From: an uncultured Lachnospiraceae bacterium
Lineage (GTDB): Bacteria; Bacillota; Clostridia; Lachnospirales; Lachnospiraceae
NCBI GenBank assembly: GCA_946566685.1
Contig: CAMNXA010000006.1
Location: 14,699-78,698, forward strand
Direction: 5' to 3'
DNA: 64,000 nucleotides
How positions within the stretch are numbered: position 1 is the stretch's first letter; each line of letters begins with the position of its first letter. The notes under the pieces are model-generated. The model was not told where the DNA came from. It was given only the letters and a program-made list of their open reading frames with translations, and did not search any database. The position numbers and the translations under genes are program-made. Positions 1-64,000 of the stretch are shown here, one piece after another.

Positions 1-506
1 CTTGTAAAATCAACCACCGTTACCAGTGTGGAATCCGAATTGACTACAAGCCCGGCGTTCTGGAAACCAATAAATGCCACAAACAGGCCGATACCCACGG
101 ATACACCCTTTTTCAACTGTATCGGAATCGCATTGAAGATAGCCTCTCTCACATTCGTTACGGAGAGAACAACGAAGATCAAACCTTCCACGAAGACCGC
201 AAGCAGTGCGATCTGCCAGGAATACCCCATTGCACCGCAGACTGTATAAGCAAAATAGGCATTCAGTCCAAGACCCGGCGCCAATGCGAAGGGATAATTC
301 GCTAACAGCGCCATCGCAATAGTGCCGATGAATGAAGCGAGCGCTGTGGCCATCAAAATCGCCTGACTGTCCATGCCTGATGCAGACAGAATAGACGGAT
401 TGACCGCCAGTATATACGCCATGGTCATAAATGTCGTAACGCCGGCAACCACTTCGGTCTTGATGTTGGTGTTGTTCTCTTTGAGTTTAAACCATTTTTC
501 TAACAT
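1..506 (-). CDS. NCS2-family purine (guanine/hypoxanthine/adenine) permease, N-terminal part; the gene runs off the left edge
   Basis: My own minus-strand translation from the ATG at 506-504 reads MLEKWFKLKENNTNIKTEVVAGVTTFMTMAYILAVNPSILSASGMD... and stays open to position 1. This N-terminus is typical of AzgA/PbuG-type permeases. The gene lies directly downstream of apt. Confidence 0.8.
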   Translation of the reverse strand, partial: MLEKWFKLKENNTNIKTEVVAGVTTFMTMAYILAVNPSILSASGMDSQAILMATALASFIGTIAMALLANYPFALAPGLGLNAYFAYTVCGAMGYSWQIALLAVFVEGLIFVVLSVTNVREAIFNAIPIQLKKGVSVGIGLFVAFIGFQNAGLVVNSDSTLVTVVDFT

Positions 507-532
507 CACATTTCTCCTTTTCTCATAAGGTT

Positions 533-1057
533 TTATTTGCCTTCATAGATGATGACACTGTCAACATTGTAGTTTTTCAGGCGTTCCCGCCCTTTTAAGC
601 CGGCTAATTCCATAAGGAAAATCACCTTGACCACTTCTCCGCCCAGTTCTTCAATCATCTGAATGCTCGCTTCAATTGTACCTCCCGTGGCAATCAGGTC
701 GTCCACAACTACCACTTTCTGCCCCGGTTTGATGGAATCCCGGTGCATTTCCACTACTGCGCTGCCATATTCCAGACTGTATTCCTTTGAAATCGTATCC
801 AGGGGAAGCTTGCCCTTCTTGCGCACTGGCACAAATGCTTTATGCAAGGCATAGGCGATGGGCACCCCAAAAATGAAACCTCTGGATTCCGTTCCCACAA
901 TGACATCGAAATCGATGCCTTCCAGCAGATTCTTCATTGAATCGATTGCTAGTGTCAATCCATCCGCATCTTGCAGCACACTGGTCACATCCCGGAATAT
1001 AATGCCTTTTTCCGGAAAATCGGGAATACTGCGTACATATTCTTCCATCTTCTTCAT
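533..1057 (-). CDS. apt: adenine phosphoribosyltransferase
   Basis: MKKMEEYVRSIPDFPEKGIIFRDVTSVL... and the PRPP-binding loop VVVVDDLIATGGT match apt. The ORF-track start at 1072 is a GTG. The ATG at 1057 lies 8 nt after GGAGG. Confidence 0.93.
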   Translation of the reverse strand: MKKMEEYVRSIPDFPEKGIIFRDVTSVLQDADGLTLAIDSMKNLLEGIDFDVIVGTESRGFIFGVPIAYALHKAFVPVRKKGKLPLDTISKEYSLEYGSAVVEMHRDSIKPGQKVVVVDDLIATGGTIEASIQMIEELGGEVVKVIFLMELAGLKGRERLKNYNVDSVIIYEGK

Positions 1058-1200
1058 TTGCTTTTCCTCCACCCCATAGTCAGAAATCTTTCTGTCATCT
1101 TTATCCTGATATAGTCACAAAATTTTCCAACTTTTTTAACACCTCTTTTACTATACCATAACTCTTTTCAAAATAACAGATGCAAGAATCATAAAACCGA

Positions 1201-1229
1201 TTGACATTCCTTCTGGATTGTATTAAGAT
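1201..1229 (+). promoter_or_regulatory. sigma-70-like promoter candidate for the MATE gene
   Basis: TTGACA (1201-1206), a 17-nt spacer, then TAAGAT (1224-1229), about 45 nt upstream of the ATG at 1275. Confidence 0.35.
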
Positions 1230-1274
1230 GTCAGCACATTGCCCGAAATAAAAGCAAGGAGATACATAACTGCC

Positions 1275-2651
1275 ATGAAACACCTGACTACCACAAAAGA
1301 CAACTTTTATCCCCAGATTCTGAAATTGGTGGTTCCCATCGTGATTCAGAATCTCTTAAGCGCTGCCGTCAATTCCGCTGATGTGATCATGTTAAACGAG
1401 GTGGGACAGTCCTCCATCTCCGCGGTATCACTGGCCGCCAACTACGCCAGCGTCCTTTTTATGATCTACTATGGTCTTGGCACCGGCGCTTCCATGTTGA
1501 GCGCTCAGTACTGGGGAAAGGGGGAGGTACAGGCTATCCGTGTGATCGAGGGCATTGCCCTTCGTTTCTCCCTGCTCATCACCTTATGCTTTTCCGCTTT
1601 TGCCTTATTTGCACCTGAATTAATGATGGAACTCTTTACCAACGATGCCGAGTTGATCGCTATCGGTGCGGACTATCTGCGCGTAATGTCAGTTACTTAT
1701 CTGTGCTGGGGCGTGGTGGAGATTTATCTTGCGATCCTTAGAAGCATCGGCCAGGTAACCATCTCCATGGTCTTAAATGTCATGGCCTTCACCCTGAATA
1801 TCATTTTAAATGCGGTGTTCATTTTCGGGCTGTTCGGCGCCCCCAAATTGGGAGCGACCGGTGTTGCGATTGCTACCGCCCTCTCCCGTATCATCGAGCT
1901 TTTGGGCTGTATCATCGCGTCTTTGTTTAATAAACAGGTGAAGCTGAATCCTGCCTATATGTTTATCCGCAATAAACTATTGTTCAAAGATTTCATCAGA
2001 TTGTCCCTGCCGGCGCTTGGCAATGATCTGTCCTGGAGCGTGGCCTTTTCCATGTATTCCGTAGTGCTGGGACATCTGGGTTCCGATGCCGTAGCCGCCA
2101 ACTCCTTTGTGGTGGTGGTGCGCAATTTCGGTACGGTGCTGTGCTTCGGCACGGCCAGCGCCGGCGGCATCCTTCTGGGCAATGTCATGGGTGCAGGAAA
2201 TATGGAACACGCGAAAGAATACGCCTCCAAACTGATGAAACTCACTGTCATCACCGGTGCCATCGGCGGCGCCCTTGTGCTGGCCGTGACTCCCCTCGTG
2301 CTGCATTTCGCGGATTTAAGCGATACAGCCATGCATTATTTAAAATATATGCTTCTCATCAACACCTACTATATCATGGGTGCCGCCGTCAATACCACCC
2401 TGATTGCCGGTGTGTTCCGGGCTGGCGGCGACAGCCGTTTCGGACTGATCTGCGATACCATAGATATGTGGTGCTATGCGGTGCCTCTTGGGTTTATTGC
2501 TGCTTTCGTCTTTAAGCTGCCGGTGATGGTAGTATATTTCCTGCTGTGCACCGATGAATTTGTGAAATGGCCCTGGGTCATCAAGCATTACCGCAGTGGG
2601 AAGTGGCTTAAGAATATTACGAGGGAAGGGTTGTTTGAGGAAGAGGGGTAA
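1275..2651 (+). CDS. MATE-family efflux transporter
   Basis: A 12-TM style protein with the typical MATE N-terminus ...ILKLVVPIVIQNLLSAAVNSADVIMLN... The ATG at 1275 follows AAGGAG. Confidence 0.9.
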   Translation: MKHLTTTKDNFYPQILKLVVPIVIQNLLSAAVNSADVIMLNEVGQSSISAVSLAANYASVLFMIYYGLGTGASMLSAQYWGKGEVQAIRVIEGIALRFSLLITLCFSAFALFAPELMMELFTNDAELIAIGADYLRVMSVTYLCWGVVEIYLAILRSIGQVTISMVLNVMAFTLNIILNAVFIFGLFGAPKLGATGVAIATALSRIIELLGCIIASLFNKQVKLNPAYMFIRNKLLFKDFIRLSLPALGNDLSWSVAFSMYSVVLGHLGSDAVAANSFVVVVRNFGTVLCFGTASAGGILLGNVMGAGNMEHAKEYASKLMKLTVITGAIGGALVLAVTPLVLHFADLSDTAMHYLKYMLLINTYYIMGAAVNTTLIAGVFRAGGDSRFGLICDTIDMWCYAVPLGFIAAFVFKLPVMVVYFLLCTDEFVKWPWVIKHYRSGKWLKNITREGLFEEEG

Positions 2652-2770
2652 TAGCAACCGCCATTTGCTTTTTGGCCCCTCTTAAGTTCTTTATAAATTT
2701 TTCTATACATCTTATAATAAAGTATATAACGCATCCTGATACAAACACAAAGAAAGCAGGTATCCTTTCC

Positions 2771-3238
2771 ATGAACACCAAACTCACCGCAAAATACCTA
2801 CAGTTTCTGCGCAAAAGCCATAACTACACGCAGGATGACCTGGCAAAAAGACTGGATATCTCCCGCCAGGCCGTTTCCAAATGGGAAACCGGAACTACAC
2901 TGCCTGATCTGGAGGTGCTGCTAAAAATATCCAAATTATATAATGTAACGATAAATGAAATATTAGAACCGCAGACATACCCGCAGAAAATATCCGATTT
3001 TGAGCAGATTCCCATGATTCCGGGCGATGAACTGGAAGAAATATTAGAGCAGTTTGATACACACGCAATTGCAGCCGCCCTTATGGGTGCCTCACCTGAA
3101 ACGAATCTTTATATAGAAAAACTGCTCCCTGATATCGACCTGAAAACGGCTATACAAGCCATTGGACAAATCAGAATAGAAGAAGTAGAAGAGATACAGA
3201 ACCAGATTGTTGCCATGATAAATCTACAGGCACTATAA
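2771..3238 (+). CDS. XRE-family HTH regulator with a FliG_C/MgtE_N-like C-terminal domain
   Basis: The N-terminal HTH is LRKSHNYTQDDLAKRLDISRQAVSKWETGTTLPDLEVLLKISKLYNVTINEIL. The C-terminus HAIAAALMGASPETNLYIEKLL...AIGQIRIEEVEEIQNQIVAMIN resembles the FliG C-terminal / MgtE N-terminal helical motif. Confidence 0.6.
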   Translation: MNTKLTAKYLQFLRKSHNYTQDDLAKRLDISRQAVSKWETGTTLPDLEVLLKISKLYNVTINEILEPQTYPQKISDFEQIPMIPGDELEEILEQFDTHAIAAALMGASPETNLYIEKLLPDIDLKTAIQAIGQIRIEEVEEIQNQIVAMINLQAL

Positions 3239-3240
3239 TC

Positions 3241-3267
3241 AAAGACCGCAAAAGCGGTCTCTGATTT
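3241..3267. terminator. bidirectional stem-loop between convergent genes
   Basis: AGACCGC-aaaa-GCGGTCT (3243-3260) forms a 7-bp perfect stem. T-rich sequence follows on the minus strand (TTTGATTAT) and a weaker run follows on the plus strand. Confidence 0.6.
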
Positions 3268-3805
3268 ACTTTCCCATTCTTATCTTCGCCCGGAAATCCT
3301 TCCGGCTGTAGACTTCCATTTTCTGATATATATGTGATACATGTTTCTTGACCGTAGTTTCCGCGATATACAATTCTTCTCCAATCTGTCTGTTGGTGTA
3401 ACCGCGATAGAGGAGCCATGCCACTTCCAATTCCCGTTCAGACAACGCGCTGCCCTGTGCGGCTTTCAGAAAGTCAGCATATACGTCCTCATAGTTTCTG
3501 GACTCCTGCCGATCCGCCTGCTGGTTCGCTACCTGCCAATCTGCTGCCTCCGAAAGCTCACCTGCCATCTCGTCTTTTCCGGGTATCCCTGTCTGCGCAG
3601 CCTTTCCCTGTCCTTTGATCTGGTCTGTCACACGAATATACAGTACCAGCACTACCGCCAGGGCAATACCAAGAAACAGGGTTCCCAGAACCGAAACGAC
3701 AGAATCTTTCCTCTCTCCCAACATGCCCATCTGATATAACAGCAATCCTGTCACAAGTACCACATAGCCGGCTCCCAAAAGCCAGCGGAGTGCCTGTTTT
3801 TCCAT
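3266..3805 (-). CDS. membrane-anchored LuxR-family (GerE-type HTH) regulator
   Basis: The C-terminus is LSERELEVAWLLYRGYTNRQIGEELYIAETTVKKHVSHIYQKMEV. There are two predicted N-terminal TM helices. The start is uncertain (ATG 3805 versus GTG 3832). Confidence 0.7.
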   Translation of the reverse strand: MEKQALRWLLGAGYVVLVTGLLLYQMGMLGERKDSVVSVLGTLFLGIALAVVLVLYIRVTDQIKGQGKAAQTGIPGKDEMAGELSEAADWQVANQQADRQESRNYEDVYADFLKAAQGSALSERELEVAWLLYRGYTNRQIGEELYIAETTVKKHVSHIYQKMEVYSRKDFRAKIRMGK

Positions 3806-3841
3806 GCCTGTAAATGCCTCCGTCTCCTTCACCCTTGTCAG

Positions 3842-4363
3842 TTACCGGTCACTGCCTGTATCTGGTACGGTCTGCTGTACTGCATCCATTTCCATCTCTG
3901 TCTCCAGTTCCATATAGTTAATGATCCGCCGTTTCACCTCAAGAAGCAATGGCAGAAGCAGCATTTCCAAAATAACCGCATAGAACATGGTCAGAACCAC
4001 CACCGCAATATTAGGGCCAAGCAACGATGGATCGCTGATATTTACCATCACATACATTACAGAGACCATCATTGTCAGTATGCCGGCATACCATATCTGT
4101 TTCTGAATCATTTCCAACACATCCTTTGTCCGGCGCAGTTCACTCAAGTGACAGGTAAAGTCTTTCTTAAGCAGTTGAAAGGCTCTCTTAAAGTCCTTCC
4201 ACAGTCCACCCCTCATGAAAATTGGAACTATAAATACAATCATAATCAATATCGTTGGAAAATCAACAAACCAGCTAAGACTAAAAGTTTTATCCCCCCC
4301 CGTATAGGTCATTAACATCAGAAAAGCCATTCCCCCTACAATACTTATGATTTCCATTATCAT
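3842..4363 (-). CDS. short MotA/TolQ/ExbB-family proton-channel-like membrane protein (orphan; no MotB/ExbD partner seen)
   Basis: FVDFPTILIMIV... near the N-terminus and ...NISDPSLLGPNIAVVVLTMFYAVILEMLLLPL match the conserved TM3-TM4 region of the family. The ATG at 4363 lies 7 nt after AGGAGGA. The upstream Lys/Arg-rich extension of the ORF is discarded. Confidence 0.55.
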   Translation of the reverse strand: MIMEIISIVGGMAFLMLMTYTGGDKTFSLSWFVDFPTILIMIVFIVPIFMRGGLWKDFKRAFQLLKKDFTCHLSELRRTKDVLEMIQKQIWYAGILTMMVSVMYVMVNISDPSLLGPNIAVVVLTMFYAVILEMLLLPLLLEVKRRIINYMELETEMEMDAVQQTVPDTGSDR

Positions 4364-4559
4364 ACCTGATTCCTCCTGTCTTTTATTCTTTTTCCTATTT
4401 TCTTTCTCGCGAGCTGTCAACGCTTTTCGGCGTCTCTTTGATAAAACCTTACCATGGTATGATGCCAAAATCTATACTACTTTCTATCCTGAAGGGTAGT
4501 AAATTGAGCAAAAAGGAACCGGTACACACCGATTCCTCATAATGCATCACTTTTATAAA

Positions 4560-5336
4560 TCAATACTTCGTCAAAAACTGTCTCGTTCTCTCTTCTTTCG
4601 GATGATCGATCACCTGTCTGGCATCTCCCTGCTCCACGATCACACCCTCGTCCATAAAGATGATCTGATCTGCCACATCCCTGGCAAAACTCATCTCATG
4701 GGTCACGATGATCATGGTCGTATGCTGATCCGCCAATCCACGGATGACCTTCAAAACTTCTCCGGTCAGTTCCGGATCCAGGGCGGAGGTGGGTTCATCG
4801 AAACACAGGATATCAGGCTGCAAGGCAAGGGCCCTGGCTATCGCTACCCTCTGCTGCTGCCCGCCGGAAAGCTGATGAGGATAATGCTCCATGCGCTCCG
4901 CCAGTCCCATCTGTTCCAGGAGTGCTTTGCCATGTTTCTCTATCCCTTCCAGAATCTCTTTCTTATTCTGTTTAAAATCAGGTCTCTCCTTTGCCAGAAG
5001 CTTTTCTGATAAAGTCACATTTTCCAGGGCTGTATATTGCGGAAACAGGTTAAAGGACTGAAATACCATTCCAAAATGCAGCCGTTTCCGGCGAAGATCC
5101 TTTTCCTGCTCCTTCAGTGGTCTGGCCGCGTCAAACAGCGTCTCCCCGCGTACCATAATAGAACCCCTGTCCGGCACTTCCAGAAAATTCAGACAGCGCA
5201 GCAAAGTGGTCTTGCCCGACCCGGAAGAACCGATGATTGCCAGCGCGCTGCCCTCTTCCAGATCAAAACTCACATCGCGCAGGACTTTGGTAGATTCAAA
5301 ATGTTTTTCGATATTTTTTACTTCCAAAACAGCCAT
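4560..5336 (-). CDS. polar amino acid ABC transporter ATP-binding protein
   Basis: Walker A is GSSGSGKTT, the signature is [15 protein letters not shown] and Walker B is [12 protein letters not shown]. The ATG at 5336 follows AGGAGG. Confidence 0.93.
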   Translation of the reverse strand: MAVLEVKNIEKHFESTKVLRDVSFDLEEGSALAIIGSSGSGKTTLLRCLNFLEVPDRGSIMVRGETLFDAARPLKEQEKDLRRKRLHFGMVFQSFNLFPQYTALENVTLSEKLLAKERPDFKQNKKEILEGIEKHGKALLEQMGLAERMEHYPHQLSGGQQQRVAIARALALQPDILCFDEPTSALDPELTGEVLKVIRGLADQHTTMIIVTHEMSFARDVADQIIFMDEGVIVEQGDARQVIDHPKEERTRQFLTKY

Positions 5337-5351
5337 ATCCACATCCTCCTT

Positions 5352-6008
5352 CTACCTGAAATAATCCAGCCTGCGCTCGATATAATTAAACAACAGTGTC
5401 AGAATACCCACAAATGCCAGATAGAACACGCCCGTGTAGAAAAGGGGCCAAGTAATGCCCTGACTCTTCATAAAGGAATAGCCGGCAAAGGTCAGTTCAT
5501 AGGCGGCAATGATACGCGCCAGGGAAGTATCTTTCACCAATGTCATGACTTCATTGGACATAGGCGGCACCACTCTCTTGATCATCTGCAACAGCGTAAC
5601 CTTGAAAAAAATCTGGCTCTTGGTCATGCCCAGCACTTCTCCTGCCTCCCGCTGTCCCACCGGCACCCCTTCGATGCCGCCGCGGAAGATTACGGAGAAA
5701 TAGCAGGCATAATTGATGCTGAAGGCCACCACCGTAGCCGTGATCCGCCCCGACTCACTGCCGTTCCAGATGTTATGGCCAAGCCACAGGCCGGGGCCGT
5801 AAAAGATAATAATCAGCTGTAACATCAAGGGTGTGCCCCGGATGATCCACACCAATGTCTGTATCAATCCACGAAGCAGTCCCCACCTGCTCATCACCCC
5901 AAAAGACAGGACCAGTCCCAGAGGCAGTGAAAAGAGCAAGGTGAAAATAAATATTTCAAAGCTGGTCCAAAGCCCGTCCAGCAAAGACAGCGTAACACTC
6001 CAAAACAT
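5352..6008 (-). CDS. amino acid ABC transporter permease (His/Glu/Gln/Arg type)
   Basis: It has a multi-TM profile and the EAA-like loop REAGEVLGMTKSQIFFKVTLLQMIKRVVPPMSNE. Confidence 0.9.
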   Translation of the reverse strand: MFWSVTLSLLDGLWTSFEIFIFTLLFSLPLGLVLSFGVMSRWGLLRGLIQTLVWIIRGTPLMLQLIIIFYGPGLWLGHNIWNGSESGRITATVVAFSINYACYFSVIFRGGIEGVPVGQREAGEVLGMTKSQIFFKVTLLQMIKRVVPPMSNEVMTLVKDTSLARIIAAYELTFAGYSFMKSQGITWPLFYTGVFYLAFVGILTLLFNYIERRLDYFR

Positions 6009-6017
6009 GCCATCTTA

Positions 6018-6027
6018 CCCCCCCCCC
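6018..6027 (-). repeat. homopolymeric C10 (G10 on the coding strand) just upstream of the permease start
   Basis: The minus strand reads GGGGGGGGGG-TAAGATGGC-ATG. The tract occupies the Shine-Dalgarno position of the gene starting at 6008. Confidence 0.9.
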
Positions 6028-6067
6028 GCACAAAAATCTGTTATATTAATGACGCGTGCAACCGTCA

Positions 6068-6880
6068 TTATTTATTCGGCACCACAATCACCTGCGCATT
6101 ATTGCAATAAGGATTCGTGCACTCCATTGCCTCTTTCACTTCATTGGTCAATGTCATGCCGTTCCACACCACATCGATATTTTTAGATTCCAACTCCATA
6201 CTCTTATTATCCCAGTCGATGATCACAAACTGTGCTTCCACACCCAGCTTATCTGCCACCACACGAGCCATGTCCGCATCAAAACCGATCCACTCTCCGG
6301 AAGCATCTTTATAATCCATGGGCTCAAACTCCGTGATGCCTACGATGAGAGAACCTTTACCCTGAATATAGGCCACATCACTGTCCGAAGCGGAAGCCGT
6401 ATACTCCGCAGCCGCCTGCTCTACCAATGCCTCCTGCACACCATAGGTGGTCGCAATCTCTTTCATGGATCCGTCCGCATAACTTTCCGCAAACACGGCA
6501 TTGATATAAGAAGCCAGGTCAGAACCCTTGCGGCATCCCACTCCATATTCTTCTGTCGTCAGCTCATCCGTATGTACCAGGCCGGGATAACTGGTGCCTT
6601 CCCCAATCATGGCACCCGCCATCAAAAGGTCGATGATTGCCGCATCCGAAGTACCGGACGCCACCTCCATCAGGGCATCGGCCTGGGATGCCACGGAATT
6701 GGTCTTAAAACCTTTCTCCGCTGCCACCGCTTCCCCGGCGGAACCGGTCTCCACCGCATACACCAGATCCATACCGCCTTCGCTGGCAGATGCCGCCGCT
6801 TCTTTACTCCCGCCGCAGCCTGTCAGCACCGCACAGGACATGACAGATACCATTACCATCATTGCAAGTTTCTTTTTCAT
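6068..6880 (-). CDS. amino acid ABC transporter substrate-binding lipoprotein
   Basis: There is a signal peptide with lipobox VLTGCGG and a type-3 SBP pattern (...VVWNGMTLTNE...). The ATG follows GGAGGAGGA. Confidence 0.85.
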   Translation of the reverse strand: MKKKLAMMVMVSVMSCAVLTGCGGSKEAAASASEGGMDLVYAVETGSAGEAVAAEKGFKTNSVASQADALMEVASGTSDAAIIDLLMAGAMIGEGTSYPGLVHTDELTTEEYGVGCRKGSDLASYINAVFAESYADGSMKEIATTYGVQEALVEQAAAEYTASASDSDVAYIQGKGSLIVGITEFEPMDYKDASGEWIGFDADMARVVADKLGVEAQFVIIDWDNKSMELESKNIDVVWNGMTLTNEVKEAMECTNPYCNNAQVIVVPNK

Positions 6881-6986
6881 AATCTTCCTCCTCCAACTTC
6901 ATTACAGATATTAATAATGTTTTCACACACTTTTGTATTTTATCATAGTAGTATGCTAAAGTAAATCTATATTTTCCATTTGGTGC

Positions 6987-9050
6987 TTACAGCATTTCCA
7001 CCGCAAGCCGGACGTTTCTTCCTTCACACGTATAAGTCCCATCTGCTGCCACTGTAATTCTTGTCATATGATCCGGCTCGTCATACTTCTTGCCCATCCC
7101 GTCATCGTCATACCATTCATACACGGCACGCTCTTTCACGAAAGCAAAGACTTTCATATGATCCGTATGCACATCCTCCGTATATTCTCCGCCATCGGAC
7201 ATGAGCAGCAGCTTATCCGGACGGATAAAGAGAAGCGTTTCGTCAAGCCCTGCCTCTATATAATGATGCCCTGCCGGATATCTGGCCGTATCATAATCGT
7301 CCAGGCTGCGCATCCTGATCATCGCCATCTCCTCCGGCAGATACACATATCTTCCTTTCCCGTTCTGGACAAACACCGGCGCTGTCATAACGCTGTCTCC
7401 TGCCAGCAGCTGATCTTCCACCTGCGGGGCATATGCATCTGCCGTGTACAGGAAAGACAGCGGTTTAAAATACATCTCGTCCCCAAGCGCCGCTTTCATA
7501 AACTCACTGTACAGATAAGGAAGCAGCCCGTAACGGATATGTAAAGTATTCCGCAAAATCTCCTGATTATCAAACCGGTAAACCTCCTGCTCTCTTGTAC
7601 CCATAGCGCTGTGGTTACGCATAAGCGGCATAAAGAGCGCCATCTGCGTCCAGCGGATCAGCAAATCTTCCGTAACGTCCGCCCCAAATCCGCCGATATC
7701 TCCTCCCGTGTACAAAAATCCCACCATATTCAGGGACGGCTGCATCTTATAGTTTAGGAGCATATGCTGCCACCAGGACTTATTGTCCCCCATCCAGATA
7801 CCGCCATAACGGTGCATCCCCACATAGGAAGACCTGGAGAACATCAGAATCCTCCTGTCCGGGCACAATCGTTCAAAGGCTTCTCCCGCCGCTCTGGTCA
7901 TATTATATCCGAAGAGATTATGTACCCGGTCATGACTCACTCTGCCCTCCGGTGTCTGGTGATAGAATTTCTGATAATCCTCCCTGTTATCGGAAAGACT
8001 TCTCACCGCCCCCATAAACTGCTCAAATGTCTCCAGATCCAGATTCAGTTTTCTGCCTTTTAACGCCGCGATCTGGTCTATCACACTGTCCAGACGCTCC
8101 TGCGCATAGAATATGGACGGTTCATTCATATCATTCCAGAATCCATCGACTCCCATATCCAACAGAACACGGTACTGCTCACCAAACCACTTCCTCGCTT
8201 CCGGATTCAGTACATCAGGAAAATGTACCCGGCCAGGCCAGACACCTGCCGTAAATTCTTTGCCGTCTTCCTCTTTACAAAAATACCCTTTCTCAAGCCC
8301 TTCCTCGTAAACGGAATATCCCTCTTCCACTTTGACGCCCGCGTCAATGATCGGTACCACATGCACATGGTCTTCTTTCAGATCCTGCACCATCTTCTCA
8401 AAATGAGGCATCCGCTCCCTGTCAACGGTAAAATCCTTGTACCGCTCCATATAATCAATGTCCAGATAAATGCTGTCCAGCGGCAGATGATTATCCCTGT
8501 GCATCTTGACCACATGATAGATATCTTCTTCCGTCTTATATCCCCAGCGGCTCTGCTGGAATCCAAACGCCCATTTCGGGGGAATATAACTTCTTCCGAT
8601 CAGTTTCCGGAACTCCTTCACAATATCCAGGACGCACATTCCCTCAAACACATAAATAGCAGCATCCGGATAGGCGAGCGTAATGCTCATCTCATCCAGA
8701 TGTGTATAGCCGATATCAAACGTCACAACACCGGGCGTATCCAAAAAAATACCAAAACACGTCTGTCCCCGCACCACCAGGAAGTTATGGGCCGCATAGA
8801 GTGACTGTCTGTCTTCCGTATGATTCGGTTCATCCACACAGCAGCTGCAATACCGCCAGCCTCTCTTGTTGATCCCCCTCACATTTTCTCCCAGTCCATA
8901 CACTGCATCCTCTGCCCCTAAATGACAGGAAAAGCTAAGGTTTGCCCCATTTTCCCGCTTCATATACGGGACTTCTCCCTGACTGCATGCGATATCGCGC
9001 ACCACTGCATCCGTCTGAAAAGGACTGCCAAATATATATTTTCGTACCAT
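6987..9050 (-). CDS. glycoside hydrolase family 31 alpha-glucosidase
   Basis: The GH31 nucleophile motif is GVDGFWNDMNEPS, with ...GGDIGGF... downstream. The length is 687 aa. Confidence 0.9.
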   Translation of the reverse strand: MVRKYIFGSPFQTDAVVRDIACSQGEVPYMKRENGANLSFSCHLGAEDAVYGLGENVRGINKRGWRYCSCCVDEPNHTEDRQSLYAAHNFLVVRGQTCFGIFLDTPGVVTFDIGYTHLDEMSITLAYPDAAIYVFEGMCVLDIVKEFRKLIGRSYIPPKWAFGFQQSRWGYKTEEDIYHVVKMHRDNHLPLDSIYLDIDYMERYKDFTVDRERMPHFEKMVQDLKEDHVHVVPIIDAGVKVEEGYSVYEEGLEKGYFCKEEDGKEFTAGVWPGRVHFPDVLNPEARKWFGEQYRVLLDMGVDGFWNDMNEPSIFYAQERLDSVIDQIAALKGRKLNLDLETFEQFMGAVRSLSDNREDYQKFYHQTPEGRVSHDRVHNLFGYNMTRAAGEAFERLCPDRRILMFSRSSYVGMHRYGGIWMGDNKSWWQHMLLNYKMQPSLNMVGFLYTGGDIGGFGADVTEDLLIRWTQMALFMPLMRNHSAMGTREQEVYRFDNQEILRNTLHIRYGLLPYLYSEFMKAALGDEMYFKPLSFLYTADAYAPQVEDQLLAGDSVMTAPVFVQNGKGRYVYLPEEMAMIRMRSLDDYDTARYPAGHHYIEAGLDETLLFIRPDKLLLMSDGGEYTEDVHTDHMKVFAFVKERAVYEWYDDDGMGKKYDEPDHMTRITVAADGTYTCEGRNVRLAVEML

Positions 9051-9255
9051 AATCCTCCCCCTTTATGTTTTTGTGCAACTATAACATATCCATTTAAATC
9101 TATCAATATCTTTTGTGCATAGGCCACTATATTTGGCCATGTAATTCCCCCTGAAAAAATAGGAGCCCTGATCACTTTGCCTGCTATTGACTTTCTTCCT
9201 TTCTATATGATAATTTTTTATCGTATACCATGTCACATCCCGTAAAGGAGACACT

Positions 9256-10218
9256 ATGGACAAGCAATCTTCCGTTCTCAAAGAAATCCGTCCCCATGGC
9301 ACGAAATCTTTTCCCTGTGCCATCTACCGTACCCATTCCATCGGCAAAGGTGTACTGGTAAAGCACCACTGGCACGATGAAATTGAATTGTTATATTTTT
9401 CCAACGGGGATTTTCGGCTGGAGATCAATATGGAGTCCTTTCCCATCCGGTCAGAATGTTTCTATTTTATTAATCCCGGGGAATTACACAGCATCACTAC
9501 GGAAACCAGCGATGTGCACTGGGAAGACGCCGTTGTATTCTCCCCTGACATCCTGAATCTTGATTCCTATGATGAAGCGCAGGTTCATCTGATGAAACCG
9601 ATCCGCAACGGGAAACTGCTCTTTCCACGCTGTATCACCCCTGATCATCCTGCGTTTGCACCAATCCGAAATACCTTTCTGGATATTATGCGTGCTTTCG
9701 GACAGATAGTCAATGATACCGACACAGGCTCCGATACTGCAAAGAACACCGGGCTTTGCCTGCCGCCATCGGACAGCAGTCTTGTAACCGATGACTTGAC
9801 CAGTCAATTATATATCAAATCCTCCCTGCTCTACCTTCTGGCTACCCTCTCGAGGCACGGACTTTTTATGCCTACGGAAAAGAACCTTGACAAACGTGTG
9901 GAGAGCATTAAAACTGTGCTCACTTATATAAAGGAAAATTATCAGGACAAAATCTATATCGCCGACCTGGCCGGGCAGGTGAACCTGAATGAGCAATATT
10001 TCTGCCGCCTTTTCAAGAAGGCAATCGGCTGTTCTCCCATAGAATATCTCAACGAGTATCGTATCAAACAGGCAAAACGTCTTCTGGAAGAGACGGATCT
10101 GCCTGTGATGGAAGTCTGTCTGGAATGCGGCTACAACAATCTTGGTAATTTCCTGCGGGAATTTCGGAAGTACACAAATACTACGCCTTTACAATATCGG
10201 AAGCATTCTGAGGAGTAA
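9256..10218 (+). CDS. AraC-family transcriptional regulator (cupin N-terminal domain, 2xHTH C-terminus)
   Basis: The C-terminus is ...IADLAGQVNLNEQYFCRLFKKAIGCSPIEYLNEYRIKQAKRLL...GYNNLGNFLREFRKYTNTTPLQYR. AAAGGAG precedes the ATG. Confidence 0.9.
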   Translation: MDKQSSVLKEIRPHGTKSFPCAIYRTHSIGKGVLVKHHWHDEIELLYFSNGDFRLEINMESFPIRSECFYFINPGELHSITTETSDVHWEDAVVFSPDILNLDSYDEAQVHLMKPIRNGKLLFPRCITPDHPAFAPIRNTFLDIMRAFGQIVNDTDTGSDTAKNTGLCLPPSDSSLVTDDLTSQLYIKSSLLYLLATLSRHGLFMPTEKNLDKRVESIKTVLTYIKENYQDKIYIADLAGQVNLNEQYFCRLFKKAIGCSPIEYLNEYRIKQAKRLLEETDLPVMEVCLECGYNNLGNFLREFRKYTNTTPLQYRKHSEE

Positions 10219-10382
10219 ATTGTTTGTCTTGCTGGAATAATCACCTGTTATCCCTCTGCAATCCAGTATAAATTGTATAGGAAGTCATAATATTGTATTT
10301 TTTAATCAAATAAACGTAAGACATCTCCTTGGTATGTCATTAAAATCTACCTAAAGTAAGTTGCTTCGCAGGAGGTACCGTT

Positions 10383-12053
10383 ATGAACAGAAAATGGTGG
10401 CACGATAAAGTTGCATATCAGATTTATCCCAAGAGTTTTTATGATTCCAATGGAGATGGTATTGGAGACATTCCCGGTATTATCAGTAAGCTAGATTACC
10501 TCAAAGACCTGGGGGTTGATATTATCTGGCTCTCCCCCTGCTATCAGTCCCCTTTGGCTGATCAGGGTTATGACATTTCGGACTATTATAAGATAGATCC
10601 CCGCTTTGGCACCATGAAGGATATGGATCAGTTGATTGCCGAGGCCAAAAAGCGCAATATGTATATTCTTATGGACCTGGTGATAAACCACTGCTCCGAT
10701 GAACACGAGTGGTTCCGCAAGGCCTGCGAAGATCCTGATGGGAAGTACGGCAATTTCTTTTATCTGCGGGATAAAAAGGAAGGCAGCCTGCCCACCAACT
10801 GGCGTTCCTATTTTGGCGGCCCCGTATGGGATGACCTGCCCGGCACCAATAAACAGTATCTCCATGTATTTCACAAGAAACAGCCGGATCTTAACTGGGA
10901 GAATCCCGAACTGCGGGAGGAAGTGTATAAGAACATCAACTGGTGGCTGGACAAAGGGCTTGGCGGGTTCCGCCTGGATGCGATTATTAATATCAAAAAG
11001 GCAGTCCCTCTGCACGACTACGCCCCCGATAGGGAGGACGGTCTTTGCAGTGTGCAGGCCATGCTGCAAGAAGCTGCGGGCATTGGGGAATTTCTCGGAG
11101 AAATGCGAGACCGTACTTTCCGGAAATATGATGCCTTCACAGTCGGCGAGGTATTCAATGAAAAACCGGAAGAAATCCCGGACTTCATCGGAGATGAGGG
11201 TTATTTCTCCAGTATGTTTGACTTCAACGAGACAATCTTTGGCGGCAGTGAGAAGGGCTGGTATGATGCCACACCGATCACCCCGGATGATTACAAAGAA
11301 TGCTGCTTTACGGCACAGGCCAAAGTCGGGGACATCGGCTTTCTCTCCAATATCATCGAGAACCATGACGAGCCCCGCGGCGTCAGCCATTACATACCGG
11401 AAGGCGACTGCTGCCTCGAAAGCAAAAAGATGCTGGCGGCTCTGAACTTCATGCTGCGCGGTCTCCCTTTTATCTATCAGGGACAGGAGCTTGGCATGGA
11501 AAATGTGCCAATCTCTTCCATCGATGAGGTGGACGATATCTCCGCCCGCAGTGAATATCAGGTTGCCCTGGAGGCTGGCCTTTCCCCACAACAAGCTTTA
11601 AAAGTAATATCCCGCTTCAGCCGCGACAATGCCCGCACTCCCATGCAGTGGTCGGATGATCCAAATGCCGGCTTCACCAGCGGTACGCCCTGGCTGAAGG
11701 TCAATCCCAACTATACCTCCATCAACGCGGCAATGCAGATAGAGGATGCGGATTCGGTCTACTCCTTTTATAAGAAACTGATCGCCCTGCGCAAGGATCC
11801 CGACTATAAGGAGACCATTGTGTACGGCGGCCTGGAACCGCTGTGGAGAGACCGGCACAATCTGATGGCATATTACCGCAAAGGAGACCGCACCCTGCTG
11901 GTGGTCGGCAACTATCAGCGCGAAGAGCAGGAAATCACACTGCCCGGAACATGTCGGAACGTACTATTGAATAATTATAAGGATATTGCGGAAGATAAGG
12001 GAACGATTACCTTACATGGATATCAGGTCTTGATATTGGAAATGGCGCTATAG
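10383..12053 (+). CDS. GH13 oligo-1,6-glucosidase / alpha-glucosidase
   Basis: The conserved GH13 regions are DLVINHCSDEH, GFRLDAINIIKK, GEVF and IENHDEPR. Confidence 0.92.
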   Translation: MNRKWWHDKVAYQIYPKSFYDSNGDGIGDIPGIISKLDYLKDLGVDIIWLSPCYQSPLADQGYDISDYYKIDPRFGTMKDMDQLIAEAKKRNMYILMDLVINHCSDEHEWFRKACEDPDGKYGNFFYLRDKKEGSLPTNWRSYFGGPVWDDLPGTNKQYLHVFHKKQPDLNWENPELREEVYKNINWWLDKGLGGFRLDAIINIKKAVPLHDYAPDREDGLCSVQAMLQEAAGIGEFLGEMRDRTFRKYDAFTVGEVFNEKPEEIPDFIGDEGYFSSMFDFNETIFGGSEKGWYDATPITPDDYKECCFTAQAKVGDIGFLSNIIENHDEPRGVSHYIPEGDCCLESKKMLAALNFMLRGLPFIYQGQELGMENVPISSIDEVDDISARSEYQVALEAGLSPQQALKVISRFSRDNARTPMQWSDDPNAGFTSGTPWLKVNPNYTSINAAMQIEDADSVYSFYKKLIALRKDPDYKETIVYGGLEPLWRDRHNLMAYYRKGDRTLLVVGNYQREEQEITLPGTCRNVLLNNYKDIAEDKGTITLHGYQVLILEMAL

Positions 12054-12089
12054 AATGACGATTTGGAGAGAGAAAGGAAGGATAACATT

Positions 12090-13757
12090 ATGGACAAAAC
12101 ATGGTGGAAAGAAGCAGTTGTTTATCAGATTTACCCCCGCAGCTTTATGGACAGCAACGGGGACGGTATCGGCGATCTGCAGGGAATCATCAGCAGGCTG
12201 GATTATTTAAAATATCTGGGAGTGGACGTGATATGGCTCTCCCCGGTGTATAAGTCTCCCAATGATGACAATGGCTATGATATCAGCGATTACCAGGATA
12301 TCATGGACGAATTCGGTACCATGGAAGACTTTGACGAACTGCTGGCGGCCGCCCATGAAAGAGGCCTCAAGATCGTTATGGATCTGGTGGTAAACCATAC
12401 ATCCGATGAACATAAATGGTTTATGGAGAGCCGCAAATCCAAAGACAATGCATACCGTGACTATTACATCTGGCGTGAGGGCAAAGACGAACAGACACCG
12501 CCCAACAACTGGGGCTCCTGTTTCGGCGGATCGGCCTGGCAGTACGATGAAGCCACCGATATGTACTATCTGCACCTTTTTTCCAAAAAGCAGCCGGATC
12601 TGAACTGGGATAATCCCAAGGTGCGCAAGGAAGTGTTCGACATGATGACATGGTGGTGCGATAAAGGCATAGACGGGTTCCGTATGGACGTGATCAGCAT
12701 GATCTCCAAGACAAAAGAAATGCCTGACGGCGAGGTGCACGACCTGTACGGCAGTTTCGATCCCTACTGCGTACATGGCCCCAATGTGCATCAGTATCTA
12801 CAGGAGATGAACGAAAAGGTACTGTCCAGATACGATATCATGACCGTAGGCGAGACGGCAGGCGTGACCACACAGCTGGCCAAACAGTACGCCGGCAAAG
12901 ATACCCATGAACTCAATATGGTATTCCAGTTTGAGCATGTGGAAGGGGATGGCAAATATGGAAAATGGACAGATGAAAAGACCCCTCTCACCACCTTAAA
13001 GAAAATCCTGTCCCGCTGGCAGACTGACCTTTATGATCAGGCATGGAACAGCCTGTTCTGGGATAATCATGACCAGCCCCGCGCCGTGTCAAGGTTTGGC
13101 GATGACCGCCCTCAGTATCGGGAAGTATCCGCAAAGATGCTTGCCACCTGCCTGCACATGATGCAGGGTACCCCTTATATCTACCAGGGGGAAGAACTGG
13201 GCATGACCAACTATCCTTTCCAAAGTCCGGCAGACTTCCGCGACATTGAGAGCATCAATGCCTATAAAGAATGGTGCAGCGAGGGCACCCTGTCCCATGA
13301 AACCTTCTGGCCCTGCATCACTTTTAAGAGCCGCGACAATGCCCGAACTCCTGTACAGTGGGATGACTCTGAACAGGCTGGTTTTACCACCGGTACGCCC
13401 TGGATTGCCGTCAATCCCAACTATAAAGAGATTAATGCCAAGGCGGCAACCGCTGATCCCAATTCCGTATTTCACTACTATAAGAAGCTGATCGAGCTCA
13501 GAAAGGCAAATCCGGTCATCGTCTACGGTAAATACGAAGCCATGCTGGAAGACAGCGAGGAACTGTTCGTTTACACCAGGACTCTGGAGGATGAGAAACT
13601 TCTGGTGGTATGTAACTTCTGCGACCACGAAGTTCCCTTCACCCTGCCTGATGAGTTCGTGAAGGCGTCCTGCCTGATTGCCAACAGGGAGAATACGTAT
13701 GATTCAACCGAAATAAGCGTGAAGCCCTATGAGGCCTTTGTACTGCACAAAAAGTAA
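12090..13757 (+). CDS. GH13 oligo-1,6-glucosidase / alpha-glucosidase (tandem paralogue)
   Basis: It carries DLVVNHTSDEH, GFRMDVISMISK, GETAG and WDNHDQPR. I take the ATG at 12090 (MDKTWWKEAVVYQIYPRSF); the track start at 12063 is a TTG. Confidence 0.92.
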   Translation: MDKTWWKEAVVYQIYPRSFMDSNGDGIGDLQGIISRLDYLKYLGVDVIWLSPVYKSPNDDNGYDISDYQDIMDEFGTMEDFDELLAAAHERGLKIVMDLVVNHTSDEHKWFMESRKSKDNAYRDYYIWREGKDEQTPPNNWGSCFGGSAWQYDEATDMYYLHLFSKKQPDLNWDNPKVRKEVFDMMTWWCDKGIDGFRMDVISMISKTKEMPDGEVHDLYGSFDPYCVHGPNVHQYLQEMNEKVLSRYDIMTVGETAGVTTQLAKQYAGKDTHELNMVFQFEHVEGDGKYGKWTDEKTPLTTLKKILSRWQTDLYDQAWNSLFWDNHDQPRAVSRFGDDRPQYREVSAKMLATCLHMMQGTPYIYQGEELGMTNYPFQSPADFRDIESINAYKEWCSEGTLSHETFWPCITFKSRDNARTPVQWDDSEQAGFTTGTPWIAVNPNYKEINAKAATADPNSVFHYYKKLIELRKANPVIVYGKYEAMLEDSEELFVYTRTLEDEKLLVVCNFCDHEVPFTLPDEFVKASCLIANRENTYDSTEISVKPYEAFVLHKK

Positions 13758-13813
13758 ATTTGCTTCGCAAATTAACTTTGCGAGATCCGCTTTGCGAACT
13801 CGGATAAGCGGAG
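13752..13813 (+). repeat. structured intergenic repeat, copy A
   Basis: AAGTAAATTTGCTTCGCAAATTAACTTTGCGAGATCCGCTTTGCGAACTCGGATAAGCGGAG matches 47500-47561 with 2 mismatches. It contains two hairpins (AATTTGC-ttc-GCAAATT and TCCGCTT...AAGCGGA). Confidence 0.8.
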
Positions 13814-13841
13814 AAATGTCATATACAGAGAGAGTACCCTT

Positions 13842-14273
13842 TTAAAGGTACTCTCTCATATCTTTCACCAGAGTCTCCTCTGCTTCAATCGTCTCTCTGG
13901 CAATTTTCTTTGCCTTTTCATCCGCTGCCTGATACTGATGCAGATAGCGGTACAGTGACTTGACACCCATATTACAGCCATCCGTGATCAGGTCTGCCAC
14001 GACCCTGTCAGATTCCTCTCCACCCAGCTTGACATTGGTCTTCATCCAGGACATCACCTTGGCCATCGGCGCAGGTTCCTTACCCTCATCGTGATATTCC
14101 CGCAGATAATCATGTGTCTTATCTCCCAGTTTGCAATGCGTGTCCTTACTTTTTCTCAGCAGGTTTTCCAGCGTGCTGTCCTTCACATGCTCCATCACAT
14201 CGTCCAGGGAAGAAATGCCCATCTTAATTCCCGCATTACACTCCCGCAGCAGTTTAATCGTATCGTCTTCCAT
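13842..14273 (-). CDS. conserved hypothetical protein, predicted all-helical
   Basis: A clean 143-aa ORF with GGAGG upstream. I recognise no motif. Confidence 0.5.
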   Translation of the reverse strand: MEDDTIKLLRECNAGIKMGISSLDDVMEHVKDSTLENLLRKSKDTHCKLGDKTHDYLREYHDEGKEPAPMAKVMSWMKTNVKLGGEESDRVVADLITDGCNMGVKSLYRYLHQYQAADEKAKKIARETIEAEETLVKDMREYL

Positions 14274-14366
14274 TATGAGGCCTCCTTTTGTTCATCATTT
14301 ACCATGTAGTATGTGTTATCTGAACAATATTATCCTGTGGGACCTCAAACCTTTGAAAAGTAACAA

Positions 14367-15128
14367 CTACTGCCTGTCAAAATATGCCTTCCCGTCTTCC
14401 GGCTTAAAATACGTCCGCAGAAATCCATCGGTAGACACGATCACAAACTCATTGGTAGCTTCCAGATAATACACATCGTCCCCATCTTCCGCTTCCAATT
14501 TATGTAATACATCTGCTGAGGCAATCACCCGATTGGCTCCCGCCAGATATTCTTCCGCCGAGGCATAGCCAAATTCTGCCCCATGTTTCGCAAAATGTTC
14601 CTGCAAATATTCCGCTTTGCGGAAATTATAGGTATAAGTGACTGCTGGGGTTACTACTGCCTCTGGCTCACTGGTGGATAACTCTGCGGCAGCTGGCTCT
14701 ACCGCCGGTTCATCAGTGGACAGTTCTGCGGCAGCTGGCTTTTCCGCAGACATCTCTTCAGCAGCCGCTATATCCGCCCTTTCGCCCGCAGGCATCTGCA
14801 CGGTCTGCTCTTGGACTGTACCGCCATCCTGTCCAGGCATAAATCCCATCCGGGATCCAATAATAACAGCTGCCAGCAGTATCAGAACCGCCACGATTAC
14901 CGCCCAAGATTTTTTCCGGCCGTTTCCTCCTCCGTGATACGCCCTGACGACCTGGCTATTGTCCTGTGCCACTGGCTGTATCTGCTTCCCTGTTTTACCG
15001 CTCGCTCTATTCTCCCTGCGGCATGCTTCACATCGCTTCGGAATATGTAAATTTTTACTTTGATAAAAGGCAATCTCGTCCTGTGTCAGGACAAATTCCT
15101 TTCCACATTGTTTGCATATTCTCTTCAT
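14367..15128 (-). CDS. zinc-ribbon membrane protein with a repeat linker and a conserved C-terminal domain of unknown function
   Basis: The N-terminus has CKQCGKEF...CEACRR (a C4 zinc ribbon), followed by one TM helix (WAVIVAVLILLAAVIIG). A Pro/Ala/Glu linker contains the duplicated PAAAELST[DS]EP. The C-terminus is ...YLQEHFAKHGAEFGYASAEEYL...TNEFVIVSTDGFLRTYFKP. Confidence 0.6.
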   Translation of the reverse strand: MKRICKQCGKEFVLTQDEIAFYQSKNLHIPKRCEACRRENRASGKTGKQIQPVAQDNSQVVRAYHGGGNGRKKSWAVIVAVLILLAAVIIGSRMGFMPGQDGGTVQEQTVQMPAGERADIAAAEEMSAEKPAAAELSTDEPAVEPAAAELSTSEPEAVVTPAVTYTYNFRKAEYLQEHFAKHGAEFGYASAEEYLAGANRVIASADVLHKLEAEDGDDVYYLEATNEFVIVSTDGFLRTYFKPEDGKAYFDRQ

Positions 15129-15185
15129 TTTTCACCACACCATCTTTCTAGTACTTAATCTCTTTCTCTTCCAGTCTCCATTGCC

Positions 15186-16553
15186 TCAACTCCGCATCAT
15201 CCTGTCAACAATTTTCTTTTGTTTATAAAAATAATAACCACTCACCAAAGCCGCACACATGATCCAACTGATCGGATAGCAGGCCACAATCTGCCGCAGG
15301 CCCTCCAGACCTTCCGATACCGGAATCATACTCACCCAAATAATACGGAATACACAGATACCAAAGACCGATATGATTGTTGTCACAAAGGTATACCCCT
15401 GCGCTCTGAGTGAACCTGAAAAAATCTCAATAAACACAAACATCACAAAGAAAGGTGCAATACTTCTCATCATTGTCAGACCAATCTCCACCACTGCCAC
15501 ATCCCCTGTAAAAATCCCCAGCAGGAAACGCCCCGCCATCATCAGGATTGCCGTCAGACAGACAGCCGTACCCACTGCCATGCCAAGACAGTCTCTGGTA
15601 CCCTTTTTCACACGATCCCATTTACCGGCACCGTAGTTTTGCCCCACAAAGGTGGTAAGTGCAATGCCAAAAGAAGAATTGATCATCCAGAATACACTGT
15701 CCACCTTGCCATAAGCCGTCCACGCCGCCATGGTATTGACTCCCAACAGATTGAGAGACGCCTGCACGATCATATTGGAAATGCTGTACATGGAAGACTG
15801 CAAACCGGAAGGAAACCCAATCTGCAACATATTTATCAGAACTTCCGAATGAATCCTGATCTTGCGGATGGACAACGTCATACAATCCACCTTGTGCATC
15901 AGCGCCCAGGTAACCATCACTGCGCTGATTGCCTGTGACACCAGCGTAGCTACCGCCACACCCAGGACACCCAGGTTGCAATAAAGCACCAGCACAAGAT
16001 CCAGCACGATATTCACGATACAGCACACCACCAGATAGTACAGCGGCCGCTTGGAATCCCCGATAGCGCGCAGAATTGCCGCCCCCATATTATAGATAAA
16101 CACAAAGACCAGACCGGAAAAATAAATCCTTATGTACAACGTGGACATATCCATCAGTTCCGCCGGCGTATTCATCCAATCCAGAATTAATGGCGCAGCC
16201 ACAACTCCCAGAACACCCAGGCCGATTCCTCCCAGGATTCCGAACGCATAAGAAGTATGCAGCGCGTCTTCCAGCCTCTGCTTATGAGCCGCCCCATAAG
16301 CCTGAGAAATCAGCACCGTTCCGCCCGCTGTCAGGCCCGTAAAAAATCCCACCACCATATTGATGATCTGGGCAGAAGAACCGCCCACACTGGACAGAGC
16401 CTCCTTCCCGGCAAACTGACCCACGATCACCGTGTCCACTGTATTGTAAAGCTGCTGAAAAAAGGTGCCGATCAGAATCGGAAAGAAAAAGACCAATAAC
16501 TGCTTCCAGATCACACCTTCCAATATTCCATTCTGTTTTTCTTTCGTTTCCAT
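15186..16553 (-). CDS. MATE-family efflux transporter
   Basis: It has a 12-TM profile and the N-terminus ...LLVFFFPILIGTFFQQLYNTVDTVIVGQF... Confidence 0.9.
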   Translation of the reverse strand: METKEKQNGILEGVIWKQLLVFFFPILIGTFFQQLYNTVDTVIVGQFAGKEALSSVGGSSAQIINMVVGFFTGLTAGGTVLISQAYGAAHKQRLEDALHTSYAFGILGGIGLGVLGVVAAPLILDWMNTPAELMDMSTLYIRIYFSGLVFVFIYNMGAAILRAIGDSKRPLYYLVVCCIVNIVLDLVLVLYCNLGVLGVAVATLVSQAISAVMVTWALMHKVDCMTLSIRKIRIHSEVLINMLQIGFPSGLQSSMYSISNMIVQASLNLLGVNTMAAWTAYGKVDSVFWMINSSFGIALTTFVGQNYGAGKWDRVKKGTRDCLGMAVGTAVCLTAILMMAGRFLLGIFTGDVAVVEIGLTMMRSIAPFFVMFVFIEIFSGSLRAQGYTFVTTIISVFGICVFRIIWVSMIPVSEGLEGLRQIVACYPISWIMCAALVSGYYFYKQKKIVDRMMRS

Positions 16554-17620
16554 TATTCTACCCTTAACCTATATTCCAACTGACAATCAAATGGCTCCCG
16601 CTCCACATGCGCTGTATCATACATCTGTGCCTCCACGCACCCTATCGCCTGATAAAACGCCTGCGTCTCCACCGCCGAATGAGCCGATATGTATAGCTTG
16701 TCTGCGCCCTTTTGTCTGGCCCAGGCCGCCGCCTGCTCAAAAAGCTTCCTGCCGATTCCCTGACCGCGCATGTCCTCCGACACATGAATGCTGGACAAAT
16801 CCAAATAACGATGCCCCCCGCCAAACAACGAAGATTCTACCGAGACAAATCCTTTCAGCCACCCTCGATAAAAAACCCCGCACACCAATCCACCTGTCCG
16901 TACCGTATTCTTAAGGCAGTCAATCAACAGCCGATACTCTTCCTCAGACCAGTCATCCGTAAACGGATCCTCCACAATAACCCACTCCCCGTTTATCTTT
17001 CTCCTGCACTTCGTCACCTTCTGATGACGCACAAAACGTTCAAACAAAGCCGGACATATCTCCTGTTCTGCCAATAGTCTGTACCAACTACTATCTTCGA
17101 TATAACTTTGCGTCCCTTCCATGACATATGCTAAAATTTCCAGATTCCGCCCCGTGTCTTCCGGGATTTCCAGGGAATGGTTTGTGTTCTCAATGATGCA
17201 TAACGGCAAATCACTTTCCCTGCATTTCGTCCGTATCATCTCAGTCTCCGCCCAGGGATCTCCGGTCCCGTGAAATACAATCCCTGGTTGCGGCGCAAAC
17301 GTGAAAGTCCTTTCCAACGGCGTATAATAAATATTTCTACAATTCACAGAATATTTGTCGGCATAGGCACAGGCGACAGCCGTCCCAATGCTTTTCGACA
17401 CAAAAAGAATATCCTCGTACTGCTTCCAGTCCACCTCTGCCAGACAGGTTTCCGTCTGGGAAAGAGCGCCGGTGAAAGCTTCGTCCAAATCTTTGCTCAG
17501 TCCCTCGTATTTTATCTTAATCGTCTCATATTGATACTGTTTTGCAAGCTTTTCACTGTAATAAAGAAGCGGTTTATCACAGTGATATCCTATCCCCGGA
17601 AAAAATACCGCCAATTTCAT
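16553..17620 (-). CDS. alpha/beta-hydrolase-like domain fused to a GNAT N-acetyltransferase
   Basis: The ATG at 17620 (MKLAVFFPGIGYHCDKP...) follows GGAGGAG. The N-terminal half has ...FVSKSIGT... (GxSxG-like). The C-terminal GNAT acetyl-CoA motif is MRGQGIGRKLFEQAAAWARQKGADKLYI. There is a 1-nt stop/start overlap with the MATE gene. Confidence 0.7.
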   Translation of the reverse strand: MKLAVFFPGIGYHCDKPLLYYSEKLAKQYQYETIKIKYEGLSKDLDEAFTGALSQTETCLAEVDWKQYEDILFVSKSIGTAVACAYADKYSVNCRNIYYTPLERTFTFAPQPGIVFHGTGDPWAETEMIRTKCRESDLPLCIIENTNHSLEIPEDTGRNLEILAYVMEGTQSYIEDSSWYRLLAEQEICPALFERFVRHQKVTKCRRKINGEWVIVEDPFTDDWSEEEYRLLIDCLKNTVRTGGLVCGVFYRGWLKGFVSVESSLFGGGHRYLDLSSIHVSEDMRGQGIGRKLFEQAAAWARQKGADKLYISAHSAVETQAFYQAIGCVEAQMYDTAHVEREPFDCQLEYRLRVE

Positions 17621-17702
17621 GATTTCTTTTCTCCTCCACCAATACCCAAAGGCAAAACTGCCTACATCCGACCTCAATACCCGCCATTCCTCAAACAACA
17701 AC

Positions 17703-18677
17703 TCAATTCTGCCACCTAATCTGCTCCTGCTTAATCAAGGGATACCGGATTAAGTCCTGTCTCTCCAAATCTTCCCTGTACATATCCACCGCCGCAATCT
17801 GATGATTGTCATAAGTGGTATAATAATAAATCCCCCTGTCTGCATTACAGCAGGAAGTATAAATCGTTATTTCATACTTGCCGTCTTCCAGTTCACAGCA
17901 TCCCCTCTGCTGATCCACGGAACCCAGAATATGGAAAAACTGACTGACACTCTCCGCCTCTCCCTCTCCGGAAACCGAATTCATCCTGACAAATGCCGCC
18001 CGCACAAACCTTGACTGGGACGATACATCTCCCGGCAGTCCCAGAGCGCCAAGCCCACGGCTGTAAGGCTGCAAATCAAGCCCTTTTGCAAAGGTATTGA
18101 CCGGCGACCTGACCGACAGATGCATATAATCATTCAAGTGAAACAACTGTTGGTCAAACGGCGGATTATTCGTCAGCACACCCACAGGATTCTCATAAAT
18201 CTTGATCCCCTCTTTCACTGCTTCCACCACAATGGCTTCCTCTCTGTCCGCAATGATCCAGTGTAACTGGGCTGCCGGCAGAGTTTCGGCAAATGATGCA
18301 TCAAACAGATTCATCCTTTCCACAAGCGTCCGGGCTTCCTTGACCGTTGCACACTGACACAGTATCCATGGAATCAGCTCAAACTGCGCAATGTTATCCT
18401 TTCCTTCCGTCTTCTTCCAAAAAGCAGCATTCCCCACAAAATTAAGACCTGCCATCCCCAGGCCTTTTTCGTTGACCGCATCATAGTAGAGCGGATAACC
18501 CGATGCTACATGCGCCATTCCAATAAACGCATAATGCGTGTTACATTCCCCCGCTTCCACAAAATGGAAAGGATAGTTTCTGGGGGTAATGGTCACTTCT
18601 TCCCCATAGGAAAAATCATAATCCAATGTCCGCCCAAAATAAAAATCTCTGGTCTTATAGGTTGCCGCTGTACACAT
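17703..18677 (-). CDS. choloylglycine hydrolase family protein (bile salt hydrolase / penicillin V acylase type Ntn hydrolase)
   Basis: It starts MCTAATYKTRDFYFGRTLDY: Cys2 is the nucleophile, and Arg and Asp sit at the expected spacing. The length of 324 aa is typical. Confidence 0.85.
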   Translation of the reverse strand: MCTAATYKTRDFYFGRTLDYDFSYGEEVTITPRNYPFHFVEAGECNTHYAFIGMAHVASGYPLYYDAVNEKGLGMAGLNFVGNAAFWKKTEGKDNIAQFELIPWILCQCATVKEARTLVERMNLFDASFAETLPAAQLHWIIADREEAIVVEAVKEGIKIYENPVGVLTNNPPFDQQLFHLNDYMHLSVRSPVNTFAKGLDLQPYSRGLGALGLPGDVSSQSRFVRAAFVRMNSVSGEGEAESVSQFFHILGSVDQQRGCCELEDGKYEITIYTSCCNADRGIYYYTTYDNHQIAAVDMYREDLERQDLIRYPLIKQEQIRWQN

Positions 18678-18699
18678 GGTTTCCTCCAGTTCGGAGCGT

Positions 18700-19089
18700 T
18701 TATACTCCTCTGTTCTTTAATTGATCAATCAGGCCCCTGTCCGCCGGCAGCCATGATACGCTGTCCAAGTTCTCCTTCGTAAGCCACCTGGCCGCTTCAT
18801 GTTCTTTCAATACAAGATCGCCGGACTTGATTGTGCAGAAGAAGCAGTCCATGGATAGGTGAAACGCAGGATAATCGTACTCCACGGTATCAATCAGTTC
18901 TCCCACTTCAATCTCTGTATCTAATTCTTCCCGAATTTCACGAATTAATGCTTCCTGAGGCGTCTCTCCCTCTTCAATCTTACCGCCGGGAAATTCCCAG
19001 CCGTCCTTGAATTCGCCATATCCCCGCTGGGTGGCGAAAATCTGGTGGTTGTGGGTGATGATGGCGGCTACTACTTTGATGGTTTTCAT
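18700..19089 (-). CDS. NUDIX hydrolase (MutT/8-oxo-dGTPase-like)
   Basis: The Nudix box is GGKIEEGETPQEALIREIREELDTEI. I prefer the ATG at 19089 (MKTIKVVAAII). Confidence 0.88.
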   Translation of the reverse strand: MKTIKVVAAIITHNHQIFATQRGYGEFKDGWEFPGGKIEEGETPQEALIREIREELDTEIEVGELIDTVEYDYPAFHLSMDCFFCTIKSGDLVLKEHEAARWLTKENLDSVSWLPADRGLIDQLKNRGV

Positions 19090-19102
19090 GGTTGTGTGTC
19101 TC

Positions 19103-22048
19103 CTATCCATTTATAATATATTGGTAAATATCTTCCCTTACAGGAGTATCCAAAAGCCACTCAATTTCAACAGCTGTCTTATCCGTATTAGGCATAGTAA
19201 AAACCTGTGCTTCACCGCTTGCCATCACACGGCCTAAATAATAAAATTCCTTTGAAATCTTATCATCTTTATTCTTACGTACAAATAAGTGTACATCAAT
19301 TCCTCTCTCTTTTGCTCTCAGGAAATTCTGCACATCTTCTGATTCAAGATCACGCCCGCTCTTCGAAATAGCTATCAGCATACTATTATTTATAAAATGA
19401 TCCTCATATTTTGTTGTATCGCTGATATCGTCCGCTTTATCATAATTAATGAAAATAGGAAATGTTTTTGTTTTCTTGTCCAATTTATACCCGCCTATGT
19501 TCAGAGGTACTTCATTATTTTCCCAATTCAAAAGCCGGCATACATCTTCATATGTATACTTTTGATACAACACTAGGTTTGTATCCTGGTAACGATTACT
19601 ATAATTTGTTCTATATCTTTCTATTCCAAACTCTAACAATTCCTTCAAAATGGAATAAAAATCCGGATTTTGCAACATCTGAGCCATTGTATTAGAAATT
19701 TTATATTCGACTTTCTGGTCGTTGCCGCTTTCTTCTTCCAAAAATATACACTCTTCATAAGTTTTCTTTCCAGAACCTGTCGGAAATTCATTTGTCATAA
19801 TGCTCACAACATTTTCCATACAATCCTGATTCATTGACTGACCATAGTTTCTCTGTAAAGAATCCTGTAGCGCGCCAATCAATCCATGCCCCAAAGTAAA
19901 CATCCTATTTAAAAGCGCCAACTCATGTATTCTCTTTCCACTTGCCAACTTTTTAGACACAAATTCAATCATTTTCTCTTCTGTCTTGGACAAACGAATC
20001 TGATATTCCTTCTCATACTTTACTAAAAATTTATAATAGGAGCCAAGACTATTATTATCAAAAATGCGAAGCACATCCATTTCTCCATATTTATCAAAAT
20101 CCCGCAAAGCCGGAATATGGCCTAATTTATTCTTTAGGTTGAAATAGTTATCTTTAATTAATTTAATATCACTAAAATTAGCCGAATCAATAGCTGCAAA
20201 AATACGTTTTTTTGATATTTCATCAAAATGTATCGTAGAGGCACCCGGAATAATACGCTCTCCCTCAAGCACATAACGGCGGATATTGTCCTTATTGTAA
20301 CTTCGATCCCCCGACAGTGCAATCGGAATCATAAAGTTATTCTTATAGTTTCCAATAAAATCAAGAATTACCGTGTATTCTTTACCCTCTGCTCTACGAA
20401 GTCCTCGGCCAAGTTGCTGTACAAATACAATCGGAGACTCTGTAGGCCGTAACATAACGACCTGATTAATCTCCGGAATATCAACACCTTCATTAAAAAT
20501 ATCAACAGTGAGAATATAATCTAGGTTTTCCTCCTCATCTGTCACTAGGCGTTCAATTGCTTCCTCTCTCTTTTCCTGGCTATCTTTACCGGTCAAAGCC
20601 AAGGTTCTATAGCCCCTATCGTTAAATTTCTCACTAAGTATATTGGCTTCCTTCTTAGAGCTGCAAAAAATCAGTCCTTTTACACGATCACCACTATAAC
20701 CATAATACTCAATTTGTTCAACTATATAATTCACACGATCATCTGACGTTAACCGATTAAAATCTTTAAATCCTGTCTCTTCGTCCACTGTCTCACCGTC
20801 AATCTGTAAATCCGTAATACCAAAATAATGAAAAGGACATAATAAACCTTCTTCTAATGCCTGTTGCAAACGAATTTCATAAGCAATATTATGATCAAAG
20901 GCTTGATATACATCATAGTTATCTGTTCTCTCCGGTGAGGCCGTCATGCCGAGCCAAAAGGCCGGCTTAAAATATTCCATTATATTCTGATAACTAGATG
21001 CACCTACTCTATGTGCCTCATCAATAATAATTGTCTGAAATTCATCTTTAGCAAATTGCGCAAGAACTTCTGGCTTAGCCATCATCTGCATGGTAGAAAA
21101 AAGATAATCTGCCTCATATTCTTTCGCATTTCCAGATAATAATCCAAATGTTTTCGTATTTCCAAACACTCTCTTATAGCTGGCAATTGCCTGCTTTGCA
21201 ATTTGTTCCCTATGCACAAGGAATAATGCCTTTTTAGGGTTATCATCCCGCAGAGCAAACGCAGAGGCATATGTCTTACCTGTCCCCGTAGCCGAAATAA
21301 GAAGCGCTCTTTTTCCTCCCGCTTCTCGTATTTTACGTAAATTGGCAATAAAACTTACCTGCATAGAATTGGGCTGTAACTTATATGTTTCTATAGAAGA
21401 AATTTTTTCTTTCTTCGCAATTATTCTCTGTTTCTTCGCTATTTCATATTTGATTCGATACTCTTCAATAATTTCTTCATACTTCCGCGTATGTTCGGAA
21501 TTCCACAATTCATCAAATTCTGTCACAATAGCCTTTGAGAATTCACCCTGATCTGTCGAAACAATCTTAGTATTCCACTCCTTATTTGTCGTTAAAGCAC
21601 TCGAAGTCATATTAGAACTACCTATAATAATCTTATAAATCTCTTCATTTCTAAAAATATAACCTTTGGTATGAAATCCATGATTTGCTTCCTCCACATC
21701 ATACATTTTTAATGTAATATTTTCTAATTCAGACAATTTTTCTAATGCTTTTGGTTCACTAAAATTCAAATAATTGGTTGTCAAAATACGTCCTTTGATT
21801 TCTCGCCTTTCTAATTCTTTTAATGTCTGTAAAAATGGTGTAATACCACTCAACGTAATAAATGCAACACTGATTGCAAATTCTGAACACGCCAAAAGTT
21901 CATCTTCCACAGATGAAAGCACTTTACTTCCTGCTTTATAATTGTTGGAAACAAATTGAGGTTTATAGGCAAGGTTTGAAATAATAGAGGAATCTATAAA
22001 TGCTGTATTGAATCCTTGTTTAAGTTGACTAAGCTTATCATTTGTCAC
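19103..22048 (-). CDS. PLD-family nuclease domain + SF2 (DEAH) helicase + DUF3427-like C-terminal domain protein
   Basis: The N-terminal HKD motif is GFHTKGYIF...IIIGSSNMTSSAL. Helicase motif I is SATGTGKTYA, motif II is IIIDEAHR, and the helicase C-terminal region includes VQQLGRGLR. The C-terminal ~250 aa (...GGYKLDKKTKTFPIFINYDK...LFVRKNK...FYYLG) resembles DUF3427 as I remember it. The start is a GTG 9 nt after AGGAGA. The gene is AT-rich. Confidence 0.8.
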   Translation of the reverse strand: MTNDKLSQLKQGFNTAFIDSSIISNLAYKPQFVSNNYKAGSKVLSSVEDELLACSEFAISVAFITLSGITPFLQTLKELERREIKGRILTTNYLNFSEPKALEKLSELENITLKMYDVEEANHGFHTKGYIFRNEEIYKIIIGSSNMTSSALTTNKEWNTKIVSTDQGEFSKAIVTEFDELWNSEHTRKYEEIIEEYRIKYEIAKKQRIIAKKEKISSIETYKLQPNSMQVSFIANLRKIREAGGKRALLISATGTGKTYASAFALRDDNPKKALFLVHREQIAKQAIASYKRVFGNTKTFGLLSGNAKEYEADYLFSTMQMMAKPEVLAQFAKDEFQTIIIDEAHRVGASSYQNIMEYFKPAFWLGMTASPERTDNYDVYQAFDHNIAYEIRLQQALEEGLLCPFHYFGITDLQIDGETVDEETGFKDFNRLTSDDRVNYIVEQIEYYGYSGDRVKGLIFCSSKKEANILSEKFNDRGYRTLALTGKDSQEKREEAIERLVTDEEENLDYILTVDIFNEGVDIPEINQVVMLRPTESPIVFVQQLGRGLRRAEGKEYTVILDFIGNYKNNFMIPIALSGDRSYNKDNIRRYVLEGERIIPGASTIHFDEISKKRIFAAIDSANFSDIKLIKDNYFNLKNKLGHIPALRDFDKYGEMDVLRIFDNNSLGSYYKFLVKYEKEYQIRLSKTEEKMIEFVSKKLASGKRIHELALLNRMFTLGHGLIGALQDSLQRNYGQSMNQDCMENVVSIMTNEFPTGSGKKTYEECIFLEEESGNDQKVEYKISNTMAQMLQNPDFYSILKELLEFGIERYRTNYSNRYQDTNLVLYQKYTYEDVCRLLNWENNEVPLNIGGYKLDKKTKTFPIFINYDKADDISDTTKYEDHFINNSMLIAISKSGRDLESEDVQNFLRAKERGIDVHLFVRKNKDDKISKEFYYLGRVMASGEAQVFTMPNTDKTAVEIEWLLDTPVREDIYQYIING

Positions 22049-22164
22049 GATTTATGTTCTCCTGTACTCTTTATTTTATCTCCGTCAAAAAAATACATCC
22101 AATTTACTTCACCGCAAATCACGATTTCTCTTACATTGTAAATTGAATGTACTTCCCATTTACT

Positions 22165-22605
22165 CTATATACTGCCTTCTTTTCTTTTCACTAATTCATA
22201 CACATTTACCATAGGAAAGCGAATTGGATTGACAAATCCGGACAACGCAGTTGAAGCTGTTACATATGCCCTGCTCAATTGCATCAGCGTACTAAGTCCA
22301 TTGATTTTGAGCATATTTAAAAATCTTCCTTTATCCAACTGTTCGCTTTCTCCCTCAAAAGTCCCCATTATATCTAATCGAATCTGAAATAACTCTTCTT
22401 CTGCATCCGTTCTGCCTGTCATTTCAATAAACAAATGTAATTCCGACTGTAATATTCCATCTATTTCTGTAATTTCCGATATCTCATAATCCGCTCCAAA
22501 AGAAACCTTTTGGCTTCCATACTCACCAGTTGCTTCCTTTTGCTTAAACTCAAAAGATACAATCCGATTTTCTTTCATCTGGAACGGTGAAATCATCCCA
22601 CTCAT
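22165..22605 (-). CDS. SecB-like chaperone (third component of a TAC module)
   Basis: The 146-aa product is colinear with the SecB pattern: FQMKENRIVSFEFK..., ...FQIRLDIMGTFEGE... and ...NGLSTLMQLSRAYVTASTALSGFVNPIRFPMVNVYEL. An ATGA start/stop overlap links it to the upstream antitoxin gene. Confidence 0.7.
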   Translation of the reverse strand: MSGMISPFQMKENRIVSFEFKQKEATGEYGSQKVSFGADYEISEITEIDGILQSELHLFIEMTGRTDAEEELFQIRLDIMGTFEGESEQLDKGRFLNMLKINGLSTLMQLSRAYVTASTALSGFVNPIRFPMVNVYELVKRKEGSI

Positions 22606-22970
22606 GACGCAAACCCCATACTATCAATATATTCCTCATTTGGTTCAGATACTATCTGTTCAAAGATATATGTCTCGCTTTTTACACCACTTTCAAATTG
22701 TATATTAAATTTCCAAGACAATTTCTGTGCAATCTCAAATAGCATTTTGACAGTAGGGTTATATTCGCCGCTTTCCAGCTTTGAAACCATGGCCTGCGTA
22801 ATCTGCAATTTTTCAGCCAGATCTTTTTGTGACATTTTATTTTTAGCACGAAAATTAATAAATTCACATGCTATATCTACCAGCAGATCTTCAACTGCCA
22901 TTTTTTGATTAAATTCATTACTTTCTCCCTCGAAAAAGGAATACGCATCAACTAACATTTTGTTCTCCAT
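22602..22970 (-). CDS. XRE-family HTH antitoxin (HigA-like) with a C-terminal tail
   Basis: The HTH is MSQKDLAEKLQITQAMVSKLESGEYNPTVKMLFEIAQKL, followed by a tail of about 45 aa. I prefer the ATG at 22970. The alternative TTG at 22994 would overlap the toxin stop. Confidence 0.75.
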   Translation of the reverse strand: MENKMLVDAYSFFEGESNEFNQKMAVEDLLVDIACEFINFRAKNKMSQKDLAEKLQITQAMVSKLESGEYNPTVKMLFEIAQKLSWKFNIQFESGVKSETYIFEQIVSEPNEEYIDSMGFAS

Positions 22971-22987
22971 ATTACTCTCCCATTCTA

Positions 22988-23395
22988 CTAGCAAATTAAT
23001 TTACTTCTTCTTTCTTTTGCAACGCGTTTCGGATCTCGATAATCTTTTGTACTCTTTTCTTGAAAACAACAATATAAAATTACAACTTCTCTGTCATTTA
23101 CCACTTCAAATGAAAAAAGAATCCGAATATTTTTCTTCCCTTTTAATTTAATTGCATGTAATCCTTCTGCTTCGTTTAAACACTCAAATAAATTGGACTG
23201 CATAACACAGCTTCTTTTCAGATTTTCTAAAAATCTGAGACTCCTACGATATTTTGTCTTAAACTCCTTCACATAACCACTTTTTTCCATTATGTCCGCT
23301 AATTCTTCATTAAAAGAAGGATAAGTATAAATATACGTTGTCTCATATTCATCTGGATACCAAATATTTTGCAGTTCAATTAGATTATCATTCAT
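22988..23395 (-). CDS. RelE/HigB-superfamily (phage Gp49-like) toxin
   Basis: The core is ...FECLNEAEGLHAIKLKGKKNIRILFSFEVVNDREVVILYCCFQEKSTKDYRDPKRVAKERR. It is the first gene of a three-gene overlapping set. Confidence 0.65.
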   Translation of the reverse strand: MNDNLIELQNIWYPDEYETTYIYTYPSFNEELADIMEKSGYVKEFKTKYRRSLRFLENLKRSCVMQSNLFECLNEAEGLHAIKLKGKKNIRILFSFEVVNDREVVILYCCFQEKSTKDYRDPKRVAKERRSKLIC

Positions 23396-23408
23396 AGTAT
23401 ATGACCAT

Positions 23409-23437
23409 CTTTACCGAAAGTATACAACTTATAAGTT
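23409..23437 (-). promoter_or_regulatory. promoter with an embedded palindromic operator for the TAC module
   Basis: The minus strand reads TTGAAA, a 17-nt spacer, then TATACT. The spacer contains the perfect 12-bp palindrome AACTTATAAGTT (23417-23428). Confidence 0.45.
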
Positions 23438-23561
23438 ATATTTTCAACCCTTTCTTTCCTTTTTATTGATTTAAATATATCAAGCTTCTATCTATTACAT
23501 TTATAATATCATTTTTATCTTTTGCCAACAATATTTGATATAAGAGATGGCCTCCTTCCCT

Positions 23562-25475
23562 TCACCGCTTCTTCCCCTTCCCCAAAACCTCGCTCAACTC
23601 CCCAAAATAGAACTTCTCCCGAATCCCGCCGGTATGCTCCCGAATACATTCCAAAAACCGCCCCCCATACTTCTCATACTTAAACGCCCCCATCCCGTTC
23701 ACTTCCATCATCTCTTCCCGGTTCATGGGCAGGCGCACACACATATCCACCAGCGTCTTATCCGAAAAGACCAGATACGGCGGCAGGCTCTCCTCGCGGG
23801 CAATGCTCATGCGCAGTCCCCGCAGAATATCGAAAAACTCAAGTCCTCTGGTATTGAGGATATCGGAGCGTCTTTTCCCTGTCCCTTTGATTCTGTCGTC
23901 TTCCTCAATGATCCGGCTGCTCCTGGGCTCCATCTTCACAGTCACTGTACAAATACCATCCATGATATCCTGCGCTTTACCGGTGGTCTGTAGCAGGGCA
24001 TACTTATCCTGCGTCTGTCTCAGATATCCTTCCTGCATCATCTGTCCGATCAGATCTTTGATCTCCTGCTCCCGGAACTTATGCAGCGTGCCATAGGAAG
24101 GATAGCGCTCCACCCGGTACTCCCGCAGTTTTGCACTTTTTCCGCCGAGCAGCGTTCCTACGACCACATTGATCCCATACCTCTCGTCCAGGTCGTCCAG
24201 GCACTGAATCACCTGTCTGGCCTCACTGGTCATGTCTTTCTCCACATAATGCTTCTGACAGTTCCCGCATTTCCCACAGGCGCCTCTGCTTTCTTCCCCG
24301 AAATAGCGCAGGATATAAGTCCGCAGGCACTCTTTGGTATTGCAGTAGAAATTCATGGTTTGCAGGCGTTTTTCATCCCGCTCGCGGATGGTTCTGTACT
24401 CTTCTTCCGTAAAGTTGGGGTTGACTTCTTTGTTTTCCAGAAGGAAACGGTTGATCATAATATCCTGTGCCGAGTAGAGAAGAACGCAGTCGGAAGGCTC
24501 TCCGTCCCGCCCGGCGCGCCCCGCCTCCTGGTAGTAATTTTCCATGCTCTGCGGCATATTATAGTGGAGTACATAGCGCACATTGGACTTATCAATGCCC
24601 ATGCCGAAAGCATTGGTCGCTACGATCACCGATTTTCTGTCATAGATAAAATCATCCTGGTTCTGTCGGCGTTCCTCATTGGTGAGGCCGGCATGGTATT
24701 TGGTGACCGCTATGCCCTCTTTCAGCAGAGTCTCGTAGACCTTCTCCACGTTCTTTCTGGTAGCACAGTAGATGATGCCGCTCTCTTTGTCGTGATCTGC
24801 CACATAATGCTGCAAGTATCTGGTTCTGCTCTTTGCATGTTCCACAGAGAAGAAAAGGTTCTGCCTGTCAAATCCTGTCACCAGCGTTTCCGGATTGTCC
24901 AGACCAAGCACGCAGATGATATCATCCTTCACCTCTCCGGTAGCGGTAGCGGTAAAGGCGCTTAAGATGGGACGTTTGGGAAGTCTCCTGACAAACTGTA
25001 CAATGTTCAGATAACTGGGACGGAAGTCCTGTCCCCATTGGGAAATGCAGTGCGCTTCATCCACCGCTACCATACTGATGTCCACAGATTGTGCGAAATG
25101 CAGGAAACGCTCTGTCTCCAACCGCTCCGGCGCCACATAGATAATCTTATACTGTCCCTGTCCTGCAAGGGTAAGTGCCTTAGCAATCTGGTTCTCGCTA
25201 AGGGAGCTGTTGATATAAGCGGCATGGACACCTGCCTGATTGAGAGACTGCACCTGATCTTTCATCAAAGATATCAGGGGCGAAATCACCAGGGTGATAC
25301 CCGGCAGAAGAAGCGCCGGCACCTGGTAGCAGACGGATTTACCCGCCCCGGTAGGCATGATTCCCAGAACGTCTTTACCTTGAAGGATCTGATCAATCAG
25401 CACTTCCTGGCCTTCTCTGAAAGAATAGTAGCCATAGTATTTTTGTAAAATATCATATTTGGTCATACTTGTCAT
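23562..25475 (-). CDS. recQ: ATP-dependent DNA helicase RecQ
   Basis: It has MPTGAGKSVCYQ, VAVDEAHCISQWGQDFRPSY, a zinc-binding CGKCGNC cluster and an HRDC-like C-terminus (...LRMSIAREESLPPYLVFSDKTL). Confidence 0.93.
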   Translation of the reverse strand: MTSMTKYDILQKYYGYYSFREGQEVLIDQILQGKDVLGIMPTGAGKSVCYQVPALLLPGITLVISPLISLMKDQVQSLNQAGVHAAYINSSLSENQIAKALTLAGQGQYKIIYVAPERLETERFLHFAQSVDISMVAVDEAHCISQWGQDFRPSYLNIVQFVRRLPKRPILSAFTATATGEVKDDIICVLGLDNPETLVTGFDRQNLFFSVEHAKSRTRYLQHYVADHDKESGIIYCATRKNVEKVYETLLKEGIAVTKYHAGLTNEERRQNQDDFIYDRKSVIVATNAFGMGIDKSNVRYVLHYNMPQSMENYYQEAGRAGRDGEPSDCVLLYSAQDIMINRFLLENKEVNPNFTEEEYRTIRERDEKRLQTMNFYCNTKECLRTYILRYFGEESRGACGKCGNCQKHYVEKDMTSEARQVIQCLDDLDERYGINVVVGTLLGGKSAKLREYRVERYPSYGTLHKFREQEIKDLIGQMMQEGYLRQTQDKYALLQTTGKAQDIMDGICTVTVKMEPRSSRIIEEDDRIKGTGKRRSDILNTRGLEFFDILRGLRMSIAREESLPPYLVFSDKTLVDMCVRLPMNREEMMEVNGMGAFKYEKYGGRFLECIREHTGGIREKFYFGELSEVLGKGKKR

Positions 25476-25498
25476 AAGTAAATTTCCTTTTAGAATTT

Positions 25499-26299
25499 TC
25501 AACTGTGTTGTATATATTTACCATAAGCCCAGCCCACTTTTTTGCCGGACAATAAGTACTCTTTTACCTTACGCTGCAATGTGGTATATTCCGGAAGCTG
25601 TTCATAGGGCAAATCCCTTGAAGGATAAATCCAATCCATAAAGGCGGGGCTGTCCTCCTCCACTTCTATCACTGAGAATTGTCTTTGAAAGGCAAGGATA
25701 TTGGAATCTTCCGGTAAAATCTCTGCCAGAGCCGGCGCTAATAACCAGGAATTACAATAAATTTCTGCATGGGAGTATTCGGGATAAAATTTTTCTACAA
25801 AGGGGTAAATCCCATCTATTTTTCCGGTTTTCAAGTTGGCATCAGACGGGATGTGTATGTAAATCTTTTTAACGCCGTCCTCTTCCAGTAATTCATATTC
25901 ATATTCGCCTATCCTGAATTCGCACATGGCTATTTGTCTTGGAAACCAAAAAGCCCAGGTAAATGCGCTGTATCCATGTTTTGCTTTATGTTCTTTGACA
26001 AAGCGGGGGATAAATGCAACGGTATCCCAAAAGATGGTTTCGGAAATGCCTTTTTGCAGATACCTGTCATAGGTTGTTAACAGGCAGTGCATATATAGCG
26101 TTACAATTTTAATGCCCCTTTCATCCGTCCCAACATAGGTCTGTAGTTTTTGGAGCGCCTCATCCCATGCAGTACAATCAAATAATAACGCCAGGGTATC
26201 TGCTATCTCTTCATAATCGACAAGCTTATCATAATTCAGGATTTCATCTGTAAAGCTGTCTTCCATTTCAAATGCCGAACATAGTTTATTAATATTCAT
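25499..26299 (-). CDS. conserved hypothetical protein (acyltransferase-associated/DUF5596-like by recollection)
   Basis: A clean ORF 23 nt upstream of recQ. I see no catalytic motif that I can name. The start is ATG 26299 or 26323. Confidence 0.45.
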   Translation of the reverse strand: MNINKLCSAFEMEDSFTDEILNYDKLVDYEEIADTLALLFDCTAWDEALQKLQTYVGTDERGIKIVTLYMHCLLTTYDRYLQKGISETIFWDTVAFIPRFVKEHKAKHGYSAFTWAFWFPRQIAMCEFRIGEYEYELLEEDGVKKIYIHIPSDANLKTGKIDGIYPFVEKFYPEYSHAEIYCNSWLLAPALAEILPEDSNILAFQRQFSVIEVEEDSPAFMDWIYPSRDLPYEQLPEYTTLQRKVKEYLLSGKKVGWAYGKYIQHS

Positions 26300-26495
26300 A
26301 TGTCTCTCCCAAAATACTGCCATTTTTCATCCATTATAATTCTAAATTACCTGTAAAGCAAATGGGATGTGGTGGTGACAGGACATACATGAACGTAATC
26401 CCACCCAATGATGTATAGAACATTTAGTAGAAAACTTCTAAATTAGATACTAGAATACAAATCACATAATAATAATCAATTAAAACTTTGCCAGC

Positions 26496-26522
26496 TTTCC
26501 CCGGTATCTGCTACCGGGGAAA
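26496..26522 (-). terminator. stem-loop downstream of the ABC operon
   Basis: TTTCCCCGG-9 nt-CCGGGGAAA (a 9-bp stem) lies 47 nt after the stop at 26569. There is no clean U-tract. Confidence 0.4.
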
Positions 26523-26568
26523 ACCTGCATTTAGTCAAATCATAAACCGGCCGTGCTCCAAAATCTTA

Positions 26569-27336
26569 CTACTCGGAAACAGCCTCCGTATACTTCACTG
26601 CCAGTTCATTGATGGTGCCGTCAGCTAACATCCCCTCAATGGACTTATTAATCTTCTCAAGCAGTTCGGTGTTGCCCTTCTGCACTGCGATCGCATATTC
26701 TTCGGACTCGAATGCGCTTGCATCTTCTACAATCTTTAAGCCCTCATTATCGCTCACATACTTCTGTGCAGTAGCGGAGTCGATCACCACCACATCGCAC
26801 TTTCCGTTCACCAGTTCCATAACTGCCTCTGTGCCCTTTTTGAAAGCCTCGTAAGGATAACCCATATCCTGTACGCAGATTTCACCGGTATAACCCTGTA
26901 TTACACAGATCCTCTTATCCGCCATATCCGCTGCCGTTGCAATATCGGAATCCTCTTTCACGATCATAACCTGTGTCGCGGTGTAGTATGTGGTAGAGAA
27001 GTCCACGGTCTCCCTTCTCTCGTCTGTTGCTGTCATACCTGCGATAACCGCATCGATCTGACCATTCTGCAACGCCACTAAGAGGGAATCAAACTCCATG
27101 TTCTCGATTGCCGCTGTCATACCGTTCTGCTCTGCAATGTTTTTGGCGATGGCCATATCGATACCGTCATACTGGTCGATCACACCCTCAGATGCCACAA
27201 ACTCAAAGGGCGGGAACTCCGCATTGGTACCGAAAGTGATTTTGCCGCCTTTGCCAGAGCCGCCGCAGGCTGTCAGTGTACCTGCCAGCATTACCATTGC
27301 CGCTGCAAGTGCCATTACTTTAGTTACTTTTTTCAT
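26569..27336 (-). CDS. amino acid ABC transporter substrate-binding lipoprotein
   Basis: The lipobox is LTACGG. The type-3 SBP pattern is KITFGTNAEFPPFEF...DAVIAGMTATDERRETVDFS. Confidence 0.9.
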   Translation of the reverse strand: MKKVTKVMALAAAMVMLAGTLTACGGSGKGGKITFGTNAEFPPFEFVASEGVIDQYDGIDMAIAKNIAEQNGMTAAIENMEFDSLLVALQNGQIDAVIAGMTATDERRETVDFSTTYYTATQVMIVKEDSDIATAADMADKRICVIQGYTGEICVQDMGYPYEAFKKGTEAVMELVNGKCDVVVIDSATAQKYVSDNEGLKIVEDASAFESEEYAIAVQKGNTELLEKINKSIEGMLADGTINELAVKYTEAVSE

Positions 27337-27474
27337 AATCTTATCCTCCTCTGAAATTTTTGTGGGGTTCCGGATATTTGACTGCGAAAAGCAAATCCCC
27401 TATCCTGTCTCCACATCCTGTATTACAAGCCGACATCCTTGTTAATCCAATACTCGCCGGCATAATACTCAGTT

Positions 27475-28197
27475 TTAAAGCACCTTACTGAGGAAATTCT
27501 TCGTCCTCTCATTCTGCGGATTGCCAAAGACTTCCTCCGGCGTACCGCTCTCCATGATCACGCCCTGATCAATGAACAACACTCTGGAAGCTACTTCCCT
27601 GGCAAATCCCATCTCATGGGTAACGATCACCATCGTCATGCCGGACCTGGCCAAATCTTTCATAACATCCAGCACTTCGCCTACCATTTCCGGATCCAGG
27701 GCCGATGTGGGCTCATCGAAAAGCATGATCTCCGGATCCATCGCCAGCGCCCTGGCAATGGCCACACGCTGTTTCTGTCCGCCGGAAAGCTGTGCGGGAT
27801 AAGCATCCGCCTTTTCCGCCAGGTTAACACGCTCCAAAAGTTCCTGGCCGCGCTTTACCGCCTCCTCCTTCGTCATCTTCTTTAAAAGTACCGGAGCCAG
27901 CGTAATATTCTCCATAATGGTCAGGTGGGGAAACAAATTGAACTGCTGAAACACCATGCCCATCTTCTGGCGTACTCGGTTCACATCCACCTTCGGCGCC
28001 GTGATCAGTTCATCATCCACGTATATCTCTCCCTCGGTGGCTGTCTCCAACAGGTTCAGGCATCTTAGAAAAGTACTCTTGCCGGAACCGGAAGGGCCGA
28101 TCACCACCACCACTTCTCCCGGTGTGATATGCTCGTCAATTCCGTCCAATACATGGAGATCTTCAAATGTTTTATGTAAGTTTTTTACTTTGATCAT
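27475..28197 (-). CDS. amino acid ABC transporter ATP-binding protein
   Basis: It has [24 protein letters not shown] and [12 protein letters not shown]. Confidence 0.95.
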
Positions 28198-28209
28198 GGC
28201 CTCTTCCTC

Positions 28210-28899
28210 CTACCTGGCATCAGCCTTACGAAGCCTTGCCTCTATCCTGCCAAGCAGCAAGGTCAGTATCTTGATAAGTACATAATAGATAACCGCAGTG
28301 CCGATCAACGGCATGAAAGCAATAAAGGTCGCACTCTTGATAAAGTCACCCGCTTTCTGGATATCCATAAGTCCCACATAACCAACAATCGCTGTCTCCT
28401 TAATCAGCACGATAAATTCATTGCAAAGAGCCGGGAAAATATTTTTCACCGCCTGGGGAATGACAATCCTGCTCATGGTCTGAAAAGCGCTCAGGCCAAG
28501 GGATCTGCCCGCCTCCGTCTGTCCTTTGTCAATGGAAAGGATACCCGCCCGGATAATCTCGGACACGTAGGCGCCGGAGTTAATGCCAAAAGCGATCGCG
28601 GCAATGATCCATTTATCCAGCTGCACCGAGGCAAAAATAACAAAGTAGATGATCATCAGCTGTGTCACCGAAGGTGTTCCCCGAATCACATCCGTATAGA
28701 CACCGCCGACAAACCGCAGAATCTTTTTCCTGGACAGATTGCACATGGCAATCAGCATACCGATCATGATACCGATGATGACCGCCAGAAGGGATACTTT
28801 GATGGTCACGCCGATACCGCTTAAGAGCAGCTTGTACCGGTCCTCTCGAATGAAACATTTATAAAAAAGGTCACTGAAATTTGCCGCCCACTCCGCCAT
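28210..28899 (-). CDS. amino acid ABC transporter permease
   Basis: The EAA loop is TEAGRSLGLSAFQTMSRIVIPQAVKNIFPALCNE. It is the first gene of the permease-ATPase-SBP operon. Confidence 0.92.
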   Translation of the reverse strand: MAEWAANFSDLFYKCFIREDRYKLLLSGIGVTIKVSLLAVIIGIMIGMLIAMCNLSRKKILRFVGGVYTDVIRGTPSVTQLMIIYFVIFASVQLDKWIIAAIAFGINSGAYVSEIIRAGILSIDKGQTEAGRSLGLSAFQTMSRIVIPQAVKNIFPALCNEFIVLIKETAIVGYVGLMDIQKAGDFIKSATFIAFMPLIGTAVIYYVLIKILTLLLGRIEARLRKADAR

Positions 28900-29307
28900 T
28901 TGTTCTTCATCCTTTCGCCGCCGGCCTGCCGCTTCACATACTGCCGGTTTTATCTATGAAAATCTGATAAGCTTTCTAATTCTGAATCGCATTATATCAC
29001 AACGTTCCCCCAATGAAAAGCATAAATATACTTAAATAATGTGTAAAAACACAAAAAATATAGGCCAATTTCTCTAATTCCAAGCCAAATGTCCCTTTAC
29101 AAAGCAAACATTTATCCTTTTTATTTGCAGTGTGCCTTATAATAATGTATAAAAATACGTTATCAATTATAAATTAGGCATTCCCAAACTAGCTTTTTAT
29201 CGAAGCCTATGTTATACTCAAACTGTTTCTATGCCGATGCAATGGTAATATTAATTTCATGCCGGATAGAAATCCATTTAACAAAGACAAAGCGAGAATA
29301 CAAGACT

Positions 29308-31116
29308 ATGACAAAGGATATAACAACTCAAAAGACAATCAGAAATAAAGATAACATTAAGGAACTGCAAAGGACACATGAATTGATCTATGAGCAGGCT
29401 GCCATCTTAAGCCGCTCCGAAGATATTCCTACGGCAATCCAGGGGATGCTCGCCGCCATCGGCAGCTTCGTGGACGCAGAACGCGCCTACATTTTTGAGG
29501 ATAAGGGAACCCACTATGCCAACACTTTCGAATGGTGCGCTCCTGACATAAATCCTGAAAAAAACAACCTGCAAGAAGTGAGTCTGCAAACCGTATCAGC
29601 CTGGACAGACGTCCTGATCCACGGAGATTGTATCATCATTTCCGAGGTGGAATCCATCAGAGAGTCTCATCCGGCAATCTATGAAATTTTAAAACCGCAG
29701 AATATTTCCAATGTTGTGGAGGCGCCCATCATGGTGGACAATCATCTGCTCGGTTTTCTTGGCGTAGACAACTCACCGGTCAAGACTTCTCAGAGAGTCG
29801 CCGAAACGCTCCAGATCCTCGGGACTTTTATTGCCATTACCCTCAAAAATCAGGAAGGCCGGCTGGAGTCATTGGAGCAGGCCAACACAGCCCTCTCTGA
29901 GAGCAATGCCGCACTGCGTGTGGCTTATGAGAGCGCCAACCAGGCCAATGCCGCCAAAACAAATTTCCTCTCCAAAATGTCCCACGATATCCGCACGCCC
30001 ATGAATGGTATTATGGGCATGACCACCATCGCCATTGCACATATTGACGATAAGGAACGTGTACTGGACTGTCTGGGGAAGATTTCTTCCTCCAGCCGCC
30101 ATCTGCTCGCACTGATCAATGATGTGCTGGATATGAGTCAGATTGAGAGCGGCAAGACAACGCTTGCCAAAGAGGAATTTAACCTCTCCAATCTGATCGA
30201 GACCTCCCTTGACATGATAAAACCCCAGATTGCGGAGCGCAATCATCATCTGAATATCCGCTCCATGAATATCACGCACGCGCATGTGATCGGTGACAGT
30301 CTCAGGATCCGGCAGGTATTCTTGAATATCCTGGGTAATGCAGTGAAATATACCCCTGACGGCGGTATCCTAAGTATCTCTATCTCTGAAAAAACTTCTG
30401 CGAAAAAGGGATACGGCTGTTATGAATTTATTTTTGAAGATAATGGTATCGGCATGTCAGAAGAATTTCTGTCAAGGATCTTCCAGCCTTTTGAGCGGGA
30501 AAAAGATGAACATGCCACCAATGTACAGGGAACCGGACTGGGTATGGCCATCACCAAAAACATCATAGAAATGATGCATGGAGATATCAAGGTGGAGAGT
30601 AATCCGGGAGAGGGTACCCGTTTTATCATTACGATTTTCCTGGAATTGCAGGATCTGAACAACATACCGACCCCTATCGGGGAAGGATCTTTTGCCAGAC
30701 CGAAGGATCAGCTTGCCGATCTTGCCAAGGCCGACTATTCGGACAAGCGTGTCCTGATCGTGGATGACAATGAATTAAACCTGGAGATTGCCTCAGAAAT
30801 TCTTGGTATAAGCGGTATCCAGATTGAGACAGCTGAAAACGGCAAACTTGCCGTTGATATGGTAGCGGATCACCCGGACGGATATTATGACATCATCTTC
30901 ATGGATATCCGGATGCCGGTTATGAACGGCTACGAGGCTGCCAGCGCCATCCGCGCCCTGGATCGAGGCTACACAAGGCATCTTCCGATCATCGGCCTGT
31001 CCGCCAACGCCTTTGCCGAAGATGTAGCCATGTCCAGAAACGCAGGAATGAATGCACATATTTCCAAGCCGCTGGATATCGACCAGCTTGCCAAAACACT
31101 GGAAAACTGGATTTAA
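29308..31116 (+). CDS. hybrid sensor histidine kinase / response regulator with an N-terminal GAF-like domain
   Basis: The H-box is SHDIRTPMNGIMG and the G-boxes are EDNGIGM and GTGLGMAI. The C-terminal receiver is VLIVDDNELNLEIA...IIFMDIRMPVMNG. The start is uncertain (ATG 29308 or an upstream ATG). Confidence 0.88.
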   Translation: MTKDITTQKTIRNKDNIKELQRTHELIYEQAAILSRSEDIPTAIQGMLAAIGSFVDAERAYIFEDKGTHYANTFEWCAPDINPEKNNLQEVSLQTVSAWTDVLIHGDCIIISEVESIRESHPAIYEILKPQNISNVVEAPIMVDNHLLGFLGVDNSPVKTSQRVAETLQILGTFIAITLKNQEGRLESLEQANTALSESNAALRVAYESANQANAAKTNFLSKMSHDIRTPMNGIMGMTTIAIAHIDDKERVLDCLGKISSSSRHLLALINDVLDMSQIESGKTTLAKEEFNLSNLIETSLDMIKPQIAERNHHLNIRSMNITHAHVIGDSLRIRQVFLNILGNAVKYTPDGGILSISISEKTSAKKGYGCYEFIFEDNGIGMSEEFLSRIFQPFEREKDEHATNVQGTGLGMAITKNIIEMMHGDIKVESNPGEGTRFIITIFLELQDLNNIPTPIGEGSFARPKDQLADLAKADYSDKRVLIVDDNELNLEIASEILGISGIQIETAENGKLAVDMVADHPDGYYDIIFMDIRMPVMNGYEAASAIRALDRGYTRHLPIIGLSANAFAEDVAMSRNAGMNAHISKPLDIDQLAKTLENWI

Positions 31117-31133
31117 CACCATATGAAAGGTCT

Positions 31134-32021
31134 TTACCGGATACACATGGCAAAATAATCCCCCTTTTCCGTTCGGAACAAAAGACTGTAGGGCGGATAT
31201 TGCTTTTCAAACTCAAATGCCCTGGCCACCTGTTCAAAGGTCAGGGTATTGATTTTTTCCAGCTTATCCCCGTCTCCCACAGCAAAATGTGTTTCCATAC
31301 ATCCCATGAATTTATTGGAGATGAGTTTCATTGCCTCCACAATGGTCTTATCTATTCTGTTGACCTGTTTGCCTAAAAGTCCGCTGATCAGCTTATAAAC
31401 CATCTGCTCTTCATAAATGAGGACCACCTGCCTGTTGTGCCCGTCCTGCCTATGATAATTTAACCGATAGCAAAGGGCCTTTCCGGAAGCAAAATCCTCG
31501 CCGCTGTAATTATCGCTGACAAGTTCCGCTTCCAGCCGGAACAGATCATGAAAGGTCTGGATCACCGCCTTTTCCAGAGAAACCAATTCATCTTCCGTTG
31601 CTTTATGTACCCATTTATGTGAAGTTTTGCCCGTGATGGCATAGTCTTCGATCATGATGTGTGCATTCAGCCAGCCCACACAGATACCCAGAAAATGCTG
31701 AATCGACTCCGCAGAATAATCCTGTGATTCCATCTCCTGTTCCAGGGCGGGAAGCGTATGATTCTGCATATTGTCATGCAGGCTCTTATGAATCTCATAA
31801 TCCGGGTAGCCAATCTTTCTCATATAGGCTTCTTCTTCCGCAAAATGCTTCCTGGTGTAACTTTTGAAATACTTAATGCCCTCCTGGCAGGCATGTTTTT
31901 GTTTCTCTGCGTCTTCCGTCAGGCTCAGCAGCTTCCCCACAATGGAGAATAGTTTCCTGTGCGCATGGTCTACAATCTCCACACCGATATTAAAGCGGTC
32001 ATTCCATTTTACTTCACTCAT
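31134..32021 (-). CDS. hemerythrin-like metal-binding domain protein with an extra C-terminal domain of about 150 aa
   Basis: The N-terminus WNDRFNIGVEIVDHAHRKLFSIV...HFAEEEAYM...HKSLHD fits the bacteriohemerythrin His/Glu ligand pattern. The C-terminal half is unassigned. Confidence 0.75.
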   Translation of the reverse strand: MSEVKWNDRFNIGVEIVDHAHRKLFSIVGKLLSLTEDAEKQKHACQEGIKYFKSYTRKHFAEEEAYMRKIGYPDYEIHKSLHDNMQNHTLPALEQEMESQDYSAESIQHFLGICVGWLNAHIMIEDYAITGKTSHKWVHKATEDELVSLEKAVIQTFHDLFRLEAELVSDNYSGEDFASGKALCYRLNYHRQDGHNRQVVLIYEEQMVYKLISGLLGKQVNRIDKTIVEAMKLISNKFMGCMETHFAVGDGDKLEKINTLTFEQVARAFEFEKQYPPYSLLFRTEKGDYFAMCIR

Positions 32022-32302
32022 AGTATCTCTGCTTCCTTTGCATTATTGTATTGGTATTCCCATCTCCTCTATTTTACCATATCCTTTCCCGGGATTCCAG
32101 AATAAGAACCAGAACCGCTCTGGCATAAAAAACCACGGTAATAATGCGCAATCATGCGTAAAAGACGACATTGCATTAATATCCTATTTGAAGTATGATA
32201 GAAGAAGTGATTCTTTAGGAAAAAGCGACAGGAATTTTTATAAAGTTTCACGGAGTCCTCTTTGCGGCTTCTCAAATATAAAAAGAAAAGACAGGGTACT
32301 TT

Positions 32303-34231
32303 ATGCAGAAAACCTTTATCAAATATACATTTATCATTGTAACCACGGCTATTTCTCTGATACTGCTCATCAATTTTGTCTGTAGTCTGAAAACCCTGGA
32401 AAACCGACAGTATGATACTTTCTATACGAAGACGGAGCAGATGATCCATACATTGGAAAACAACCGGGAGGAACTGCGCCTTTTGCGGGAAGGGCTGGAT
32501 GAAGATTATCTGACCAGGGCCAGGGCCGCCGCTTATGTTCTGGATAATCTGGAAGAGGTATCCATGGATGTCTCCGAAATGCAGTATCTGGCAAACCTTC
32601 TCAATGTGGATGAAATCCACATTATTGATGGGAACGGCTTTATTGTCGCGGGTTCTGTTTCCAGGTATATCGGGATGGATATGCACGATCATCCTCAGAC
32701 AAACGCCTTTATCCCCCTGCTGGAGAGCGATGACGAGGACGCCTATTTCATTCAGGATGCTCAGCCCAATGCGGCGGAAGGAAAGATCATGCAATATATC
32801 GGCGTTGCCAGAAAGACACAGAAAGGATTTATTCAGGTGGGCTTAACCCCCACAAGACAGCTTGAAGCGCAGTCAAGAAACACCTACAAATATATTTTTT
32901 CCAAGTTTCCTACCGACAAAGGTGAGGAACTGTATGTGGTTGATACCCGCAGCGGGGAAATGCTGGGACACTCCGATGGTGTCAATCAGGACTTCAGTGC
33001 GGAATGTTACCAGTTGGAACAACTGTTGGACTGCTCTCAGGGTGCTTATAAGGCAGGCCCTGACAACCACCGGATGTATGTGGTAAGCAGGCAGTATGAC
33101 AACGTATTGTTGTGCGCTGCCCTGCCTCAAAATATCCTCATGCACAGCTTATGGCTCGGTATGTTCGCAACCCTCGTATGCCTGCTTTGTATCGAGGCTG
33201 CTGTCATCCTTCTTCTGACGTATCTTGTGAAACAGAAAGTGATCAATGGTATACACCGGATCAACGAAAATCTTACCATGATCACGAATGGCAATCTGGA
33301 TATCCAGGTTGCGGTAGGCGGCAATCGTGAATTTGAAGAATTGAGTACCGGCATCAATAAAATGGTCAAAAGTATCATCAGCCTTTCAGACCGCATATCC
33401 GCCATCATCGAGATCAGCGGCATCCCGTTAGCTGCATTTGAATACGGACAGGACGGCAGAAATCTTTTTGTCACCTCCGGCCTCAGCGGACTGCTGGATC
33501 TGTCTGACCAGGAAGCCGCGCAGATCTATCAGGATTATGCAACATTTGATAAGTATATCCGTACCCTCACGCAGACGCCTGTGGAGGGGGAGACTGACAT
33601 CTACCAGATTAATGAAGCCAAATATATCCGCATACACATGTCTGAATCTGAAGATGGACGGCTTGGCGTCATATCGGATGCCACGAAAGATATGCTCCAG
33701 AAAAAGCGGATGCAGTACGAAAATACCCATGACCCGCTGACCAGACTGTATAAATATAACCCCTTCAAGCACCTGGCTGCCAAAAACCTGCATGCCATGC
33801 CATCCGGCCAAATATGTGCCCTGGTAATGCTCGATCTGGATTTCTTCAAGACCATCAACGACACTTTCGGACACGATGCCGGAGATCTGTACCTGCAAGA
33901 ATTTGCTGAAATCATGCTGAAAATGCCTAAAGAACATTGTCAGTCCGCAAGGCGTTCCGGCGATGAATTCTGTATGATGATCCATGGCTGTACCGCTGTA
34001 AAGGAGATTACGGACTTGCTGGATGTGTTCTACCAAATGCTCTCCCAGCATGAGGTTGCCGTGTCATCTGACCAGGTCAAGACCATATCTGTCTCCGCCG
34101 GCTATGCGTGGACAGATACGCCGGATATCAGCATCGAAGATCTGCTCGCCCACGCGGACGAAGCCCTCTATAAGGTAAAGCGTACCATGAAGGGACGTTA
34201 TGCCGAATATGAGGACAAAACGGTTGAATGA
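32303..34231 (+). CDS. membrane diguanylate cyclase (periplasmic sensor, HAMP, GGDEF domain with SGDEF variant)
   Basis: The GGDEF-domain pattern is LVMLDLDFFKTINDTFGHDAGDLYL...RRSGDEFCMM. There are two TM segments and a HAMP-like linker. Confidence 0.85.
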   Translation: MQKTFIKYTFIIVTTAISLILLINFVCSLKTLENRQYDTFYTKTEQMIHTLENNREELRLLREGLDEDYLTRARAAAYVLDNLEEVSMDVSEMQYLANLLNVDEIHIIDGNGFIVAGSVSRYIGMDMHDHPQTNAFIPLLESDDEDAYFIQDAQPNAAEGKIMQYIGVARKTQKGFIQVGLTPTRQLEAQSRNTYKYIFSKFPTDKGEELYVVDTRSGEMLGHSDGVNQDFSAECYQLEQLLDCSQGAYKAGPDNHRMYVVSRQYDNVLLCAALPQNILMHSLWLGMFATLVCLLCIEAAVILLLTYLVKQKVINGIHRINENLTMITNGNLDIQVAVGGNREFEELSTGINKMVKSIISLSDRISAIIEISGIPLAAFEYGQDGRNLFVTSGLSGLLDLSDQEAAQIYQDYATFDKYIRTLTQTPVEGETDIYQINEAKYIRIHMSESEDGRLGVISDATKDMLQKKRMQYENTHDPLTRLYKYNPFKHLAAKNLHAMPSGQICALVMLDLDFFKTINDTFGHDAGDLYLQEFAEIMLKMPKEHCQSARRSGDEFCMMIHGCTAVKEITDLLDVFYQMLSQHEVAVSSDQVKTISVSAGYAWTDTPDISIEDLLAHADEALYKVKRTMKGRYAEYEDKTVE

Positions 34232-34247
34232 TTATTGCCATGAAAAC

Positions 34248-34291
34248 TCTCAGGCAGACCATGGATAACTGAGTCTGCCTGAGAATTTTTA
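34248..34291 (+). terminator. rho-independent terminator of the GGDEF gene (probably bidirectional)
   Basis: TCTCAGGCAGAC-13 nt-GTCTGCCTGAGA (a 12-bp stem) is followed by ATTTTTA. Confidence 0.7.
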
Positions 34292-34921
34292 TGCCATTTT
34301 CACCGGATGTCTGACAACGGTCTTTAACTTAGCAGGCGCCACTCTCCTCACATCGCTTAAGTAAATTTCATGATGAAGTCTTTGATCCGTTATATCCAGT
34401 ACGTATCCCTGCGCAGTCATATACTCATGCATTGCCTGTACCGTAGCAGGTTCATCGTCATAAGGCCCGATGTGCATACACTGTACACACAGTCCTTCTT
34501 CATAAGTGAAAAATTCCACCCTGGAGAAATCTGTCTTTTTCTTCCTCACCGCCTCCTCGATGGCCCAGTCAAAATCCTTTCTGGTAACAAAATCCGGAAG
34601 CCGAATTACGGAGATAAACTGAAAATCCTCTTTGTGCGCATAATCTATTCCCTGCACCCCATCCTGCCACCAGAATCCCTCCAACGGCGGCACCACATAG
34701 TCAAAGTATCCCTCGATGCGATGATCCCCCATTTTGCTCATCTTGATGGTAAAGGCAATCCCATAAAGCAGGCCGATCGACTCCTTATACTCACCGCCCT
34801 CCACATTCGGATCCCCCTTACCGCGGACCGCGATAAAGTTCATGGACGGCACCTCGATGATACCGGGTCTGTTTTTTGGCATATAAAACTCTTTGTATTC
34901 TTTCTTGTAATCAAATGCCAT
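34289..34921 (-). CDS. GyrI-like small-molecule-binding domain protein
   Basis: MAFDYKKEYKEFYMPKNRPGIIEVPSMNFIAVRGKGDPN... is a very typical N-terminus of this family. Confidence 0.8.
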   Translation of the reverse strand: MAFDYKKEYKEFYMPKNRPGIIEVPSMNFIAVRGKGDPNVEGGEYKESIGLLYGIAFTIKMSKMGDHRIEGYFDYVVPPLEGFWWQDGVQGIDYAHKEDFQFISVIRLPDFVTRKDFDWAIEEAVRKKKTDFSRVEFFTYEEGLCVQCMHIGPYDDEPATVQAMHEYMTAQGYVLDITDQRLHHEIYLSDVRRVAPAKLKTVVRHPVKMA

Positions 34922-35279
34922 GATTTAAAACCTCCTGCTGCTTTTTCTTACTGAGTCCGCCCAACACCAGTTGATAGGACTTGTCCAGCAAATCTTTTAA
35001 GAGATCGTCCGGTACTGCTCCGTCCGGTTTGACAGAGTTCCAGTGCTCCTTATTCATATAATAACCGGGCACGATATCCTCGTACTGCTGCCGCAGGAAG
35101 TCTCCCTCCGCCGGTTCCAGTTTCAGCGTAATATAATACGGCTCATTATCCTCTCCCAGGCAGACCGCCGCAAACATCTTCCCGCCGATCTGATAGCGGA
35201 TCCAGTTCCACTCTTCCTTCAAATCTTTGGTGACGCCCGGTTTTTGTAATAAAAATTCGTCAATCCATGTGTATCTCAT
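34911..35279 (-). CDS. MmcQ/YjbR-family DNA-binding protein
   Basis: Size and pattern fit (...WNWIRYQIGGKMFAAV...YYITLKL...Y.NKEHWNSV). There is an 11-nt overlap with the downstream gene. Confidence 0.75.
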   Translation of the reverse strand: MRYTWIDEFLLQKPGVTKDLKEEWNWIRYQIGGKMFAAVCLGEDNEPYYITLKLEPAEGDFLRQQYEDIVPGYYMNKEHWNSVKPDGAVPDDLLKDLLDKSYQLVLGGLSKKKQQEVLNHGI

Positions 35280-35297
35280 CTGAACTCCTCCTACTTT

Positions 35298-36254
35298 TCA
35301 TAGGTTAATCCGTTGATAAACTTTCTCATGCGCAGCCAAGCTTGTATTATCCATATACTTCTCAGCAATGCGCAGGGCGCTGTCCCTGATCCTATTCCTT
35401 AAATACTCCGGCTCCAGAAGCTCTACTTTATCCCGAAAAGTAAGAAGCCAGGTGAGCAGTTCCTCCCTGTTTGTATAATCCGCCTGAAACAGAAGTTTGC
35501 CCTCCGCCGTTTCCTGAAAACAGCCTGTCCCGAATTCCTCCACCAGCCGCCATTTACATGCCGGTTCAAAGAGCGCTTTTACCCGAATCCCGCCCGGAAA
35601 AATCTTCTCATTATCCAGATCCGGCATGGGCACCTGTCTCTTGATAAATTTCAGTTCTGTAATGCGGACTTTATCCATGCGGTTTAATTTAAACAGACGA
35701 AATGCCTCCTTTGTCCTGCAAAAGCCCCACACATACCAGTTCGACCAGCGAAATATCAGATAATATGGTTCTATACAGCGAAGCGACTCTCCGCTGGGTG
35801 AATAATAAAAAAACTCCAACTCCCTGCACTTTTCAATCGCCGTGCGTACCAGTTCAATCTTCGGGGCAAGGGATTCTTTATACCAGGAAGACAGATCGAT
35901 GAGCACGGACTGGTCGCCCATCATGAAATCGGAATAGCCTGCGGAAAGCTTCTCCATCAGTTTTCCATAGCGGTTCGTGCCATTTACACTGTCAAGGCTT
36001 CTGAGCCCTGCAAGGATATCCATCATTTCCGCATTGGTGAACAGCGTCCTGTCCACTCGGTAACCTTCCATGATCGAAATACCGCCGCCTGCTCCCTGCC
36101 TGGTCATGATAGGAATCCCCGCCCTGCACAAATCTTCAATATCCCGGTTGATCGTCCGTCTGGAAACCTCGAACTGTTCCGCCAGATAAGGCGCCGTAAC
36201 CGTATCCATCTGCAACAAGATGGACAGGATGCCAAGCTGTCTGTCGATTTTCAT
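35298..36254 (-). CDS. YafY-family (HTH + WYL domain) transcriptional regulator
   Basis: The HTH is LAEQFEVSRRTINRDIEDLCRAGIPI. The WYL region is YYLIFRWSNWYVWGFC. Confidence 0.85.
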   Translation of the reverse strand: MKIDRQLGILSILLQMDTVTAPYLAEQFEVSRRTINRDIEDLCRAGIPIMTRQGAGGGISIMEGYRVDRTLFTNAEMMDILAGLRSLDSVNGTNRYGKLMEKLSAGYSDFMMGDQSVLIDLSSWYKESLAPKIELVRTAIEKCRELEFFYYSPSGESLRCIEPYYLIFRWSNWYVWGFCRTKEAFRLFKLNRMDKVRITELKFIKRQVPMPDLDNEKIFPGGIRVKALFEPACKWRLVEEFGTGCFQETAEGKLLFQADYTNREELLTWLLTFRDKVELLEPEYLRNRIRDSALRIAEKYMDNTSLAAHEKVYQRINL

Positions 36255-36296
36255 TTGTTCCCTTTCTTACATATCATATTCATATTATACACGCCT

Positions 36297-36322
36297 AAAC
36301 AGGACATCTGTATGTCATGTTT
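36297..36322. promoter_or_regulatory. candidate operator (imperfect inverted repeat) upstream of the WYL regulator gene
   Basis: AAACAGGACAT-ctgt-ATGTCATGTTT has 11-bp arms with 1 mismatch. It lies 43-68 nt upstream of the ATG at 36254. Confidence 0.3.
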
Positions 36323-36514
36323 GGGTGATAAATTAATTGAAACAATATATCTCTCTAAAAATCCGCAATTTTATCCAAGTCTGTTTTCACGCTTTCTCTT
36401 ATAATGACAACATATAGTTTCGGACAGCCCTCAGACAATACACAGCCTGCATAGTATCTGTATATCTGTCTGTACATACCTCTGTCCGCCCAAGACAATA
36501 AGGAGGAAAGTACA

Positions 36515-36970
36515 ATGTCTCAACAAAATTCAGAAAAGACCAATCAGGAAAAAGGAAACATTATGAATCAAACTGCTTTGCGGTCACTGTTTGAAAGCTT
36601 CGACAGCGGTTCCCTCAAACTGCCATCAGGAAACACTGCATTCTCCGACCTTCCCTGGTCGAAACATCCCGCCTTTGAGGGCGTGGAACTCAAACATATC
36701 GTCACCGCCAAAGATACGCAGGGGCAGTTCAGCTATCATCTGGTGCGCATTGCGCCGGGTAAAAGCATTAAGACCCACATCCATGAGACCCAGCTGGAAA
36801 CCCATGAAGTCATTGCTGGCTCCGGTGTCTGTATCAATGAAGATACTGAAATCATCTATGAACCCGGAACGATTTCCATCCTGCCTGCCGGTATCCCTCA
36901 CGAAGTAAATGCGGGAAAGAAAGGATTGTATCTGTTTGCAAAATTTATCCCGGCATTGGAAAACTCTTAA
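36515..36970 (+). CDS. cupin domain protein
   Basis: The cupin motifs are ...HIHETQLETHEVIAGSG... and ...PAGIPHEV. AGGAGG precedes the ATG. Confidence 0.8.
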   Translation: MSQQNSEKTNQEKGNIMNQTALRSLFESFDSGSLKLPSGNTAFSDLPWSKHPAFEGVELKHIVTAKDTQGQFSYHLVRIAPGKSIKTHIHETQLETHEVIAGSGVCINEDTEIIYEPGTISILPAGIPHEVNAGKKGLYLFAKFIPALENS

Positions 36971-37577
36971 CCACTTTCTTATATTCCCCTGGCGTTAATC
37001 TGACAATCTTATGAAAACACCGGTCGAAGTGGCTCTGGTCGCAAAACCCTGCGGCGTAAGCCGCTTCGACTACACTTCGCCCTTCTTCCAGTAGTTTCTG
37101 CGCTTTCCTGACCCTGCACTGTATCTGAAACTGGTGCGGCGTCAGGCCGCAGGCATTTTTGAACTTCCTGATCATATGATAGGGGCTTAGTGCAATGCTT
37201 CCGGCCATGTCTTTTATGGACAATGGCAGCTGCGGTGTATTGGCAATCAGTTGCTTTAAACGCATGGCATCGGTATTTTCCTGCCCCTTTTCAGATAATA
37301 TGACCGGAACCGGTATACACATGGTTATGATTGAATAGGCCTTATCCTCCGCCGGCTCTAAGGCGTGAGGTATGTCCTGCCCTATATAAAACCATTCCCC
37401 TGCATCATAGATTCTTTTCTGTCCGCCGCAGATGACACAGACACTTCCCTCCTGAATGAATCCCACCACCACATGCTCCGCATGGGTATGCACCGGATAG
37501 GATTTGTGAAAATTCTCACAATGAATATAGGTTATCTCCTTTTTGCCTCGATAATATATAATCCTTTCATGCATCAT
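36945..37577 (-). CDS. AraC-family transcriptional regulator (cupin + HTH)
   Basis: It has ...YPVHTHAEHVVVGFIQEG... and the C-terminus IKDMAGSIALSPYHMIRKFKNACGLTPHQFQIQCRVRKAQKLL. Its 3' end overlaps the cupin gene by 26 nt. Confidence 0.85.
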   Translation of the reverse strand: MMHERIIYYRGKKEITYIHCENFHKSYPVHTHAEHVVVGFIQEGSVCVICGGQKRIYDAGEWFYIGQDIPHALEPAEDKAYSIITMCIPVPVILSEKGQENTDAMRLKQLIANTPQLPLSIKDMAGSIALSPYHMIRKFKNACGLTPHQFQIQCRVRKAQKLLEEGRSVVEAAYAAGFCDQSHFDRCFHKIVRLTPGEYKKVVKSFPMPG

Positions 37578-37785
37578 TTTCTCCCAGCCCTTCAACATTC
37601 TTGCAAAATATGGTCTGCTAAAATTCGGTCCTTTTTTCTTTCCCATTATGTAAGGTTTCTAGTCATGATAGTATTATTTTCTATCACTTTGGAAAGTTTT
37701 GCAACAGGGTTTGCCAAAATATTTTTCAACCAAATGAACTGGCCCAACGGCTCTCTTCTTTACCTGGGCCGCCCAAACTCATAGT

Positions 37786-38157
37786 TTGAAAAATCATCAT
37801 ATTTATAGTGGTAATTTCGTTTTGAATGTGATAGACTTATCTCAGATAGATTTGGCAACGGAAGAGGATAAAAAATACCACATTGATAAATGGGCTAAAT
37901 TCTTTAAAGCCAACACCTGGGAGGAGGTCAGAAAAATGGCAGAACAGAACGAACATTTACAGGAAGCAGCCAGAAGCATCTTCCATTTCAGTGCAGATGA
38001 CCAGATTCGAAAGATGTGCCGCGATCGAATAGAATATCATCAGGATCTTCGCAATTATGAGCGGTTCATTGCAAAGCAGGAGGATATTATCGCAGATTTA
38101 CGTTCTCAGGTTCAGACATTAACCGCCGAAATTAATGAACTAAAATCCAATTTATAA
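37786..38157 (+). pseudogene. C-terminal remnant of an Rpn/PD-(D/E)XK-type recombination-promoting nuclease (putative transposase family)
   Basis: ...FVLNVIDLSQIDLATEEDKKYHIDKWAKFFKANTWEEVRKMAE... matches only the C-terminal third of this family. There is no nuclease core upstream, the ORF has a non-ATG start, and the patch is AT-rich. Confidence 0.55.
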
Positions 38158-38164
38158 TTACATG

Positions 38165-38203
38165 TAAATCAAAAGAGCCGTTTACTGAATCCTGCGGCTC
38201 TTT
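38165..38203 (-). terminator. terminator closing the long minus-strand array
   Basis: The minus strand reads AAAGAGCCG-14 nt-CGGCTCTTT followed by TGATTT, 29 nt after the stop at 38232. Confidence 0.55.
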
Positions 38204-38231
38204 CCTATATGCCTGTTTTACTTCTAACCTG

Positions 38232-38441
38232 TCAGCACTGCTGCTCTTCCGCCAGCCCATAAATCTGGTACAGAGATAGTATATTCTGGTACATCAGCTT
38301 CCGAGACATCAACTGCTGATAGGTTACCGTCTTTACTTTCCCTTCTGCTTTCATCTTATCCATGGAAGACAAAATCCCGGCATACTCTTCCTGCACTGCG
38401 GCAAGCATCTTTTCAAACGCTTCCAAACGCTTTTCATCCAT
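38232..38441 (-). CDS. small hypothetical helical protein (69 aa)
   Basis: A clean ORF 29 nt downstream of the 5'-nucleotidase gene. I recognise no motif. Confidence 0.4.
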   Translation of the reverse strand: MDEKRLEAFEKMLAAVQEEYAGILSSMDKMKAEGKVKTVTYQQLMSRKLMYQNILSLYQIYGLAEEQQC

Positions 38442-38470
38442 ACACAGCTTCTCCCTTTCCGGCTCTGCGT

Positions 38471-40150
38471 CTATTTTACCACAATTCGCCCCTGCGGCAC
38501 AGCATATTCTTTTCCGATTGTTCCACCCAGATGATTGGCTATGTAATCGATCAAAACCTGATAATCCATAGTTCCCTCATCCAAGATCAGAGGATTGTCC
38601 ATAAACATCCGCTGGCCGTCTCCGCCCCGTTTGAGCAGGTAATTCTGGGAAGCAAGCGTATAAATCCTGTCAGGGTCAATGGGCGCATAACTCCCATCTT
38701 CCTGAAGTACCCTGACATCCTTTACCCGGCGCACACTCCCGCAGGATACAAACATTTCATTCTCATCCATAGCGACCGAGGACTCCACGGAAGTATCCAC
38801 CGTAAAGGTAATCCCCGACACCTGGAGGAATCCGCCGTTCTCTCCCACGGCATTTGTGCCATCGCTAAACTCCGCCTGTACTGCCCGGTTCGCCATCTCC
38901 AAAGCATCCAGTATCTCCTGTCCGCTTACCTGGGCAACGCAAAGGGTATTTCCGTAAGGATGTACGGCAAGCAGATCCCCATAGGTAATATCGCCCGCCG
39001 GCAGATTGGCCCGGATACCGCCGCCATTTACCATGGCAATATCCGCCCCGGAGACAATACGGCAGGCATCGGCACAGAAATCTCCCAGGTTAGTCTCCCG
39101 GCTTCTCACTATACGGATACCATCCTTAGAGGCAATGGACAAGTCTGCTTCACTGTGTCCTGCAACCCGCTTCATATCTTCCTCGAAACTGCCCAAAACC
39201 TCATCGATATAACATTCTGTTTCCTCGTCCTTCTCCGGATATGTAATCAGTCCCGTGGTAATGGTTCCGCCTGGGGTTATCGTAAGCTGTCCAATATAGT
39301 TTAATTCCGTTCCCGTTGAAGACAGTAATACCTCACCGCCGCTTTTATTCTTTACAACCTGACAGGGAATCACACTGTGGGAATGGCCGTCCAGCACAGC
39401 ATGCACCCCTTCCGTATGCTCGATCAGATTAATAGAACGAAACGGTGCAGAATCCTCATCCACACCCAAATGTGTCAGGAGAATGACATACTCTACCCCT
39501 TTCTCCAGACATTCATCCACCGTGGCCTGCACCTGTGTATAAAATTCTTCCCCATTATCCCCGACATAAAAATCATAGACAAATTCCCCCGCCTCATCCA
39601 TAAAATAGGTCGGCGTGGAACTGGTAATGTTCTCCGGGGTGCAGACGCCGACAAAGGCGACCTCCACATCTCCGTATCTTTCTATACGATAGGGCGAAAC
39701 TTCTTTCAGGGCGCTTTCCCCTGTACCGGTATATCGTACATTACAACACAGATACGCTGCCTCTGCTTCCTGTATAAGCCGGGAAAGCCGTTCCATGCCA
39801 TAGTCAAATTCATGATTGCCGGGCACAGCCAGATCATAGCCGATGCGATTCATCATCTGCACAGGATACTCGCCTTCTGACAAAAGGCCGATTACATCCC
39901 CCTGTATGGCATCCCCACAATCCACCAGGGTCACATAGGGTGTTTTCTCTTCCATATATTTCTGATAAGCCGCCAATCCCGCATAACCGATGTTGTCCTC
40001 CACGGCACAGTGGACGTCATTGGTATAGAGAATGACAATATCCTCCTGCTCCCGTCTGGCCGTCCCACAGCTGCATAACAATAAAAGAACTAATATTATT
40101 ACAAGCAAAACATTGATAGTACGTCTTCTGTATTTCATCTCTATCATCAT
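38471..40150 (-). CDS. secreted bifunctional metallophosphatase / 5'-nucleotidase (UshA-like) lipoprotein
   Basis: It has YTNDVHC, DCGDAIQG, VPGNHEFDYG and the lipobox LLLCSCG. The start is one of three ATGs between 40138 and 40150. Confidence 0.88.
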   Translation of the reverse strand: MMIEMKYRRRTINVLLVIILVLLLLCSCGTARREQEDIVILYTNDVHCAVEDNIGYAGLAAYQKYMEEKTPYVTLVDCGDAIQGDVIGLLSEGEYPVQMMNRIGYDLAVPGNHEFDYGMERLSRLIQEAEAAYLCCNVRYTGTGESALKEVSPYRIERYGDVEVAFVGVCTPENITSSTPTYFMDEAGEFVYDFYVGDNGEEFYTQVQATVDECLEKGVEYVILLTHLGVDEDSAPFRSINLIEHTEGVHAVLDGHSHSVIPCQVVKNKSGGEVLLSSTGTELNYIGQLTITPGGTITTGLITYPEKDEETECYIDEVLGSFEEDMKRVAGHSEADLSIASKDGIRIVRSRETNLGDFCADACRIVSGADIAMVNGGGIRANLPAGDITYGDLLAVHPYGNTLCVAQVSGQEILDALEMANRAVQAEFSDGTNAVGENGGFLQVSGITFTVDTSVESSVAMDENEMFVSCGSVRRVKDVRVLQEDGSYAPIDPDRIYTLASQNYLLKRGGDGQRMFMDNPLILDEGTMDYQVLIDYIANHLGGTIGKEYAVPQGRIVVK

Positions 40151-40173
40151 CCTATTGTGCTAACACCGTCTTC

Positions 40174-40578
40174 TTATTGCAGAAAACGAAACCTGCCCTC
40201 GGTCTCTTCCACCAGCACCGACTCCAAATCAAGTTTCTCTCGGATTTCTTCCGCCAGGCTCTCCACCTCGTCTTTTTCCACAAAAATCATCTGATAAATG
40301 AGAGCCTCATTCTCATGTACGGTTCCCGCCTCCACATACGCGCCATTAGCCGTATATTCGGTATACCCAAGTCCTCTGTCCGTGATCAGCTGCCGAATCT
40401 TCTCTCCCGCCTCCTGCGTTGAAAGAACCTGTGCACCCGTCTGTGCATTATTTAAGCCACAGTAGATTTTAAAATATTTCTCCTGCGTTTCGCCGTCCGC
40501 ATTGGTTTTGCCGCAGGCAGTGAGTGCCATCATTGCCACTGCCAAAATCATCACTGTCTTCTTTAATCTACTTTTCAT
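40174..40578 (-). CDS. small lipoprotein, unknown function
   Basis: MKSRLKKTVMILAVAMMALTACGK is a signal peptide with a lipobox. GGAGG lies upstream of the ATG at 40578. Confidence 0.6.
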   Translation of the reverse strand: MKSRLKKTVMILAVAMMALTACGKTNADGETQEKYFKIYCGLNNAQTGAQVLSTQEAGEKIRQLITDRGLGYTEYTANGAYVEAGTVHENEALIYQMIFVEKDEVESLAEEIREKLDLESVLVEETEGRFRFLQ

Positions 40579-40600
40579 TGCATCCTCCATCTTAATCTGC

Positions 40601-41287
40601 TCAATCATCCGTCATTGTAAAATACAAATACCCGTCTCCATAATAGGGCAGTTCATCAATCGTATACAGTCTGGCCGCATAATCGATCGCACTGTTCTTT
40701 TTCATCTGCTGCAAAGAATCCTTTCCCAGTTGAAACATGACACCCTCATAGGTAACGGGACAAGTCACTGCAATCGCCTTATAGACGGTACTGCCCTCAT
40801 TTCCCGACATAAACTCCACTGATATATCATAGGATTCGTCTCCGTTCTGGATTGTCACAAACCCCTCCTGGGCCGTATGTTCTCCCTCCAGCTGCTCGTT
40901 CACCGCACTGTCAAACTCAAAGCTGGTTCCCGTATATCTGTCAAAAGCACTGCACCAGAAAAGAATGCCATCACCCGTACAACCACTTGCATCAATGGCA
41001 AATTGTGCGCTCACTTTCTTAAATCCGTCTGCCACACCCTCAGTAGCCTCTGCGATGGATACCTTCACATCCGCCGTAAAGTCCCCGGTGATCTCACCGC
41101 TTGCCGAATCAAAGCCACCCATCTCCACCTGACAATCTCCCTGCGGTGTGACGGTAATTCCCTGCTTGGCACTCCATCCCTCTTCCTTTTTCTTCAAATC
41201 CTTATCATCAGTGCCGCACGCGCATAATAATACAACAGCCAGCACAACCAGCATACCCAGCTGCCACCTGTTTCTCCCTGTTATCAT
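40601..41287 (-). CDS. lipoprotein, unknown function
   Basis: ...LVVLAVVLLCACGTDD contains a lipobox. I prefer the ATG at 41287 (9 nt after AGGAG) over 41296. Confidence 0.6.
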   Translation of the reverse strand: MITGRNRWQLGMLVVLAVVLLCACGTDDKDLKKKEEGWSAKQGITVTPQGDCQVEMGGFDSASGEITGDFTADVKVSIAEATEGVADGFKKVSAQFAIDASGCTGDGILFWCSAFDRYTGTSFEFDSAVNEQLEGEHTAQEGFVTIQNGDESYDISVEFMSGNEGSTVYKAIAVTCPVTYEGVMFQLGKDSLQQMKKNSAIDYAARLYTIDELPYYGDGYLYFTMTDD

Positions 41288-41310
41288 CACACTCATCTCC
41301 TGCTATTTCC

Positions 41311-41718
41311 TCAGATACTCTTCCTGATCGTTAAAATATTCTGTCCGTCCTTATATTCATAAGCAATATCATCCATGGTCTTTTTGACCATATAGATGCC
41401 AAGGCCGCCGATTTCCCGCTCCTCCGCAGAAAGCGTAATGTCCGGGTCATCTTCTGTGAGTGGATCATAAGGAACGCCGTTATCAATAAAAGTAATCACC
41501 ACAGACAAAGGATCATTCAACACCTCCACCCGCACCGTAGCCGGACCCACTTCCGGATTATAGGCATAGTGGGCGATATTTCCAAATAACTCGTCTATGG
41601 CAATATCAATCTGCATCTGCGCCTTCATCGGGCAGTCCATCGCTTCCAGTTGCTCATTCACAAAAGCAGTGACCTCCGCTATATTTTCAACTATCGCATC
41701 GACTGTCAGTTCCTTCAT
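41311..41718 (-). CDS. RsbW/SpoIIAB-type anti-sigma factor serine kinase (HATPase_c_2)
   Basis: The N-box is DELFGNIAHYA. It also has ITFIDNGVPYDPL and the G-box EIGGLGIYMVKK. The length is 135 aa. Confidence 0.8.
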   Translation of the reverse strand: MKELTVDAIVENIAEVTAFVNEQLEAMDCPMKAQMQIDIAIDELFGNIAHYAYNPEVGPATVRVEVLNDPLSVVITFIDNGVPYDPLTEDDPDITLSAEEREIGGLGIYMVKKTMDDIAYEYKDGQNILTIRKSI

Positions 41719-41741
41719 CCCGTTTTCTCCTTTACCCCTGC

Positions 41742-42239
41742 TTACACTTCCAGCAGTCTGCGTAATTTCTTAAGTGCACTGCCATGGATCAACTTAGCAT
41801 AACTATAGGAAATATGCATGATATCCGCAGTCACTTTCAAGGTATGTCCGCTATAATAATGCAGAATAATCAAATCCCTCTCCCGCTTCTCAATCCGTAA
41901 AAGGGCATCCGCCAGACGTTCCAACATCTCTTCAGAAAGAACCTGTTCTTCAATTCCCTTATCCTCCGCAGTCAGTTCCGTCAACTCGCTAAACTGCTTC
42001 GAAGTACGATAATAATCTATCACCACATTGCGCGTGATCGTATAAATCCAGGTCGAGACGGACGCTTTGCCTGCATCAAAAGAAGACAGGGCCGCAAACG
42101 CTTTCACAAACACGCCGGAAACCAGATCCTCCACCATGTGAGGATCTGGTACTTTCCCGGAAATATAACGGGTCACTTTTTCCTTATAGTCCAGATAAAT
42201 CTGTTCCTGTAATTTTTGATTCTCAACTGTTTCAGACAT
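41742..42239 (-). CDS. ECF-like sigma-70 family RNA polymerase sigma factor
   Basis: The region 2 pattern is ...DLVSGVFVKAFAAL..FD.....STWIYTITRNVVIDYYR. Region 4 is RERDLIILHYYSGHTLKVTADIMHISYSYAKLIHGSALKKLR. I take the ATG at 42239; the Arg-rich upstream extension is discarded. Confidence 0.85.
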   Translation of the reverse strand: MSETVENQKLQEQIYLDYKEKVTRYISGKVPDPHMVEDLVSGVFVKAFAALSSFDAGKASVSTWIYTITRNVVIDYYRTSKQFSELTELTAEDKGIEEQVLSEEMLERLADALLRIEKRERDLIILHYYSGHTLKVTADIMHISYSYAKLIHGSALKKLRRLLEV

Positions 42240-42429
42240 GGGGATGATCCCCCGTGGCCGCACCCGGCCTGGGCGAAGCCGGCACTTCCCCTGCCGCATT
42301 GACAAATTCCAGGTCATCATCCGACAGCGGCACACAGTATCCGGATGCCGCCTGCCCGATGACCGCTGCAAGCCGCTTATTGTTCGCAAACTGTTGATAA
42401 TCAAACAACCCTCTCAATACCCTGTCCAT
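42232..42429 (-). CDS. small ORF (65 aa) with a double-glycine-leader-like motif, translationally coupled to the sigma factor gene
   Basis: MDRVLRGLFDYQQFANNKRLAAVIGQAASGYCVPLSDDDLEFVNAAG|EVPASPRPGAATGDHPHV. An AAAGG lies 6-7 nt before the ATG. Its stop overlaps the sigma ATG in ATGTCTGA. Confidence 0.4.
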   Translation of the reverse strand: MDRVLRGLFDYQQFANNKRLAAVIGQAASGYCVPLSDDDLEFVNAAGEVPASPRPGAATGDHPHV

Positions 42430-42480
42430 AGACTTACCTTTCTCACATATCCGCTGCTATGCGATCGGTGTTAACCTGTT

Positions 42481-42657
42481 TTATCGTCTTTTACCATTGG
42501 GTTCATCCCAGTTCCATCTTCCACCGCCAGTTACCTGATCCAGGGCATCGTCACTCAAAGCCTCTGTCTTAGGTGTGATGATAAGTCCTCCGTTTACATC
42601 CTTCAGGGCATCGTCCTTTACTCTGTTTTCCTGGTTCTGATTCATCTTGTCTGTCAT
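42481..42657 (-). CDS. 58-aa precursor-like peptide with two double-glycine motifs (peptide B; not in the ORF track)
   Basis: My own translation gives MTDKMNQNQENRVKDDALKDVNGG|LIITPKTEALSDDALDQVTGG|GRWNWDEPNGKRR. AGGAGG lies 8 nt upstream of the ATG. Confidence 0.55.
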   Translation of the reverse strand: MTDKMNQNQENRVKDDALKDVNGGLIITPKTEALSDDALDQVTGGGRWNWDEPNGKRR

Positions 42658-42820
42658 TGTCTTTTCCTCCTTTTTTCCATATCTTTATCTGATTCATCTT
42701 TTCCAGCGGAACTTATCCCGCTAACCACCATACTGTTACAAAATACTTGCTGCCTCTCCTGCATGCATTGTCTATGTACTTTGCGCTCTCATGCCACCAC
42801 TCACATCTTCCAGCGCCTCG

Positions 42821-42985
42821 TCATCTATCGGTTCTGCCCCCCCCCCCTGAAATATTCGGGGTTTTACCCTCTGTCTGCTCAATCCATGATCTGGTTTCGT
42901 TCTGTATCCTCATACCGCCGTTCACCTCATCCAGTTCTTCCTCTTCCAACAAAATACCCTGTACATTTTTTTCTTTATGATCCAT
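42821..42985 (-). CDS. 54-aa precursor-like peptide with a double-glycine leader (peptide A); apparently frame-split at a G11 tract
   Basis: MDHKEKNVQGILLEEEELDEVNGG|MRIQNETRSWIEQTEGKTPNISGGGGRTDR*. GGAGGTG lies 5 nt upstream of the ATG. It is the internal part of the 111-aa track ORF. Confidence 0.55.
   Translation of the reverse strand: MDHKEKNVQGILLEEEELDEVNGGMRIQNETRSWIEQTEGKTPNISGGGGRTDR
42837..42847 (-). repeat. G11 homopolymer inside peptide-A coding sequence
   Basis: I counted 11 consecutive C on the plus strand (42837-42847). Confidence 0.9.
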
Positions 42986-43070
42986 CTTTTCACCTCCGTT
43001 ATTGACTATACCGCTGCTTACACTTTGATACGAATCACTTCCGCCGCGGTCTAATAAAATCGTAAATTTA

Positions 43071-45284
43071 TTAAAATAATGTGGTTTTCCCCACATGCTG
43101 TACATCATCAAGCCGTTGTCTTGCCACCAACTCCGAGAAGTACCCACCCTTATCAATCAATTCGTCATAGGCGCCGTCCTCGATAATCTTCCCCTTGTCC
43201 AGCACAATGATCCTGTCGCACTGCCTGATGGTGGACAGGCGGTGGGCAATCACGATCCTGGTGCATTTTAACCTGTCAAGGGACTCCGAAACCGTCTTCT
43301 GCGTCAGGTTATCCAGGGCGGAAGTGGCCTCATCAAACATGAGAATCTTCGGTTTGGGGGCGATGGCGCGGGCAATCATCAGCCGCTGTTTTTGGCCGCC
43401 GGAAATGCCGCCTGCCCCCTCGGCAATCATGGTATGCATCCCCATGGGCATCCGCCTGATATCCTCCGCCATCCCCGCAAGTTCCGCCGCTTCCCAGGCC
43501 TCATCCAAGGTCAGCCAGGGCGCGGAGATGGTGATATTGGAATAAATATCTCCCAGAAACAGACTGCCGTTTTGCATCACCACACCAATCCGGCGGCGCA
43601 GGGACTTTAAGTCAATCGTGGTCAGGTCTTTGCCATCATAATAGACCGCGCCTTTCTGGGGCGTCTCAAATCCCAGCATCAGCCGCATCAGCGTGGACTT
43701 GCCGCATCCCGTTGCGCCCACGATGGCCACGTACTGGCCGGGACGGATTTTTAAGGAAAGATTGTCCAGAATCAGCGGCATATTTTCCTTGTAACGGAAG
43801 GACACATTGTTTAACTCTATCCCGCCGGAAAGTCTGGTAATCACCTGTTTGTTCTCGGCAATCTCCGGCACGTTTTCGAGAATCGGTCCGACCATTTCCA
43901 TCATGGGTCTAATCTGCGCAATGGTGAGCGCCACAGAGGACAGGGTCATAAAAGCCCCGGAGACCATGCCGTAAGCGGTATAAAAAGCATAGTAGTCCGC
44001 CACCGATATCTTCGTGCGGATGGCGGCATAATATATCACAAAAGTGCCCACCAGCGAAATGGCCGTGGAGATAACGCCGTTTATCTTGATCAGCATCGGC
44101 GGGTCATAGGCCAGCTTTGCCTGCTTCGCATAAAGATTGCCCCATCTGGCAAAGGCCCGCTTCTCCGCACCGGAGAGTTTGATCTTCTGTACCCCGGAAA
44201 TCATGGCATAGGACATACCGCCCTCCTTGGAAGCTAACTCCATCTGCCGCCTTACCAGTCTCATCTGCATCAGGGAAGTCAGCACCGTCACCAGGAACGT
44301 CACCCCGATCACCAGCAGAGCCGGCGTCACAAGAGCCGGCGCATATACAAATATCTGCGAGATATATAGCAGGGAAAAGAGGGACGTCAGGCCGGCGGAA
44401 AGCGCCACCGACACCAGCATCGTACACAGTTCCCCCACATACTGCATTCGGGAAGAAAGTTCCCCGGCGCTGTAATCCTTAAAAAAATCCGCCGGCAGAG
44501 ACATCACCCGGGACATCACCGCCGCCTGCACATGCACATCCAGCTTCGTTTCCATCCGGGCCATGACCAGTTGTTTTACCGCTGCAAAAAGTGCTGAACT
44601 GATGGCAACACAGACCATAAACACCAGGATGGACGATAACAGCCGCATACTGCCGGACGAAATCACCTCAGAGAACAAAATATGATTCAGCTTCGGCGCA
44701 AACATTCCCATCAGCGTGACCACGCATACCATCGCCAGAATCATGATAAAGTCCTTGACAGAGAAGGTCTGTAGCATATAGCGGATCAAATCCGAAAGAC
44801 CCAGCTTTTTCAGGGGAAACGGCTTATAGAAAGCAATCGCCTCCTCCTCGAACAACTCCTGGTTGTTATGATCAAACCTCTCTCTCTTCCCGCTTGCCGC
44901 ATCCAGATAGCTGTAACCGGAAATTCCGGCAGGGAGAAAAGCCGTGACGGCGCCATCGCTTTTACGCACCCCCAGCATCGCCCCGTCCGCATCCCGATAC
45001 CAGCCATCCGTCAATTTAACGGTTCTTCGCATAATGCCGTTGGGCCTTAGCAGAAATTCCAACTGCTCATTCATATCTTTGATACTGTCCGGTATCTCCC
45101 TGGATTTCACATGGTAGTATTTCAGAATCTCCTCCATGGCGTTTCTTGCCGTCTGCCTAGAATCGTTCAATGCCACAGATACACGGGATCCCATGACTGC
45201 ACCCGCAATGTTGACGAAGGCATCCTCAAGCATTTCGTTATCATTCTGTTTTCGTAAGCGGATCTGCTCGTCAAACCAGCCCAT
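43071..45284 (-). CDS. NHLM-type bacteriocin-system ABC transporter, ATP-binding/permease subunit without active peptidase (ABC2)
   Basis: It has a 6-TM domain, Walker A GATGCGKST, the signature ISGGQKQRLMIARA and FDEATSALD. The N-terminal ~160-aa domain has no CG... cysteine motif. GGGAGG lies 6 nt before the ATG. Confidence 0.85.
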   Translation of the reverse strand: MGWFDEQIRLRKQNDNEMLEDAFVNIAGAVMGSRVSVALNDSRQTARNAMEEILKYYHVKSREIPDSIKDMNEQLEFLLRPNGIMRRTVKLTDGWYRDADGAMLGVRKSDGAVTAFLPAGISGYSYLDAASGKRERFDHNNQELFEEEAIAFYKPFPLKKLGLSDLIRYMLQTFSVKDFIMILAMVCVVTLMGMFAPKLNHILFSEVISSGSMRLLSSILVFMVCVAISSALFAAVKQLVMARMETKLDVHVQAAVMSRVMSLPADFFKDYSAGELSSRMQYVGELCTMLVSVALSAGLTSLFSLLYISQIFVYAPALVTPALLVIGVTFLVTVLTSLMQMRLVRRQMELASKEGGMSYAMISGVQKIKLSGAEKRAFARWGNLYAKQAKLAYDPPMLIKINGVISTAISLVGTFVIYYAAIRTKISVADYYAFYTAYGMVSGAFMTLSSVALTIAQIRPMMEMVGPILENVPEIAENKQVITRLSGGIELNNVSFRYKENMPLILDNLSLKIRPGQYVAIVGATGCGKSTLMRLMLGFETPQKGAVYYDGKDLTTIDLKSLRRRIGVVMQNGSLFLGDIYSNITISAPWLTLDEAWEAAELAGMAEDIRRMPMGMHTMIAEGAGGISGGQKQRLMIARAIAPKPKILMFDEATSALDNLTQKTVSESLDRLKCTRIVIAHRLSTIRQCDRIIVLDKGKIIEDGAYDELIDKGGYFSELVARQRLDDVQHVGKTTLF

Positions 45285-45299
45285 AGGTTACCTCCCATA

Positions 45300-47477
45300 C
45301 TATGCACTTGCCACCAACTCCGTATACGCCCCGCCCTTGGCATACAGTTCCTCATGTGTGCCCCGTTCTATCACTTCTCCCTGCTCCAGCACAATGATCT
45401 CATCACAGTCCCTTATCGTGGAAAGGCGGTGGGCCACCACGATGCAGGTAATGCCCCTGTCCTTGATGGCCTTGACCACCTCATATTCGGTCTTGGCATC
45501 CAGTGCCGATGTAGCCTCGTCCAGGATAATGATGGTGGGATCCTGAGCCAGCACCCTGGCAATCTCCATGCGCTGCCTCTGACCACCCGAAAGATCCTTG
45601 CCGCCCTCCGTGATCTTATAGTTATAGCCGCCGTCCCTCAGCATGATATCCTCATGCAGCCTGGCATCCCTGGCCGCCATGATCATTTCAAAGTCCTCAA
45701 TCGAACTGTCCCACATCTTGATATTGTTGGCGATGGTATCTTCAAACAGGATAATGTCCTGATCCACCACCGCCAGGGATCCTGTGAAAATGCTTCTATC
45801 AATATCTTTCATCGGTTTACCGTCAAATAAAATCTCACCACTCCAGGGTTTGTACAGTCCCGATATCAGTTTGGAGAGTGTGGATTTCCCACAGCCGGAG
45901 GCGCCCACAAAGGCAACCCGGCTTCCCGTTTTCAAAGACAGGCTGAAATCCCTGATCAAAGGTTCGGCCAGTCTGGAATAACCAAAAGTCACGTTTCTCA
46001 GTTCCACGTTGCCCGACAGTTTGCCGTATTCCATGTCCTCTCCCGCTTCCTCATCATCAAATTCCACATCCACGGGATATTCCATCACATCCTCCACCCG
46101 CTCCATCTGCGTGCGCATCTCCTGCAAGGTCTGCCCCGCCGAAATCAGTGTCTGTGCCGGCGCGCTGAAAGATAAAAGGAATCCTTGAAAAGCCATGATC
46201 ATACCCACCGTAAACTGCCCCTGCATGGTAAGGTATGCACCAATGAGCAAGACCGCTATATTCGCAAAAGAGGCTGTCATCTCCGGGATTGCACCCAGAT
46301 ATTGGTTCAGACGGACAAACTTTACCTGCTGGGTATTTACACTGGCCTGATACCCCGCCCATTTTTCAAAGTATCCGTTCTCCGCGCCGCTGGCCTTAAT
46401 GGTCTCGATCATCTCGATACCGGAGGCAGTGGCCCCCGCCAGCCTGCCCGCATCACGCATCTGCACACGGGTGATATTCACCCGCTTCCTGGAGATGATA
46501 TTGGACACGAAAAGGTTGATCACGATCGAAGATAAGCTGATAAGAGCCAGTATGACACTGTAGCGAAGCATGACAATCAAATAGAACACCATCATCACCG
46601 TATTGAGTACAAGCGGCGCCAGCGTATTCACCAACTCCTGAGCCACGGAAGCGTTCATCGTCTGCCGCTGTTGGATATCTCCTGCCATCCTCTGGGCAAA
46701 AAATTCCATCGGCATACGGAGTACTTTCCACATATAGCCCGTACTGCCCACCACGGCCAGCCTGCCGTTAATCCGCAGGGAATAGACCGCTCGGATCCAT
46801 TCCACCACCAGCTGCAAGATTCCGATCCCGCCCAGCACAAGCAGAAACGGCGGCGCCCAGCCAGGATTGCGGCCCGTCAGCAGTCTGTCCAGAAATATCC
46901 GGGAAAAAACAGGATTGATAATCCCCAGCAGGGACGTGATCATAGTCGTCAAAACCACAAAGGCGATAGCGCTCCCCGCGCCTTTTAATCTCTTTTTCGC
47001 AAAGGAGAGCATACTCTTTTGTCTGCCGTCCGGTGCAAAGTCCTCTGCCGGCTCAAACATCAGACAGATGCCCGTAAAAGCCTCGTCAAAATCCTGCATG
47101 GTCACCGCATAGTTTCCTTTGGCAGGATCGTTTAAGTACGCTTTATTTTTCTGAAAACCGTTTAATACCACAAAGTGGTTGAAATTCCAATGGATGATGC
47201 AGGGAAAGGTTCCGTTCTGCTTTAGGTCTTCCGGCTCATAGCGGTACCCCTGGGCCTTAAGCCCATAACTTCTGGCCGCCCGCAGTACATTTTTGGCATT
47301 GGAACCGTCCCTGGATACGCCGCAGTCCGCACGCACCTGCTCCAGAGGAATCCATTTTCCATAATAGGCCAGAATCATGGTCAGTGAGGCGGCACCGCAC
47401 TCCAGCGCTTCCATCTGCATGACCACCGGCACCTTCGCCACGCCGTTTTTGACAGGCTTATTTATCGCCTTACCCAT
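45300..47477 (-). CDS. C39-peptidase-domain ABC transporter (double-glycine leader cleaving/export ATPase, ABC1)
   Basis: The C39 motifs are VVMQMEALECGAASLTMILAYYG and ...IIHWNFNHFVVL. It also has GASGCGKST, LSGGQRQRMEIARV and LDEATSALD. I prefer the ATG at 47477 (5 nt after GAGGTG) over 47498. Confidence 0.9.
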   Translation of the reverse strand: MGKAINKPVKNGVAKVPVVMQMEALECGAASLTMILAYYGKWIPLEQVRADCGVSRDGSNAKNVLRAARSYGLKAQGYRYEPEDLKQNGTFPCIIHWNFNHFVVLNGFQKNKAYLNDPAKGNYAVTMQDFDEAFTGICLMFEPAEDFAPDGRQKSMLSFAKKRLKGAGSAIAFVVLTTMITSLLGIINPVFSRIFLDRLLTGRNPGWAPPFLLVLGGIGILQLVVEWIRAVYSLRINGRLAVVGSTGYMWKVLRMPMEFFAQRMAGDIQQRQTMNASVAQELVNTLAPLVLNTVMMVFYLIVMLRYSVILALISLSSIVINLFVSNIISRKRVNITRVQMRDAGRLAGATASGIEMIETIKASGAENGYFEKWAGYQASVNTQQVKFVRLNQYLGAIPEMTASFANIAVLLIGAYLTMQGQFTVGMIMAFQGFLLSFSAPAQTLISAGQTLQEMRTQMERVEDVMEYPVDVEFDDEEAGEDMEYGKLSGNVELRNVTFGYSRLAEPLIRDFSLSLKTGSRVAFVGASGCGKSTLSKLISGLYKPWSGEILFDGKPMKDIDRSIFTGSLAVVDQDIILFEDTIANNIKMWDSSIEDFEMIMAARDARLHEDIMLRDGGYNYKITEGGKDLSGGQRQRMEIARVLAQDPTIIILDEATSALDAKTEYEVVKAIKDRGITCIVVAHRLSTIRDCDEIIVLEQGEVIERGTHEELYAKGGAYTELVASA

Positions 47478-47499
47478 TTCTTCACCTCGTTTTGTCATA

Positions 47500-47561
47500 A
47501 AGTAAATTTGCTTCGCAAATTAACTTTGCGAGATCCGCTTCGCGGACTCGGATAAGCGGAG
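47500..47561 (+). repeat. structured intergenic repeat, copy B (a partial third unit lies at 47573-47585)
   Basis: It matches 13752-13813 at 60 of 62 positions. It lies between the HlyD-like gene and the C39-ABC gene. Confidence 0.8.
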
Positions 47562-47597
47562 CACTTTCTTAGAATTTGCTTCGCAGCCTCGTAAACC

Positions 47598-48101
47598 CTA
47601 ATCATTTTCCGCAGTAGTGTTTAACAAAAACGACATCGGAGAAATACTCTCTGTTATCATGGACACCTCATAGACACCGTCAGGAAGCGTGGTCTTTGCT
47701 CTCACTTCATACACCCACTCCCCGGCCTGAAACCCGCCCAGATACAACAGATAGGCATCCGCACCCTGTGGGATTGCCACAGGCGCTGTCCCGATATCCA
47801 TAATCTGAAAGGACTGTTCTGCCACCGTAAGTTCCATCCCCGCTCCCACAGCCTTCCTCACCGCCTCGATATCGCTTTCCCTGACATAACAGGTAAACAC
47901 GCCGTCCTCACATGTCCCCGCGCTCTCAAGCCGAGTATCCAGATGCCCGAAAATGCCCCAGACGCACACGCCCACAAGCAGAATGATCACCGCCAGAAGC
48001 ACCATCCATACGCCCAGGCTTGATACCCGCACATAGTCATCCAGCTGCTCCGGTGAGGAAATCCGCTGGATACTGGATTTGCGAAATAATTGTCCGTTCA
48101 T
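47598..48101 (-). CDS. short HlyD-like secretion adaptor of NHLM-type bacteriocin systems
   Basis: The N-terminus LFRKSSIQRISSPEQLDDYVRVSS plus one TM helix is the hallmark start of this adaptor family. At 167 aa it is much shorter than canonical HlyD proteins. Confidence 0.7.
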   Translation of the reverse strand: MNGQLFRKSSIQRISSPEQLDDYVRVSSLGVWMVLLAVIILLVGVCVWGIFGHLDTRLESAGTCEDGVFTCYVRESDIEAVRKAVGAGMELTVAEQSFQIMDIGTAPVAIPQGADAYLLYLGGFQAGEWVYEVRAKTTLPDGVYEVSMITESISPMSFLLNTTAEND

Positions 48102-48123
48102 CTGTCTTCCTCCCCCATCCGCC

Positions 48124-49503
48124 TTACTTCTCCGCCACGCCTACCTGGAACTTATATTTCTTCTGAAAACGGTCATGGTTAAAGGCATTGACCACATCCC
48201 AGCCGTTACAGTGCCCGGAACACATAAAGCTCTCACATCTGGACAACATGTAGAGAGCATAAAAATAGTTGACGGTGGTATCCTCCAGCGCCGCTTCATA
48301 CGCTTCCCCGCTCTTTTCCTGCTTCTCCAGGTCACTGATCAGCGCCACATCCTTAAAATCGCTGACCCGATGTCTTTCCTGCGCAATGACGCGTATCTTA
48401 CCCTGAAACTCAGCCTGCATCACATCCAGAATATCCTGATCCTCGGTAGCCAGGAAAATGGCATCATATCGATCCTCCTCCATCCACTCATGTATCATGG
48501 GCAGCATTTCGTCCACCGTAGCCATCTTGCGGGCGCCGGTCATCCTGGAGACCACATAGTCCGTTCCCCGCATGAGGATTCCCAGCATCCGTCTGTTGCC
48601 GATGACTGCCTCCTCATACTCTTTCAATTCCTGAATAAAACTGTCGCTTAAGATACTGTCATCAAAATCCGCATTGCATTTCGCCACGAAATGAGTCGGT
48701 ACCAGCGGCACCGTGTTGGTCACATAGATGGTATTGGTCTCATCGGAATCCTCACAGGCCACATCCAGGTTAAAATACCGCTCCAGCATGTCATCCTTGT
48801 ACCGGGTGCTGTCCCGTTTCAACACTGTTTTCCAGCCTAATTGCTTAAAGGCATTATTAATCCTTGTATAATGTGCCAGGATCGCACCGATTCCTGCCAC
48901 CATACCCAATCCCACTTCCACATACTTCACATCAGACAGCGGGATATCCATCAGCCACTGCCAGATAAAGACATTGTTAAATAACGGGATCAGGCTGATG
49001 GAGCGAAAATCCGCACTGTTAAATCCCAGTGAAAACTGCTGCCCGCTGCGAAGGACATTCCCTTCCGCCCTGTCGGGGAGGTCTGTGGTCACATGCAGTC
49101 TCTCATGGGGTTCCACAAACCAGTAAATCCGTTCATCAGGAATCCACACTTCTTTCTCTGTGTAATCCAGGATAATCTTCGTCAGAACCACGCTGTACTC
49201 GTTAAGATCCTCAAACACGGCGCCGTTGTACTCCTGAAATACGTCCAGATATAAAGCTTCCCGATCCGTCTCATCGTACAGGTAATACGGGGGCAGCATC
49301 CTATATCCTTTCAGCACAGCCATATTGGGCGCCTGTTCATTATTTTCCATATAAATCAGGTCATAATCCTCCCCCTTGTCGTTTCTCACATGAAATCTGT
49401 TCTCGCCCTTCAGGACTGCCCGCAGTGCGTTGTGAAATACCTGGTCATTATGCCTTAAGGTCCTGCAATTCTCATTTTTATCCGCTTCTACAATCTGTAA
49501 CAT
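48124..49503 (-). CDS. hypothetical 459-aa protein; the C-terminal half has fucosyltransferase-superfamily-like motifs (tentative)
   Basis: A clean ORF with GGGAGG upstream. The motifs LGILMRGTDY (HxRxxD-like), AIFLATEDQD and DTTVNYFYALYMLSRCESFMCSGHCNG occur in the order seen in GT11/GT23/POFUT-like enzymes. The N-terminal ~280 aa are unassigned. Confidence 0.6.
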   Translation of the reverse strand: MLQIVEADKNENCRTLRHNDQVFHNALRAVLKGENRFHVRNDKGEDYDLIYMENNEQAPNMAVLKGYRMLPPYYLYDETDREALYLDVFQEYNGAVFEDLNEYSVVLTKIILDYTEKEVWIPDERIYWFVEPHERLHVTTDLPDRAEGNVLRSGQQFSLGFNSADFRSISLIPLFNNVFIWQWLMDIPLSDVKYVEVGLGMVAGIGAILAHYTRINNAFKQLGWKTVLKRDSTRYKDDMLERYFNLDVACEDSDETNTIYVTNTVPLVPTHFVAKCNADFDDSILSDSFIQELKEYEEAVIGNRRMLGILMRGTDYVVSRMTGARKMATVDEMLPMIHEWMEEDRYDAIFLATEDQDILDVMQAEFQGKIRVIAQERHRVSDFKDVALISDLEKQEKSGEAYEAALEDTTVNYFYALYMLSRCESFMCSGHCNGWDVVNAFNHDRFQKKYKFQVGVAEK

Positions 49504-49580
49504 GCGTTTTCCTCCCTTTTTGTTCTCTGGCTTTTATCGTCTACAGACAGACCAACTACTAACCGGCTTTATTGTTATCT

Positions 49581-52500
49581 TTACAGCCAGACTACCAACT
49601 GATTTTTCCCTTCTTCATATGTATAACTGCTGTCCACAAGCACAGACTTCACCAACCGGATAGAGAGTTCCTCCCCCTCCTCCAGCGGATGATACTGCCT
49701 GCCGCCCCATACAAACCGCATGGCCAGCCTGCCGTCCGCCTCATAATATTCCGTGGTAATCTCCAGAGCGTCCTCCCCATCCCGGTTCGGCACAATATTG
49801 AGCGCACAGATTTCCTCGAATGCCCGGCGCAGATTCTCTACCTGTCTGCGGCTCAAAAGATGCTTTTCGCCAAACTGCTGCAGGGACTCGCTCATGGCAA
49901 TAAAGTCATAGTCCGGCGAAGTAATCCGGAACTGCAATACTTTTAGCCGTTTAACAAAAGCCCTGGTTTTCTCTTTCACGGGATTATCAAAAATCTCTTC
50001 CGGCGTCCCTTCCTCATATATCTCCCCCTGATCCATATAGAAAATCCGGGTACTCACATCCCTGGCAAACTTCATCTCATGGGTGACGATCATCATCGTG
50101 AGTCCTTTGGCCGCAAGCTGCCTGATGACCGCCAGTACCTCGCCCACCATGGTGGGATCCAGAGCGCTGGTGGGCTCATCAAACAGCACGATCTCCGGCC
50201 GCATGGCCAGGGTCCTGGCAATGGCCACACGCTGTTTTTGGCCGCCGGACAGCTCATCCGGATAGGAGAGCGCCCGTTCTGCCATACCTACGGTCTTTAG
50301 CAGATACATGCCATAGGCAAAGGCCTCCTGTTTCATCTCACCTTTTAACTGCGTGGGCGCCAGCATCACATTTTCAATCACAGTCAAATGCGGGAACAGA
50401 TTAAAACTCTGAAACACCATTCCCATCCGCTTGCGAAGGCTGCACAAATCCACATCCTTCTTCCCGGTGTCTTCCCCAAACACGGTAATCTTCCCGCCTG
50501 TAGGCGTTTCCAGACGATTCAGGCAGCGCAGGAAGGTAGATTTACCGGTTCCGGACGGCCCGATGATGGTAATGACCTCCCCGCTGTGAACCACCGTATT
50601 CACATCCTTTAACGGCGACACATCGGCATACTCCTTATGTAAATGCTCCACATGGATCAGATCCCTGGCCTCTCCTGACAATGCCTGTTCCTTCGTCTCT
50701 TCATAACAGGCGCTGGTATCTACGCCCTGGGGATATCTGCGCGGCCCGCGCTTCACATCCAGCTTCCACTCCACCCTGCCGATGGCAAAGGCCGCCACCG
50801 CCGAGATGGCAAAGTAAATCGCCGCCGTAGCAATCAGCGGGAAAAACGCCTCGTAAGTACGACTTCTGATAATGTCCCCCGCCTTGGTCAGATCCTCAAT
50901 GGAAATATAACCCACGATGGAGGTCAGCTTTAACATGGAGACAAATTCTCCCCGGTAAATGGGCAGCACCTGCCGCACCGCCTGGGGCATGATAATCTGC
51001 ATGAAGGTTTTACCCCTGCCAAATCCCAGGGCCTGGGCCGCCTCCCACTGGCCGGCATCTATGGTATGGATACCAGTATTTAAGATTCCCGCCACCGCCA
51101 CTGCAAAGATCAGGGAAAAGGAAATGATACCCACCGTCACCGGCGCAATCTTCACCGAAGCAAACACCACAAAATAAATGATCATCAACACTACAAGACT
51201 GGGGATACCCTCCATCAGATGACAGAGTCCCTTTGCCAGCATGGCAAGGGGTTTATTACGGCATCTTAACCATAGGCACAGCAAAAATCCCAGAACTGTT
51301 CCGATCATACCCGCCAGAACGGCAATCTCAAGTGTCACCAGCAGGCCGCTCCAGATCAGCTTCCAGCGGTCTTCCCGGATAAAGGTTTTTTCAAAGCTGT
51401 CCGCCAGTCCATCAAAAAAGCCGGCCTCTTCCACACAGTCTCCCTCATCCGCCACCGCCATGACGGTTTCCACATAAGTATAGGGGATGGAAAAAGCCAT
51501 CACTTCCCGTTTCTCCGGTGTTTCAAACAGGTTGGACATGATATAGTCCACCTTGCCGGACACACAGGCCGGCGTGATCCCGTCCCAGTCGTAAGTCTCC
51601 ACCGCCAGTTCTGCATTGCACCAGCCGGCAAAACGTCTCATCAATTCCAGGTCATACCCTGTCAGTTCTGTCCCTTCATAGAAAGAATAAGGTTCCACCA
51701 GTCCTGTGGTTCCCACAGTGATGGTATAGTCCGGTTCCTCGGCCTCTGCGACCTCCGGCATGGTATAATCGTGTTCTACCAGCCAGCGTCTGCGCATATC
51801 TTCCAGTGTCCCATTTTCTGACATTTCTGTCAGAAATGTATTGATCTTATCCTCCGCATCCGGAATCCCCGTCACCGGGCTGATGGCCACTGCCACATTG
51901 CCCGGCTCTCCGACAGTGGCATTCCCATAGACACGCAGTCCCTCATTACCGCTGGCAAGATAGCTTTCAAGAGTCGTCTTATCTACGGCAAAGGCATCCG
52001 CTTTCCGGCTTGTCACCGCCAAAAACCCACCTATGGCATCGTCCACAATAATAAACTTCGCCCGCGGATAGACTGCCTTTGCGGCAGTTTCTGTGGTCGT
52101 ACCGGTCTCTACGGCAATCACGGCAGACTCTCTGTTCAGATCAAAAGTCTCCGCTCCGTCCACATTTTGCGTCCGGCACAGAAAGACCGTGCCGCCCGAA
52201 TAATAGGATTCACAAAAATCCACACTCTCGGCACGTTCTTGCGTAACAATGATACAGCAGGCCGCAATATCCGCTTTATTCTGCTGGATAAAAGACACCA
52301 GGGAGGCAAACTTTGTCTCGATCAGTTCCACTCCCATATCCAGTCTGTCCGCGATCATCAGTACCAGTTCTGTCTCAAGTCCTGCCGGCTTTCCATCATT
52401 GCCAATATAGAGCATGGGCATATTGGTGCCGTCAAAGGCAAAGCGCAGCACGCCGCCGGGACGCTCGGAAAGATCATACAAAGACCAGTCAATCTTCATG

Positions 52501-52994
52501 ATCTCCTCGTCTCCGCTGAGCCATTTCCCGGCCAAGGCCTCAATGGTTCCATCCGCTTTCAACTCCCGGATGACTGCTGACACCTCATCCGTCAAAGGCC
52601 CATCCTTTTTCAGGATCATGCTGTAATCATCCGCAGAAATAATCTCCGGAAATACCGCAAACTCCCCCGGTCTCTGGGCTGATGCCATCTGCGCCACAGG
52701 GCCGTCCAAGGCCACCGCCTCCACATCGCCCTTTTTCAGGGCCTCCAATTGCGTAGTCAGATCGTCATAATGGTTGTAGCTTAAATCATCAAATTTTTCA
52801 TCCAATACCTGGTCATACAAAGATCCCGTCAGCGTGGCAATGGTAGTGCCCTCAAAGTCTTTCAGCGTCCGGTAGACTGCATCTGTCTGTTCCTTATTGC
52901 CGCATCCCGTTACTTCGGCCAGCGCCGTACATATTATTAAAATGAAAAGTGCCGCCTTATATCTCGCCATTTGTGCTTTCATTCCTTTTATCAT
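49581..52994 (-). CDS. single-chain amino-acid-type ABC transporter: lipoprotein signal + substrate-binding domains + permease + ATPase + RsbW-like tail
   Basis: The lipobox is VTGCGN. SBP_bac_3-like segments come next, then the permease (…[33 protein letters not shown]…). The ATPase has [24 protein letters not shown] and [12 protein letters not shown] 118-aa C-terminal extension follows. An ATGA overlap links it to the upstream STAS gene. Confidence 0.85.
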
Positions 52995-53287
52995 TCCACC
53001 GTCAGGATATCCGAAAATCCTGTGACTTCAAACACTTCCATCACTGTCTCACAGACATTCCGGATGACCATACTGCCCTGTTTGTTCATGATCTTCTGTG
53101 CCGAGAGCAGGACTCGTAACCCCGCAGATGAGACATACTCAAGATTCGCAAAATCAAGAGCCAGTTCCGTCATGCCGTCAAGGGATTCCTTGAGCGCCTT
53201 TTCCAGTTCCGGGGCCGTCATGGTGTCCAGCCTGCCTTCCACTCCCACTGTCAATGTTGTCCCTGTTACATTTTTGTTGATTGTCAT
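52991..53287 (-). CDS. STAS-domain anti-sigma-factor antagonist (SpoIIAA/RsbV-like)
   Basis: ...[22 protein letters not shown]...[20 protein letters not shown]... contains the conserved phosphorylatable Ser context. The ATG at 53287 follows AAAGGAG. Confidence 0.88.
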
Positions 53288-53371
53288 AATGCTTCTCCTT
53301 TTCATTGTTATTGTGAAATTACTTCTGATGCTTTCACAGTCCGCACTTTCCTTCCGAAAACCATCACCGCG

Positions 53372-54787
53372 TCACTTTCTGACTTTGACCGCCATCATGG
53401 TAATATCATCGAACTGCATGGCATTTCCCACAAAGTCATCGATATCCGCCCTGACCTCCTGAAGCAGTTCCTGGGAACTGGCATCCTTCTTTCTGTTCAG
53501 AGCCTGTAGCATCCTGTCCGTACCGTAAAGCCGGTCGTCCTCATCGGAAGCCTCCGCCACCCCATCGGTATACACAAAGAGCATATCTCCCTTATGGAGT
53601 TCTATCACATACTCCTGATAGGAAACATCTTCCATACCCGCCATCACAAAGCCATGTTTATCTTTCAACAGTTCAAAAGAGCCATCCGCCCGTTTCACCG
53701 CCGGATATTCATGTCCGGCATTGACCGCCGTCAGTTTTCCCGTGGCGATCTCATAGACGGCCAGCCAGACAGTGACAAACATCTCGGCTTCGTTATTTTC
53801 CAGAAGCTGGTTATTTACGGTCTCCATCGCCTCCTTGGGTGACAGTCCCGACTGCACGGCATTTTTTAATAAAGTCTTGGTAATCATCATAAACAGGGCC
53901 GCCGGCACTCCCTTACCGGAAACGTCCGCTATCACAAGCGCCAGATGGTTCTCATCCACCAGAAAGAAATCATAGAAATCGCCGCCCACTTCCTTGGCCG
54001 GATGCATGGATGCATAAATATCAAACTCCTCATATTCCGGAAATGCCGGAAAGACACAGGGAAGCATGGAAGCCTGAATCTGCGTGGCCACATGGAGTTC
54101 CGCACCGATCCGCTCCCGCTCCCGGTTATCCAGTTCCTGCTGCTTAAGCAGACCATGCGTCCGTCTGGAGAGGGTAACGCCAATCAGATAGACCACCACC
54201 AGGATCACGGCTCGCGGGATATAATAAAAATTAAACACCCGCAGCAAGAGATTATCCCCGGCCGCTGTGGCCTCTCTGATAAAAGCCGCCCGGAATGCAG
54301 CATCTCCCGGCAGATCCACACAGCGCATCATATTGGCATCCCATACCCCGAAATACAGCCCGACATACACCGAACAGAGCATGCAAAGCAATACCCCTGC
54401 CAGCGTGATATGGGCAAACTTCGGAGAATAATAGTGACAGGAAAGGATAATCGGACAGGCCCATGCCATCACCAGCTGAATCGTCAGTGTGGAAGACAGA
54501 ATCCCCAGCCCCAGAAGAAAACACCCCATAATGAGATATTTCAATAACCACTCCTGCCCTTTCCACACCCGTACCAGTAATGACGGCAGCAAAAATAATG
54601 CCACACCGACAGGCATAGCAGTGTTCATTAAACCCTTGTCCACTATAAAAAATCCCAGTATATTCAAGATCCACATGAGCGCCGCAATGCCTGCCGCGAT
54701 CAAAAGACAGAAGGCCGTATAACGGTTCGCCTTCTTTTCATTCAACTTAAAAATATCCAAATGCATTGTATCCATCAGCTTCAACAA
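53372..54787 (-). CDS. membrane-bound PP2C-family serine phosphatase (SpoIIE/RsbU-like)
   Basis: It has a multi-TM N-terminal half. The C-terminus is ...EVGGDFYDFF...VIADVSGKGVPAALFMM...YTDGV...DDITMMAV. The start is TTG 54787 or ATG 54775. Confidence 0.88.
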   Translation of the reverse strand: MLKLMDTMHLDIFKLNEKKANRYTAFCLLIAAGIAALMWILNILGFFIVDKGLMNTAMPVGVALFLLPSLLVRVWKGQEWLLKYLIMGCFLLGLGILSSTLTIQLVMAWACPIILSCHYYSPKFAHITLAGVLLCMLCSVYVGLYFGVWDANMMRCVDLPGDAAFRAAFIREATAAGDNLLLRVFNFYYIPRAVILVVVYLIGVTLSRRTHGLLKQQELDNRERERIGAELHVATQIQASMLPCVFPAFPEYEEFDIYASMHPAKEVGGDFYDFFLVDENHLALVIADVSGKGVPAALFMMITKTLLKNAVQSGLSPKEAMETVNNQLLENNEAEMFVTVWLAVYEIATGKLTAVNAGHEYPAVKRADGSFELLKDKHGFVMAGMEDVSYQEYVIELHKGDMLFVYTDGVAEASDEDDRLYGTDRMLQALNRKKDASSQELLQEVRADIDDFVGNAMQFDDITMMAVKVRK

Positions 54788-54961
54788 TCTCCTTAAGCGT
54801 AAGACGATATCCCTATTCTATATCATTTTATGCATAAAAAAAGCGTCCGGCAAAAATGTTACCTGACGTTTATTTTCGCAGTTAAATTTTGAAATTTACA
54901 CAAATACTTTTATGCTATACTTATGTTTAAATCAATCTTCAGGAAATTAAGAGGTGAAAAG

Positions 54962-55654
54962 ATGTACAGGATACTAATGGTGGATGACGATCCCATGATA
55001 TTAAAGAACAATCAGACTTTTTTCTGTGCGATGGGATATGATGTGATCTGTGCTGATACCGCTGCCGCGGCGGAAGAGATCATTCTCTCCAATGCTCTGG
55101 ATTGTATTATTCTGGACGTAGACCTTCCGGACATGGATGGCTTTGCGCTGTGTGAAAAGATACGTTTAAAGACCGGTCTCCCCATCGTCTTTCTCTCCGG
55201 CTATACCGAAGAAGAAAGCCGCATCCGCGGACTCTCCGTGGGCGGCGATGACTATGTATGCAAACCTTACAGTCTGAAAGAACTGGAACTGCGCGTACAG
55301 GCCCGCATCCGGGCAGGCAGGGCGGCCGAACCGCCTAAAACACTTAACTTTGGCGCTTTTTCCATCAGCCCTTCCTCTTGCAGTGCAAGCTATGACTCCC
55401 GCTCCGTGGACTTTTCTTCTTATGAATTTGATGTGCTGTATTTCCTGGCCAGACATCCCGGCAAAATCTTTACCCCGGAGCAGATCTATGATTCCGTGTG
55501 GAAGGCGCCTATCATCAAAGGTCAGAAATCCCTGCAAGTCATTATGGGACGTATCCGCAGAAAACTCTATGAACTATGCCCTGACCACGACTACATCCAG
55601 ACCAAACGCTATAAGGGATATCTCTTTGTCCCTGATGAAAAGAGTGACGTATAG
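54962..55654 (+). CDS. OmpR-family response regulator
   Basis: The receiver is ILMVDDDP...CIILDVDLPDMDG. The winged helix is ...YEFDVLYFLARHPGKIFTPEQIY...GYLF. GAGGTG precedes the ATG at 54962. Confidence 0.92.
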   Translation: MYRILMVDDDPMILKNNQTFFCAMGYDVICADTAAAAEEIILSNALDCIILDVDLPDMDGFALCEKIRLKTGLPIVFLSGYTEEESRIRGLSVGGDDYVCKPYSLKELELRVQARIRAGRAAEPPKTLNFGAFSISPSSCSASYDSRSVDFSSYEFDVLYFLARHPGKIFTPEQIYDSVWKAPIIKGQKSLQVIMGRIRRKLYELCPDHDYIQTKRYKGYLFVPDEKSDV

Positions 55655-55658
55655 TCTG

Positions 55659-57482
55659 TTATCGTCTATTTCCTTTTGGACGGCGGCTCTTTGGGGATGC
55701 TTTCTTTGTCCGCCTGTGTCTGCGCAGACTGCCTGTATGGACAAAGTACCCTGCCACACCGGCGCCGGCCGACAAAGTGATAAACCCTGACACAAGAACA
55801 ATATTTCTGGTGGTGTTAAGCCGCTGCTTGATGGTTACCTGCCGGTGCCTGCTGACATTCGTATCCTCTCCGTCAGATGCAGGGGACGCCAGTTCCTGCG
55901 GCATAACTTCCATGATTTCCGTTGAGACCGTCTCCACTGTGGTGGAATTACTGTCTTTGCTTTCGCCTTTGGAATCTTCGGGCATGTCCGTTATAGAAAT
56001 ATTACTGCCATCTGCATTTTCTGGGACATTGCTGCTTTGGGACACATCGGCATCCACAGAGCTTGTGGTGCTCTGATCGGCTGACTGACCGGCAGCGCTG
56101 CTGTTACTCTCAGATGATGACTCAGTATCTGATGCGTCATCCGGCGCCTCATTGTCACTGTCCTTATTTTCCCCGGGCTTTGTGCTCTGTGACGGGTTCC
56201 GATCGCCTGTAGAGGTGTCGTCAGAGTCCTCTTTCGGATTGTCTGGCGGATCAACAATGGATGTGCCTCCTCCGCGGCTGCCGCCTATATCTTCTGCGGC
56301 CACCATATTACCTGCCTCATAACGCAACACATTAGATAAGTACGTTTTATCGTTTTTTTCTCCCCGCAGGCGTATATATAGGTAAGGGCTCCGTTCCTTG
56401 TCCCAGTTATCATAAGAGAAGTAGATACAAAAGCCCTCCTTCTCGGAAGTTACGGTTTTCTTTTCACTCTCAATCCAGCTTGTACCATCAAAAGAATACT
56501 CTTCCGTCACCGTAAGAGGAAGCTGCCCCTGGGGTTTCGTATAATCGCCCTGAACGTAATATACACTGCCGCGTAAAAAAGCATCCACCTCGGTAAAAGT
56601 CAGCGGATAATCATTATAAACCACAGTACAGACCGGCGGCACTTCAAATACCGCCTGAGAAGAAAGGCCTTCCACCCGAAACCGCCGTCTTTCCTCCTGC
56701 TGTTTTTCAGTTCCTGCAAGATCCCAGGAAACCTGTATCATCCTGTTATACTGTATCTGCCCCTGATAATTGACTTTACATGGAATCTGTGCAGGCAGAA
56801 GACCGTCTGCGGACTGCTCCTTTTCCACAACCACGCAGACAGAAGAGGATTCCATCACAAAAGGCGTGTCCGCATAATGAATCTCTCCGGACACCCTGCA
56901 CGAGGCATAAGTATTCCCCAGAAGAAGACCTGCGCCTTCCTCCTGCCACAGGGTATACTGCGAAGAAGTCCCTTCCGCCGTACTTTCCACAATGACACCG
57001 TCAAGTGTCAGCATGCCGCCTTTGATTGCATGAAAAATGCCCTTACTGCCGCCTCTGCCGCGAAAAATAAGATGTCCGTCACTGATAAAGGCGATATTGC
57101 CGGCAGCCGTAACTGTATAAACATCCGTATCCACCACAATATCCGGCAGATTAGCCCCGTTAGGCGCAAAATAATAAAACTCTCTCAGGACAATATTATT
57201 TGTCAGTTTTACACTGCCGCCGCCGTTTTTGTGTGAGTCAAGCCACTCTATAAAATCCTCGGCTGTGGATACCGTATCCGGTTCTGTATCCTGTGCCGTA
57301 TTCTGACTGATAGTCGTTACCGGCTTTTGCAGCGCATTCTGACTGATTGCTGCCTTTGCATTTTGTGATGTATTCTGACTGATCGACTCAGGCGCAGCCA
57401 TTGCCACAGATGTATCCAACAGATATAATGAAAATATCATTATAAGGGCCCAGAACCCTACATCCTTTTTCCTATTTTTCAT
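55659..57482 (-). CDS. secreted, C-terminally membrane-anchored surface protein with Ser/Asp-rich stalk
   Basis: It has a signal peptide, ISQN repeats and a central folded region. An acidic low-complexity stretch (…SDDTSTGDRNPSQSTKPGENKDSDNEAPDDASDTESSSESNSS…) follows, then a C-terminal TM helix and a basic tail. There is no LPXTG. Confidence 0.6.
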   Translation of the reverse strand: MKNRKKDVGFWALIMIFSLYLLDTSVAMAAPESISQNTSQNAKAAISQNALQKPVTTISQNTAQDTEPDTVSTAEDFIEWLDSHKNGGGSVKLTNNIVLREFYYFAPNGANLPDIVVDTDVYTVTAAGNIAFISDGHLIFRGRGGSKGIFHAIKGGMLTLDGVIVESTAEGTSSQYTLWQEEGAGLLLGNTYASCRVSGEIHYADTPFVMESSSVCVVVEKEQSADGLLPAQIPCKVNYQGQIQYNRMIQVSWDLAGTEKQQEERRRFRVEGLSSQAVFEVPPVCTVVYNDYPLTFTEVDAFLRGSVYYVQGDYTKPQGQLPLTVTEEYSFDGTSWIESEKKTVTSEKEGFCIYFSYDNWDKERSPYLYIRLRGEKNDKTYLSNVLRYEAGNMVAAEDIGGSRGGGTSIVDPPDNPKEDSDDTSTGDRNPSQSTKPGENKDSDNEAPDDASDTESSSESNSSAAGQSADQSTTSSVDADVSQSSNVPENADGSNISITDMPEDSKGESKDSNSTTVETVSTEIMEVMPQELASPASDGEDTNVSRHRQVTIKQRLNTTRNIVLVSGFITLSAGAGVAGYFVHTGSLRRHRRTKKASPKSRRPKGNRR

Positions 57483-57555
57483 ACAACTGTTCCTCTCACC
57501 AATCAGATGGCTATCTGTTATACCATCGCCTCAATGCCCCGAAATGGAGATTACC

Positions 57556-59553
57556 ATGAAACAGACAATCTTTTCCAATTATGCAAAACAGGCCGTCCTG
57601 ATCATAGCCGGCACAGCCATCCTGACTCTGCTCGGGCTTTGGGCAATCACCTGTTATGATAACAAATATATAGCAAAATCCGCGCACACACAAGATAATT
57701 CTACACAAATCCCCGCAAAAGGATATGTCTCCCTGGTGGATGGCTGGACACTGTACCCAGATATTTTACTTAATCCGCAAGATCTTGCCTCCCAGGCTGC
57801 GGCAGACCATCCGGCCTACAGCACCTGGGCCGGTGAATATCCGAATCTCTCCCTGTTTCACGAAGATCGAAGTCCCTACGGCACCGCCACATGGCATCTG
57901 CGTCTGCAGGGCAAGGGTGTATTCACCCTCTATCTGCCGGAACCCCTGTGCGCTGCCAGGGTGTTTGTGAACGGGCAATGTCTTGGTCAGACAGGGGAAG
58001 TCCATCCGGAAAGTTACAAGCCCCTGATTCGTGATTCTTTCTTTTCCTTTGCCCTGGACGGCGAGGCAGAACTGCTTATTCAGACAGCCAATTACTCTCA
58101 TTATTACGGGGGCATCTGGTATGTGCCCGTAATCGGAGATCCGGACAGCATCCATCATCTGACTGCCGCCCGGATGACTGTCTATGTACTGCTCTTTGCA
58201 GTCTCCTTCACCCTTTCCCTGTTTTGCATGGTTCTCTGGAAACGCAGCCACACTGCAAAAGACCGGGTAAACTTTTACTTTGGGATGGGGAGTATTTCCT
58301 TCGCCCTGCGCATCTGTTATCCAGTCTTTCGTCTGTCAGGCGTACCGCTTGTGCGAACCCTCTATGCTCTGGAAGACGGTGCGGCGATGCTGGGCATCTA
58401 TTTTTCCCTGCAAATTGCACTTCTGCTGTTCTTGCCAAACAGTTCCCAGCGCTTCAAGAACGTCCTGCGTGCCATTGCCCTGATCGTTTCCGGCACAGTC
58501 GTTGTGATGCCCATGCTTATACTGCCCGCGGTTCCCGGTCTTGTCCCCCTGTACGGGACATTCATCTCCTGGTATAAACTGCTCATGTCCGGTCTTTTCA
58601 TCAACCTCACCATCTATGGCGGTTTTACAGGCGCTGACCATACCAGAAGCATTCTTGCGGCCGCCTGTGCAAACGGTATCTGCCTGCTGTACGGTGTTCT
58701 CTCCATCGGCGGATACGAACCGATCATTGGCGCATATCCGGAAGAATATGGCGCCTTCTGCATGGTCATTGCCTTCGCAGTTCTCATGATACAGCGAAAT
58801 CATGCCATGGCTGAGGAGAACAGGAACCTGAATCTGCATTTACAGGAAGAAGTACAGGAAAAAACAAGACATTTACAGAAGCTTCTTGCTGAAAGAGGAC
58901 AGCTGCTCGCAGAACTGGGACACGATATGAAATCGCCTCTGACCGCCCTCTCCAACATGGCACAAATCATCCGCTTAAACGACATTATGCTGGACGAAGA
59001 TACCCGTGAGAGAATGATCCACATAGAAGAGCAGTGCGATATTTTGTCCAGACGGCTCAAATCCATTCAGGAGATAGCCGCCCAGACCAGCGCTCCCATG
59101 TCCATGGAACCTGTCGTACTGAACACTTTTCTCTCTGATTTCGGACGCAACTGCCGTCCGATTATAGAACTGAACGGTACCAGTTTTATAGAAAAAATCG
59201 ATTCCTGTCCATATCGTGTTATGGCCAGCCGCGACCAGCTTTTCCGCGCCCTGGAAAACCTGCTGTATAACGCTGCCGACTTTACTCCTGCTGACGGAGA
59301 GATCTCGCTTTCCCTGACGGCAGATAAATCAACCGCATATATTACCATTGCCGATACCGGATGCGGGATATCGAAAGAGGACCTGCCGCGCATTTTCCAT
59401 CGCTCCTATACCACCCGCGCTGACAAAGGCGGCCAGGGTCTGGGACTTGCCATCACCCGCGCCATTGTATTGGAGCACGGCGGACAGATCTCGGCGCAGT
59501 CCATAGAAGGAGAGGGCACCACATTTACCATCAGGCTGCCGTTACTTTCCTGA
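57556..59553 (+). CDS. sensor histidine kinase with N-terminal extracellular + 7-TM (7TMR-DISM-like) module
   Basis: The H-box is ELGHDMKSPLTAL. The N/G boxes are LLYNAADFT, DTGCGI and GQGLGLAITRAI. The ATG at 57556 lies 5 nt after GGAGA. Confidence 0.88.
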   Translation: MKQTIFSNYAKQAVLIIAGTAILTLLGLWAITCYDNKYIAKSAHTQDNSTQIPAKGYVSLVDGWTLYPDILLNPQDLASQAAADHPAYSTWAGEYPNLSLFHEDRSPYGTATWHLRLQGKGVFTLYLPEPLCAARVFVNGQCLGQTGEVHPESYKPLIRDSFFSFALDGEAELLIQTANYSHYYGGIWYVPVIGDPDSIHHLTAARMTVYVLLFAVSFTLSLFCMVLWKRSHTAKDRVNFYFGMGSISFALRICYPVFRLSGVPLVRTLYALEDGAAMLGIYFSLQIALLLFLPNSSQRFKNVLRAIALIVSGTVVVMPMLILPAVPGLVPLYGTFISWYKLLMSGLFINLTIYGGFTGADHTRSILAAACANGICLLYGVLSIGGYEPIIGAYPEEYGAFCMVIAFAVLMIQRNHAMAEENRNLNLHLQEEVQEKTRHLQKLLAERGQLLAELGHDMKSPLTALSNMAQIIRLNDIMLDEDTRERMIHIEEQCDILSRRLKSIQEIAAQTSAPMSMEPVVLNTFLSDFGRNCRPIIELNGTSFIEKIDSCPYRVMASRDQLFRALENLLYNAADFTPADGEISLSLTADKSTAYITIADTGCGISKEDLPRIFHRSYTTRADKGGQGLGLAITRAIVLEHGGQISAQSIEGEGTTFTIRLPLLS

Positions 59554-59771
59554 ATGTTTTCTGCGCTTTTTAATTGTTACAGGTTCCTAATTATGTCAGG
59601 ACTATGATATTTTTCACTTTTTTGCCTCCCATATTTTGAAATTCTGATATAATTCCTGTATAATTTTTATGTAATACGTTTTGAGCCTTTTACTTTATCA
59701 TGACTCGGGTCAGGATACCGTTACAAAACATTGTAAAATTCCAACACATACCACAGAAAGGAGCATCCACA

Positions 59772-62471
59772 TTGAAAGCCATAACATTTACCGATGAACA
59801 CGGAAGTTTTACCATGAAACAGCCCGAAAATACAAGTTATCTGTATTTTCCCCTTGCCTCGGAAACCGGATTGAAAAGCTGCGTCACACCAAACCTTGGC
59901 GGCGATGCCAAGATCGATCAGGAGACCTTCCTTCTGGAGCCGGTGAGTTCCGAAAACCTGCATAACAATCGTTCCGTCAGAAATTTCTGGTGTGTCATAG
60001 ACGGTGTGGGCGTATATTCTGCTATGGGCGCTTCCGCCGAACAGGAAGCCGCCAGATTCTCCCCCGCACAGGACGAGTGCGAACTGTCTGCCAGTTTTAT
60101 GTGGCAGACCATTAAACGCTCCTCCAAATCTCTTCCGATCGAAACCACCGTCACCTCTTTTGTGCCAAGAGATGCAAATGTTGAAGTCATGTCTGTGACC
60201 GTACAAAATATGTCCGGCAACCCTCAGCAGCTGACTGCTTACGGCGCCATTCCTCTTTACGGCCGCAGCGCAGACAACATCCGCGACCACAGGAATGTTA
60301 CTTCCATGTTGCATCGTATCCGGACGACCAAGAACAGTATTTTGGTCTGTCCCACCATGTCTTTTGATGAGAAAGGGCATCGTCCGAATCATAAGATTTA
60401 TCATGTCAGCGGTTTTACAGGCAGCGGTAATATGCCCGAAAGCTTCTACCCCACCGTAGAGGATTATATCGGCGAAGGCGGAACCTACACCCATCCCCGC
60501 GCCATATATGAACAATATCCCGGAGTTTCGGCTTTTTGTACCGCCCAGGGAAGAGAGGCAATGGGTGCGATGCGCTTTGAGAAAGTCTCCCTCGCTCCCG
60601 GAGAAAAGGCCGAATATATCCTTCTGCTGGGTGTGGAGGAAACGGAAGACCAGATTACGGATGTTCTTCAAAAATACAATACCGCCGAAAAGGTTCAGGC
60701 TGCTTTGATCCAAACCAGATCATATTGGCAGGATCGGGTATCCGTCAGTTATCATACAGGAGATGCCGACTTTGATCAGCTTATGAAATGGATCAGCTTT
60801 CAACCGTTTCTGCGCCGCATATTTGGCTGTTCTTTCCTGCCCCATCACGATTATGGCCGCGGCGGCCGTGGATGGCGCGACCTGTGGCAGGACTGCCTTT
60901 CACTGCTGTTGCTGGAGCCTCAGGGCGTTGGAAAAATGATTGCCGCAAACTACGGCGGTGTCCGCATCGATGGCACAAATGCGACCATTATCGGAAGCGG
61001 AGACGGTAACTTTATTGCAGACCGCAATGGCATTGCCCGTGTCTGGATGGATCACGCCCTCTGGCCGTTCATGACTACCAGGCTTTATATCGATCAGACT
61101 GGGGACTTTGAAATCCTTTACAAACAGATTCCCTATTTTAAAGATGCGCAGGCCATGCGCGGAACCGACATCGATACTTCCTGGTCTTTGACAGACGGCA
61201 ATCAACAGCTTACCGACCAACAGCAAATTTATGCAGGCAGTATTTTAGAGCATCTGCTGATCCAGCATCTCACCGCCTTTTATGAAGTTGGCGACCATAA
61301 TATCTATCGTCTGCGCGGTGCGGACTGGAATGATGCACTTGATATGGCAGCAGAACACGGGGAAAGCGTTGCCTTTACCTGCGCCTATGCCGGCAACTTA
61401 CAGGATCTGGCAGCCATGCTTCGTCTTCTGGACAGCGATTCCCCCGCCCACACGGTTGAACTGTTGGAAGAAATTGCCATCCTGCTGAACGATGATGCTC
61501 AAATGTATGATGATATCCACCAAAAGCGCAAGATTTTAGAGGAGTACCTGGAACACTGCCGCCATACGATTCCCGGGAAACGCAGAGCCTTCTCCCTCTC
61601 TTACCTTGCCGCGAACCTGTCTGCAAAGGCAGACTGGCTGATGAGACATATCAGGTCTCAGGAGTGGATCACCGTTTCCAAGGAGGAGGGATGGTTTAAC
61701 AGTTATTATGACAATCATGGCCGGTCTGTCGAAGGATTACACAACGGCCAGATCCGCATGATGCTGACAGGCCAGGTGTTTGCCATTATGAGCGGCACGG
61801 CGCAAAATGAACAGATCCATAAGATTGTCAGAAGCGCCGATCATTATCTTTACCAGGAAAAGATTGGCGGCTATCGCCTGAATACGGATTTTCAGGAATT
61901 GAAATTTGACATGGGCAGAATGTTCGGGTTTGCCTATGGGGAAAAGGAAAACGGCGCCGTCTTCTCCCATATGACGGTCATGTACGCAAATGCCCTGTAT
62001 CGCCGCGGTTTCGTAAAAGAAGGCTGGAAAGCCCTGAAAACGCTGGCCGCAACTGCCCTCGACTTTGATACCAGCCATATTTATCCGGGCATCCCGGAAT
62101 ATTTCCGTGCTGACGGACGGGGCATGTATCATTACCTGACCGGCGCCGCAAGCTGGTTCATGATGACCATGATCACGGAAGTTTTCGGGATTCGCGGAGA
62201 GGCCGGGGAACTGACCCTCTATCCCAAACTGCTGGCGGAACAATTTGATGAAGCGGCAACCGCTTCCATCACTGTCCCCTTCGCCGGTAAAATGTTCAGG
62301 GTCATTTATCGCAATGAATCCGGGAAGGATTTCGGTACATACACAATAGGTTCCGCCTCCTGTGATGGAACTGAGCTTACCGTAAACGACAGCCCCTTCG
62401 CTGTCCTTCCCCGGCAGATGCTTGAAACATTGTCAGATGGGATTCATGAAATTATGATAGAACTTGTTTGA
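59772..62471 (+). CDS. large glycoside hydrolase/phosphorylase with a GH94-like (cellobiose-phosphorylase-like) architecture
   Basis: A protein of about 900 aa. The N-terminus ...FTMKQPENTSYLYFPLASETGLKS... and the central ...GRGGRGWRDLWQDC...DWNDALD... recall the (alpha/alpha)6-barrel phosphorylase/hydrolase group. A TTG start at 59772 lies 8 nt after AAAGGAG. The family assignment is tentative. Confidence 0.5.
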   Translation: MKAITFTDEHGSFTMKQPENTSYLYFPLASETGLKSCVTPNLGGDAKIDQETFLLEPVSSENLHNNRSVRNFWCVIDGVGVYSAMGASAEQEAARFSPAQDECELSASFMWQTIKRSSKSLPIETTVTSFVPRDANVEVMSVTVQNMSGNPQQLTAYGAIPLYGRSADNIRDHRNVTSMLHRIRTTKNSILVCPTMSFDEKGHRPNHKIYHVSGFTGSGNMPESFYPTVEDYIGEGGTYTHPRAIYEQYPGVSAFCTAQGREAMGAMRFEKVSLAPGEKAEYILLLGVEETEDQITDVLQKYNTAEKVQAALIQTRSYWQDRVSVSYHTGDADFDQLMKWISFQPFLRRIFGCSFLPHHDYGRGGRGWRDLWQDCLSLLLLEPQGVGKMIAANYGGVRIDGTNATIIGSGDGNFIADRNGIARVWMDHALWPFMTTRLYIDQTGDFEILYKQIPYFKDAQAMRGTDIDTSWSLTDGNQQLTDQQQIYAGSILEHLLIQHLTAFYEVGDHNIYRLRGADWNDALDMAAEHGESVAFTCAYAGNLQDLAAMLRLLDSDSPAHTVELLEEIAILLNDDAQMYDDIHQKRKILEEYLEHCRHTIPGKRRAFSLSYLAANLSAKADWLMRHIRSQEWITVSKEEGWFNSYYDNHGRSVEGLHNGQIRMMLTGQVFAIMSGTAQNEQIHKIVRSADHYLYQEKIGGYRLNTDFQELKFDMGRMFGFAYGEKENGAVFSHMTVMYANALYRRGFVKEGWKALKTLAATALDFDTSHIYPGIPEYFRADGRGMYHYLTGAASWFMMTMITEVFGIRGEAGELTLYPKLLAEQFDEAATASITVPFAGKMFRVIYRNESGKDFGTYTIGSASCDGTELTVNDSPFAVLPRQMLETLSDGIHEIMIELV

Positions 62472-62522
62472 GTCAGACAACAGCAGCAGATTATCCCTTG
62501 TCCAATAAACGCACAAAAATGC

Positions 62523-62568
62523 TGCCTCGCATTGATGATATATTCAATGCGAGGCACTTTTCTATTTT
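62523..62568. terminator. strong bidirectional rho-independent terminator
   Basis: TGCCTCGCATTGA-8 nt-TCAATGCGAGGCA (a 13-bp stem) is followed by CTTTTCTATTTT. Confidence 0.7.
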
Positions 62569-63379
62569 ACTGCTTATATCTCAAATTGCCATTCTGTAAT
62601 ACTTCCAGCTTTCCGGCATACATTTCTTCAATCACCTGCTCACACGGAACTTTGCGCATTTGCATCTCTTTTGAAGCATCATGGACTCTGAACATAGTTT
62701 GGTTTCGCTTTCTTAGTTCTTCAAAATACGCCTGGATATACGGATCCGCATCCTCCCTTGAAAGAGTTCCGCCCTTGTTAAGCAGCATAAATGCTGAGAG
62801 TACGCTGATGCATCTTGCCCTGCCAAGACTCACTATTCCGTTTCGTGCATTTTTATCGTCCGAACAGAAAATATAAATCTGTTCACCCAGTTTTGTGCTC
62901 AATATTTGAAATAGCACATAATTTTTCAATTCACCAAGATTCTTTCCTTCTCCAATTTCACCACAATCTGCCTCTAATTCCTGTAAAAAGGAATCCCCAG
63001 ATATTGTAGAATAGTCCAATGCCTGCAATCGTGCAAAGTTCTCCTCAAAGTATCCTTTCTTGTATGCTTCACACCCGTTCCTTAACATACTCGCATACAT
63101 AGCCTCAGCCGAACCAAAATAGATGGTATGAAGGTCATCTATTATCTCCTCATCAGTAACGCAATGAACAGATCCATCTGAAATCTTCGCATTCAGCCAT
63201 TCAGGCGAATTGCCTATATTATGTCTTGCAATCTCAATCTTTATCTGTTCATGACAGTAAAATCTGTATCCCTGCATTTCCATTATCCGGTCAATCATCT
63301 TATTTTGATCGTCCTTCCGAATCAGATGAGTCTTGGAAATAAAATCAGTATCCAGAAGAGCATATTTTTCTTTTGTCAT
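62567..63379 (-). CDS. hypothetical protein with PIN-like acidic motif pattern
   Basis: LLDTDFISK sits at the N-terminus, ...GEGKNLGELKNY... mid-protein and ...IFCSDDKNARN later, giving D / E / D-D spacing as in PIN nucleases. It lies 8 nt downstream of the ImmA-like gene. The region is AT-rich. Confidence 0.4.
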   Translation of the reverse strand: MTKEKYALLDTDFISKTHLIRKDDQNKMIDRIMEMQGYRFYCHEQIKIEIARHNIGNSPEWLNAKISDGSVHCVTDEEIIDDLHTIYFGSAEAMYASMLRNGCEAYKKGYFEENFARLQALDYSTISGDSFLQELEADCGEIGEGKNLGELKNYVLFQILSTKLGEQIYIFCSDDKNARNGIVSLGRARCISVLSAFMLLNKGGTLSREDADPYIQAYFEELRKRNQTMFRVHDASKEMQMRKVPCEQVIEEMYAGKLEVLQNGNLRYKQ

Positions 63380-63387
63380 ATGCCACC

Positions 63388-64000
63388 TTAACCTTCATTA
63401 CAAAAGCCCTTTCTGATTTTTTCCAGGTATTCTCTGTCCGATTCCTCCCGGCTGTCAGTCAGCAGTTCGTTGTTCCTGTTGTATTCCATATCGTCTAAAA
63501 GGCTGCCAAAATAAGAAACATCTTTACTGTTCTGCTGCCATGCAAGAGCTCTTCCAGTAAGATTTATACGCTCTGACACAAAAGAAGCATCCATTTTCAG
63601 AAGCTTCTGAGCCTTCGCAGGTGTAATGTCATGATTTTCAACAAGACGGAGTACTACTGCCTTATATGGAAGCGCAAACAAATCCATCAGCGTCAGCACG
63701 TCATCTACTGTTATTTTCTCACCGATAATTCCATAAAGCTTTATCTGCTCATCCAACATGCTGTCCGGCATCAAAAGTACTCCGGCAAATGCATTTGCCT
63801 CAAAATCCTCTTGTGACACAGCCATATCATCAGCAGTTTTCGAATCCAACAGTGATCCGCCTGCAATCGTATCCGGAACAATATCTTCCGCATAACAATG
63901 GATATGGTATAACTCGTGCGCTACGGCAAAAATCTGTTTGCACATAGCAAGCTCGGCATTCACGCAAAGAAACAGTGTTCCTTTCTTTACGAATGTAAAT
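63388..64000 (-). CDS. ImmA/IrrE-family (COG2856) metallopeptidase, C-terminal part; the gene runs off the right edge
   Basis: It has a HEXXH motif (FAVAHELYHIH). The reading frame stays open upstream to position 64000 (…FTFVKKGTLFLCVNAELAMCKQ…). Confidence 0.75.
   Translation of the reverse strand, partial: FTFVKKGTLFLCVNAELAMCKQIFAVAHELYHIHCYAEDIVPDTIAGGSLLDSKTADDMAVSQEDFEANAFAGVLLMPDSMLDEQIKLYGIIGEKITVDDVLTLMDLFALPYKAVVLRLVENHDITPAKAQKLLKMDASFVSERINLTGRALAWQQNSKDVSYFGSLLDDMEYNRNNELLTDSREESDREYLEKIRKGFCNEG

Follow-up and report, generated by a model that had tools for sequence, protein, structure and literature searches.

The analysed window, a 64,000-nt stretch of a contig from an uncultured Lachnospiraceae bacterium, contains an array of 16 genes between positions 54787 and 38232. 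ORF calls place all of them on the minus strand, as do the calls of every further feature described below, and profile searches with Pfam and NCBIfam bore out the gene order and domain content proposed in a first-pass annotation. The host of the array is a gut or rumen member of the family. GC skew is below zero over the entire window, so that most genes are expected on the same strand, and the 16 co-directional genes alone are little evidence that they belong together. The junctions are tight: the stop codon of the STAS gene and the start codon of the following transporter gene share an ATGA (52991-52994), the small ORF orf65 and the sigma factor gene overlap by 8 nt (42232-42239), and the other gaps measure 14-99 nt as described previously; the two lipoprotein ORFs show an additional apparent 8-nt overlap at 40601-40608. 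The array is closed by an intrinsic terminator at 38165-38203 with a 10-bp stem and a U-tract (-15.1 kcal/mol, z = -2.96), which had already been recognized by eye. Within the array, consensus promoters and terminators are found in numbers not above chance.

The first gene (53372-54787) encodes a serine phosphatase of the PP2C/SpoIIE type (PF07228, E 3e-52, residues 279-470), whose N-terminal half had no family match in profile searches and includes a hydrophobic region of 230 amino acids, presumed to be a membrane-embedded sensor or input domain. It is followed by a single-domain STAS protein of the anti-sigma-factor antagonist type (52991-53305; TIGR00377, 71.1 bits vs cutoff 53.45; PF01740), in which, judged by eye, the serine of a VSSAGL motif lies at what we take to be the place of Ser58 of SpoIIAA. 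An RsbW-type anti-sigma serine kinase (41311-41718; PF13581, HATPase_c_2, E 7e-20) is encoded in the downstream part of the array, and its N-box and GGLG motifs are kept by visual inspection.

The STAS gene overlaps the gene for a 1137-aa fused ABC importer of the polar amino acid type (49581-52994), which, according to Pfam and NCBIfam matches, consists of a lipoprotein signal, two SBP_bac_3 domains, a permease (BPD_transp_1), a GlnQ/TcyN-like ATPase (ABC_tran) and a C-terminal tail; the same architecture is found in loci L004, L007 and L090. Pfam and NCBIfam profiles assigned no family to the tail (residues 1019-1137, positions 49584-49940). Its AlphaFold2 model (pLDDT 87) resembles RsbW and SpoIIAB: the top 20 Foldseek hits in the PDB are all RsbW, SpoIIAB, UsfX or SiaB chains (best E 1e-5, TM-score 0.49-0.76), and hhalign relates it to RsbW kinases (probability 97.9%, E 3.5e-13) with the ATP-lid segment, including GGLG, deleted. 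Among 1.84 billion representative proteins, 153 match the tail, in each case at the C-terminal end of an ABC importer ATPase. Related RsbW-like tails also end MatE transporters in L094 and L095, and a profile of these matches both the RsbW kinase of the window (E 3e-10) and the ABC tail (E 4e-10). Based on these models, the importer tail is probably a pseudokinase docking domain. Since the STAS gene overlaps a transporter gene with an RsbW-like end, the upstream half of the array does have an RsbW-type partner. Speaking against the model proposed below, several loci with a tailed transporter, among them L001-L003, L009 and L010, contain no STAS gene within 10 kb.

Downstream of the importer lies the gene for a cytoplasmic 459-aa protein (48124-49503) to which profile searches assigned no Pfam or NCBIfam family. 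Its AlphaFold2 model (pLDDT 90) is matched in Foldseek by FUT8, POFUT1/2 and NodZ (E 1e-6, probability 1.0), and the invariant LGxLxRGxD and FLATED motifs of the family resemble, by eye, fucosyltransferase motifs I and II; the protein is thus predicted to have a fucosyltransferase-like GT-B fold. The peptide exporter follows. A truncated HlyD-like membrane protein of 167 amino acids (47598-48101) matches the NHLP export system model TIGR03794 only with residues 13-62 (model positions 1-50 of 421), and this short gene consistently precedes that of the C39 ABC protein in L004, L007, L034 and L090-L095. The C39-peptidase ABC exporter itself (NHLP ABC1; 45300-47498; TIGR03796, 961.6 bits vs cutoff 853.3; PF03412, E 3e-35) has at least 120 homologues, all at least 80% identical among the matches listed, and is followed by a second subunit that lacks the peptidase domain (NHLP ABC2; 43071-45284; TIGR03797, 745.7 bits vs cutoff 709.4), at the end of whose gene a weak terminator-like hairpin with a T-run is located (43079-43096; -8 kcal/mol, z = -1.4).

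Three small ORFs follow, all of which had been described as carrying GG motifs; this holds true for peptides A and B, but the third, orf65, has AAG instead. The peptide A precursor (42772-42984) contains two tandem GG-type leader motifs and the C-terminal core MRAQST. It is frameshifted in the window at a run of 11 G (42837-42847), whereas a near-identical contig (L096) has 10 G and encodes an intact precursor of 70 amino acids; orthologues are present in L008 and L090. Peptide B (42481-42657) reads ...DDALKDVNGG-LIITPKTEAL-SDDALDQVTGG-GRWNWDEPNGKRR, again with a tandem pair of GG-type leader motifs (17.8 bits vs cutoff 15.7 for the GG-leader domain TIGR01847), and is 69-70% identical in L008 and L090. 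Next comes an ECF-like sigma factor with regions 2 and 4 only (41742-42239; PF04542, PF04545; TIGR02937, 89.5 bits vs cutoff 42.9). An ECF-type promoter-like motif, AGACCGCGGCGGAAGTGATTCGTA (ACC, 15 nt, CGTA; 43029-43052), precedes the start of peptide A by 44 nt and occurs once in the window, with 0 occurrences expected by chance. L008 and L090 have the pattern in the same place, and a related TTACCCC...TTCGTAT follows ABC2 in L092 and L093, so that a motif with ECF geometry occupies the same position in five loci. Position and geometry make it a candidate ECF-type promoter, and it fits the earlier proposal that the sigma factor drives peptide production. The 3' part of the array encodes a 231-aa (40601-41296; signal peptide with Cys, by eye) and a 144-aa lipoprotein (40174-40608; also in L011), a lipoprotein 5'-nucleotidase/UshA-like phosphoesterase (38471-40150; PF02872 and PF00149), a constant 3' member whose gene comes after that of the sigma factor or of RsbW in L008, L086 and L090, and a 69-aa ORF (38232-38441), which had no family match in profile searches and is annotated as a gene in L097.

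With only the C39 exporter as anchor, related arrangements were recovered in L090-L095, so that homologues of the array genes are not confined to separate, unrelated contexts. In L090 and L091 (91% exporter identity; layout read from at least 24 contigs), PP2C, STAS, fused ABC importer, exporter, GG peptides, orf65, sigma factor, RsbW and 5'-nucleotidase are all present, with identities in L090 of 90% for PP2C and 87% for STAS, while the 459-aa gene and the lipoproteins are missing; these occupy variable slots, and the slot of the former is expanded in L007. In the more distant L092-L095 (81-82% exporter identity), the core order STAS-HlyDs-C39ABC-ABC2-precursors-orf6x-sigma is kept, followed either by STAS or by MatE, GH3 and PP2C. 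STAS, directly 5' of the exporter, is 65-67% and the sigma factor 51-53% identical in L092 and L093, and the cargo varies: all four loci encode a radical SAM enzyme, and L092 and L093 also Nif11-like precursors. The first-pass annotation had interpreted the array as a peptide-export locus inserted into a partner-switching module. The parts indeed belong together, but an insertion that split a once contiguous module is not supported, as it is the split layout that is conserved, being shared by L090 and L091. The underlying premise that such modules are normally contiguous went too far: in Bacillus, spoIIE lies apart from spoIIAA-AB-sigF, as does rsbZ from rsbV-W-sigB in C. difficile. In L008, STAS, the transporter (a 28-aa remnant) and RsbW were lost together, while exporter, peptides and sigma factor were kept, and this joint loss suggests that the three form one functional set.

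Domain identities, the homology of the tails, the recurring gene neighbourhood and the promoter-like motif conserved between loci lead us to favour, with a probability of roughly 0.5, a reading of the array as one regulatory and secretory system with two probable transcription units. In this reading, the most likely of those considered, the sigma factor would drive the peptide operon under the control of RsbW, STAS and PP2C, with the transporter tails as extra docking sites for STAS. All protein contacts are inferred, as are the direction of control, the cue and the division into two transcripts. Unit 1 (54787 to 43071) would encode the membrane PP2C, STAS, the RsbW-tailed importer, a passenger glycosyltransferase and the NHLP-class two-ABC exporter with its C39 leader peptidase, and unit 2, starting from the promoter-like motif at 43052-43029, the GG-leader peptides, orf65, sigma factor, RsbW, lipoproteins and 5'-nucleotidase. 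The sigma factor would transcribe unit 2 including its own gene, resulting in positive feedback. RsbW would hold the sigma factor and phosphorylate STAS; PP2C, responding to a signal at the membrane or from outside the cell (perhaps the exported peptides), would dephosphorylate STAS, which could then capture RsbW and thereby free the sigma factor. Kinase-dead tails offering additional docking for STAS would allow transporter state and sigma activity to affect each other. Against this model, SBP_bac_3 domains usually bind amino acids rather than peptides, ECF sigma factors usually pair with ASD-type anti-sigma factors, RsbW-type control of a two-domain ECF sigma factor being outside the textbook pattern, and L008 keeps sigma factor and peptides without STAS or RsbW. 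A literature search found no description of this peptide-export and partner-switch arrangement, and the probably kinase-dead copy of an anti-sigma kinase at the end of transporters suggests that transport and gene control are connected in a way not yet described.

The observation in L008 suits a different explanation, which we regard as possible though rather unlikely: two independent systems could share the locus, a partner switch acting post-translationally on transporters and glycosyltransferase without a sigma output, and an ECF sigma factor driving the peptide operon under other control, perhaps that of orf65. MlaB-MlaF and STAS-glycosyltransferase systems are precedents. Partner-switch outputs other than sigma factors have been described (PMC7367683; bioRxiv 10.64898/2026.04.08.717354). 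Loci anchored on the 459-aa family contain STAS (n=36, in 18 of the 86 family loci within 300 nt of the family gene), PP2C (n=21) and RsbW (n=9), and a related sigma factor only in the window and L008. In L027, L029 and L034, PP2C (23-25% identity), RsbW (66-68%) and STAS are contiguous in this order beside the glycosyltransferase gene, and a single-sequence phmmer search found no sigma factor within 10 kb, even in L029 with its exporter, radical SAM enzyme and GG peptides; thus, the switch has non-sigma partners and the kinase need not be an anti-sigma factor. In L087-L089, the glycosyltransferase gene is surrounded by STAS-APH fusions, NRPS-like A-T-C enzymes and MatE. However, the RsbW gene directly follows the sigma gene in the window, L090, L091 and L086, this place is taken by the MatE transporter with the RsbW-like tail in L094 and L095 and by a second STAS in L092, and all exporter-anchored lineages sampled have STAS at the head of their exporter block, all of which argues against two independent systems.

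It also appears improbable that orf65 (42232-42429) is the real regulator, a small anti-sigma or pro-sigma factor with a GG-leader-like motif that is recognized and then cleaved or exported by the C39 exporter, similar to FlgM and sigma-28, with RsbW, STAS and PP2C only modulating the transporters; the activity of the sigma factor would then signal that the exporter is competent. In the window and L090-L095, orf65 or its homologue shares 8 nt with the start of the sigma gene, and in L008 similarly few bases, and the conserved 48-aa N-terminus, ending LSDDDLEFVNAAGE (LSDD[DE]LxxV[NT]AAGE across homologues), is in register with the peptide B leader LSDDALDQVTGG and precedes a variable tail. Nevertheless, a conserved leader joined to a variable core is just as expected of an ordinary third precursor, the putative cleavage motif is AAG rather than GG, profile searches yielded no family match and L086 has sigma factor and RsbW without orf65. 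Highly improbable, finally, is an ordinary class II bacteriocin locus with antimicrobial peptides, immunity lipoproteins and regulators as incidental neighbours. In its favour, the exporter belongs fully to the NHLP bacteriocin export family, peptide B scores above the cutoff of the GG-leader model, and lipoprotein immunity proteins are known for lantibiotics; yet the predicted cores (MRAQST, LIITPKTEAL and GRWNWDEPNGKRR) are hydrophilic and very short, which sets them apart from the pore-forming peptides of class II, and the regulators are conserved together with the exporter across lineages. The lipoproteins are found without peptides or exporter in L001, L009 and L011 and are missing from L090, which has both; the 231-aa lipoprotein occurs in these three loci and in L008.

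All genes that the first-pass annotation had listed for the array at 38232-54787 are present there as minus-strand open reading frames, and its domain calls are borne out by family scans (Pfam, NCBIfam/TIGRFAM); the ATGA overlap and the 8-nt overlap it had reported are both real on reading the sequence. The PP2C, STAS and RsbW proteins are members of their families, the sigma factor is ECF-like and the gene order is unlike rsbV-W-sigB. The phosphatase carries a SpoIIE/PP2C domain (PF07228, 177.9 bits versus a cutoff of 25) behind a hydrophobic N-terminal region of 230 amino acids without a family match. The STAS protein is a single-domain protein of the antagonist type (TIGR00377, 71.1 bits versus a cutoff of 53.45), which matches the MlaB model weakly (E 2.7e-4) and whose serine in VSSAGL was aligned by eye with S58 of SpoIIAA. 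The kinase matches PF13581 (HATPase_c_2, 71.8 bits versus a cutoff of 27.4); it falls below the cutoffs of the RsbW and SpoIIAB equivalog models and is therefore a family member rather than an orthologue. The sigma factor of 165 amino acids consists of regions 2 and 4 only (TIGR02937, 89.5 bits versus a cutoff of 42.9); region 3, as in Group 3 factors of the SigB/SigF type, was not found in it, and its best named models are ECF families. No class I anti-sigma domain model matched its neighbours, the RsbW-type kinase and orf65, the latter of which has no family match at all. A metagenome scan with the sigma alignment returned one locus only, because the chosen patterns came from a lineage-specific N-terminus.

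The exporter belongs to the NHLP export family, save for its truncated HlyD protein and the type of cargo. The first ABC subunit (TIGR03796, 961.6 bits versus a cutoff of 853.3) contains a C39 peptidase (PF03412, E 3e-35), and the second lacks a peptidase (TIGR03797, 745.7 bits versus 709.4). The HlyD-like protein of 167 amino acids reaches 39.4 bits with TIGR03794 against a cutoff of 156.2, covers model positions 1-50 of 421 only and is thus not a full-length HlyD. The array had been described as containing three small open reading frames with GG motifs, which holds for peptides A and B, each with two tandem GG-type leader motifs, but not for orf65, which has AA/AAG in this place. Peptide B matches the GG leader model TIGR01847 (17.8 bits versus a cutoff of 15.7), peptide A and orf65 only look similar to it by eye, and no NHLP or Nif11 leader model matched any of the three. 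The predicted cores, MRAQST, GRWNWDEPNGKRR and LIITPKTEAL, resemble signals more than pore formers. Peptide A is frameshifted at a run of 11 G at 42837-42847 (minus strand), whereas a near-identical contig from another sample (L096, one of the comparison loci L001-L097 from other genomes; 2832-2841) has 10 G and encodes an intact precursor of 70 amino acids; this difference would mean either that the peptide is switched on and off by strand slippage or that the assembly is in error. The second core of peptide B (42481-42657), GRWNWDE..., is weakly similar to precursors of XyeA-type cyclophane RiPPs (E 0.0013, below the cutoff). Radical SAM/SPASM enzymes and Cys-rich GG-leader precursors occur in relatives (L029 2887-4986; L004 1504-2916), and the array of the window has no maturase.

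The orf65 product shares an N-terminus of 48 amino acids, which ends in LSDD[DE]LxxV[NT]AAGE, with its homologues (five in all), followed by a variable tail. Its motif is in register with the leader of peptide B, but with AA/AAG for GG. Furthermore, the orf65 gene overlaps the start of the sigma gene by 8 nt in the window and in L090-L095, and by a similar few bases in L008. Orf65 may act as a small regulator of sigma that is seen by the exporter, or it may be one more precursor, the third of the array.

The 1137-aa fused importer consists of two SBP_bac_3 domains, a permease and a GlnQ-like ATPase, followed by about 120 residues without a family, which by eye correspond to RsbW minus the ATP lid. 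By BLASTP, this tail matches the RsbW of the window with an E-value of 3e-6 and a 13-residue gap at the GGLG position, and profile-profile comparison with the RsbW kinases (hhalign) gives a probability of 97.9% (E 3.5e-13, 116 columns). The best 20 PDB matches of its AlphaFold model (pLDDT 87) are all RsbW, SpoIIAB, UsfX or SiaB chains (best E 1e-5, TM-score 0.49-0.76). A word-index search with the tail gave 19 matches only, most of them fragmentary, so that an exhaustive phmmer search was needed; this found 153 relatives among 1.84 billion representatives, and the domain is C-terminal in all of them. The ten relatives that were scanned are polar-amino-acid ABC importers in every state of fusion, from ATPase-tail to SBPx2-permease-ATPase-tail. 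MatE-like transporters of sister loci have C-termini of the same family, since a profile of five of these matches the RsbW of the window (E 3e-10) and the ABC tail (E 4e-10); the tail of the L034 MatE protein gave no match to RsbW by BLASTP, and single HMMs were weak. Because the STAS stop codon overlaps the start of the transporter gene and the transporter bears an RsbW-type tail, an RsbW-type partner lies immediately 3' of STAS, and the upstream half of the supposedly split module is complete in that sense.

A gene-neighbourhood search, a check that the first-pass annotation had proposed and that was here anchored on the exporter, recovered the array minus the putative glycosyltransferase (GT; the 459-aa protein) and the lipoproteins in L090 and L091 (exporter 91% identical, read from at least 24 contigs) in the same chromosomal setting: HK, a 633-aa protein and RR, then PP2C-STAS-ABC (with tail)-HlyDs (truncated HlyD)-C39ABC-ABC2-peptide A-peptide B-orf65-sigma-RsbW-nucleotidase. 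In L092 and L093 (exporter 82%), the order is STAS-HlyDs-C39ABC-ABC2-Lactamase_B, several proteins of 100-139 amino acids, some with weak Nif11 leader matches, and radical SAM-orf62-sigma-STAS', and in L094 and L095 (81%) it is STAS-HlyDs-C39ABC-ABC2-small ORFs-radical SAM-orf61-sigma-MatE (RsbW-like tail)-GH3-PP2C. As seen across L090-L095, the layout is a conserved design, in which STAS heads the exporter and the cargo is followed by an orf65-type gene, sigma and an RsbW-type or STAS gene. Thus, the earlier claim of a peptide-export locus inside a split module stands insofar as the parts are kept together in L090 and L091, but the bracket layout is itself conserved, which argues against insertion or splitting. 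Close relatives with a GT of 88-96% identity (L001-L003, L007-L011) form a mosaic: ABC-GT-lipoprotein-nucleotidase in L001-L003, L009 and L010, PP2C-GT-lipoproteins-nucleotidase in L011, PP2C-(28-aa ABC remnant)-GT-exporter-peptides-orf65-sigma-lipoprotein-nucleotidase in L008, and PP2C-SDF-PNP-STAS-ABC-GT-GH3-MatE-PP2C'-HlyDs-C39ABC in L007. L086 contains sigma-RsbW-nucleotidase only. An early reading of L001-L003 and L009-L011, in which an exporter/peptide/sigma block was inserted into an ABC-GT-lipoprotein-nucleotidase backbone, was abandoned, since the layout is found in L090-L095 although they lack the GT; the data are better explained by differential loss at the two slots that vary, ABC/HlyDs and sigma/nucleotidase. 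For one exporter homologue, the public collection has 231 indexed blocks, and the architecture is conserved, widespread and unannotated.

The remnant in L008 (9736-9819) derives from the binding domain of the fused ABC and lies between PP2C and GT, and the C39 ABC gene of this locus matches in two pieces (11973-14432) and is possibly disrupted; both may be signs of recent decay in parts of the locus. In L007, there is a 4-nt overlap (16560-16563) between the second gene for a membrane PP2C and the start of the gene for the truncated HlyD, so that this phosphatase may be translationally coupled to the exporter. The lipoprotein 5'-nucleotidase (UshA-like) is the constant last gene after sigma or RsbW in every close relative, even in those without exporter and peptides (window 38471-40150; L008 18954-20615; L086 9005-10675; L090 16228-17931).

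A promoter-like motif, AGACCGCGGCGGAAGTGATTCGTA, lies at 43052-43029 on the minus strand, right after the stop codon of the second ABC gene and 44 nt 5' of peptide A; it occurs once in the window, with 0 occurrences expected by chance. The ACC/CGTA motif is also found at the same position in L008 and L090, and a related TTACCCC...TTCGTAT is present in L092 and L093, although the downstream gene differs. The spacing of ACC, 15 nt and CGTA corresponds to ECF promoter geometry (SigW/SigM/SigX consensus). Directly 3' of the second ABC gene is a weak hairpin with a T-run, and the terminator at the end of the array, already judged convincing, is supported by a folding energy of -15.1 kcal/mol (z = -3.0). 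A scan of the array with consensus promoters and terminators showed no enrichment, and Rfam had no match in 37500-55500. We infer two transcription units, one from PP2C to the second ABC gene and one from the peptides to the 5'-nucleotidase, the latter of which would be driven by the sigma factor it encodes.

The GT itself has no family match. About 400 homologues exist, none with a Pfam domain, and the few that have a source name are called 'hypothetical protein'; named homologues are from assemblies of Lachnospiraceae, Selenomonadaceae and other Bacillota, and rumen MAGs account for a large part of the genome loci. Its model (pLDDT 90) matches FUT8, POFUT1/2 and NodZ in Foldseek with a probability of 1.0 and an E-value of 1e-6, at a TM-score of only 0.25-0.53, and the invariant R312, G313 and D315 in LGILIRGTDY (LGxLxRGxD) as well as FLATED resemble, by eye, fucosyltransferase motifs I and II. 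Among 86 loci anchored on the family, 18 have STAS on the same strand at a distance of up to 300 nt, and 35 have it within 5 kb; PP2C was found in 21/86 and RsbW in 9/86, with the order PP2C-RsbW-STAS-GT(-STAS) in L027, L029 and L034. A sigma factor related to that of the window was found by single-sequence phmmer only in the window and L008. Distant members adjoin STAS-APH fusions, NRPS-like A-T-C enzymes and MatE transporters. Because of these neighbours and the contexts of the distant members, the family is predicted to be a partner-switch client in its own right. A role as a glycocin-type peptide glycosyltransferase (SunS-type GT2) was rejected as the main reading, since the protein is not a GT2, L090 encodes the same peptides and exporter without it, and no exporter lies near most members of the family. 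In loci of the Selenomonadales type, the GT is flanked by up to four STAS-APH (kinase-fold) fusions of about 390-420 amino acids (L087 9383-10639; L088 4380-5552, 6987-8159 and 11240-12427; L089 7500-8756), which suggests another variety of STAS signalling.

We assign a probability of about 0.5 to the best-supported mechanism, in which the sigma factor would autoregulate the peptide operon and would itself be gated through partner switching by RsbW, STAS and the membrane PP2C, and the RsbW-like transporter tails, presumed to be kinase-dead, would serve as additional docking sites for STAS, thereby linking transport to the switch. The main rival, which we consider unlikely, is a switch that serves the transporters and the GT only, with sigma under other control. 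It is supported by the PP2C-RsbW-STAS-GT clusters without sigma, by L029, where an exporter, GG peptides and a radical SAM enzyme occur yet no sigma is detectable by single-sequence phmmer, and by L008, in which sigma and peptides occur without STAS or RsbW. A doubtful further possibility is that the transporters act as hubs of the partner switch: kinase-dead RsbW-like tails at the cytoplasmic ends of the amino-acid ABC importer and of MatE exporters would bind STAS or sigma depending on the transport state, with orf65 as a leader-bearing regulator recognised by the C39 exporter. If this were true, sigma activity would report on both import and export, and peptide signalling in Clostridia of the gut and rumen would be under the control of a FlgM-like or MalK/MalT-like checkpoint made of partner-switch parts. 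FlgM-like control of sigma centred on orf65 is less likely, as is a plain bacteriocin plus immunity locus; the signal-like cores speak against the latter, and the presence of the lipoproteins, its potential immunity factors, does not follow that of the peptides across loci.

Partner switching is known chiefly from sigma switches for stress or sporulation. The RsbU/RsbV/RsbW-SigB and SpoIIE/SpoIIAA/SpoIIAB-SigF systems of Bacillus share with the array a PP2C phosphatase, a single-domain STAS protein with the phosphorylatable serine, a GHKL kinase encoded beside the sigma gene and tight translational coupling. In contrast, the sigma factor of the window is an ECF-like two-domain protein rather than a group 3 factor and its gene precedes that of the kinase, STAS and kinase genes lie 11 kb apart and bracket a peptide-export operon, and an ABC importer carries a second, presumably kinase-dead RsbW-like domain as a fusion. 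With the NHLP/Nif11 export cassette (TIGR03794/03796/03797), reportedly described by Haft et al. in 2010, the array shares both ABC subunits above equivalog cutoffs and cargo with GG-type leaders, as well as Nif11-like precursors and radical SAM maturases in sister loci; however, its HlyD is cut to the N-terminal membrane segment, its cargo comes without an NHLP/Nif11 leader or maturase, and STAS, sigma and RsbW genes are built in. The GG-leader pheromones ComC and BlpC are exported by the C39 ABC transporters ComAB and BlpAB, and MibX/MibW exert ECF control over the microbisporicin RiPP cluster. A C39 ABC exporter that processes short peptides and an alternative sigma factor for feed-forward expression of the peptide operon would be common to these systems and the array, but the array has no two-component receptor (an OmpR-type pair only flanks it, and sister loci have Agr-like LytTR pairs), and its presumed anti-sigma factor is of the RsbW type, not a membrane ASD protein. 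In MalK-MalT, MetN and ModC, a domain behind the importer ATPase couples the transport state to regulation, and MalK sequesters a transcription activator; the tail in the window differs in its GHKL/RsbW-type fold, for which literature searches returned no paper reporting it on a transporter. MlaB, too, is a STAS protein whose gene accompanies those of an ABC transporter, which it regulates post-translationally via MlaF (PMC7367683); MlaB binds the ATPase core without phospho-regulation, whereas the STAS protein of the window is presumed to dock on a dedicated RsbW-like tail, with kinase and phosphatase present. In the HenR-All4160 and SypE-SypA systems, PP2C, kinase and STAS directly control a glycosyltransferase or polysaccharide pathway (bioRxiv 10.64898/2026.04.08.717354; PMC10120452), which parallels the association of the GT family with STAS, PP2C and RsbW, and this family recalls in particular the STAS-glycosyltransferase system of Anabaena (bioRxiv 10.64898/2026.04.08.717354). 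HenR-All4160 and SypE-SypA differ in having STAS fused to a Bac_transf enzyme, whereas in the window STAS is separate, the GT is predicted to have a fucosyltransferase-like GT-B fold and a sigma factor is present.

Each principle thus has a precedent: STAS regulation of an ABC ATPase, partner switches with enzyme output, ECF-run RiPP clusters and regulatory tails of the MalK/MetN kind are already known. The first-pass annotation had been aware of no described system with this composition, and literature searches likewise returned no paper describing the combination. Partner switching appears here to be built into a peptide-secretion locus, with an anti-sigma fold grafted onto two transporter classes, and if the predicted contacts are real, transport and transcription would be connected directly at the post-translational level, and clusters for RiPPs or peptide signals would have a regulator of a new type. 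Such clusters are common in gut and rumen Clostridia. The analysis also offers concrete candidate peptides, a candidate promoter and a first handle on three unannotated families: the putative GT-B protein of 459 amino acids, the RsbW-like transporter tail and orf65.

The sister loci anchored on the exporter have flanking pairs of an Agr/Com-like LytTR regulator and a HATPase_c_5 kinase (L092 6963-9030; L094 4579-6607), and L094 also has a GGDEF protein. In the window, a divergent OmpR-type regulator (54923-55654) adjoins the array, followed by a 607-aa protein without a Pfam or NCBIfam family (55659-57482), which is kept beside the response regulator in L090 (633 amino acids) and L007. Beyond the regulator, L090 also encodes a HisKA-type kinase, whose position is matched in the window by a 669-aa open reading frame (57544-59553). 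A peptide-sensing two-component layer may sit atop the switch. Outside the array, the stretch at 20001-24000 has a G+C content of 0.35-0.37 compared to about 0.47 elsewhere and may have been acquired horizontally.

Follow-up and report, generated by a model that had tools for sequence, protein, structure and literature searches.

The window analysed here is 64 kb of DNA from an uncultured gut Lachnospiraceae bacterium, and the stretch under study is a 754-bp segment of it which carries three small ORFs, pepA, pepB and ORF C, all on the minus strand (Table 1). In the predicted minus-strand operon these would be followed by genes for an ECF-type sigma factor, an RsbW-like kinase and two lipoproteins, so that the 754-bp segment would form the operon 5' end, with transcription starting at an ECF-type promoter just past the exporter genes. 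The peptide genes, ORF C, the sigma gene, both ABC genes and u167 are kept together in Lachnospiraceae, in other Clostridia MAGs and in one Erysipelotrichaceae MAG; only some of the related loci carry the lipoprotein genes u231 and u144.

Table 1. Features of the peptide–sigma–exporter locus (positions in the 64-kb window)
Feature	Position	Strand	Remarks
pepA	42772..42985	-	Intact 70-aa precursor in relatives; frameshifted in the window
G run inside pepA	42837..42847	-	11 G in the window; encodes GGG(G)
pepA leader motif 1, LEEEELDEVNGG	42914..42949	-	Matrix score 33.8, rank 2/84,705
pepA leader motif 2, IDDEALEDVSGG, then MRAQST	42793..42828	-	Score 27.9, rank 3; in the frame after the G run
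pepB, 58-aa precursor	42481..42657	-	MTDKMNQNQENR VKDDALKDVNGG LIITPKTEA LSDDALDQVTGG GRWNWDEPNGKRR
pepB leader motif 1, VKDDALKDVNGG	42586..42621	-	Matrix score 15.0, rank 5
pepB leader motif 2, LSDDALDQVTGG, then variable 13-aa tail	42523..42558	-	Score 34.6, rank 1
ORF C, 65 aa	42232..42429	-	Small protein adjoining the sigma gene
ORF C leader-like motif, LSDDDLEFVNAA(G)	42292..42327	-	Matrix score 15.4, rank 4
Candidate ECF-type promoter of the peptide–sigma operon	43025..43054	-	TTAGAC, 16 nt, CGTATCAA
Terminator-like hairpin at the ABC2 end	43079..43096	-	Sequence conserved in L013
ABC2, peptidase-less permease/ATPase subunit	43071..45284	-	TIGR03797 match
ABC1, C39 peptidase/permease/ATPase subunit	45300..47498	-	TIGR03796 and Peptidase_C39 matches
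u167, single-pass membrane accessory protein, 167 aa	47598..48101	-	Partial TIGR03794 match
ECF-type sigma factor, 165 aa, regions 2 and 4	41742..42239	-	TIGR02937 score 89.5 against a cut-off of 42.9
RsbW/SpoIIAB-like kinase (HATPase_c_2)	41311..41718	-	Domain match
STAS-domain protein, anti-anti-sigma type	52991..53305	-	Domain match
SpoIIE-family membrane PP2C phosphatase	53372..54787	-	About six N-terminal transmembrane segments
Predicted lipoproteins u231 and u144	40174..41296	-	Signal peptide then Cys; same operon, downstream

A sequence-only reading of this DNA had placed five double-glycine leader motifs in the three ORFs and taken all five to fit the consensus LSxxELxxVxGG. A 12-column scoring matrix derived from 26 double-glycine leaders of distant loci, none of them from the pepA/pepB family, was used to scan every 12-mer without a stop, 84,705 over the six frames of the 64 kb. 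All five motifs were found on the minus strand where they had been claimed and take ranks 1–5 (scores 34.6, 33.8, 27.9, 15.4 and 15.0), the next best 12-mer scoring 9.7. On direct reading the four pepA and pepB motifs (ranks 1, 2, 3 and 5) have hydrophobic residues at −12, −7 and −4 followed by GG, but only these four of the five are canonical because the ORF C motif ends in Ala-Ala-Gly, not Gly-Gly. With TIGR01847, a leader HMM of the bacteriocin_sig type, pepB (17.8) and a repaired pepA (18.8) score above the cut-off of 15.7, and the frameshifted pepA product of the window (12.5) scores below it.

All three ORFs evolve as coding sequence, with substitutions concentrated at the third codon position (positions 1/2/3: pepA 16/9/38 compared with L011, pepB 11/6/31, ORF C 12/10/30), and Shine–Dalgarno sites precede both peptide genes (GGAGGTG 6 nt 5' of the pepA ATG, AGGAGG for pepB). 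Public protein sources give none of the three a name or an accession, as might be expected of untranslated chance ORFs in an intergenic spacer, but this explanation is extremely improbable: the comparative data already contradict it, through the substitution bias and the conservation of the ORFs over many contigs, and the Shine–Dalgarno sites and the motif ranks also speak against it. The earlier treatment of the small ORFs as genes was thus sound.

The pepA copy of the window is out of frame because of its 11-G run and therefore only unit 1 would be made, the +1 frameshift giving a 54-aa product and an out-of-frame tail. The run has 10 G in L001 and L002 and 9 in L038, and only 10 G holds leader 2 and MRAQST in frame; this explains the 1-nt frame change that had been noticed in the peptide, near-identical contigs with 10 G being intact. 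Intact pepA (L001–L003 and P0048) is a 70-aa precursor of two leader units, reading MDHKEKNVQGILLEEEELDEVNGG, MRIQNETRSWIEQTEGKTPNISGGGAEPIDDEALEDVSGG and then MRAQST. P0055 is the truncated product of this window and P0057 is the 9-G product. It is possible that the 11-G frameshift is an assembly error.

The expectation that homologues would share the two-motif layout was borne out for both pepA and pepB: all 12 distinct two-motif peptides belong to the close family, and the 55 other motif-bearing peptides of the fetched loci have one motif each. The two copies have fared differently, however, and by the refuting condition that the sequence-only reading had set for itself it is the upstream motif that falls short: the downstream motif is invariant and the upstream motif is lost or altered in pepA relatives. 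Judged from the alignments, strong conservation belongs to the C-proximal copy in both precursors, the N-proximal one being a duplicate specific to the clade and decaying or lost in relatives. In pepA, motif 2 is kept in 13/13 tabulated variants, DEAL-E-VSGG and R-Q-ST of motif 2 and tail are invariant in a six-sequence alignment, and L002 and L011 differ over motif 2 by eight synonymous and two non-synonymous codons; the tail varies among the tabulated variants (e.g. MRVQAI, LRVMST, MMWNHNETGGKRR). Motif 1 of pepA is variable or lost: it is absent from L005, P0056 and P0060, has Pro at −7 in P0049 and P0050, and ends in SG in P0053 and in HGA in P0058. The middle piece between the motifs ranges from 2 to 47 residues, the L013 form having only 2. 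The residues that follow the two GG sites of pepA (MRIQNET and MRAQST) are homologous, and the first of them co-varies as M/M or L/L in 8 of 10 variants.

In pepB both motifs are kept in five homologous clusters, so that the GG of motif 1 is retained in all six family variants (window and five clusters), and it is lost in the pepB paralogue at L013 10223–10405. Synonymous/non-synonymous codon differences are 24/6 in motif 2, 17/14 in motif 1, 25/12 in the middle segment and 10/30 in the N-terminus, which places motif 1 under an intermediate level of constraint. Mean pairwise identity is 0.53 for the tail versus 0.93 for motif 2, and the pepB core differs between strains in a pherotype-like way. 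The pepB segments LIITPKTEA and GRWNWDEPNGKRR are unrelated, unlike the corresponding pair in pepA. In related loci, two to four peptide genes stand in tandem and are near-identical in their leader motifs, and P0054 is an evident pepA/pepB recombinant.

Double-glycine peptides with C39-ABC pumps are a main bacteriocin and pheromone route in Gram-positive bacteria, and from their sequences pepA and pepB are the predicted cargo of the neighbouring C39-ABC system. The exporter is of the NHLM type, ABC1 (TIGR03796, 961.6 against a cut-off of 853.3) and ABC2 (TIGR03797, 745.7 against 709.4) both scoring above the equivalog cut-offs as in the NHLP/Nif11 systems (Haft et al. 2010), with the two genes adjacent. 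The C39 domain of ABC1 is complete (Pfam 121 bits, profile positions 2–132 of 133; Gln28, Cys34, His108 and Asp124 present), and ABC1 matches PCAT1 (4ry2), ComA (8hf4) and LahT150 (6mpz, 242 bits), the last, from the LahT/LahA system of Lachnospiraceae C6A11, being closest for the C39 domain. ABC1 homologues begin at Met8 (position 47477). The sequence-only reading had put a C39-ABC gene with an intact Cys/His pair immediately upstream of the peptides; the pair is intact, but it is ABC2 that adjoins them and the C39-bearing ABC1 lies one gene further. ABC2 has a conserved N-terminal domain of ~165 aa with no known fold (no Pfam or PDB relative; AlphaFold2 model poor, pLDDT 48). The u167 gene always lies 5' of ABC1 in the loci and its product has one transmembrane segment; as an HlyD-like TIGR03794 protein it scores 39.4 against a cut-off of 156.2, with only profile positions 1–50 matched. 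The locus thus differs from NHLP/Nif11 systems in that the HlyD-like partner is reduced to this 167-aa membrane protein, in that there is no LanM or cyclodehydratase, and in that the leaders are short and doubled, no NHLP (TIGR03793) or Nif11 (TIGR03798) long leader being matched in pepA, pepB or ORF C. The distant locus L030, in comparison, has cargo of the Nif11-leader type (36.1 against a cut-off of 32.3). As had been claimed, there is no modifying enzyme nearby: no LanB/C/M, radical-SAM, YcaO or ATP-grasp gene was found between ~32 and 63 kb, unlike in multi-core RiPP systems of the cyanobactin or microviridin type. A 459-aa protein of unknown function is the sole remaining modifying-enzyme candidate in this 32–63 kb region.

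On balance we consider it probable that the locus is a peptide operon whose doubled-leader cargo is cut mainly at the C-proximal site, the products being likely signals and ORF C a separate component. The pepA and pepB products would be unmodified double-glycine-leader cargo of the adjacent exporter, each with a tandemly duplicated leader. C39 domains require hydrophobic residues at −12, −7 and −4 of leaders that end in GG, GA or GS (PMC6363468), and the cytoplasmic C39 domain would dock through these positions on the amphipathic helix of the C-proximal copy as the principal site, cut after its GG and leave the pump to expel MRAQST (pepA) and GRWNWDEPNGKRR (pepB). An unmodified hexapeptide and a 13-mer would be unusually small products for double-glycine export; no double-glycine-exported peptide is known to be as short as a six-residue cargo would be. 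The N-proximal copy would derive from a duplicated leader-plus-core unit in this Lachnospiraceae clade. It is not essential, because some relatives have lost it, but a second cut that would free the middle piece, as in microcin PDI, is possible in the window because the copy there keeps every residue needed for C39 recognition. Given its decay and loss in relatives, double cutting is therefore possible but unproven.

In a stronger form of this idea, both GG sites would be cut in every precursor, which would yield a leader and two peptides, one from the middle and a short one from the C-terminus, all being secreted signals. This was the three-piece layout of the sequence-only reading, and we regard it as a possible but rather doubtful outcome. 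It would account for the retention of hydrophobic −12, −7 and −4 and GG in both upstream motifs of the window, for the higher score of pepA motif 1 than of pepA motif 2 (33.8 vs 27.9), for the homologous and co-varying residues after the two pepA GG sites and for the purifying selection on the pepB middle segment, and there is a precedent in the microcin PDI precursor, whose two tandem leaders are cut in sequence (PMC5311971). However, the layout does not hold generally in pepA relatives, where the upstream motif is absent or carries Pro at −7, SG or HGA, and the pepB paralogue of L013 likewise has a disabled motif, its GG being lost; LahT150 accepts no polar residue at −7 or −4 (PMC6363468), and the pepA middle piece is far from constant in length. 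Three-piece cutting is thus neither conserved nor proven, because the upstream motif varies while the downstream one is invariant. Moreover, as C39 is cytoplasmic, a precursor cut first at motif 1 would have its remainder exported whole with no further cut, and leader 2 would stay on the middle piece as a C-terminal extension. At the other extreme the upstream motif might be a functionless relic, unequal recombination of paralogous peptide genes having fused two units and so lengthened the leader. The tandem peptide genes with near-identical leader motifs, the P0054 recombinant, a fusion of the same type in the blpM–blpN hybrid (PMC4860687) and the decay of motif 1 in several lineages all fit such an origin, but in pepB the constraint on motif 1 and on the middle segment clearly exceeds that on the N-terminus, the motif 1 GG is kept in six of six pepB variants and in most pepA variants, and the co-varying M/L that follows the two GG sites points to continuing constraint or to gene conversion, so that a relic, too, seems somewhat unlikely.

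It had also been assumed that a classical double-glycine precursor has a single leader. This is not absolute, as tandem leaders were previously known from two isolated cases. McpM (microcin PDI, Escherichia coli) has leaders at 1–18 and 19–36, which are cut at G17/G18 and G35/A36 while a C39-ABC system exports the precursor (PMC5311971), and the L013 form of pepA (2 residues between motifs) and pepB (9 residues) come very close to this layout. McpM is, however, a class II microcin of Gram-negative origin and its mature domain is large and contains Cys, whereas the tails here have 6 or 13 residues without Cys and the inter-motif residues of pepA, up to 28 in number, resemble a second core. The blpM–blpN hybrid of Streptococcus pneumoniae, a rare allele (1.1% of genomes) of a two-peptide bacteriocin, has two leader–core units in one frame, from which its authors suggested that two peptides are made (PMC4860687). 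The P0054 recombinant is the same type of event, but here the doubled layout is common throughout the clade and the cores are tiny. In contrast to such isolated cases, this Lachnospiraceae clade keeps the doubled layout in two paralogous genes and offers a natural series of upstream motifs (intact, Pro at −7, SG, HGA, GG loss and complete absence) suited to asking how C39 chooses its site, whether one precursor gives two products and how leaders and cores recombine.

As had been noted earlier for the cores, the predicted 6- and 13-residue products are Cys-free; being also very short and hydrophilic, they look more signal-like than bacteriocin-like, and a signalling role is plausible from sequence. 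Once exported, the peptides would most likely act as extracellular signals whose effect returns to the sigma factor by way of ORF C or of the module formed by the membrane PP2C, the STAS protein and the kinase. ComC/CSP and BlpC are likewise unmodified short double-glycine peptides with C39-ABC export and alternative sigma or bacteriocin control, but the products here would be much shorter and an ECF-type sigma factor, membrane PP2C, STAS protein and RsbW-like kinase are found in place of an HPK10-type kinase and a LytTR regulator. A signalling role may nevertheless not hold, because in distant loci that share the exporter, ORF C and sigma the cargo consists of arrays of Nif11-leader peptides, amphipathic or rich in Cys, as is typical of bacteriocins. 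With these arrays, an exporter that belongs to the NHLP/Nif11 bacteriocin export system (PMC2887384) and two lipoproteins that could be immunity proteins, pepA and pepB might encode class II bacteriocin-like antimicrobials whose production is merely regulated by the sigma and partner-switching genes. We judge this unlikely, given the size, hydrophilicity and lack of Cys of the predicted mature peptides with no modifying enzyme nearby, the conservation, not diversification, of MRAQST across lineages, and the retention of the peptides in L005, which is without the lipoproteins.

The proposed link between sigma factor and peptides, which the sequence-only reading drew from adjacency, is strengthened by a conserved ECF-type promoter before the peptide genes and by the coupling of ORF C to sigma. 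The candidate promoter layout recurs at 18 sites in 16 loci, each time directly 5' of the first cargo gene, of ORF C or of u167; it should be noted that the support lies only in this conserved position, because the pattern by itself is no commoner than in shuffled sequence (2 matches in the window vs 2.6 in shuffles). The sigma factor of the locus would read its own promoter and thus form a self-activating operon. The locus also has a partner-switching set of the RsbU/RsbV/RsbW type (PP2C phosphatase, STAS protein and HATPase_c_2 kinase), which is incomplete in some relatives, L009 being without kinase and STAS. No ComD/LytTR-type receptor pair and no LytTR domain was found beside the peptides; the nearby two-component response regulator is of the OmpR type and divergent (54923–55654). 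The literature searched gave no account that counts ORF C, sigma or partner-switching genes among the parts of NHLP/Nif11 systems. The conserved module of NHLM exporter, AAG-type small protein, ECF sigma with promoter and partner-switching proteins appears undescribed; it is spread over gut and rumen Clostridia and could explain the regulation of many Nif11-leader peptide clusters.

ORF C had been counted as the third member of the peptide set, but it has a single motif ending in AAG and, from comparison of its homologues, is a separate, widespread and unannotated sigma-coupled family and not a third cargo of the pepA/pepB kind. In the family alignment its N-terminal part (LFDYQQF...) is conserved and its tail EVPASPRPGAATGDHPHV variable, with a leader-like helix LSDDDLEFVNAAG between the two. 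At its stop ORF C overlaps the start of the sigma gene (ATGTCTGA); the overlap measures 4 or 8 nt in the window and in no fewer than eight further loci, and sigma is adjacent in each of the 21 genome loci of the family, an arrangement that indicates translational coupling to the sigma gene. The family comprises 1,308 representative clusters at E<=1e-3. ORF C gave no Pfam/NCBIfam match and no leader HMM match at E<=1, it has neither a recognisable anti-sigma domain nor a membrane segment, and an AlphaFold2 model of three helices (pLDDT 65) gave no structural match. With Ala-Ala at −2/−1 it does not qualify as a double-glycine leader, and of the 116 family sequences that were parsed, 115 close the motif with AAG or AG and a single one with GG.

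ORF C could still be a third exported precursor, a pheromone whose signal is the tail, cut after an unusual Ala-Ala or Ala-Gly. A conserved leader-like part before a variable tail is what ComC-type pheromone precursors have, and positions −12, −7 and −4 of the motif, which has matrix rank 4 with a score of 15.4, are still hydrophobic. We think this improbable, however: known leaders end in GG, GA or GS (PMC6363468) and every cargo motif found in the same loci ends in GG, occasionally GS/GA, so that AAG/AG in nearly the whole family is out of keeping; the tails are mostly charged and of low complexity; conservation is strongest in the N-terminal helices, which would remain cytoplasmic; and sigma is always adjacent, frequently with the overlap. 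A more speculative alternative, to which we give still less credence, is that ORF C is a cargo-less leader mimic wiring the sigma factor to the exporter. The N-terminal helices would then hold or modulate the co-translated ECF sigma, and the peptidase domain or the ABC2 N-domain would capture, cut or sequester the leader-like helix, whose AAG ending would make it a poor C39 substrate or a slow one. pepA and pepB, with their doubled GG leaders, would be competitors for the same docking sites, and sigma activity would then report exporter occupancy. Comparable arrangements are the export of FlgM that frees sigma-28 and pro-sigma processing. Actinomycete lantibiotic clusters have the ECF sigma/anti-sigma pairs MibX/MibW and PspX/PspW, in which, as is predicted here, a dedicated self-activating ECF sigma drives the peptide genes and a small partner is co-transcribed; ORF C differs in lacking an anti-sigma domain or membrane segment and in carrying a leader-like helix, and what it senses may be the exporter, not the product. 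If ORF C does act as a leader mimic, this would be a new and widespread regulatory principle in gut Clostridia, with ~1,300 sequence clusters.

The three small ORFs in which the sequence-only reading had reported five leader-type motifs were rescored with a 12-column matrix built from 26 double-glycine leaders of distant loci, none of them from the family under study, which was applied to all stop-free 12-mers in six frames of the whole 64-kb window. The same five motifs were recovered as ranks 1 to 5 of 84,705 12-mers (scores 34.6, 33.8, 27.9, 15.4 and 15.0; the next scored 9.7), all on the minus strand, which was read from 43100 down to 42200. Homologues of all three genes occur on many contigs and substitutions relative to diverged relatives are in excess at third codon positions (positions 1/2/3: pepA 16/9/38, pepB 11/6/31, ORF C 12/10/30); pepA, pepB and ORF C are coding genes on which purifying selection acts, and are predicted to be translated. 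None of the three has a name in public sources.

Features of the peptide locus, in 5' to 3' order along the minus strand (window coordinates)
Feature	Coordinates	Strand	Remarks
Membrane PP2C phosphatase (SpoIIE family)	53372-54787	-	~six transmembrane segments
STAS protein	52991-53305	-	anti-anti-sigma type
Fused binding-protein/permease/ATPase importer	49581-52994	-	1137 aa
u459, protein of unknown function	48124-49503	-	459 aa
u167, membrane accessory protein	47598-48101	-	167 aa
ABC1, complete C39 peptidase domain	45300-47498	-	TIGR03796, 961.6 vs cut-off 853.3
ABC2, without peptidase	43071-45284	-	TIGR03797, 745.7 vs cut-off 709.4
Terminator-like hairpin	43096-43079	-	end of ABC2
ECF-type promoter candidate	43054-43025	-	TTAGAC, 16 nt, CGTATCAA; directly past hairpin, 40 nt upstream of pepA
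pepA, pepB, ORF C	42985-42232	-	region of the five motifs
pepA	start 42985	-	Shine-Dalgarno GGAGGTG ahead of start
pepB	42657-42481	-	Shine-Dalgarno AGGAGG
ORF C	42429-42232	-	65 aa; stop overlaps sigma-factor gene start within ATGTCTGA
ECF-type sigma	41742-42239	-	165 aa
RsbW-like kinase	41311-41718	-	HATPase_c_2
Two lipoproteins, u231 and u144	40174-41296	-	
5'-nucleotidase	38471-40150	-	

ABC1 can be aligned over its full length with PCAT1 and ComA, and its N-terminal part hits the LahT150 double-glycine protease with 242 bits; the C39 residues Gln28, Cys34, His108 and Asp124 are all present. The C39-ABC gene that had been placed immediately upstream of the peptides therefore does have a complete C39 domain, but ABC2 intervenes and ABC1 lies one gene further away. 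The pair is the two-subunit NHLP/Nif11 export system that Haft et al. described in 2010 (PMC2887384), here with the HlyD-like partner shrunk to a short membrane protein, and pepA and pepB would be its cargo. The conserved N-terminal domain of ABC2 (residues 1-165), examined as a possible degenerate C39-like domain able to bind the second leader, has no relative in Pfam or PDB by sequence, and its single-sequence AlphaFold2 model (pLDDT 48) was too poor for use. As had been noted, the neighbourhood is without LanB/C/M, radical-SAM or YcaO genes, and neither these nor ATP-grasp genes were found between ~32 and 63 kb of the window. For u459, considered as a possible modifying enzyme, there is no Pfam, NCBIfam or PDB match; besides the window it occurs in related loci of the L009 type, and it is absent from the L005 and L013 types, both of which keep the peptides. 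The 1137-aa polypeptide combines two solute-binding domains, a permease and an ATPase of the amino-acid importer type, and lies inside the locus in the window and L005 and not in other relatives. Divergent from the PP2C gene is an OmpR-type response regulator gene (54923-55654, plus strand), with a histidine kinase gene further on (57544-59553, plus strand); in L009 and L010 the PP2C gene adjoins the same response regulator.

Conservation of the second motif, which the sequence-only reading had named as a test of its proposal, was found throughout, motif 2 (C-proximal) being kept in all pepA variants and all pepB clusters. In pepB both motifs are kept in all five homologous clusters (69-88% full-length identity); motif 1 (N-proximal) of pepA is lost or altered in several variants. 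Mean pairwise identity in pepB is 0.64 at the N-terminus, 0.83 in motif 1, 0.79 in the nine-residue spacer, 0.93 in motif 2 and 0.53 in the tail. For the first four of these segments the synonymous/non-synonymous codon differences number 10/30, 17/14, 25/12 and 24/6, indicating constraint all the way from motif 1 through motif 2, where it is strongest. The tail diversifies (GRWNWDEPNGKRR, ARWNWDDSGKKKR, GRMTAFTNQPNSKRR), and a pepB paralogue in L013 has motif 1 without its GG. A weak XyeA/triceptide match considered for the W-N-W core of pepB (E=0.0013, below cut-off) was rejected, as it fell on the leader motif and not the core and there is no radical-SAM gene. The graspetide target match (GRASP_targ_2) on pepA was likewise rejected: its score of 22.9 is short of the cut-off (32), and an ATP-grasp gene is lacking.

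In pepA the tails are mostly MRAQST, LRVQST or MRTQST, the exceptions being MRVQAI, LRVMST and the pepB-like core of the variant P0054. Motif 1 is absent from L005/P0056/P0060 and elsewhere carries Pro at -7 (P0049/P0050) or ends in SG (P0053) or HGA (P0058). As LahT150 tolerates no polar substitutions at -7 or -4 (PMC6363468), motif 1 is probably not a substrate site in several of these variants. Depending on the variant, 2 to 47 residues separate the two motifs. The residues following GG at the two sites are homologous (MRIQNET/MRAQST; LRMQNE/LRVQST) and the first of them is matched (M/M or L/L) in eight of ten two-motif variants, which points to pepA being a tandem duplication of a leader-plus-core unit, its units possibly homogenised by gene conversion. 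That units recombine is shown by P0054, in which pepA units are joined to the pepB-like core. The P0054 locus (L039-L041) is decaying, with ORF C and sigma region 2 deleted and ABC1 split in two of three contigs.

The single-nucleotide frame change reported in pepA was correctly seen. The G run at 42837-42847 has 11 G in the window, 10 in L001 and L002 and 9 in L038; leader 2 and MRAQST are in frame only with 10 G, and near-identical metagenomic contigs of that length encode an unbroken 70-aa pepA (MDHKEKNVQGILLEEEELDEVNGG-MRIQNETRSWIEQTEGKTPNISGGGAEPIDDEALEDVSGG-MRAQST). The 9-G contig (n=1) enters the third reading frame, and NCBI/ENA data contain the window's truncated 54-aa product unchanged, on a contig of 120,943 bp. 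The 11-G run is either a homopolymer assembly error, perhaps a recurrent one, or a real length polymorphism or phase-variable switch that silences the second unit. Another long homopolymer, at 6018-6027 (C10 when read on the plus strand and G10 on the minus), precedes the start of an ABC permease gene (5352-6008, minus strand) by 10 nt.

Taken together, the comparisons favour the C-proximal GG as the main processing site of pepA and pepB, and the N-proximal leader appears to be a clade-specific duplicate that is predicted to be cut-competent in the window and is evolutionarily dispensable. If the N-proximal site is cut, each precursor would yield an extra middle piece with leader 2 at its C-terminus, and since the C39 domain is cytoplasmic (PCAT1 work, PMC6959990) this second product would be exportable only when the C-proximal site is used first. 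Two-leader precursors are confined here to a close family (12 distinct peptides with at least two matches vs 55 distinct single-motif peptides in the fetched loci). There are precedents for the layout in microcin PDI, which likewise has two tandem leaders and is cut sequentially (PMC5311971), and in the pneumococcal blpM-blpN hybrid, where a second leader is similarly present in one precursor (PMC4860687).

The tandem-leader precursors are a variation on an already known layout, and the more novel element, exposed by locus comparison, is the module of ORF C, sigma factor and exporter. ORF C had been listed as fitting the GG consensus; it actually has Ala-Ala where Gly-Gly is expected, scoring 15.4 in register and -8.6 when shifted to place Ala-Gly at GG. 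In its family a strongly conserved N-terminal part (L-x-x-LFDYQRF-x-x-N-x-x-L...I-x-ET) is followed by a leader-like LSDDDL-x-x-V-x-AAG and by a tail that varies and is often charged. An exhaustive profile search gave 1,308 representative clusters at E<=1e-3 and 664 at E<=1e-10, with no Pfam or NCBIfam model for the family. The motif ends in AAG or AG in 115 of 116 parsed members and in GG in one; cargo motifs in the same loci end in GG, occasionally GS or GA. ORF C was located in 21 loci of species-representative genomes, all metagenome-derived or uncultured assemblies (Lachnospiraceae, Oscillospiraceae, Acutalibacteraceae, Erysipelotrichaceae and others), and adjoins an ECF-type sigma gene in every one. 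A 4- or 8-nt overlap of its stop with the sigma start is seen in the window and in at least eight further loci. Usually u167, ABC1 and ABC2 are also linked, and often PP2C, STAS or kinase genes. We infer that ORF C acts on the sigma factor as its regulatory partner and communicates with the exporter through its leader-like helix; a role as a third exported pheromone is less likely. Some distant ORF C loci have cargo with true Nif11 leaders. A Nif11/NHLP leader identity of ORF C itself was rejected: profile-profile comparison with Nif11 leaders of distant loci gave 29% probability in a different register, with no match to NCBIfam leader HMMs. The resemblance by eye of LKALFDYQRFEKNERL in ORF C to NHLP 'motif 1' (PMC2887384) is a lead only. 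The predicted ORF C model has three helices (pLDDT 65) and Foldseek gave no meaningful match in PDB, and literature searches found nothing on the module or the strings FDYQRF, LSDDDL and VNAAGE. A 220-aa TTG-start ORF (41742-42404) was dismissed as a longer sigma, as homologues start MSETVENQ (165 aa) and its upstream part is ORF C in another frame. In L022 (10001-10330) the ORF C frame continues without a stop into sigma, taking in its first ~45 residues, and sigma itself is truncated; this join is either a natural fusion or a decay product.

The candidate promoter ahead of pepA has the AAC/CGT character typical of ECF promoters (Bacillus sigma-W, -X and -M). Its octamer, CGTAT[CA]AA, was found at 18 sites in 16 loci, in each case immediately ahead of the first cargo gene, of ORF C or of u167. 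It is separated by 16 nt from a -35 element that varies between lineages and ends in AC or CC, and an AAAAWTTTT stretch lies upstream. The background frequency is 0.054 per kb per strand. Taken by itself the pattern is not a rare one in the window, and its weight comes from the conserved position only. This conserved ECF-like promoter supports the link that had been drawn between sigma factor and peptides, and suggests that the pepA-pepB-ORF C-sigma operon may be self-activating.

The original observation is confirmed and its interpretation partly supported. For the pepA and pepB products we infer signalling ahead of antimicrobial action. The predicted products are hydrophilic, unmodified and of only 6 and 13 residues, MRAQST is conserved (the pepB core is variable), and the peptide genes belong to the same operon as a sigma factor gene, in a locus encoding a membrane sensor phosphatase. 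However, no receptor of the ComD/LytTR type is present, some relatives have an incomplete partner-switching set, and distant loci have bacteriocin-like cargo.

Arrays of six to eight paralogous Nif11-leader peptides occur in L020 (5092-8430), with Cys-rich cores (GCHKKDGRL...), and in L030 (10102-12423), with short, amphipathic cores (GIVDTIKKWVGGLFGR and others). The L013-L017 locus variant (e.g. L013 4635-7421, 10415-11932) has three extra genes. One, located between ABC1 and ABC2, encodes a ~930-aa protein of unknown function; another, between pepB and ORF C, encodes a third peptide; and the remaining one encodes a 505-aa DHO_dh plus 4Fe-4S oxidoreductase that could be a peptide-modifying enzyme.

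Follow-up and report, generated by a model that had tools for sequence, protein, structure and literature searches.

Genes that are turned on and off by homopolymeric tracts have been well studied in a few Gram-negative pathogens but hardly in gut Firmicutes. In Campylobacter jejuni, tracts of G9 to G11 switch at about 1e-3 per division, which is classical phase variation (PMC8355987). In the nap island of Neisseria gonorrhoeae, the ORF for NapC, a bacteriocin-like peptide, contains a homopolymeric tract and is 'off' in most sequenced strains (PMC11798529). The function of NapC is autolysis, and its switching has been taken for a phase-variable trait of a social or altruistic kind (PMC11798529). 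McpM (microcin PDI) of E. coli has two successive double-glycine-type leaders, which are cut first at G17/G18 and then at G35/A36 (PMC5311971).

We analysed peptide A, a small gene next to an ABC exporter in a 64,000-nucleotide stretch of DNA from an uncultured Lachnospiraceae bacterium (the window; all positions are counted from its first letter). Like the poly-G contingency loci of C. jejuni, Neisseria and Haemophilus (PMC8355987), it has an uninterrupted run within the ORF, with lengths that cluster near G9 to G11; a change of ±1 G toggles between a full and a truncated product, and several lengths occur in otherwise identical genomes. Unlike those loci, its host is a rodent-gut Clostridium (Lachnospiraceae-like), its target is a 70-aa secreted-peptide precursor rather than a surface or modification enzyme, and the C-terminal cassette alone is lost. 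As in NapC/NapR (PMC11798529), the homopolymeric tract lies in a bacteriocin-like peptide gene and an early stop removes the C-terminal part of the product. There is, however, no sequence relationship with NapC, whose host is Gram-negative and which has no second leader. With McpM (PMC5311971) the gene shares two double-glycine-type leader motifs in one precursor and ABC-mediated export, with cleavage predicted in our case. It differs from McpM in that the final core would be only 6 aa long (13 aa in the neighbouring peptide B), whereas mature McpM is large and contains cysteine; McpM has no homopolymer, and the two are unrelated in sequence.

The exporter resembles LahT (6mpz), PCAT1 (4ry2), ComA/ComC (8hf4) and the NHLP pair, and scored above the equivalog cut-offs of TIGR03796 and TIGR03797. 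Unlike NHLP/Nif11 substrates, peptides A and B have two leaders, and neither matched an NHLP/Nif11 model of NCBIfam or Pfam at E values up to 1. A further difference from those exporter systems is that no modifying enzyme is coded beside the peptides in the window. Literature searches for homopolymer phase variation in Lachnospiraceae, and for an exporter–sigma–peptide system of this type, returned nothing relevant. What is new, within the literature searched, is the combination of this host group with a two-leader architecture, each without an earlier example; the mechanism itself is already known, and Neisseria offers a precedent for the gene class.

Organization of the exporter–peptide locus

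The genes around peptide A lie on the minus strand in the order 167-aa protein, exporter subunit 1, exporter subunit 2, peptide A, peptide B, 65-aa protein, sigma factor and HATPase. The neighbours of peptide A are as follows.

47598..48101, minus strand: 167-aa protein, hydrophobic over a stretch close to the N-terminus (VWMVLLAVIILLVGVCVWGIF, taken from the sequence itself)
45300..47498, minus strand: ABC exporter subunit 1, with an N-terminal C39 double-glycine peptidase domain (Pfam Peptidase_C39, PF03412, 3e-35)
43071..45284, minus strand: ABC exporter subunit 2, without a peptidase domain (TIGR03797 score 745.7, cut-off 709.4; Pfam ABC_membrane and ABC_tran)
42481..42657, minus strand: peptide B, 58 aa, with two motifs in one frame (…KDDALKDVNGG, then LSDDALDQVTGG + GRWNWDEPNGKRR)
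42232..42429, minus strand: 65-aa small protein (LFDYQQF…LSDDDLEFVNAAG; from a family alignment), which overlaps the start of the sigma gene, co-occurs with it and is part of the conserved module
41742..42239, minus strand: ECF-type sigma-70 family factor, 165 aa (Pfam Sigma70_r2 and Sigma70_r4; TIGR02937 score 89.5, cut-off 42.9)
41311..41718, minus strand: RsbW/SpoIIAB-like HATPase_c_2 protein, 135 aa, anti-sigma kinase-like (Pfam)

Exporter subunit 1 scored 961.6 against TIGR03796 (cut-off 853.3). Its C39 domain is about 75% identical to LahT150 (PDB 6mpz), including QMEALECGAASL, and its catalytic cysteine motif was found with PF03412, TIGR03796 and the LahT150 alignment; at full length, the protein matches PCAT1 (4ry2) and ComA (8hf4). 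Given this degree of identity and these matches, it is very probable that peptides A and B serve as substrates for an exporter of the double-glycine processing type, and subunit 1 is presumed to be the enzyme that both processes and exports them. Both motifs of peptide B were kept in its orthologues (P0007 to P0011). The N-terminus of the 167-aa protein resembles the HlyD-like secretion protein of NHLP-type systems, with TIGR03794 matching residues 13–62 only. The protein is conserved beside the exporter, and homologues were found in 76 of the 90 loci searched. A scan for promoters and terminators near the peptides gave nothing above chance apart from one weak hairpin, resembling a terminator, where the gene for exporter subunit 2 (ABC2) ends.

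Reading frame of peptide A

Within peptide A, the following features were assigned from the sequence and its frames.

42772..42985, minus strand: peptide A gene, full span; with G10, a 70-aa precursor (MDHKEKNVQGILLEEEELDEVNGG / MRIQNETRSWIEQTEGKTPNISGGGAEPIDDEALEDVSGG / MRAQST)
42914..42985, minus strand: first double-glycine leader, residues 1–24, ending VNGG (weak hits of bacteriocin leader models)
42837..42847, minus strand: poly-G tract of 11 G (C11 on the plus strand), coding for a Gly-Gly-Gly linker
42821..42985, minus strand: peptide A as read in the window, the truncated 54-aa 'off' product (from the frames; P0004 is identical)
42772..42836, minus strand: second leader and C-terminal core, AEPIDDEALEDVSGG + MRAQST + TAG, out of frame in the window

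The original prediction was that the G11 run splits peptide A, and on re-reading both its coordinates and its two frames proved exact. From the ATG at 42985-42983, the frame as written codes for MDHKEKNVQGILLEEEELDEVNGGMRIQNETRSWIEQTEGKTPNISGGGGRTDR and ends after 54 aa at a TGA (42823-42821). This product comprises leader 1 (…LLEEEELDEVNGG), the middle segment and five junk residues. The adjacent frame (ORF 42772..42882) runs through ...GGGAEPIDDEALEDVSGGMRAQST to a TAG at 42774-42772, and with one G fewer peptide A becomes a 70-aa protein with this same end. Run length thus toggles between a full and a truncated product: the peptide has 70 aa with G10, 54 aa with G11 and 52 aa with G9, while G7 is again in frame with one Gly fewer. 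The in-frame length for the window lineage is G10, which is made up of three consecutive GGG Gly codons and the G of the next codon. Contingency genes carry an uninterrupted mononucleotide run of at least about 8 inside an ORF, and the G11 of peptide A is such a run. It separates the middle segment, which is variable, from the conserved second leader with its hexapeptide core (DEALEDVSGG followed by MRAQST).

The double-glycine leader pattern is present in two copies, LLEEEELDEVNGG and IDDEALEDVSGG, both of which match the …E-L-x-x-V-x-G-G pattern. Bacteriocin double-glycine leader models gave weak hits to residues 13–24, and leader 1 is kept in orthologues. Against TIGR01847 (bacteriocin_sig, cut-off 15.7), the 70-aa form scored 18.8, though no single matched stretch passes alone, and the 54-aa form scored 12.5, which is below the cut-off.

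Both motifs lie in one frame in the orthologues P0001 (96% identity, 70 aa), P0002 (83%, 70 aa), P0003 (75%, 70 aa) and P0006 (66%, 86 aa). P0012 is a further peptide A orthologue, and more forms from sister lineages were reached through peptide B. In an alignment of 11 lineages, D55–E59 and V61–G64 (DEALE.VSGG) were invariant and R66 and Q68 nearly so, while the N-terminus and the middle segment were variable or missing. The conserved segment downstream of the tract therefore reads DEALE.VSGG + [ML]R.QST, and from this alignment the segment put out of frame by G11 is the most conserved part of the protein. The out-of-frame DDEALEDVSGG had been judged unlikely to be a chance match, and it is indeed in frame in every orthologue that has an in-frame tract.

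Contigs from eight public rodent-gut runs were compared with the window over 42400-43100, and tract lengths were read from the assembled contigs, in which minority variants are lost. Five runs (X1, X2, X3, X4 and X5) had one base fewer than the window, giving G10, as did a rat run (X10, about 97% identical), so that an uninterrupted G10 occurs at the peptide A site in six independent public runs. Run X7 (about 98% identical) also had 10 bases but with a G-to-C interruption, GGGGGCGGGG, which is synonymous and keeps the long frame. In X6 there were two bases fewer (G9). Over 40 kb (34000-53999 and 1-20000), X1, X2 and X3 differed from the window by 0 SNPs, and the tract was the sole difference. 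X6 also equals the window across the stretches it covers, the tract apart. The exact 70-aa long form of this strain was found as P0019 on a Logan contig of 6321 nt; the X1 locus contig is also 6321 nt long. Relatives in the long frame had G5CG4 (X7, X24), G5AG4 (L082, L083), AGGGGAGGG (L098) or G7 (X16, X17).

Judged by the frames and the orthologues, the 70-aa form is the real peptide A gene. As predicted, one G fewer restores a two-motif precursor like that of peptide B, and both the in-frame orthologues and the six G10 runs agree with this. For annotation, the 54-aa ORF of this assembly is best treated as the truncated form of a 70-aa precursor gene that has a frameshift at its variable tract, the conserved product being located after the tract.

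No programmed recoding is required to explain the long form. Homopolymer runs can be slippery for ribosomes and polymerases, and G11 could in principle be the normal state, with a ribosomal +1 frameshift or RNA-polymerase slippage giving a regulated mixture of short and long products; leaky read-through from an off-frame allele is indeed plausible. However, most assemblies of the same strain already have G10 in the DNA itself, and orthologues with interrupted, non-slippery tracts code for the long form directly in frame. A recoding site should keep its out-of-frame arrangement in relatives, as in conserved frameshift genes, and the relatives of peptide A do not keep it. In addition, no Rfam family or element was matched at 40000-50000. 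As the normal allele already reads in frame, slippage programmed into translation or transcription, one of three mechanisms offered by the original prediction, is unsupported, and we regard it as highly improbable.

Length variation of the tract and its possible causes

Long G runs are rare in these genomes. The G/C runs in the window comprise 47 of length 5, 2 of length 6, 0 of length 7 and then single runs of 8, 10 and 11, and its longest A/T run is no longer than 7. The last three G/C runs are outliers from a steeply falling spectrum, and the tract exceeds what chance would give. The G10 at 6018-6027 and the G8 at 4294-4301 that had been noted earlier are both present. The accompanying remark that the genome tolerates such tracts holds in that the runs exist, but it is too weakly worded, as long G runs are otherwise almost absent. 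In 1.2 Mb over 110 related loci, all G/C runs of at least 9 (12/12) sit at the peptide A site. GGG makes up 21% of Gly codons, and GGG-GGG-GGG was used in 0 of the 6 other Gly-Gly-Gly tripeptides in the long ORFs of the window.

At this site, tract lengths from G7 to G12 were found in relatives, which are listed here by lineage.

Window lineage: in frame, G10 (X1–X5, X10, L081); off frame, G11 (window) and G9 (X6, L089)
Window lineage, interrupted tract: in frame, G5CG4 (X7, X24); off frame, none
Rat relative, about 94% identical: in frame, G7 with one Gly fewer (X16, X17); off frame, none
P0003 lineage: in frame, G10 (L084); off frame, none seen
P0008 lineage: in frame, G10 (L107, L108); off frame, G9 (L109)
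P0009 lineage: in frame, none seen; off frame, G10 in a TCG context (L110), where the other frame reads GGGVPVEDEALEAVSGGMRVQST
P0006 lineage: in frame, T9G11 (about 11 contigs); off frame, T9G10 (about 20 contigs), G12 (P0022) and G9 (P0023)

In the window, P0006 and P0008 lineages, differing run lengths were found on near-identical backgrounds, as expected for contingency loci. Among 14 loci of the P0006 lineage, for example, the 1485 nt flanking the tract were identical except for one SNP, and the T9G10 contigs of this lineage include deposited NCBI MAGs and contigs of more than 50 kb. Where the tract is interrupted (P0002, P0010, X7) or the segment is missing (P0007, P0011, L097), the lineages were always in frame. 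Contigs from low-depth runs (X8, X9, X11, X12) broke at the tract, and the other off-frame assemblies of the window lineage were short or of low depth (X6, depth 4.6; L089, 1.5 kb).

Could the G11 of the window be a consensus error, with an extra G introduced by sequencing or polishing into a true G10, an ordinary 70-aa ORF, and with the other off-frame contigs being errors of low coverage? The five runs with an identical strain background (X1–X5) are all G10, the tract is the only difference from X1–X3 in 40 kb, contigs often break at long G runs, and the off-frame assemblies X6, L089, L109, L110 and L090 are short or have depths of 2.6–4.6. Against this, the window agrees with the Illumina contigs at every other base of the 40 kb, including the G10 at 6018-6027 in X3 and X7, and it is therefore not a noisy assembly. 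This second tract is a weak control, as it is crossed by only those two assemblies (both G10); the contigs of X1, X2 and X5 stop there or just short of it, and none from X10 spans it. The P0006 lineage argues more generally against error, as it is off frame on about 20 independent contigs and in frame on about 11, with four length states. Random error round one true length cannot give such a pattern. Because the window is base-perfect over 40 kb and off-frame tracts are in the majority in well-covered contigs of a sister lineage, we consider a consensus error unlikely. The assembly error proposed among the original mechanisms could apply to this one window, yet it is less supported than slippage, and the off-frame majority of the P0006 lineage speaks against it.

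We favour the view that peptide A carries a contingency-type tract, subject to slipped-strand changes, within a two-leader double-glycine precursor, and that the window holds a +1 'off' allele (probability roughly 0.7). In this mechanism the G run would be a slipped-strand hot spot at which G is gained or lost far faster than any neighbouring base changes, through replication slippage on G9 to G12 as in classical contingency loci. The +1 variant of the window (G11) would shift the frame so that translation ends five codons on. The conserved C-terminal cassette (leader 2 and the hexapeptide) would be removed, while leader 1 and the middle segment would stay. Because the run changes in length and G11 shifts the frame, the locus behaves like a phase-variable gene, with the window 'off'. 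Among the three mechanisms first put forward, slipped-strand variation has the best support, with several lengths on near-clonal backgrounds in three lineages. The observations that might have spoken against a variable tract also turned out otherwise: the G11 of the window had no support elsewhere, orthologues do have the tract, and the downstream segment is conserved. We infer that the tract-length differences arise in vivo by replication slippage, and switching would then be reversible.

A slipping tract need not be a switch. G11 might be a real mutation at a neutral hot spot, that is, a loss-of-function allele of a dispensable social trait on its way to becoming a pseudogene. In the P0006 lineage, frequent off-frame tracts occur together with a nonsense codon in the peptidase gene and a truncated sigma gene; the exporter–peptide locus seems to be decaying there, and the length changes in this lineage may be neutral rather than adaptive. 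Elsewhere, the middle segment has been deleted (L097) or is missing altogether (P0007, P0011); in all, the tract is interrupted in three lineages and the segment lost in three. Conservation of the tract is also within neutral expectation. Four-fold sites of the adjacent ABC gene are still 62–75% identical between lineages, from which the chance of keeping the three wobble G's is about 0.24–0.42 per lineage, and retention of the tract is therefore not itself evidence of selection. On the other side, long G runs are otherwise purged from these genomes and yet the peptide A run persists in at least five lineages. Both gains and losses of G were seen, so that reversion is mechanistically available, and in the window lineage the rest of the exporter–peptide locus is intact. 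We therefore view a neutral hot spot without a switch as possible but doubtful.

Within the preferred reading of a slipping contingency-type tract, a more specific proposal is that the poly-G is a selected contingency switch, which turns on and off the production of [ML]R[ATV]QST, a conserved hexapeptide that would be secreted after its release at the second double-glycine site. We offer this only tentatively. Both GG sites would be cleaved, and the exported product would be a small signal-like peptide; a signal is suggested rather than a toxin because the cores are short and hydrophilic (6 aa and 13 aa), there is no apparent immunity gene, and the sigma/anti-sigma pair is conserved. If true, the tract would split the population into producers and non-producers of a signal that is linked to a dedicated ECF sigma/anti-sigma module, and gut commensal Clostridia would have their first case of a peptide-signal precursor under repeat-mediated phase variation. 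The switch would then turn a two-leader into a one-leader precursor instead of abolishing the product. As the affected gene codes for a secreted peptide and lies beside an exporter and a dedicated sigma factor, the trait is a social one for which mixtures of producers and non-producers should matter. A LahT-type protease has already been characterised and offers a means of testing the family.

The peptide family and other features of the region

The peptide family had 7 representatives among 1.84 billion proteins, and a JGI metagenome scan gave one locus. The family is small and restricted to the rodent gut, and its members are two-leader double-glycine precursors whose conserved cores are very short. 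A search of genome contigs with ABC2 found relatives of at most 74% identity, none of them with two-leader peptides, and many distant loci with the same exporter have Nif11-like precursors. In the P0007 and P0011 lineages, the precursor has one cassette, consisting of the conserved end only (45–47 aa). Because these precursors hold only that end, we infer that the C-terminal cassette carries the main function. The middle segment would then be a dispensable insert and may be a cassette that arose by duplication (GG-MRIQNET resembles GG-MRAQST). Membership of GRASP_targ_2 (PF27893) was considered and rejected, since the hit was only faint, scores were weak (TIGR04497, 22.9 against a cut-off of 32) and no ATP-grasp gene lies nearby.

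A sister lineage was present in the same samples (X2, X4, X25, X17 and X19 contigs over 42712-42825; L091-L096). There, peptide A has one cassette and 45 aa, MADGKDKEISKTRIADEELEQAHGAEPVDDEALEDVSGGMRTQST, and lacks the tract; the locus also codes for a third peptide (…EDEALDGVTGGMRATPKLSFSYVTQR) and for a DHO_dh plus 4Fe-4S protein of 505 aa, possibly a modifying enzyme. The peptide A gene of the P0010 lineage is polymorphic: an in-frame deletion of 42 nt (about 2720-2929; L097, L099 and L100 against L098 and L101) takes most of the middle segment including the tract site and leaves 55 aa instead of 69 aa.

In the P0006 lineage, the C39 peptidase gene has an AAG-to-TAG nonsense change in three of four samples (L085, L086 and L088; about 1380-1400 in L085) and is intact in L087. 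A second homopolymer as the cause of the split gene in L085, L086 and L088 was ruled out by this nonsense change. The sigma gene of the same lineage (L085-L090, L111-L119) is a 115-aa fusion of an FDYQRF N-terminus with sigma region 4.

The 65-aa protein of the window belongs to a family of about 60–65 aa with the consensus MxxxLxxLFD[YF]Q[RK]FxxNxRLxxxI…L[SD]D[DE][DE]L[ED]xV[NSA]AAG, followed by a short variable hydrophilic tail. Members were found across L001-L110 (e.g. L031 9319, L032 9338, L044 9529), adjoining a sigma homologue in 39 of the 90 loci searched, and the family matched nothing in Pfam or NCBIfam. The C-terminal half is double-glycine-leader-like, but with an almost invariant AAG. 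The protein could be a leader-mimic regulator or an anti-sigma factor handled by the exporter.

The RsbW-like HATPase_c_2 protein is 67–81% identical across distant loci, while the exporters of those loci are only 63–74% identical. In L002-L066 (mostly about 3870-4280), its gene is usually directly upstream of the gene for the 167-aa protein; in the window lineage it has moved downstream of the sigma gene.

The G10 at 6018-6027 (minus strand) is intergenic, between a substrate-binding-protein gene (6880..6068) and a permease gene. It precedes an ATG at 6013-6011 by 4 nt and the start codon of the permease ORF (6008..5352) by 9 nt, at the position expected for a ribosome-binding site. This tract might vary in length too.

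An intergenic repeat of about 60 nt, AAGTAAATTTGCTTCGCAAATTAACTTTGCGAGATCCGCTT.GCG.ACTCGGATAAGCGGAG, with internal palindromes, occurs in the window at 47499-47597, where Rfam gave no match, and at 13749-13796. Contig depth over it was 10–30 times the depth of its flanks, and in many contigs it is linked with unrelated sequence, so that it is a high-copy dispersed element in these genomes or metagenomes. At 49581-52994 (minus strand), a 1137-aa ORF fuses two SBP_bac_3 domains, a BPD_transp_1 domain and an ABC ATPase domain into an unusual all-in-one amino-acid ABC importer.
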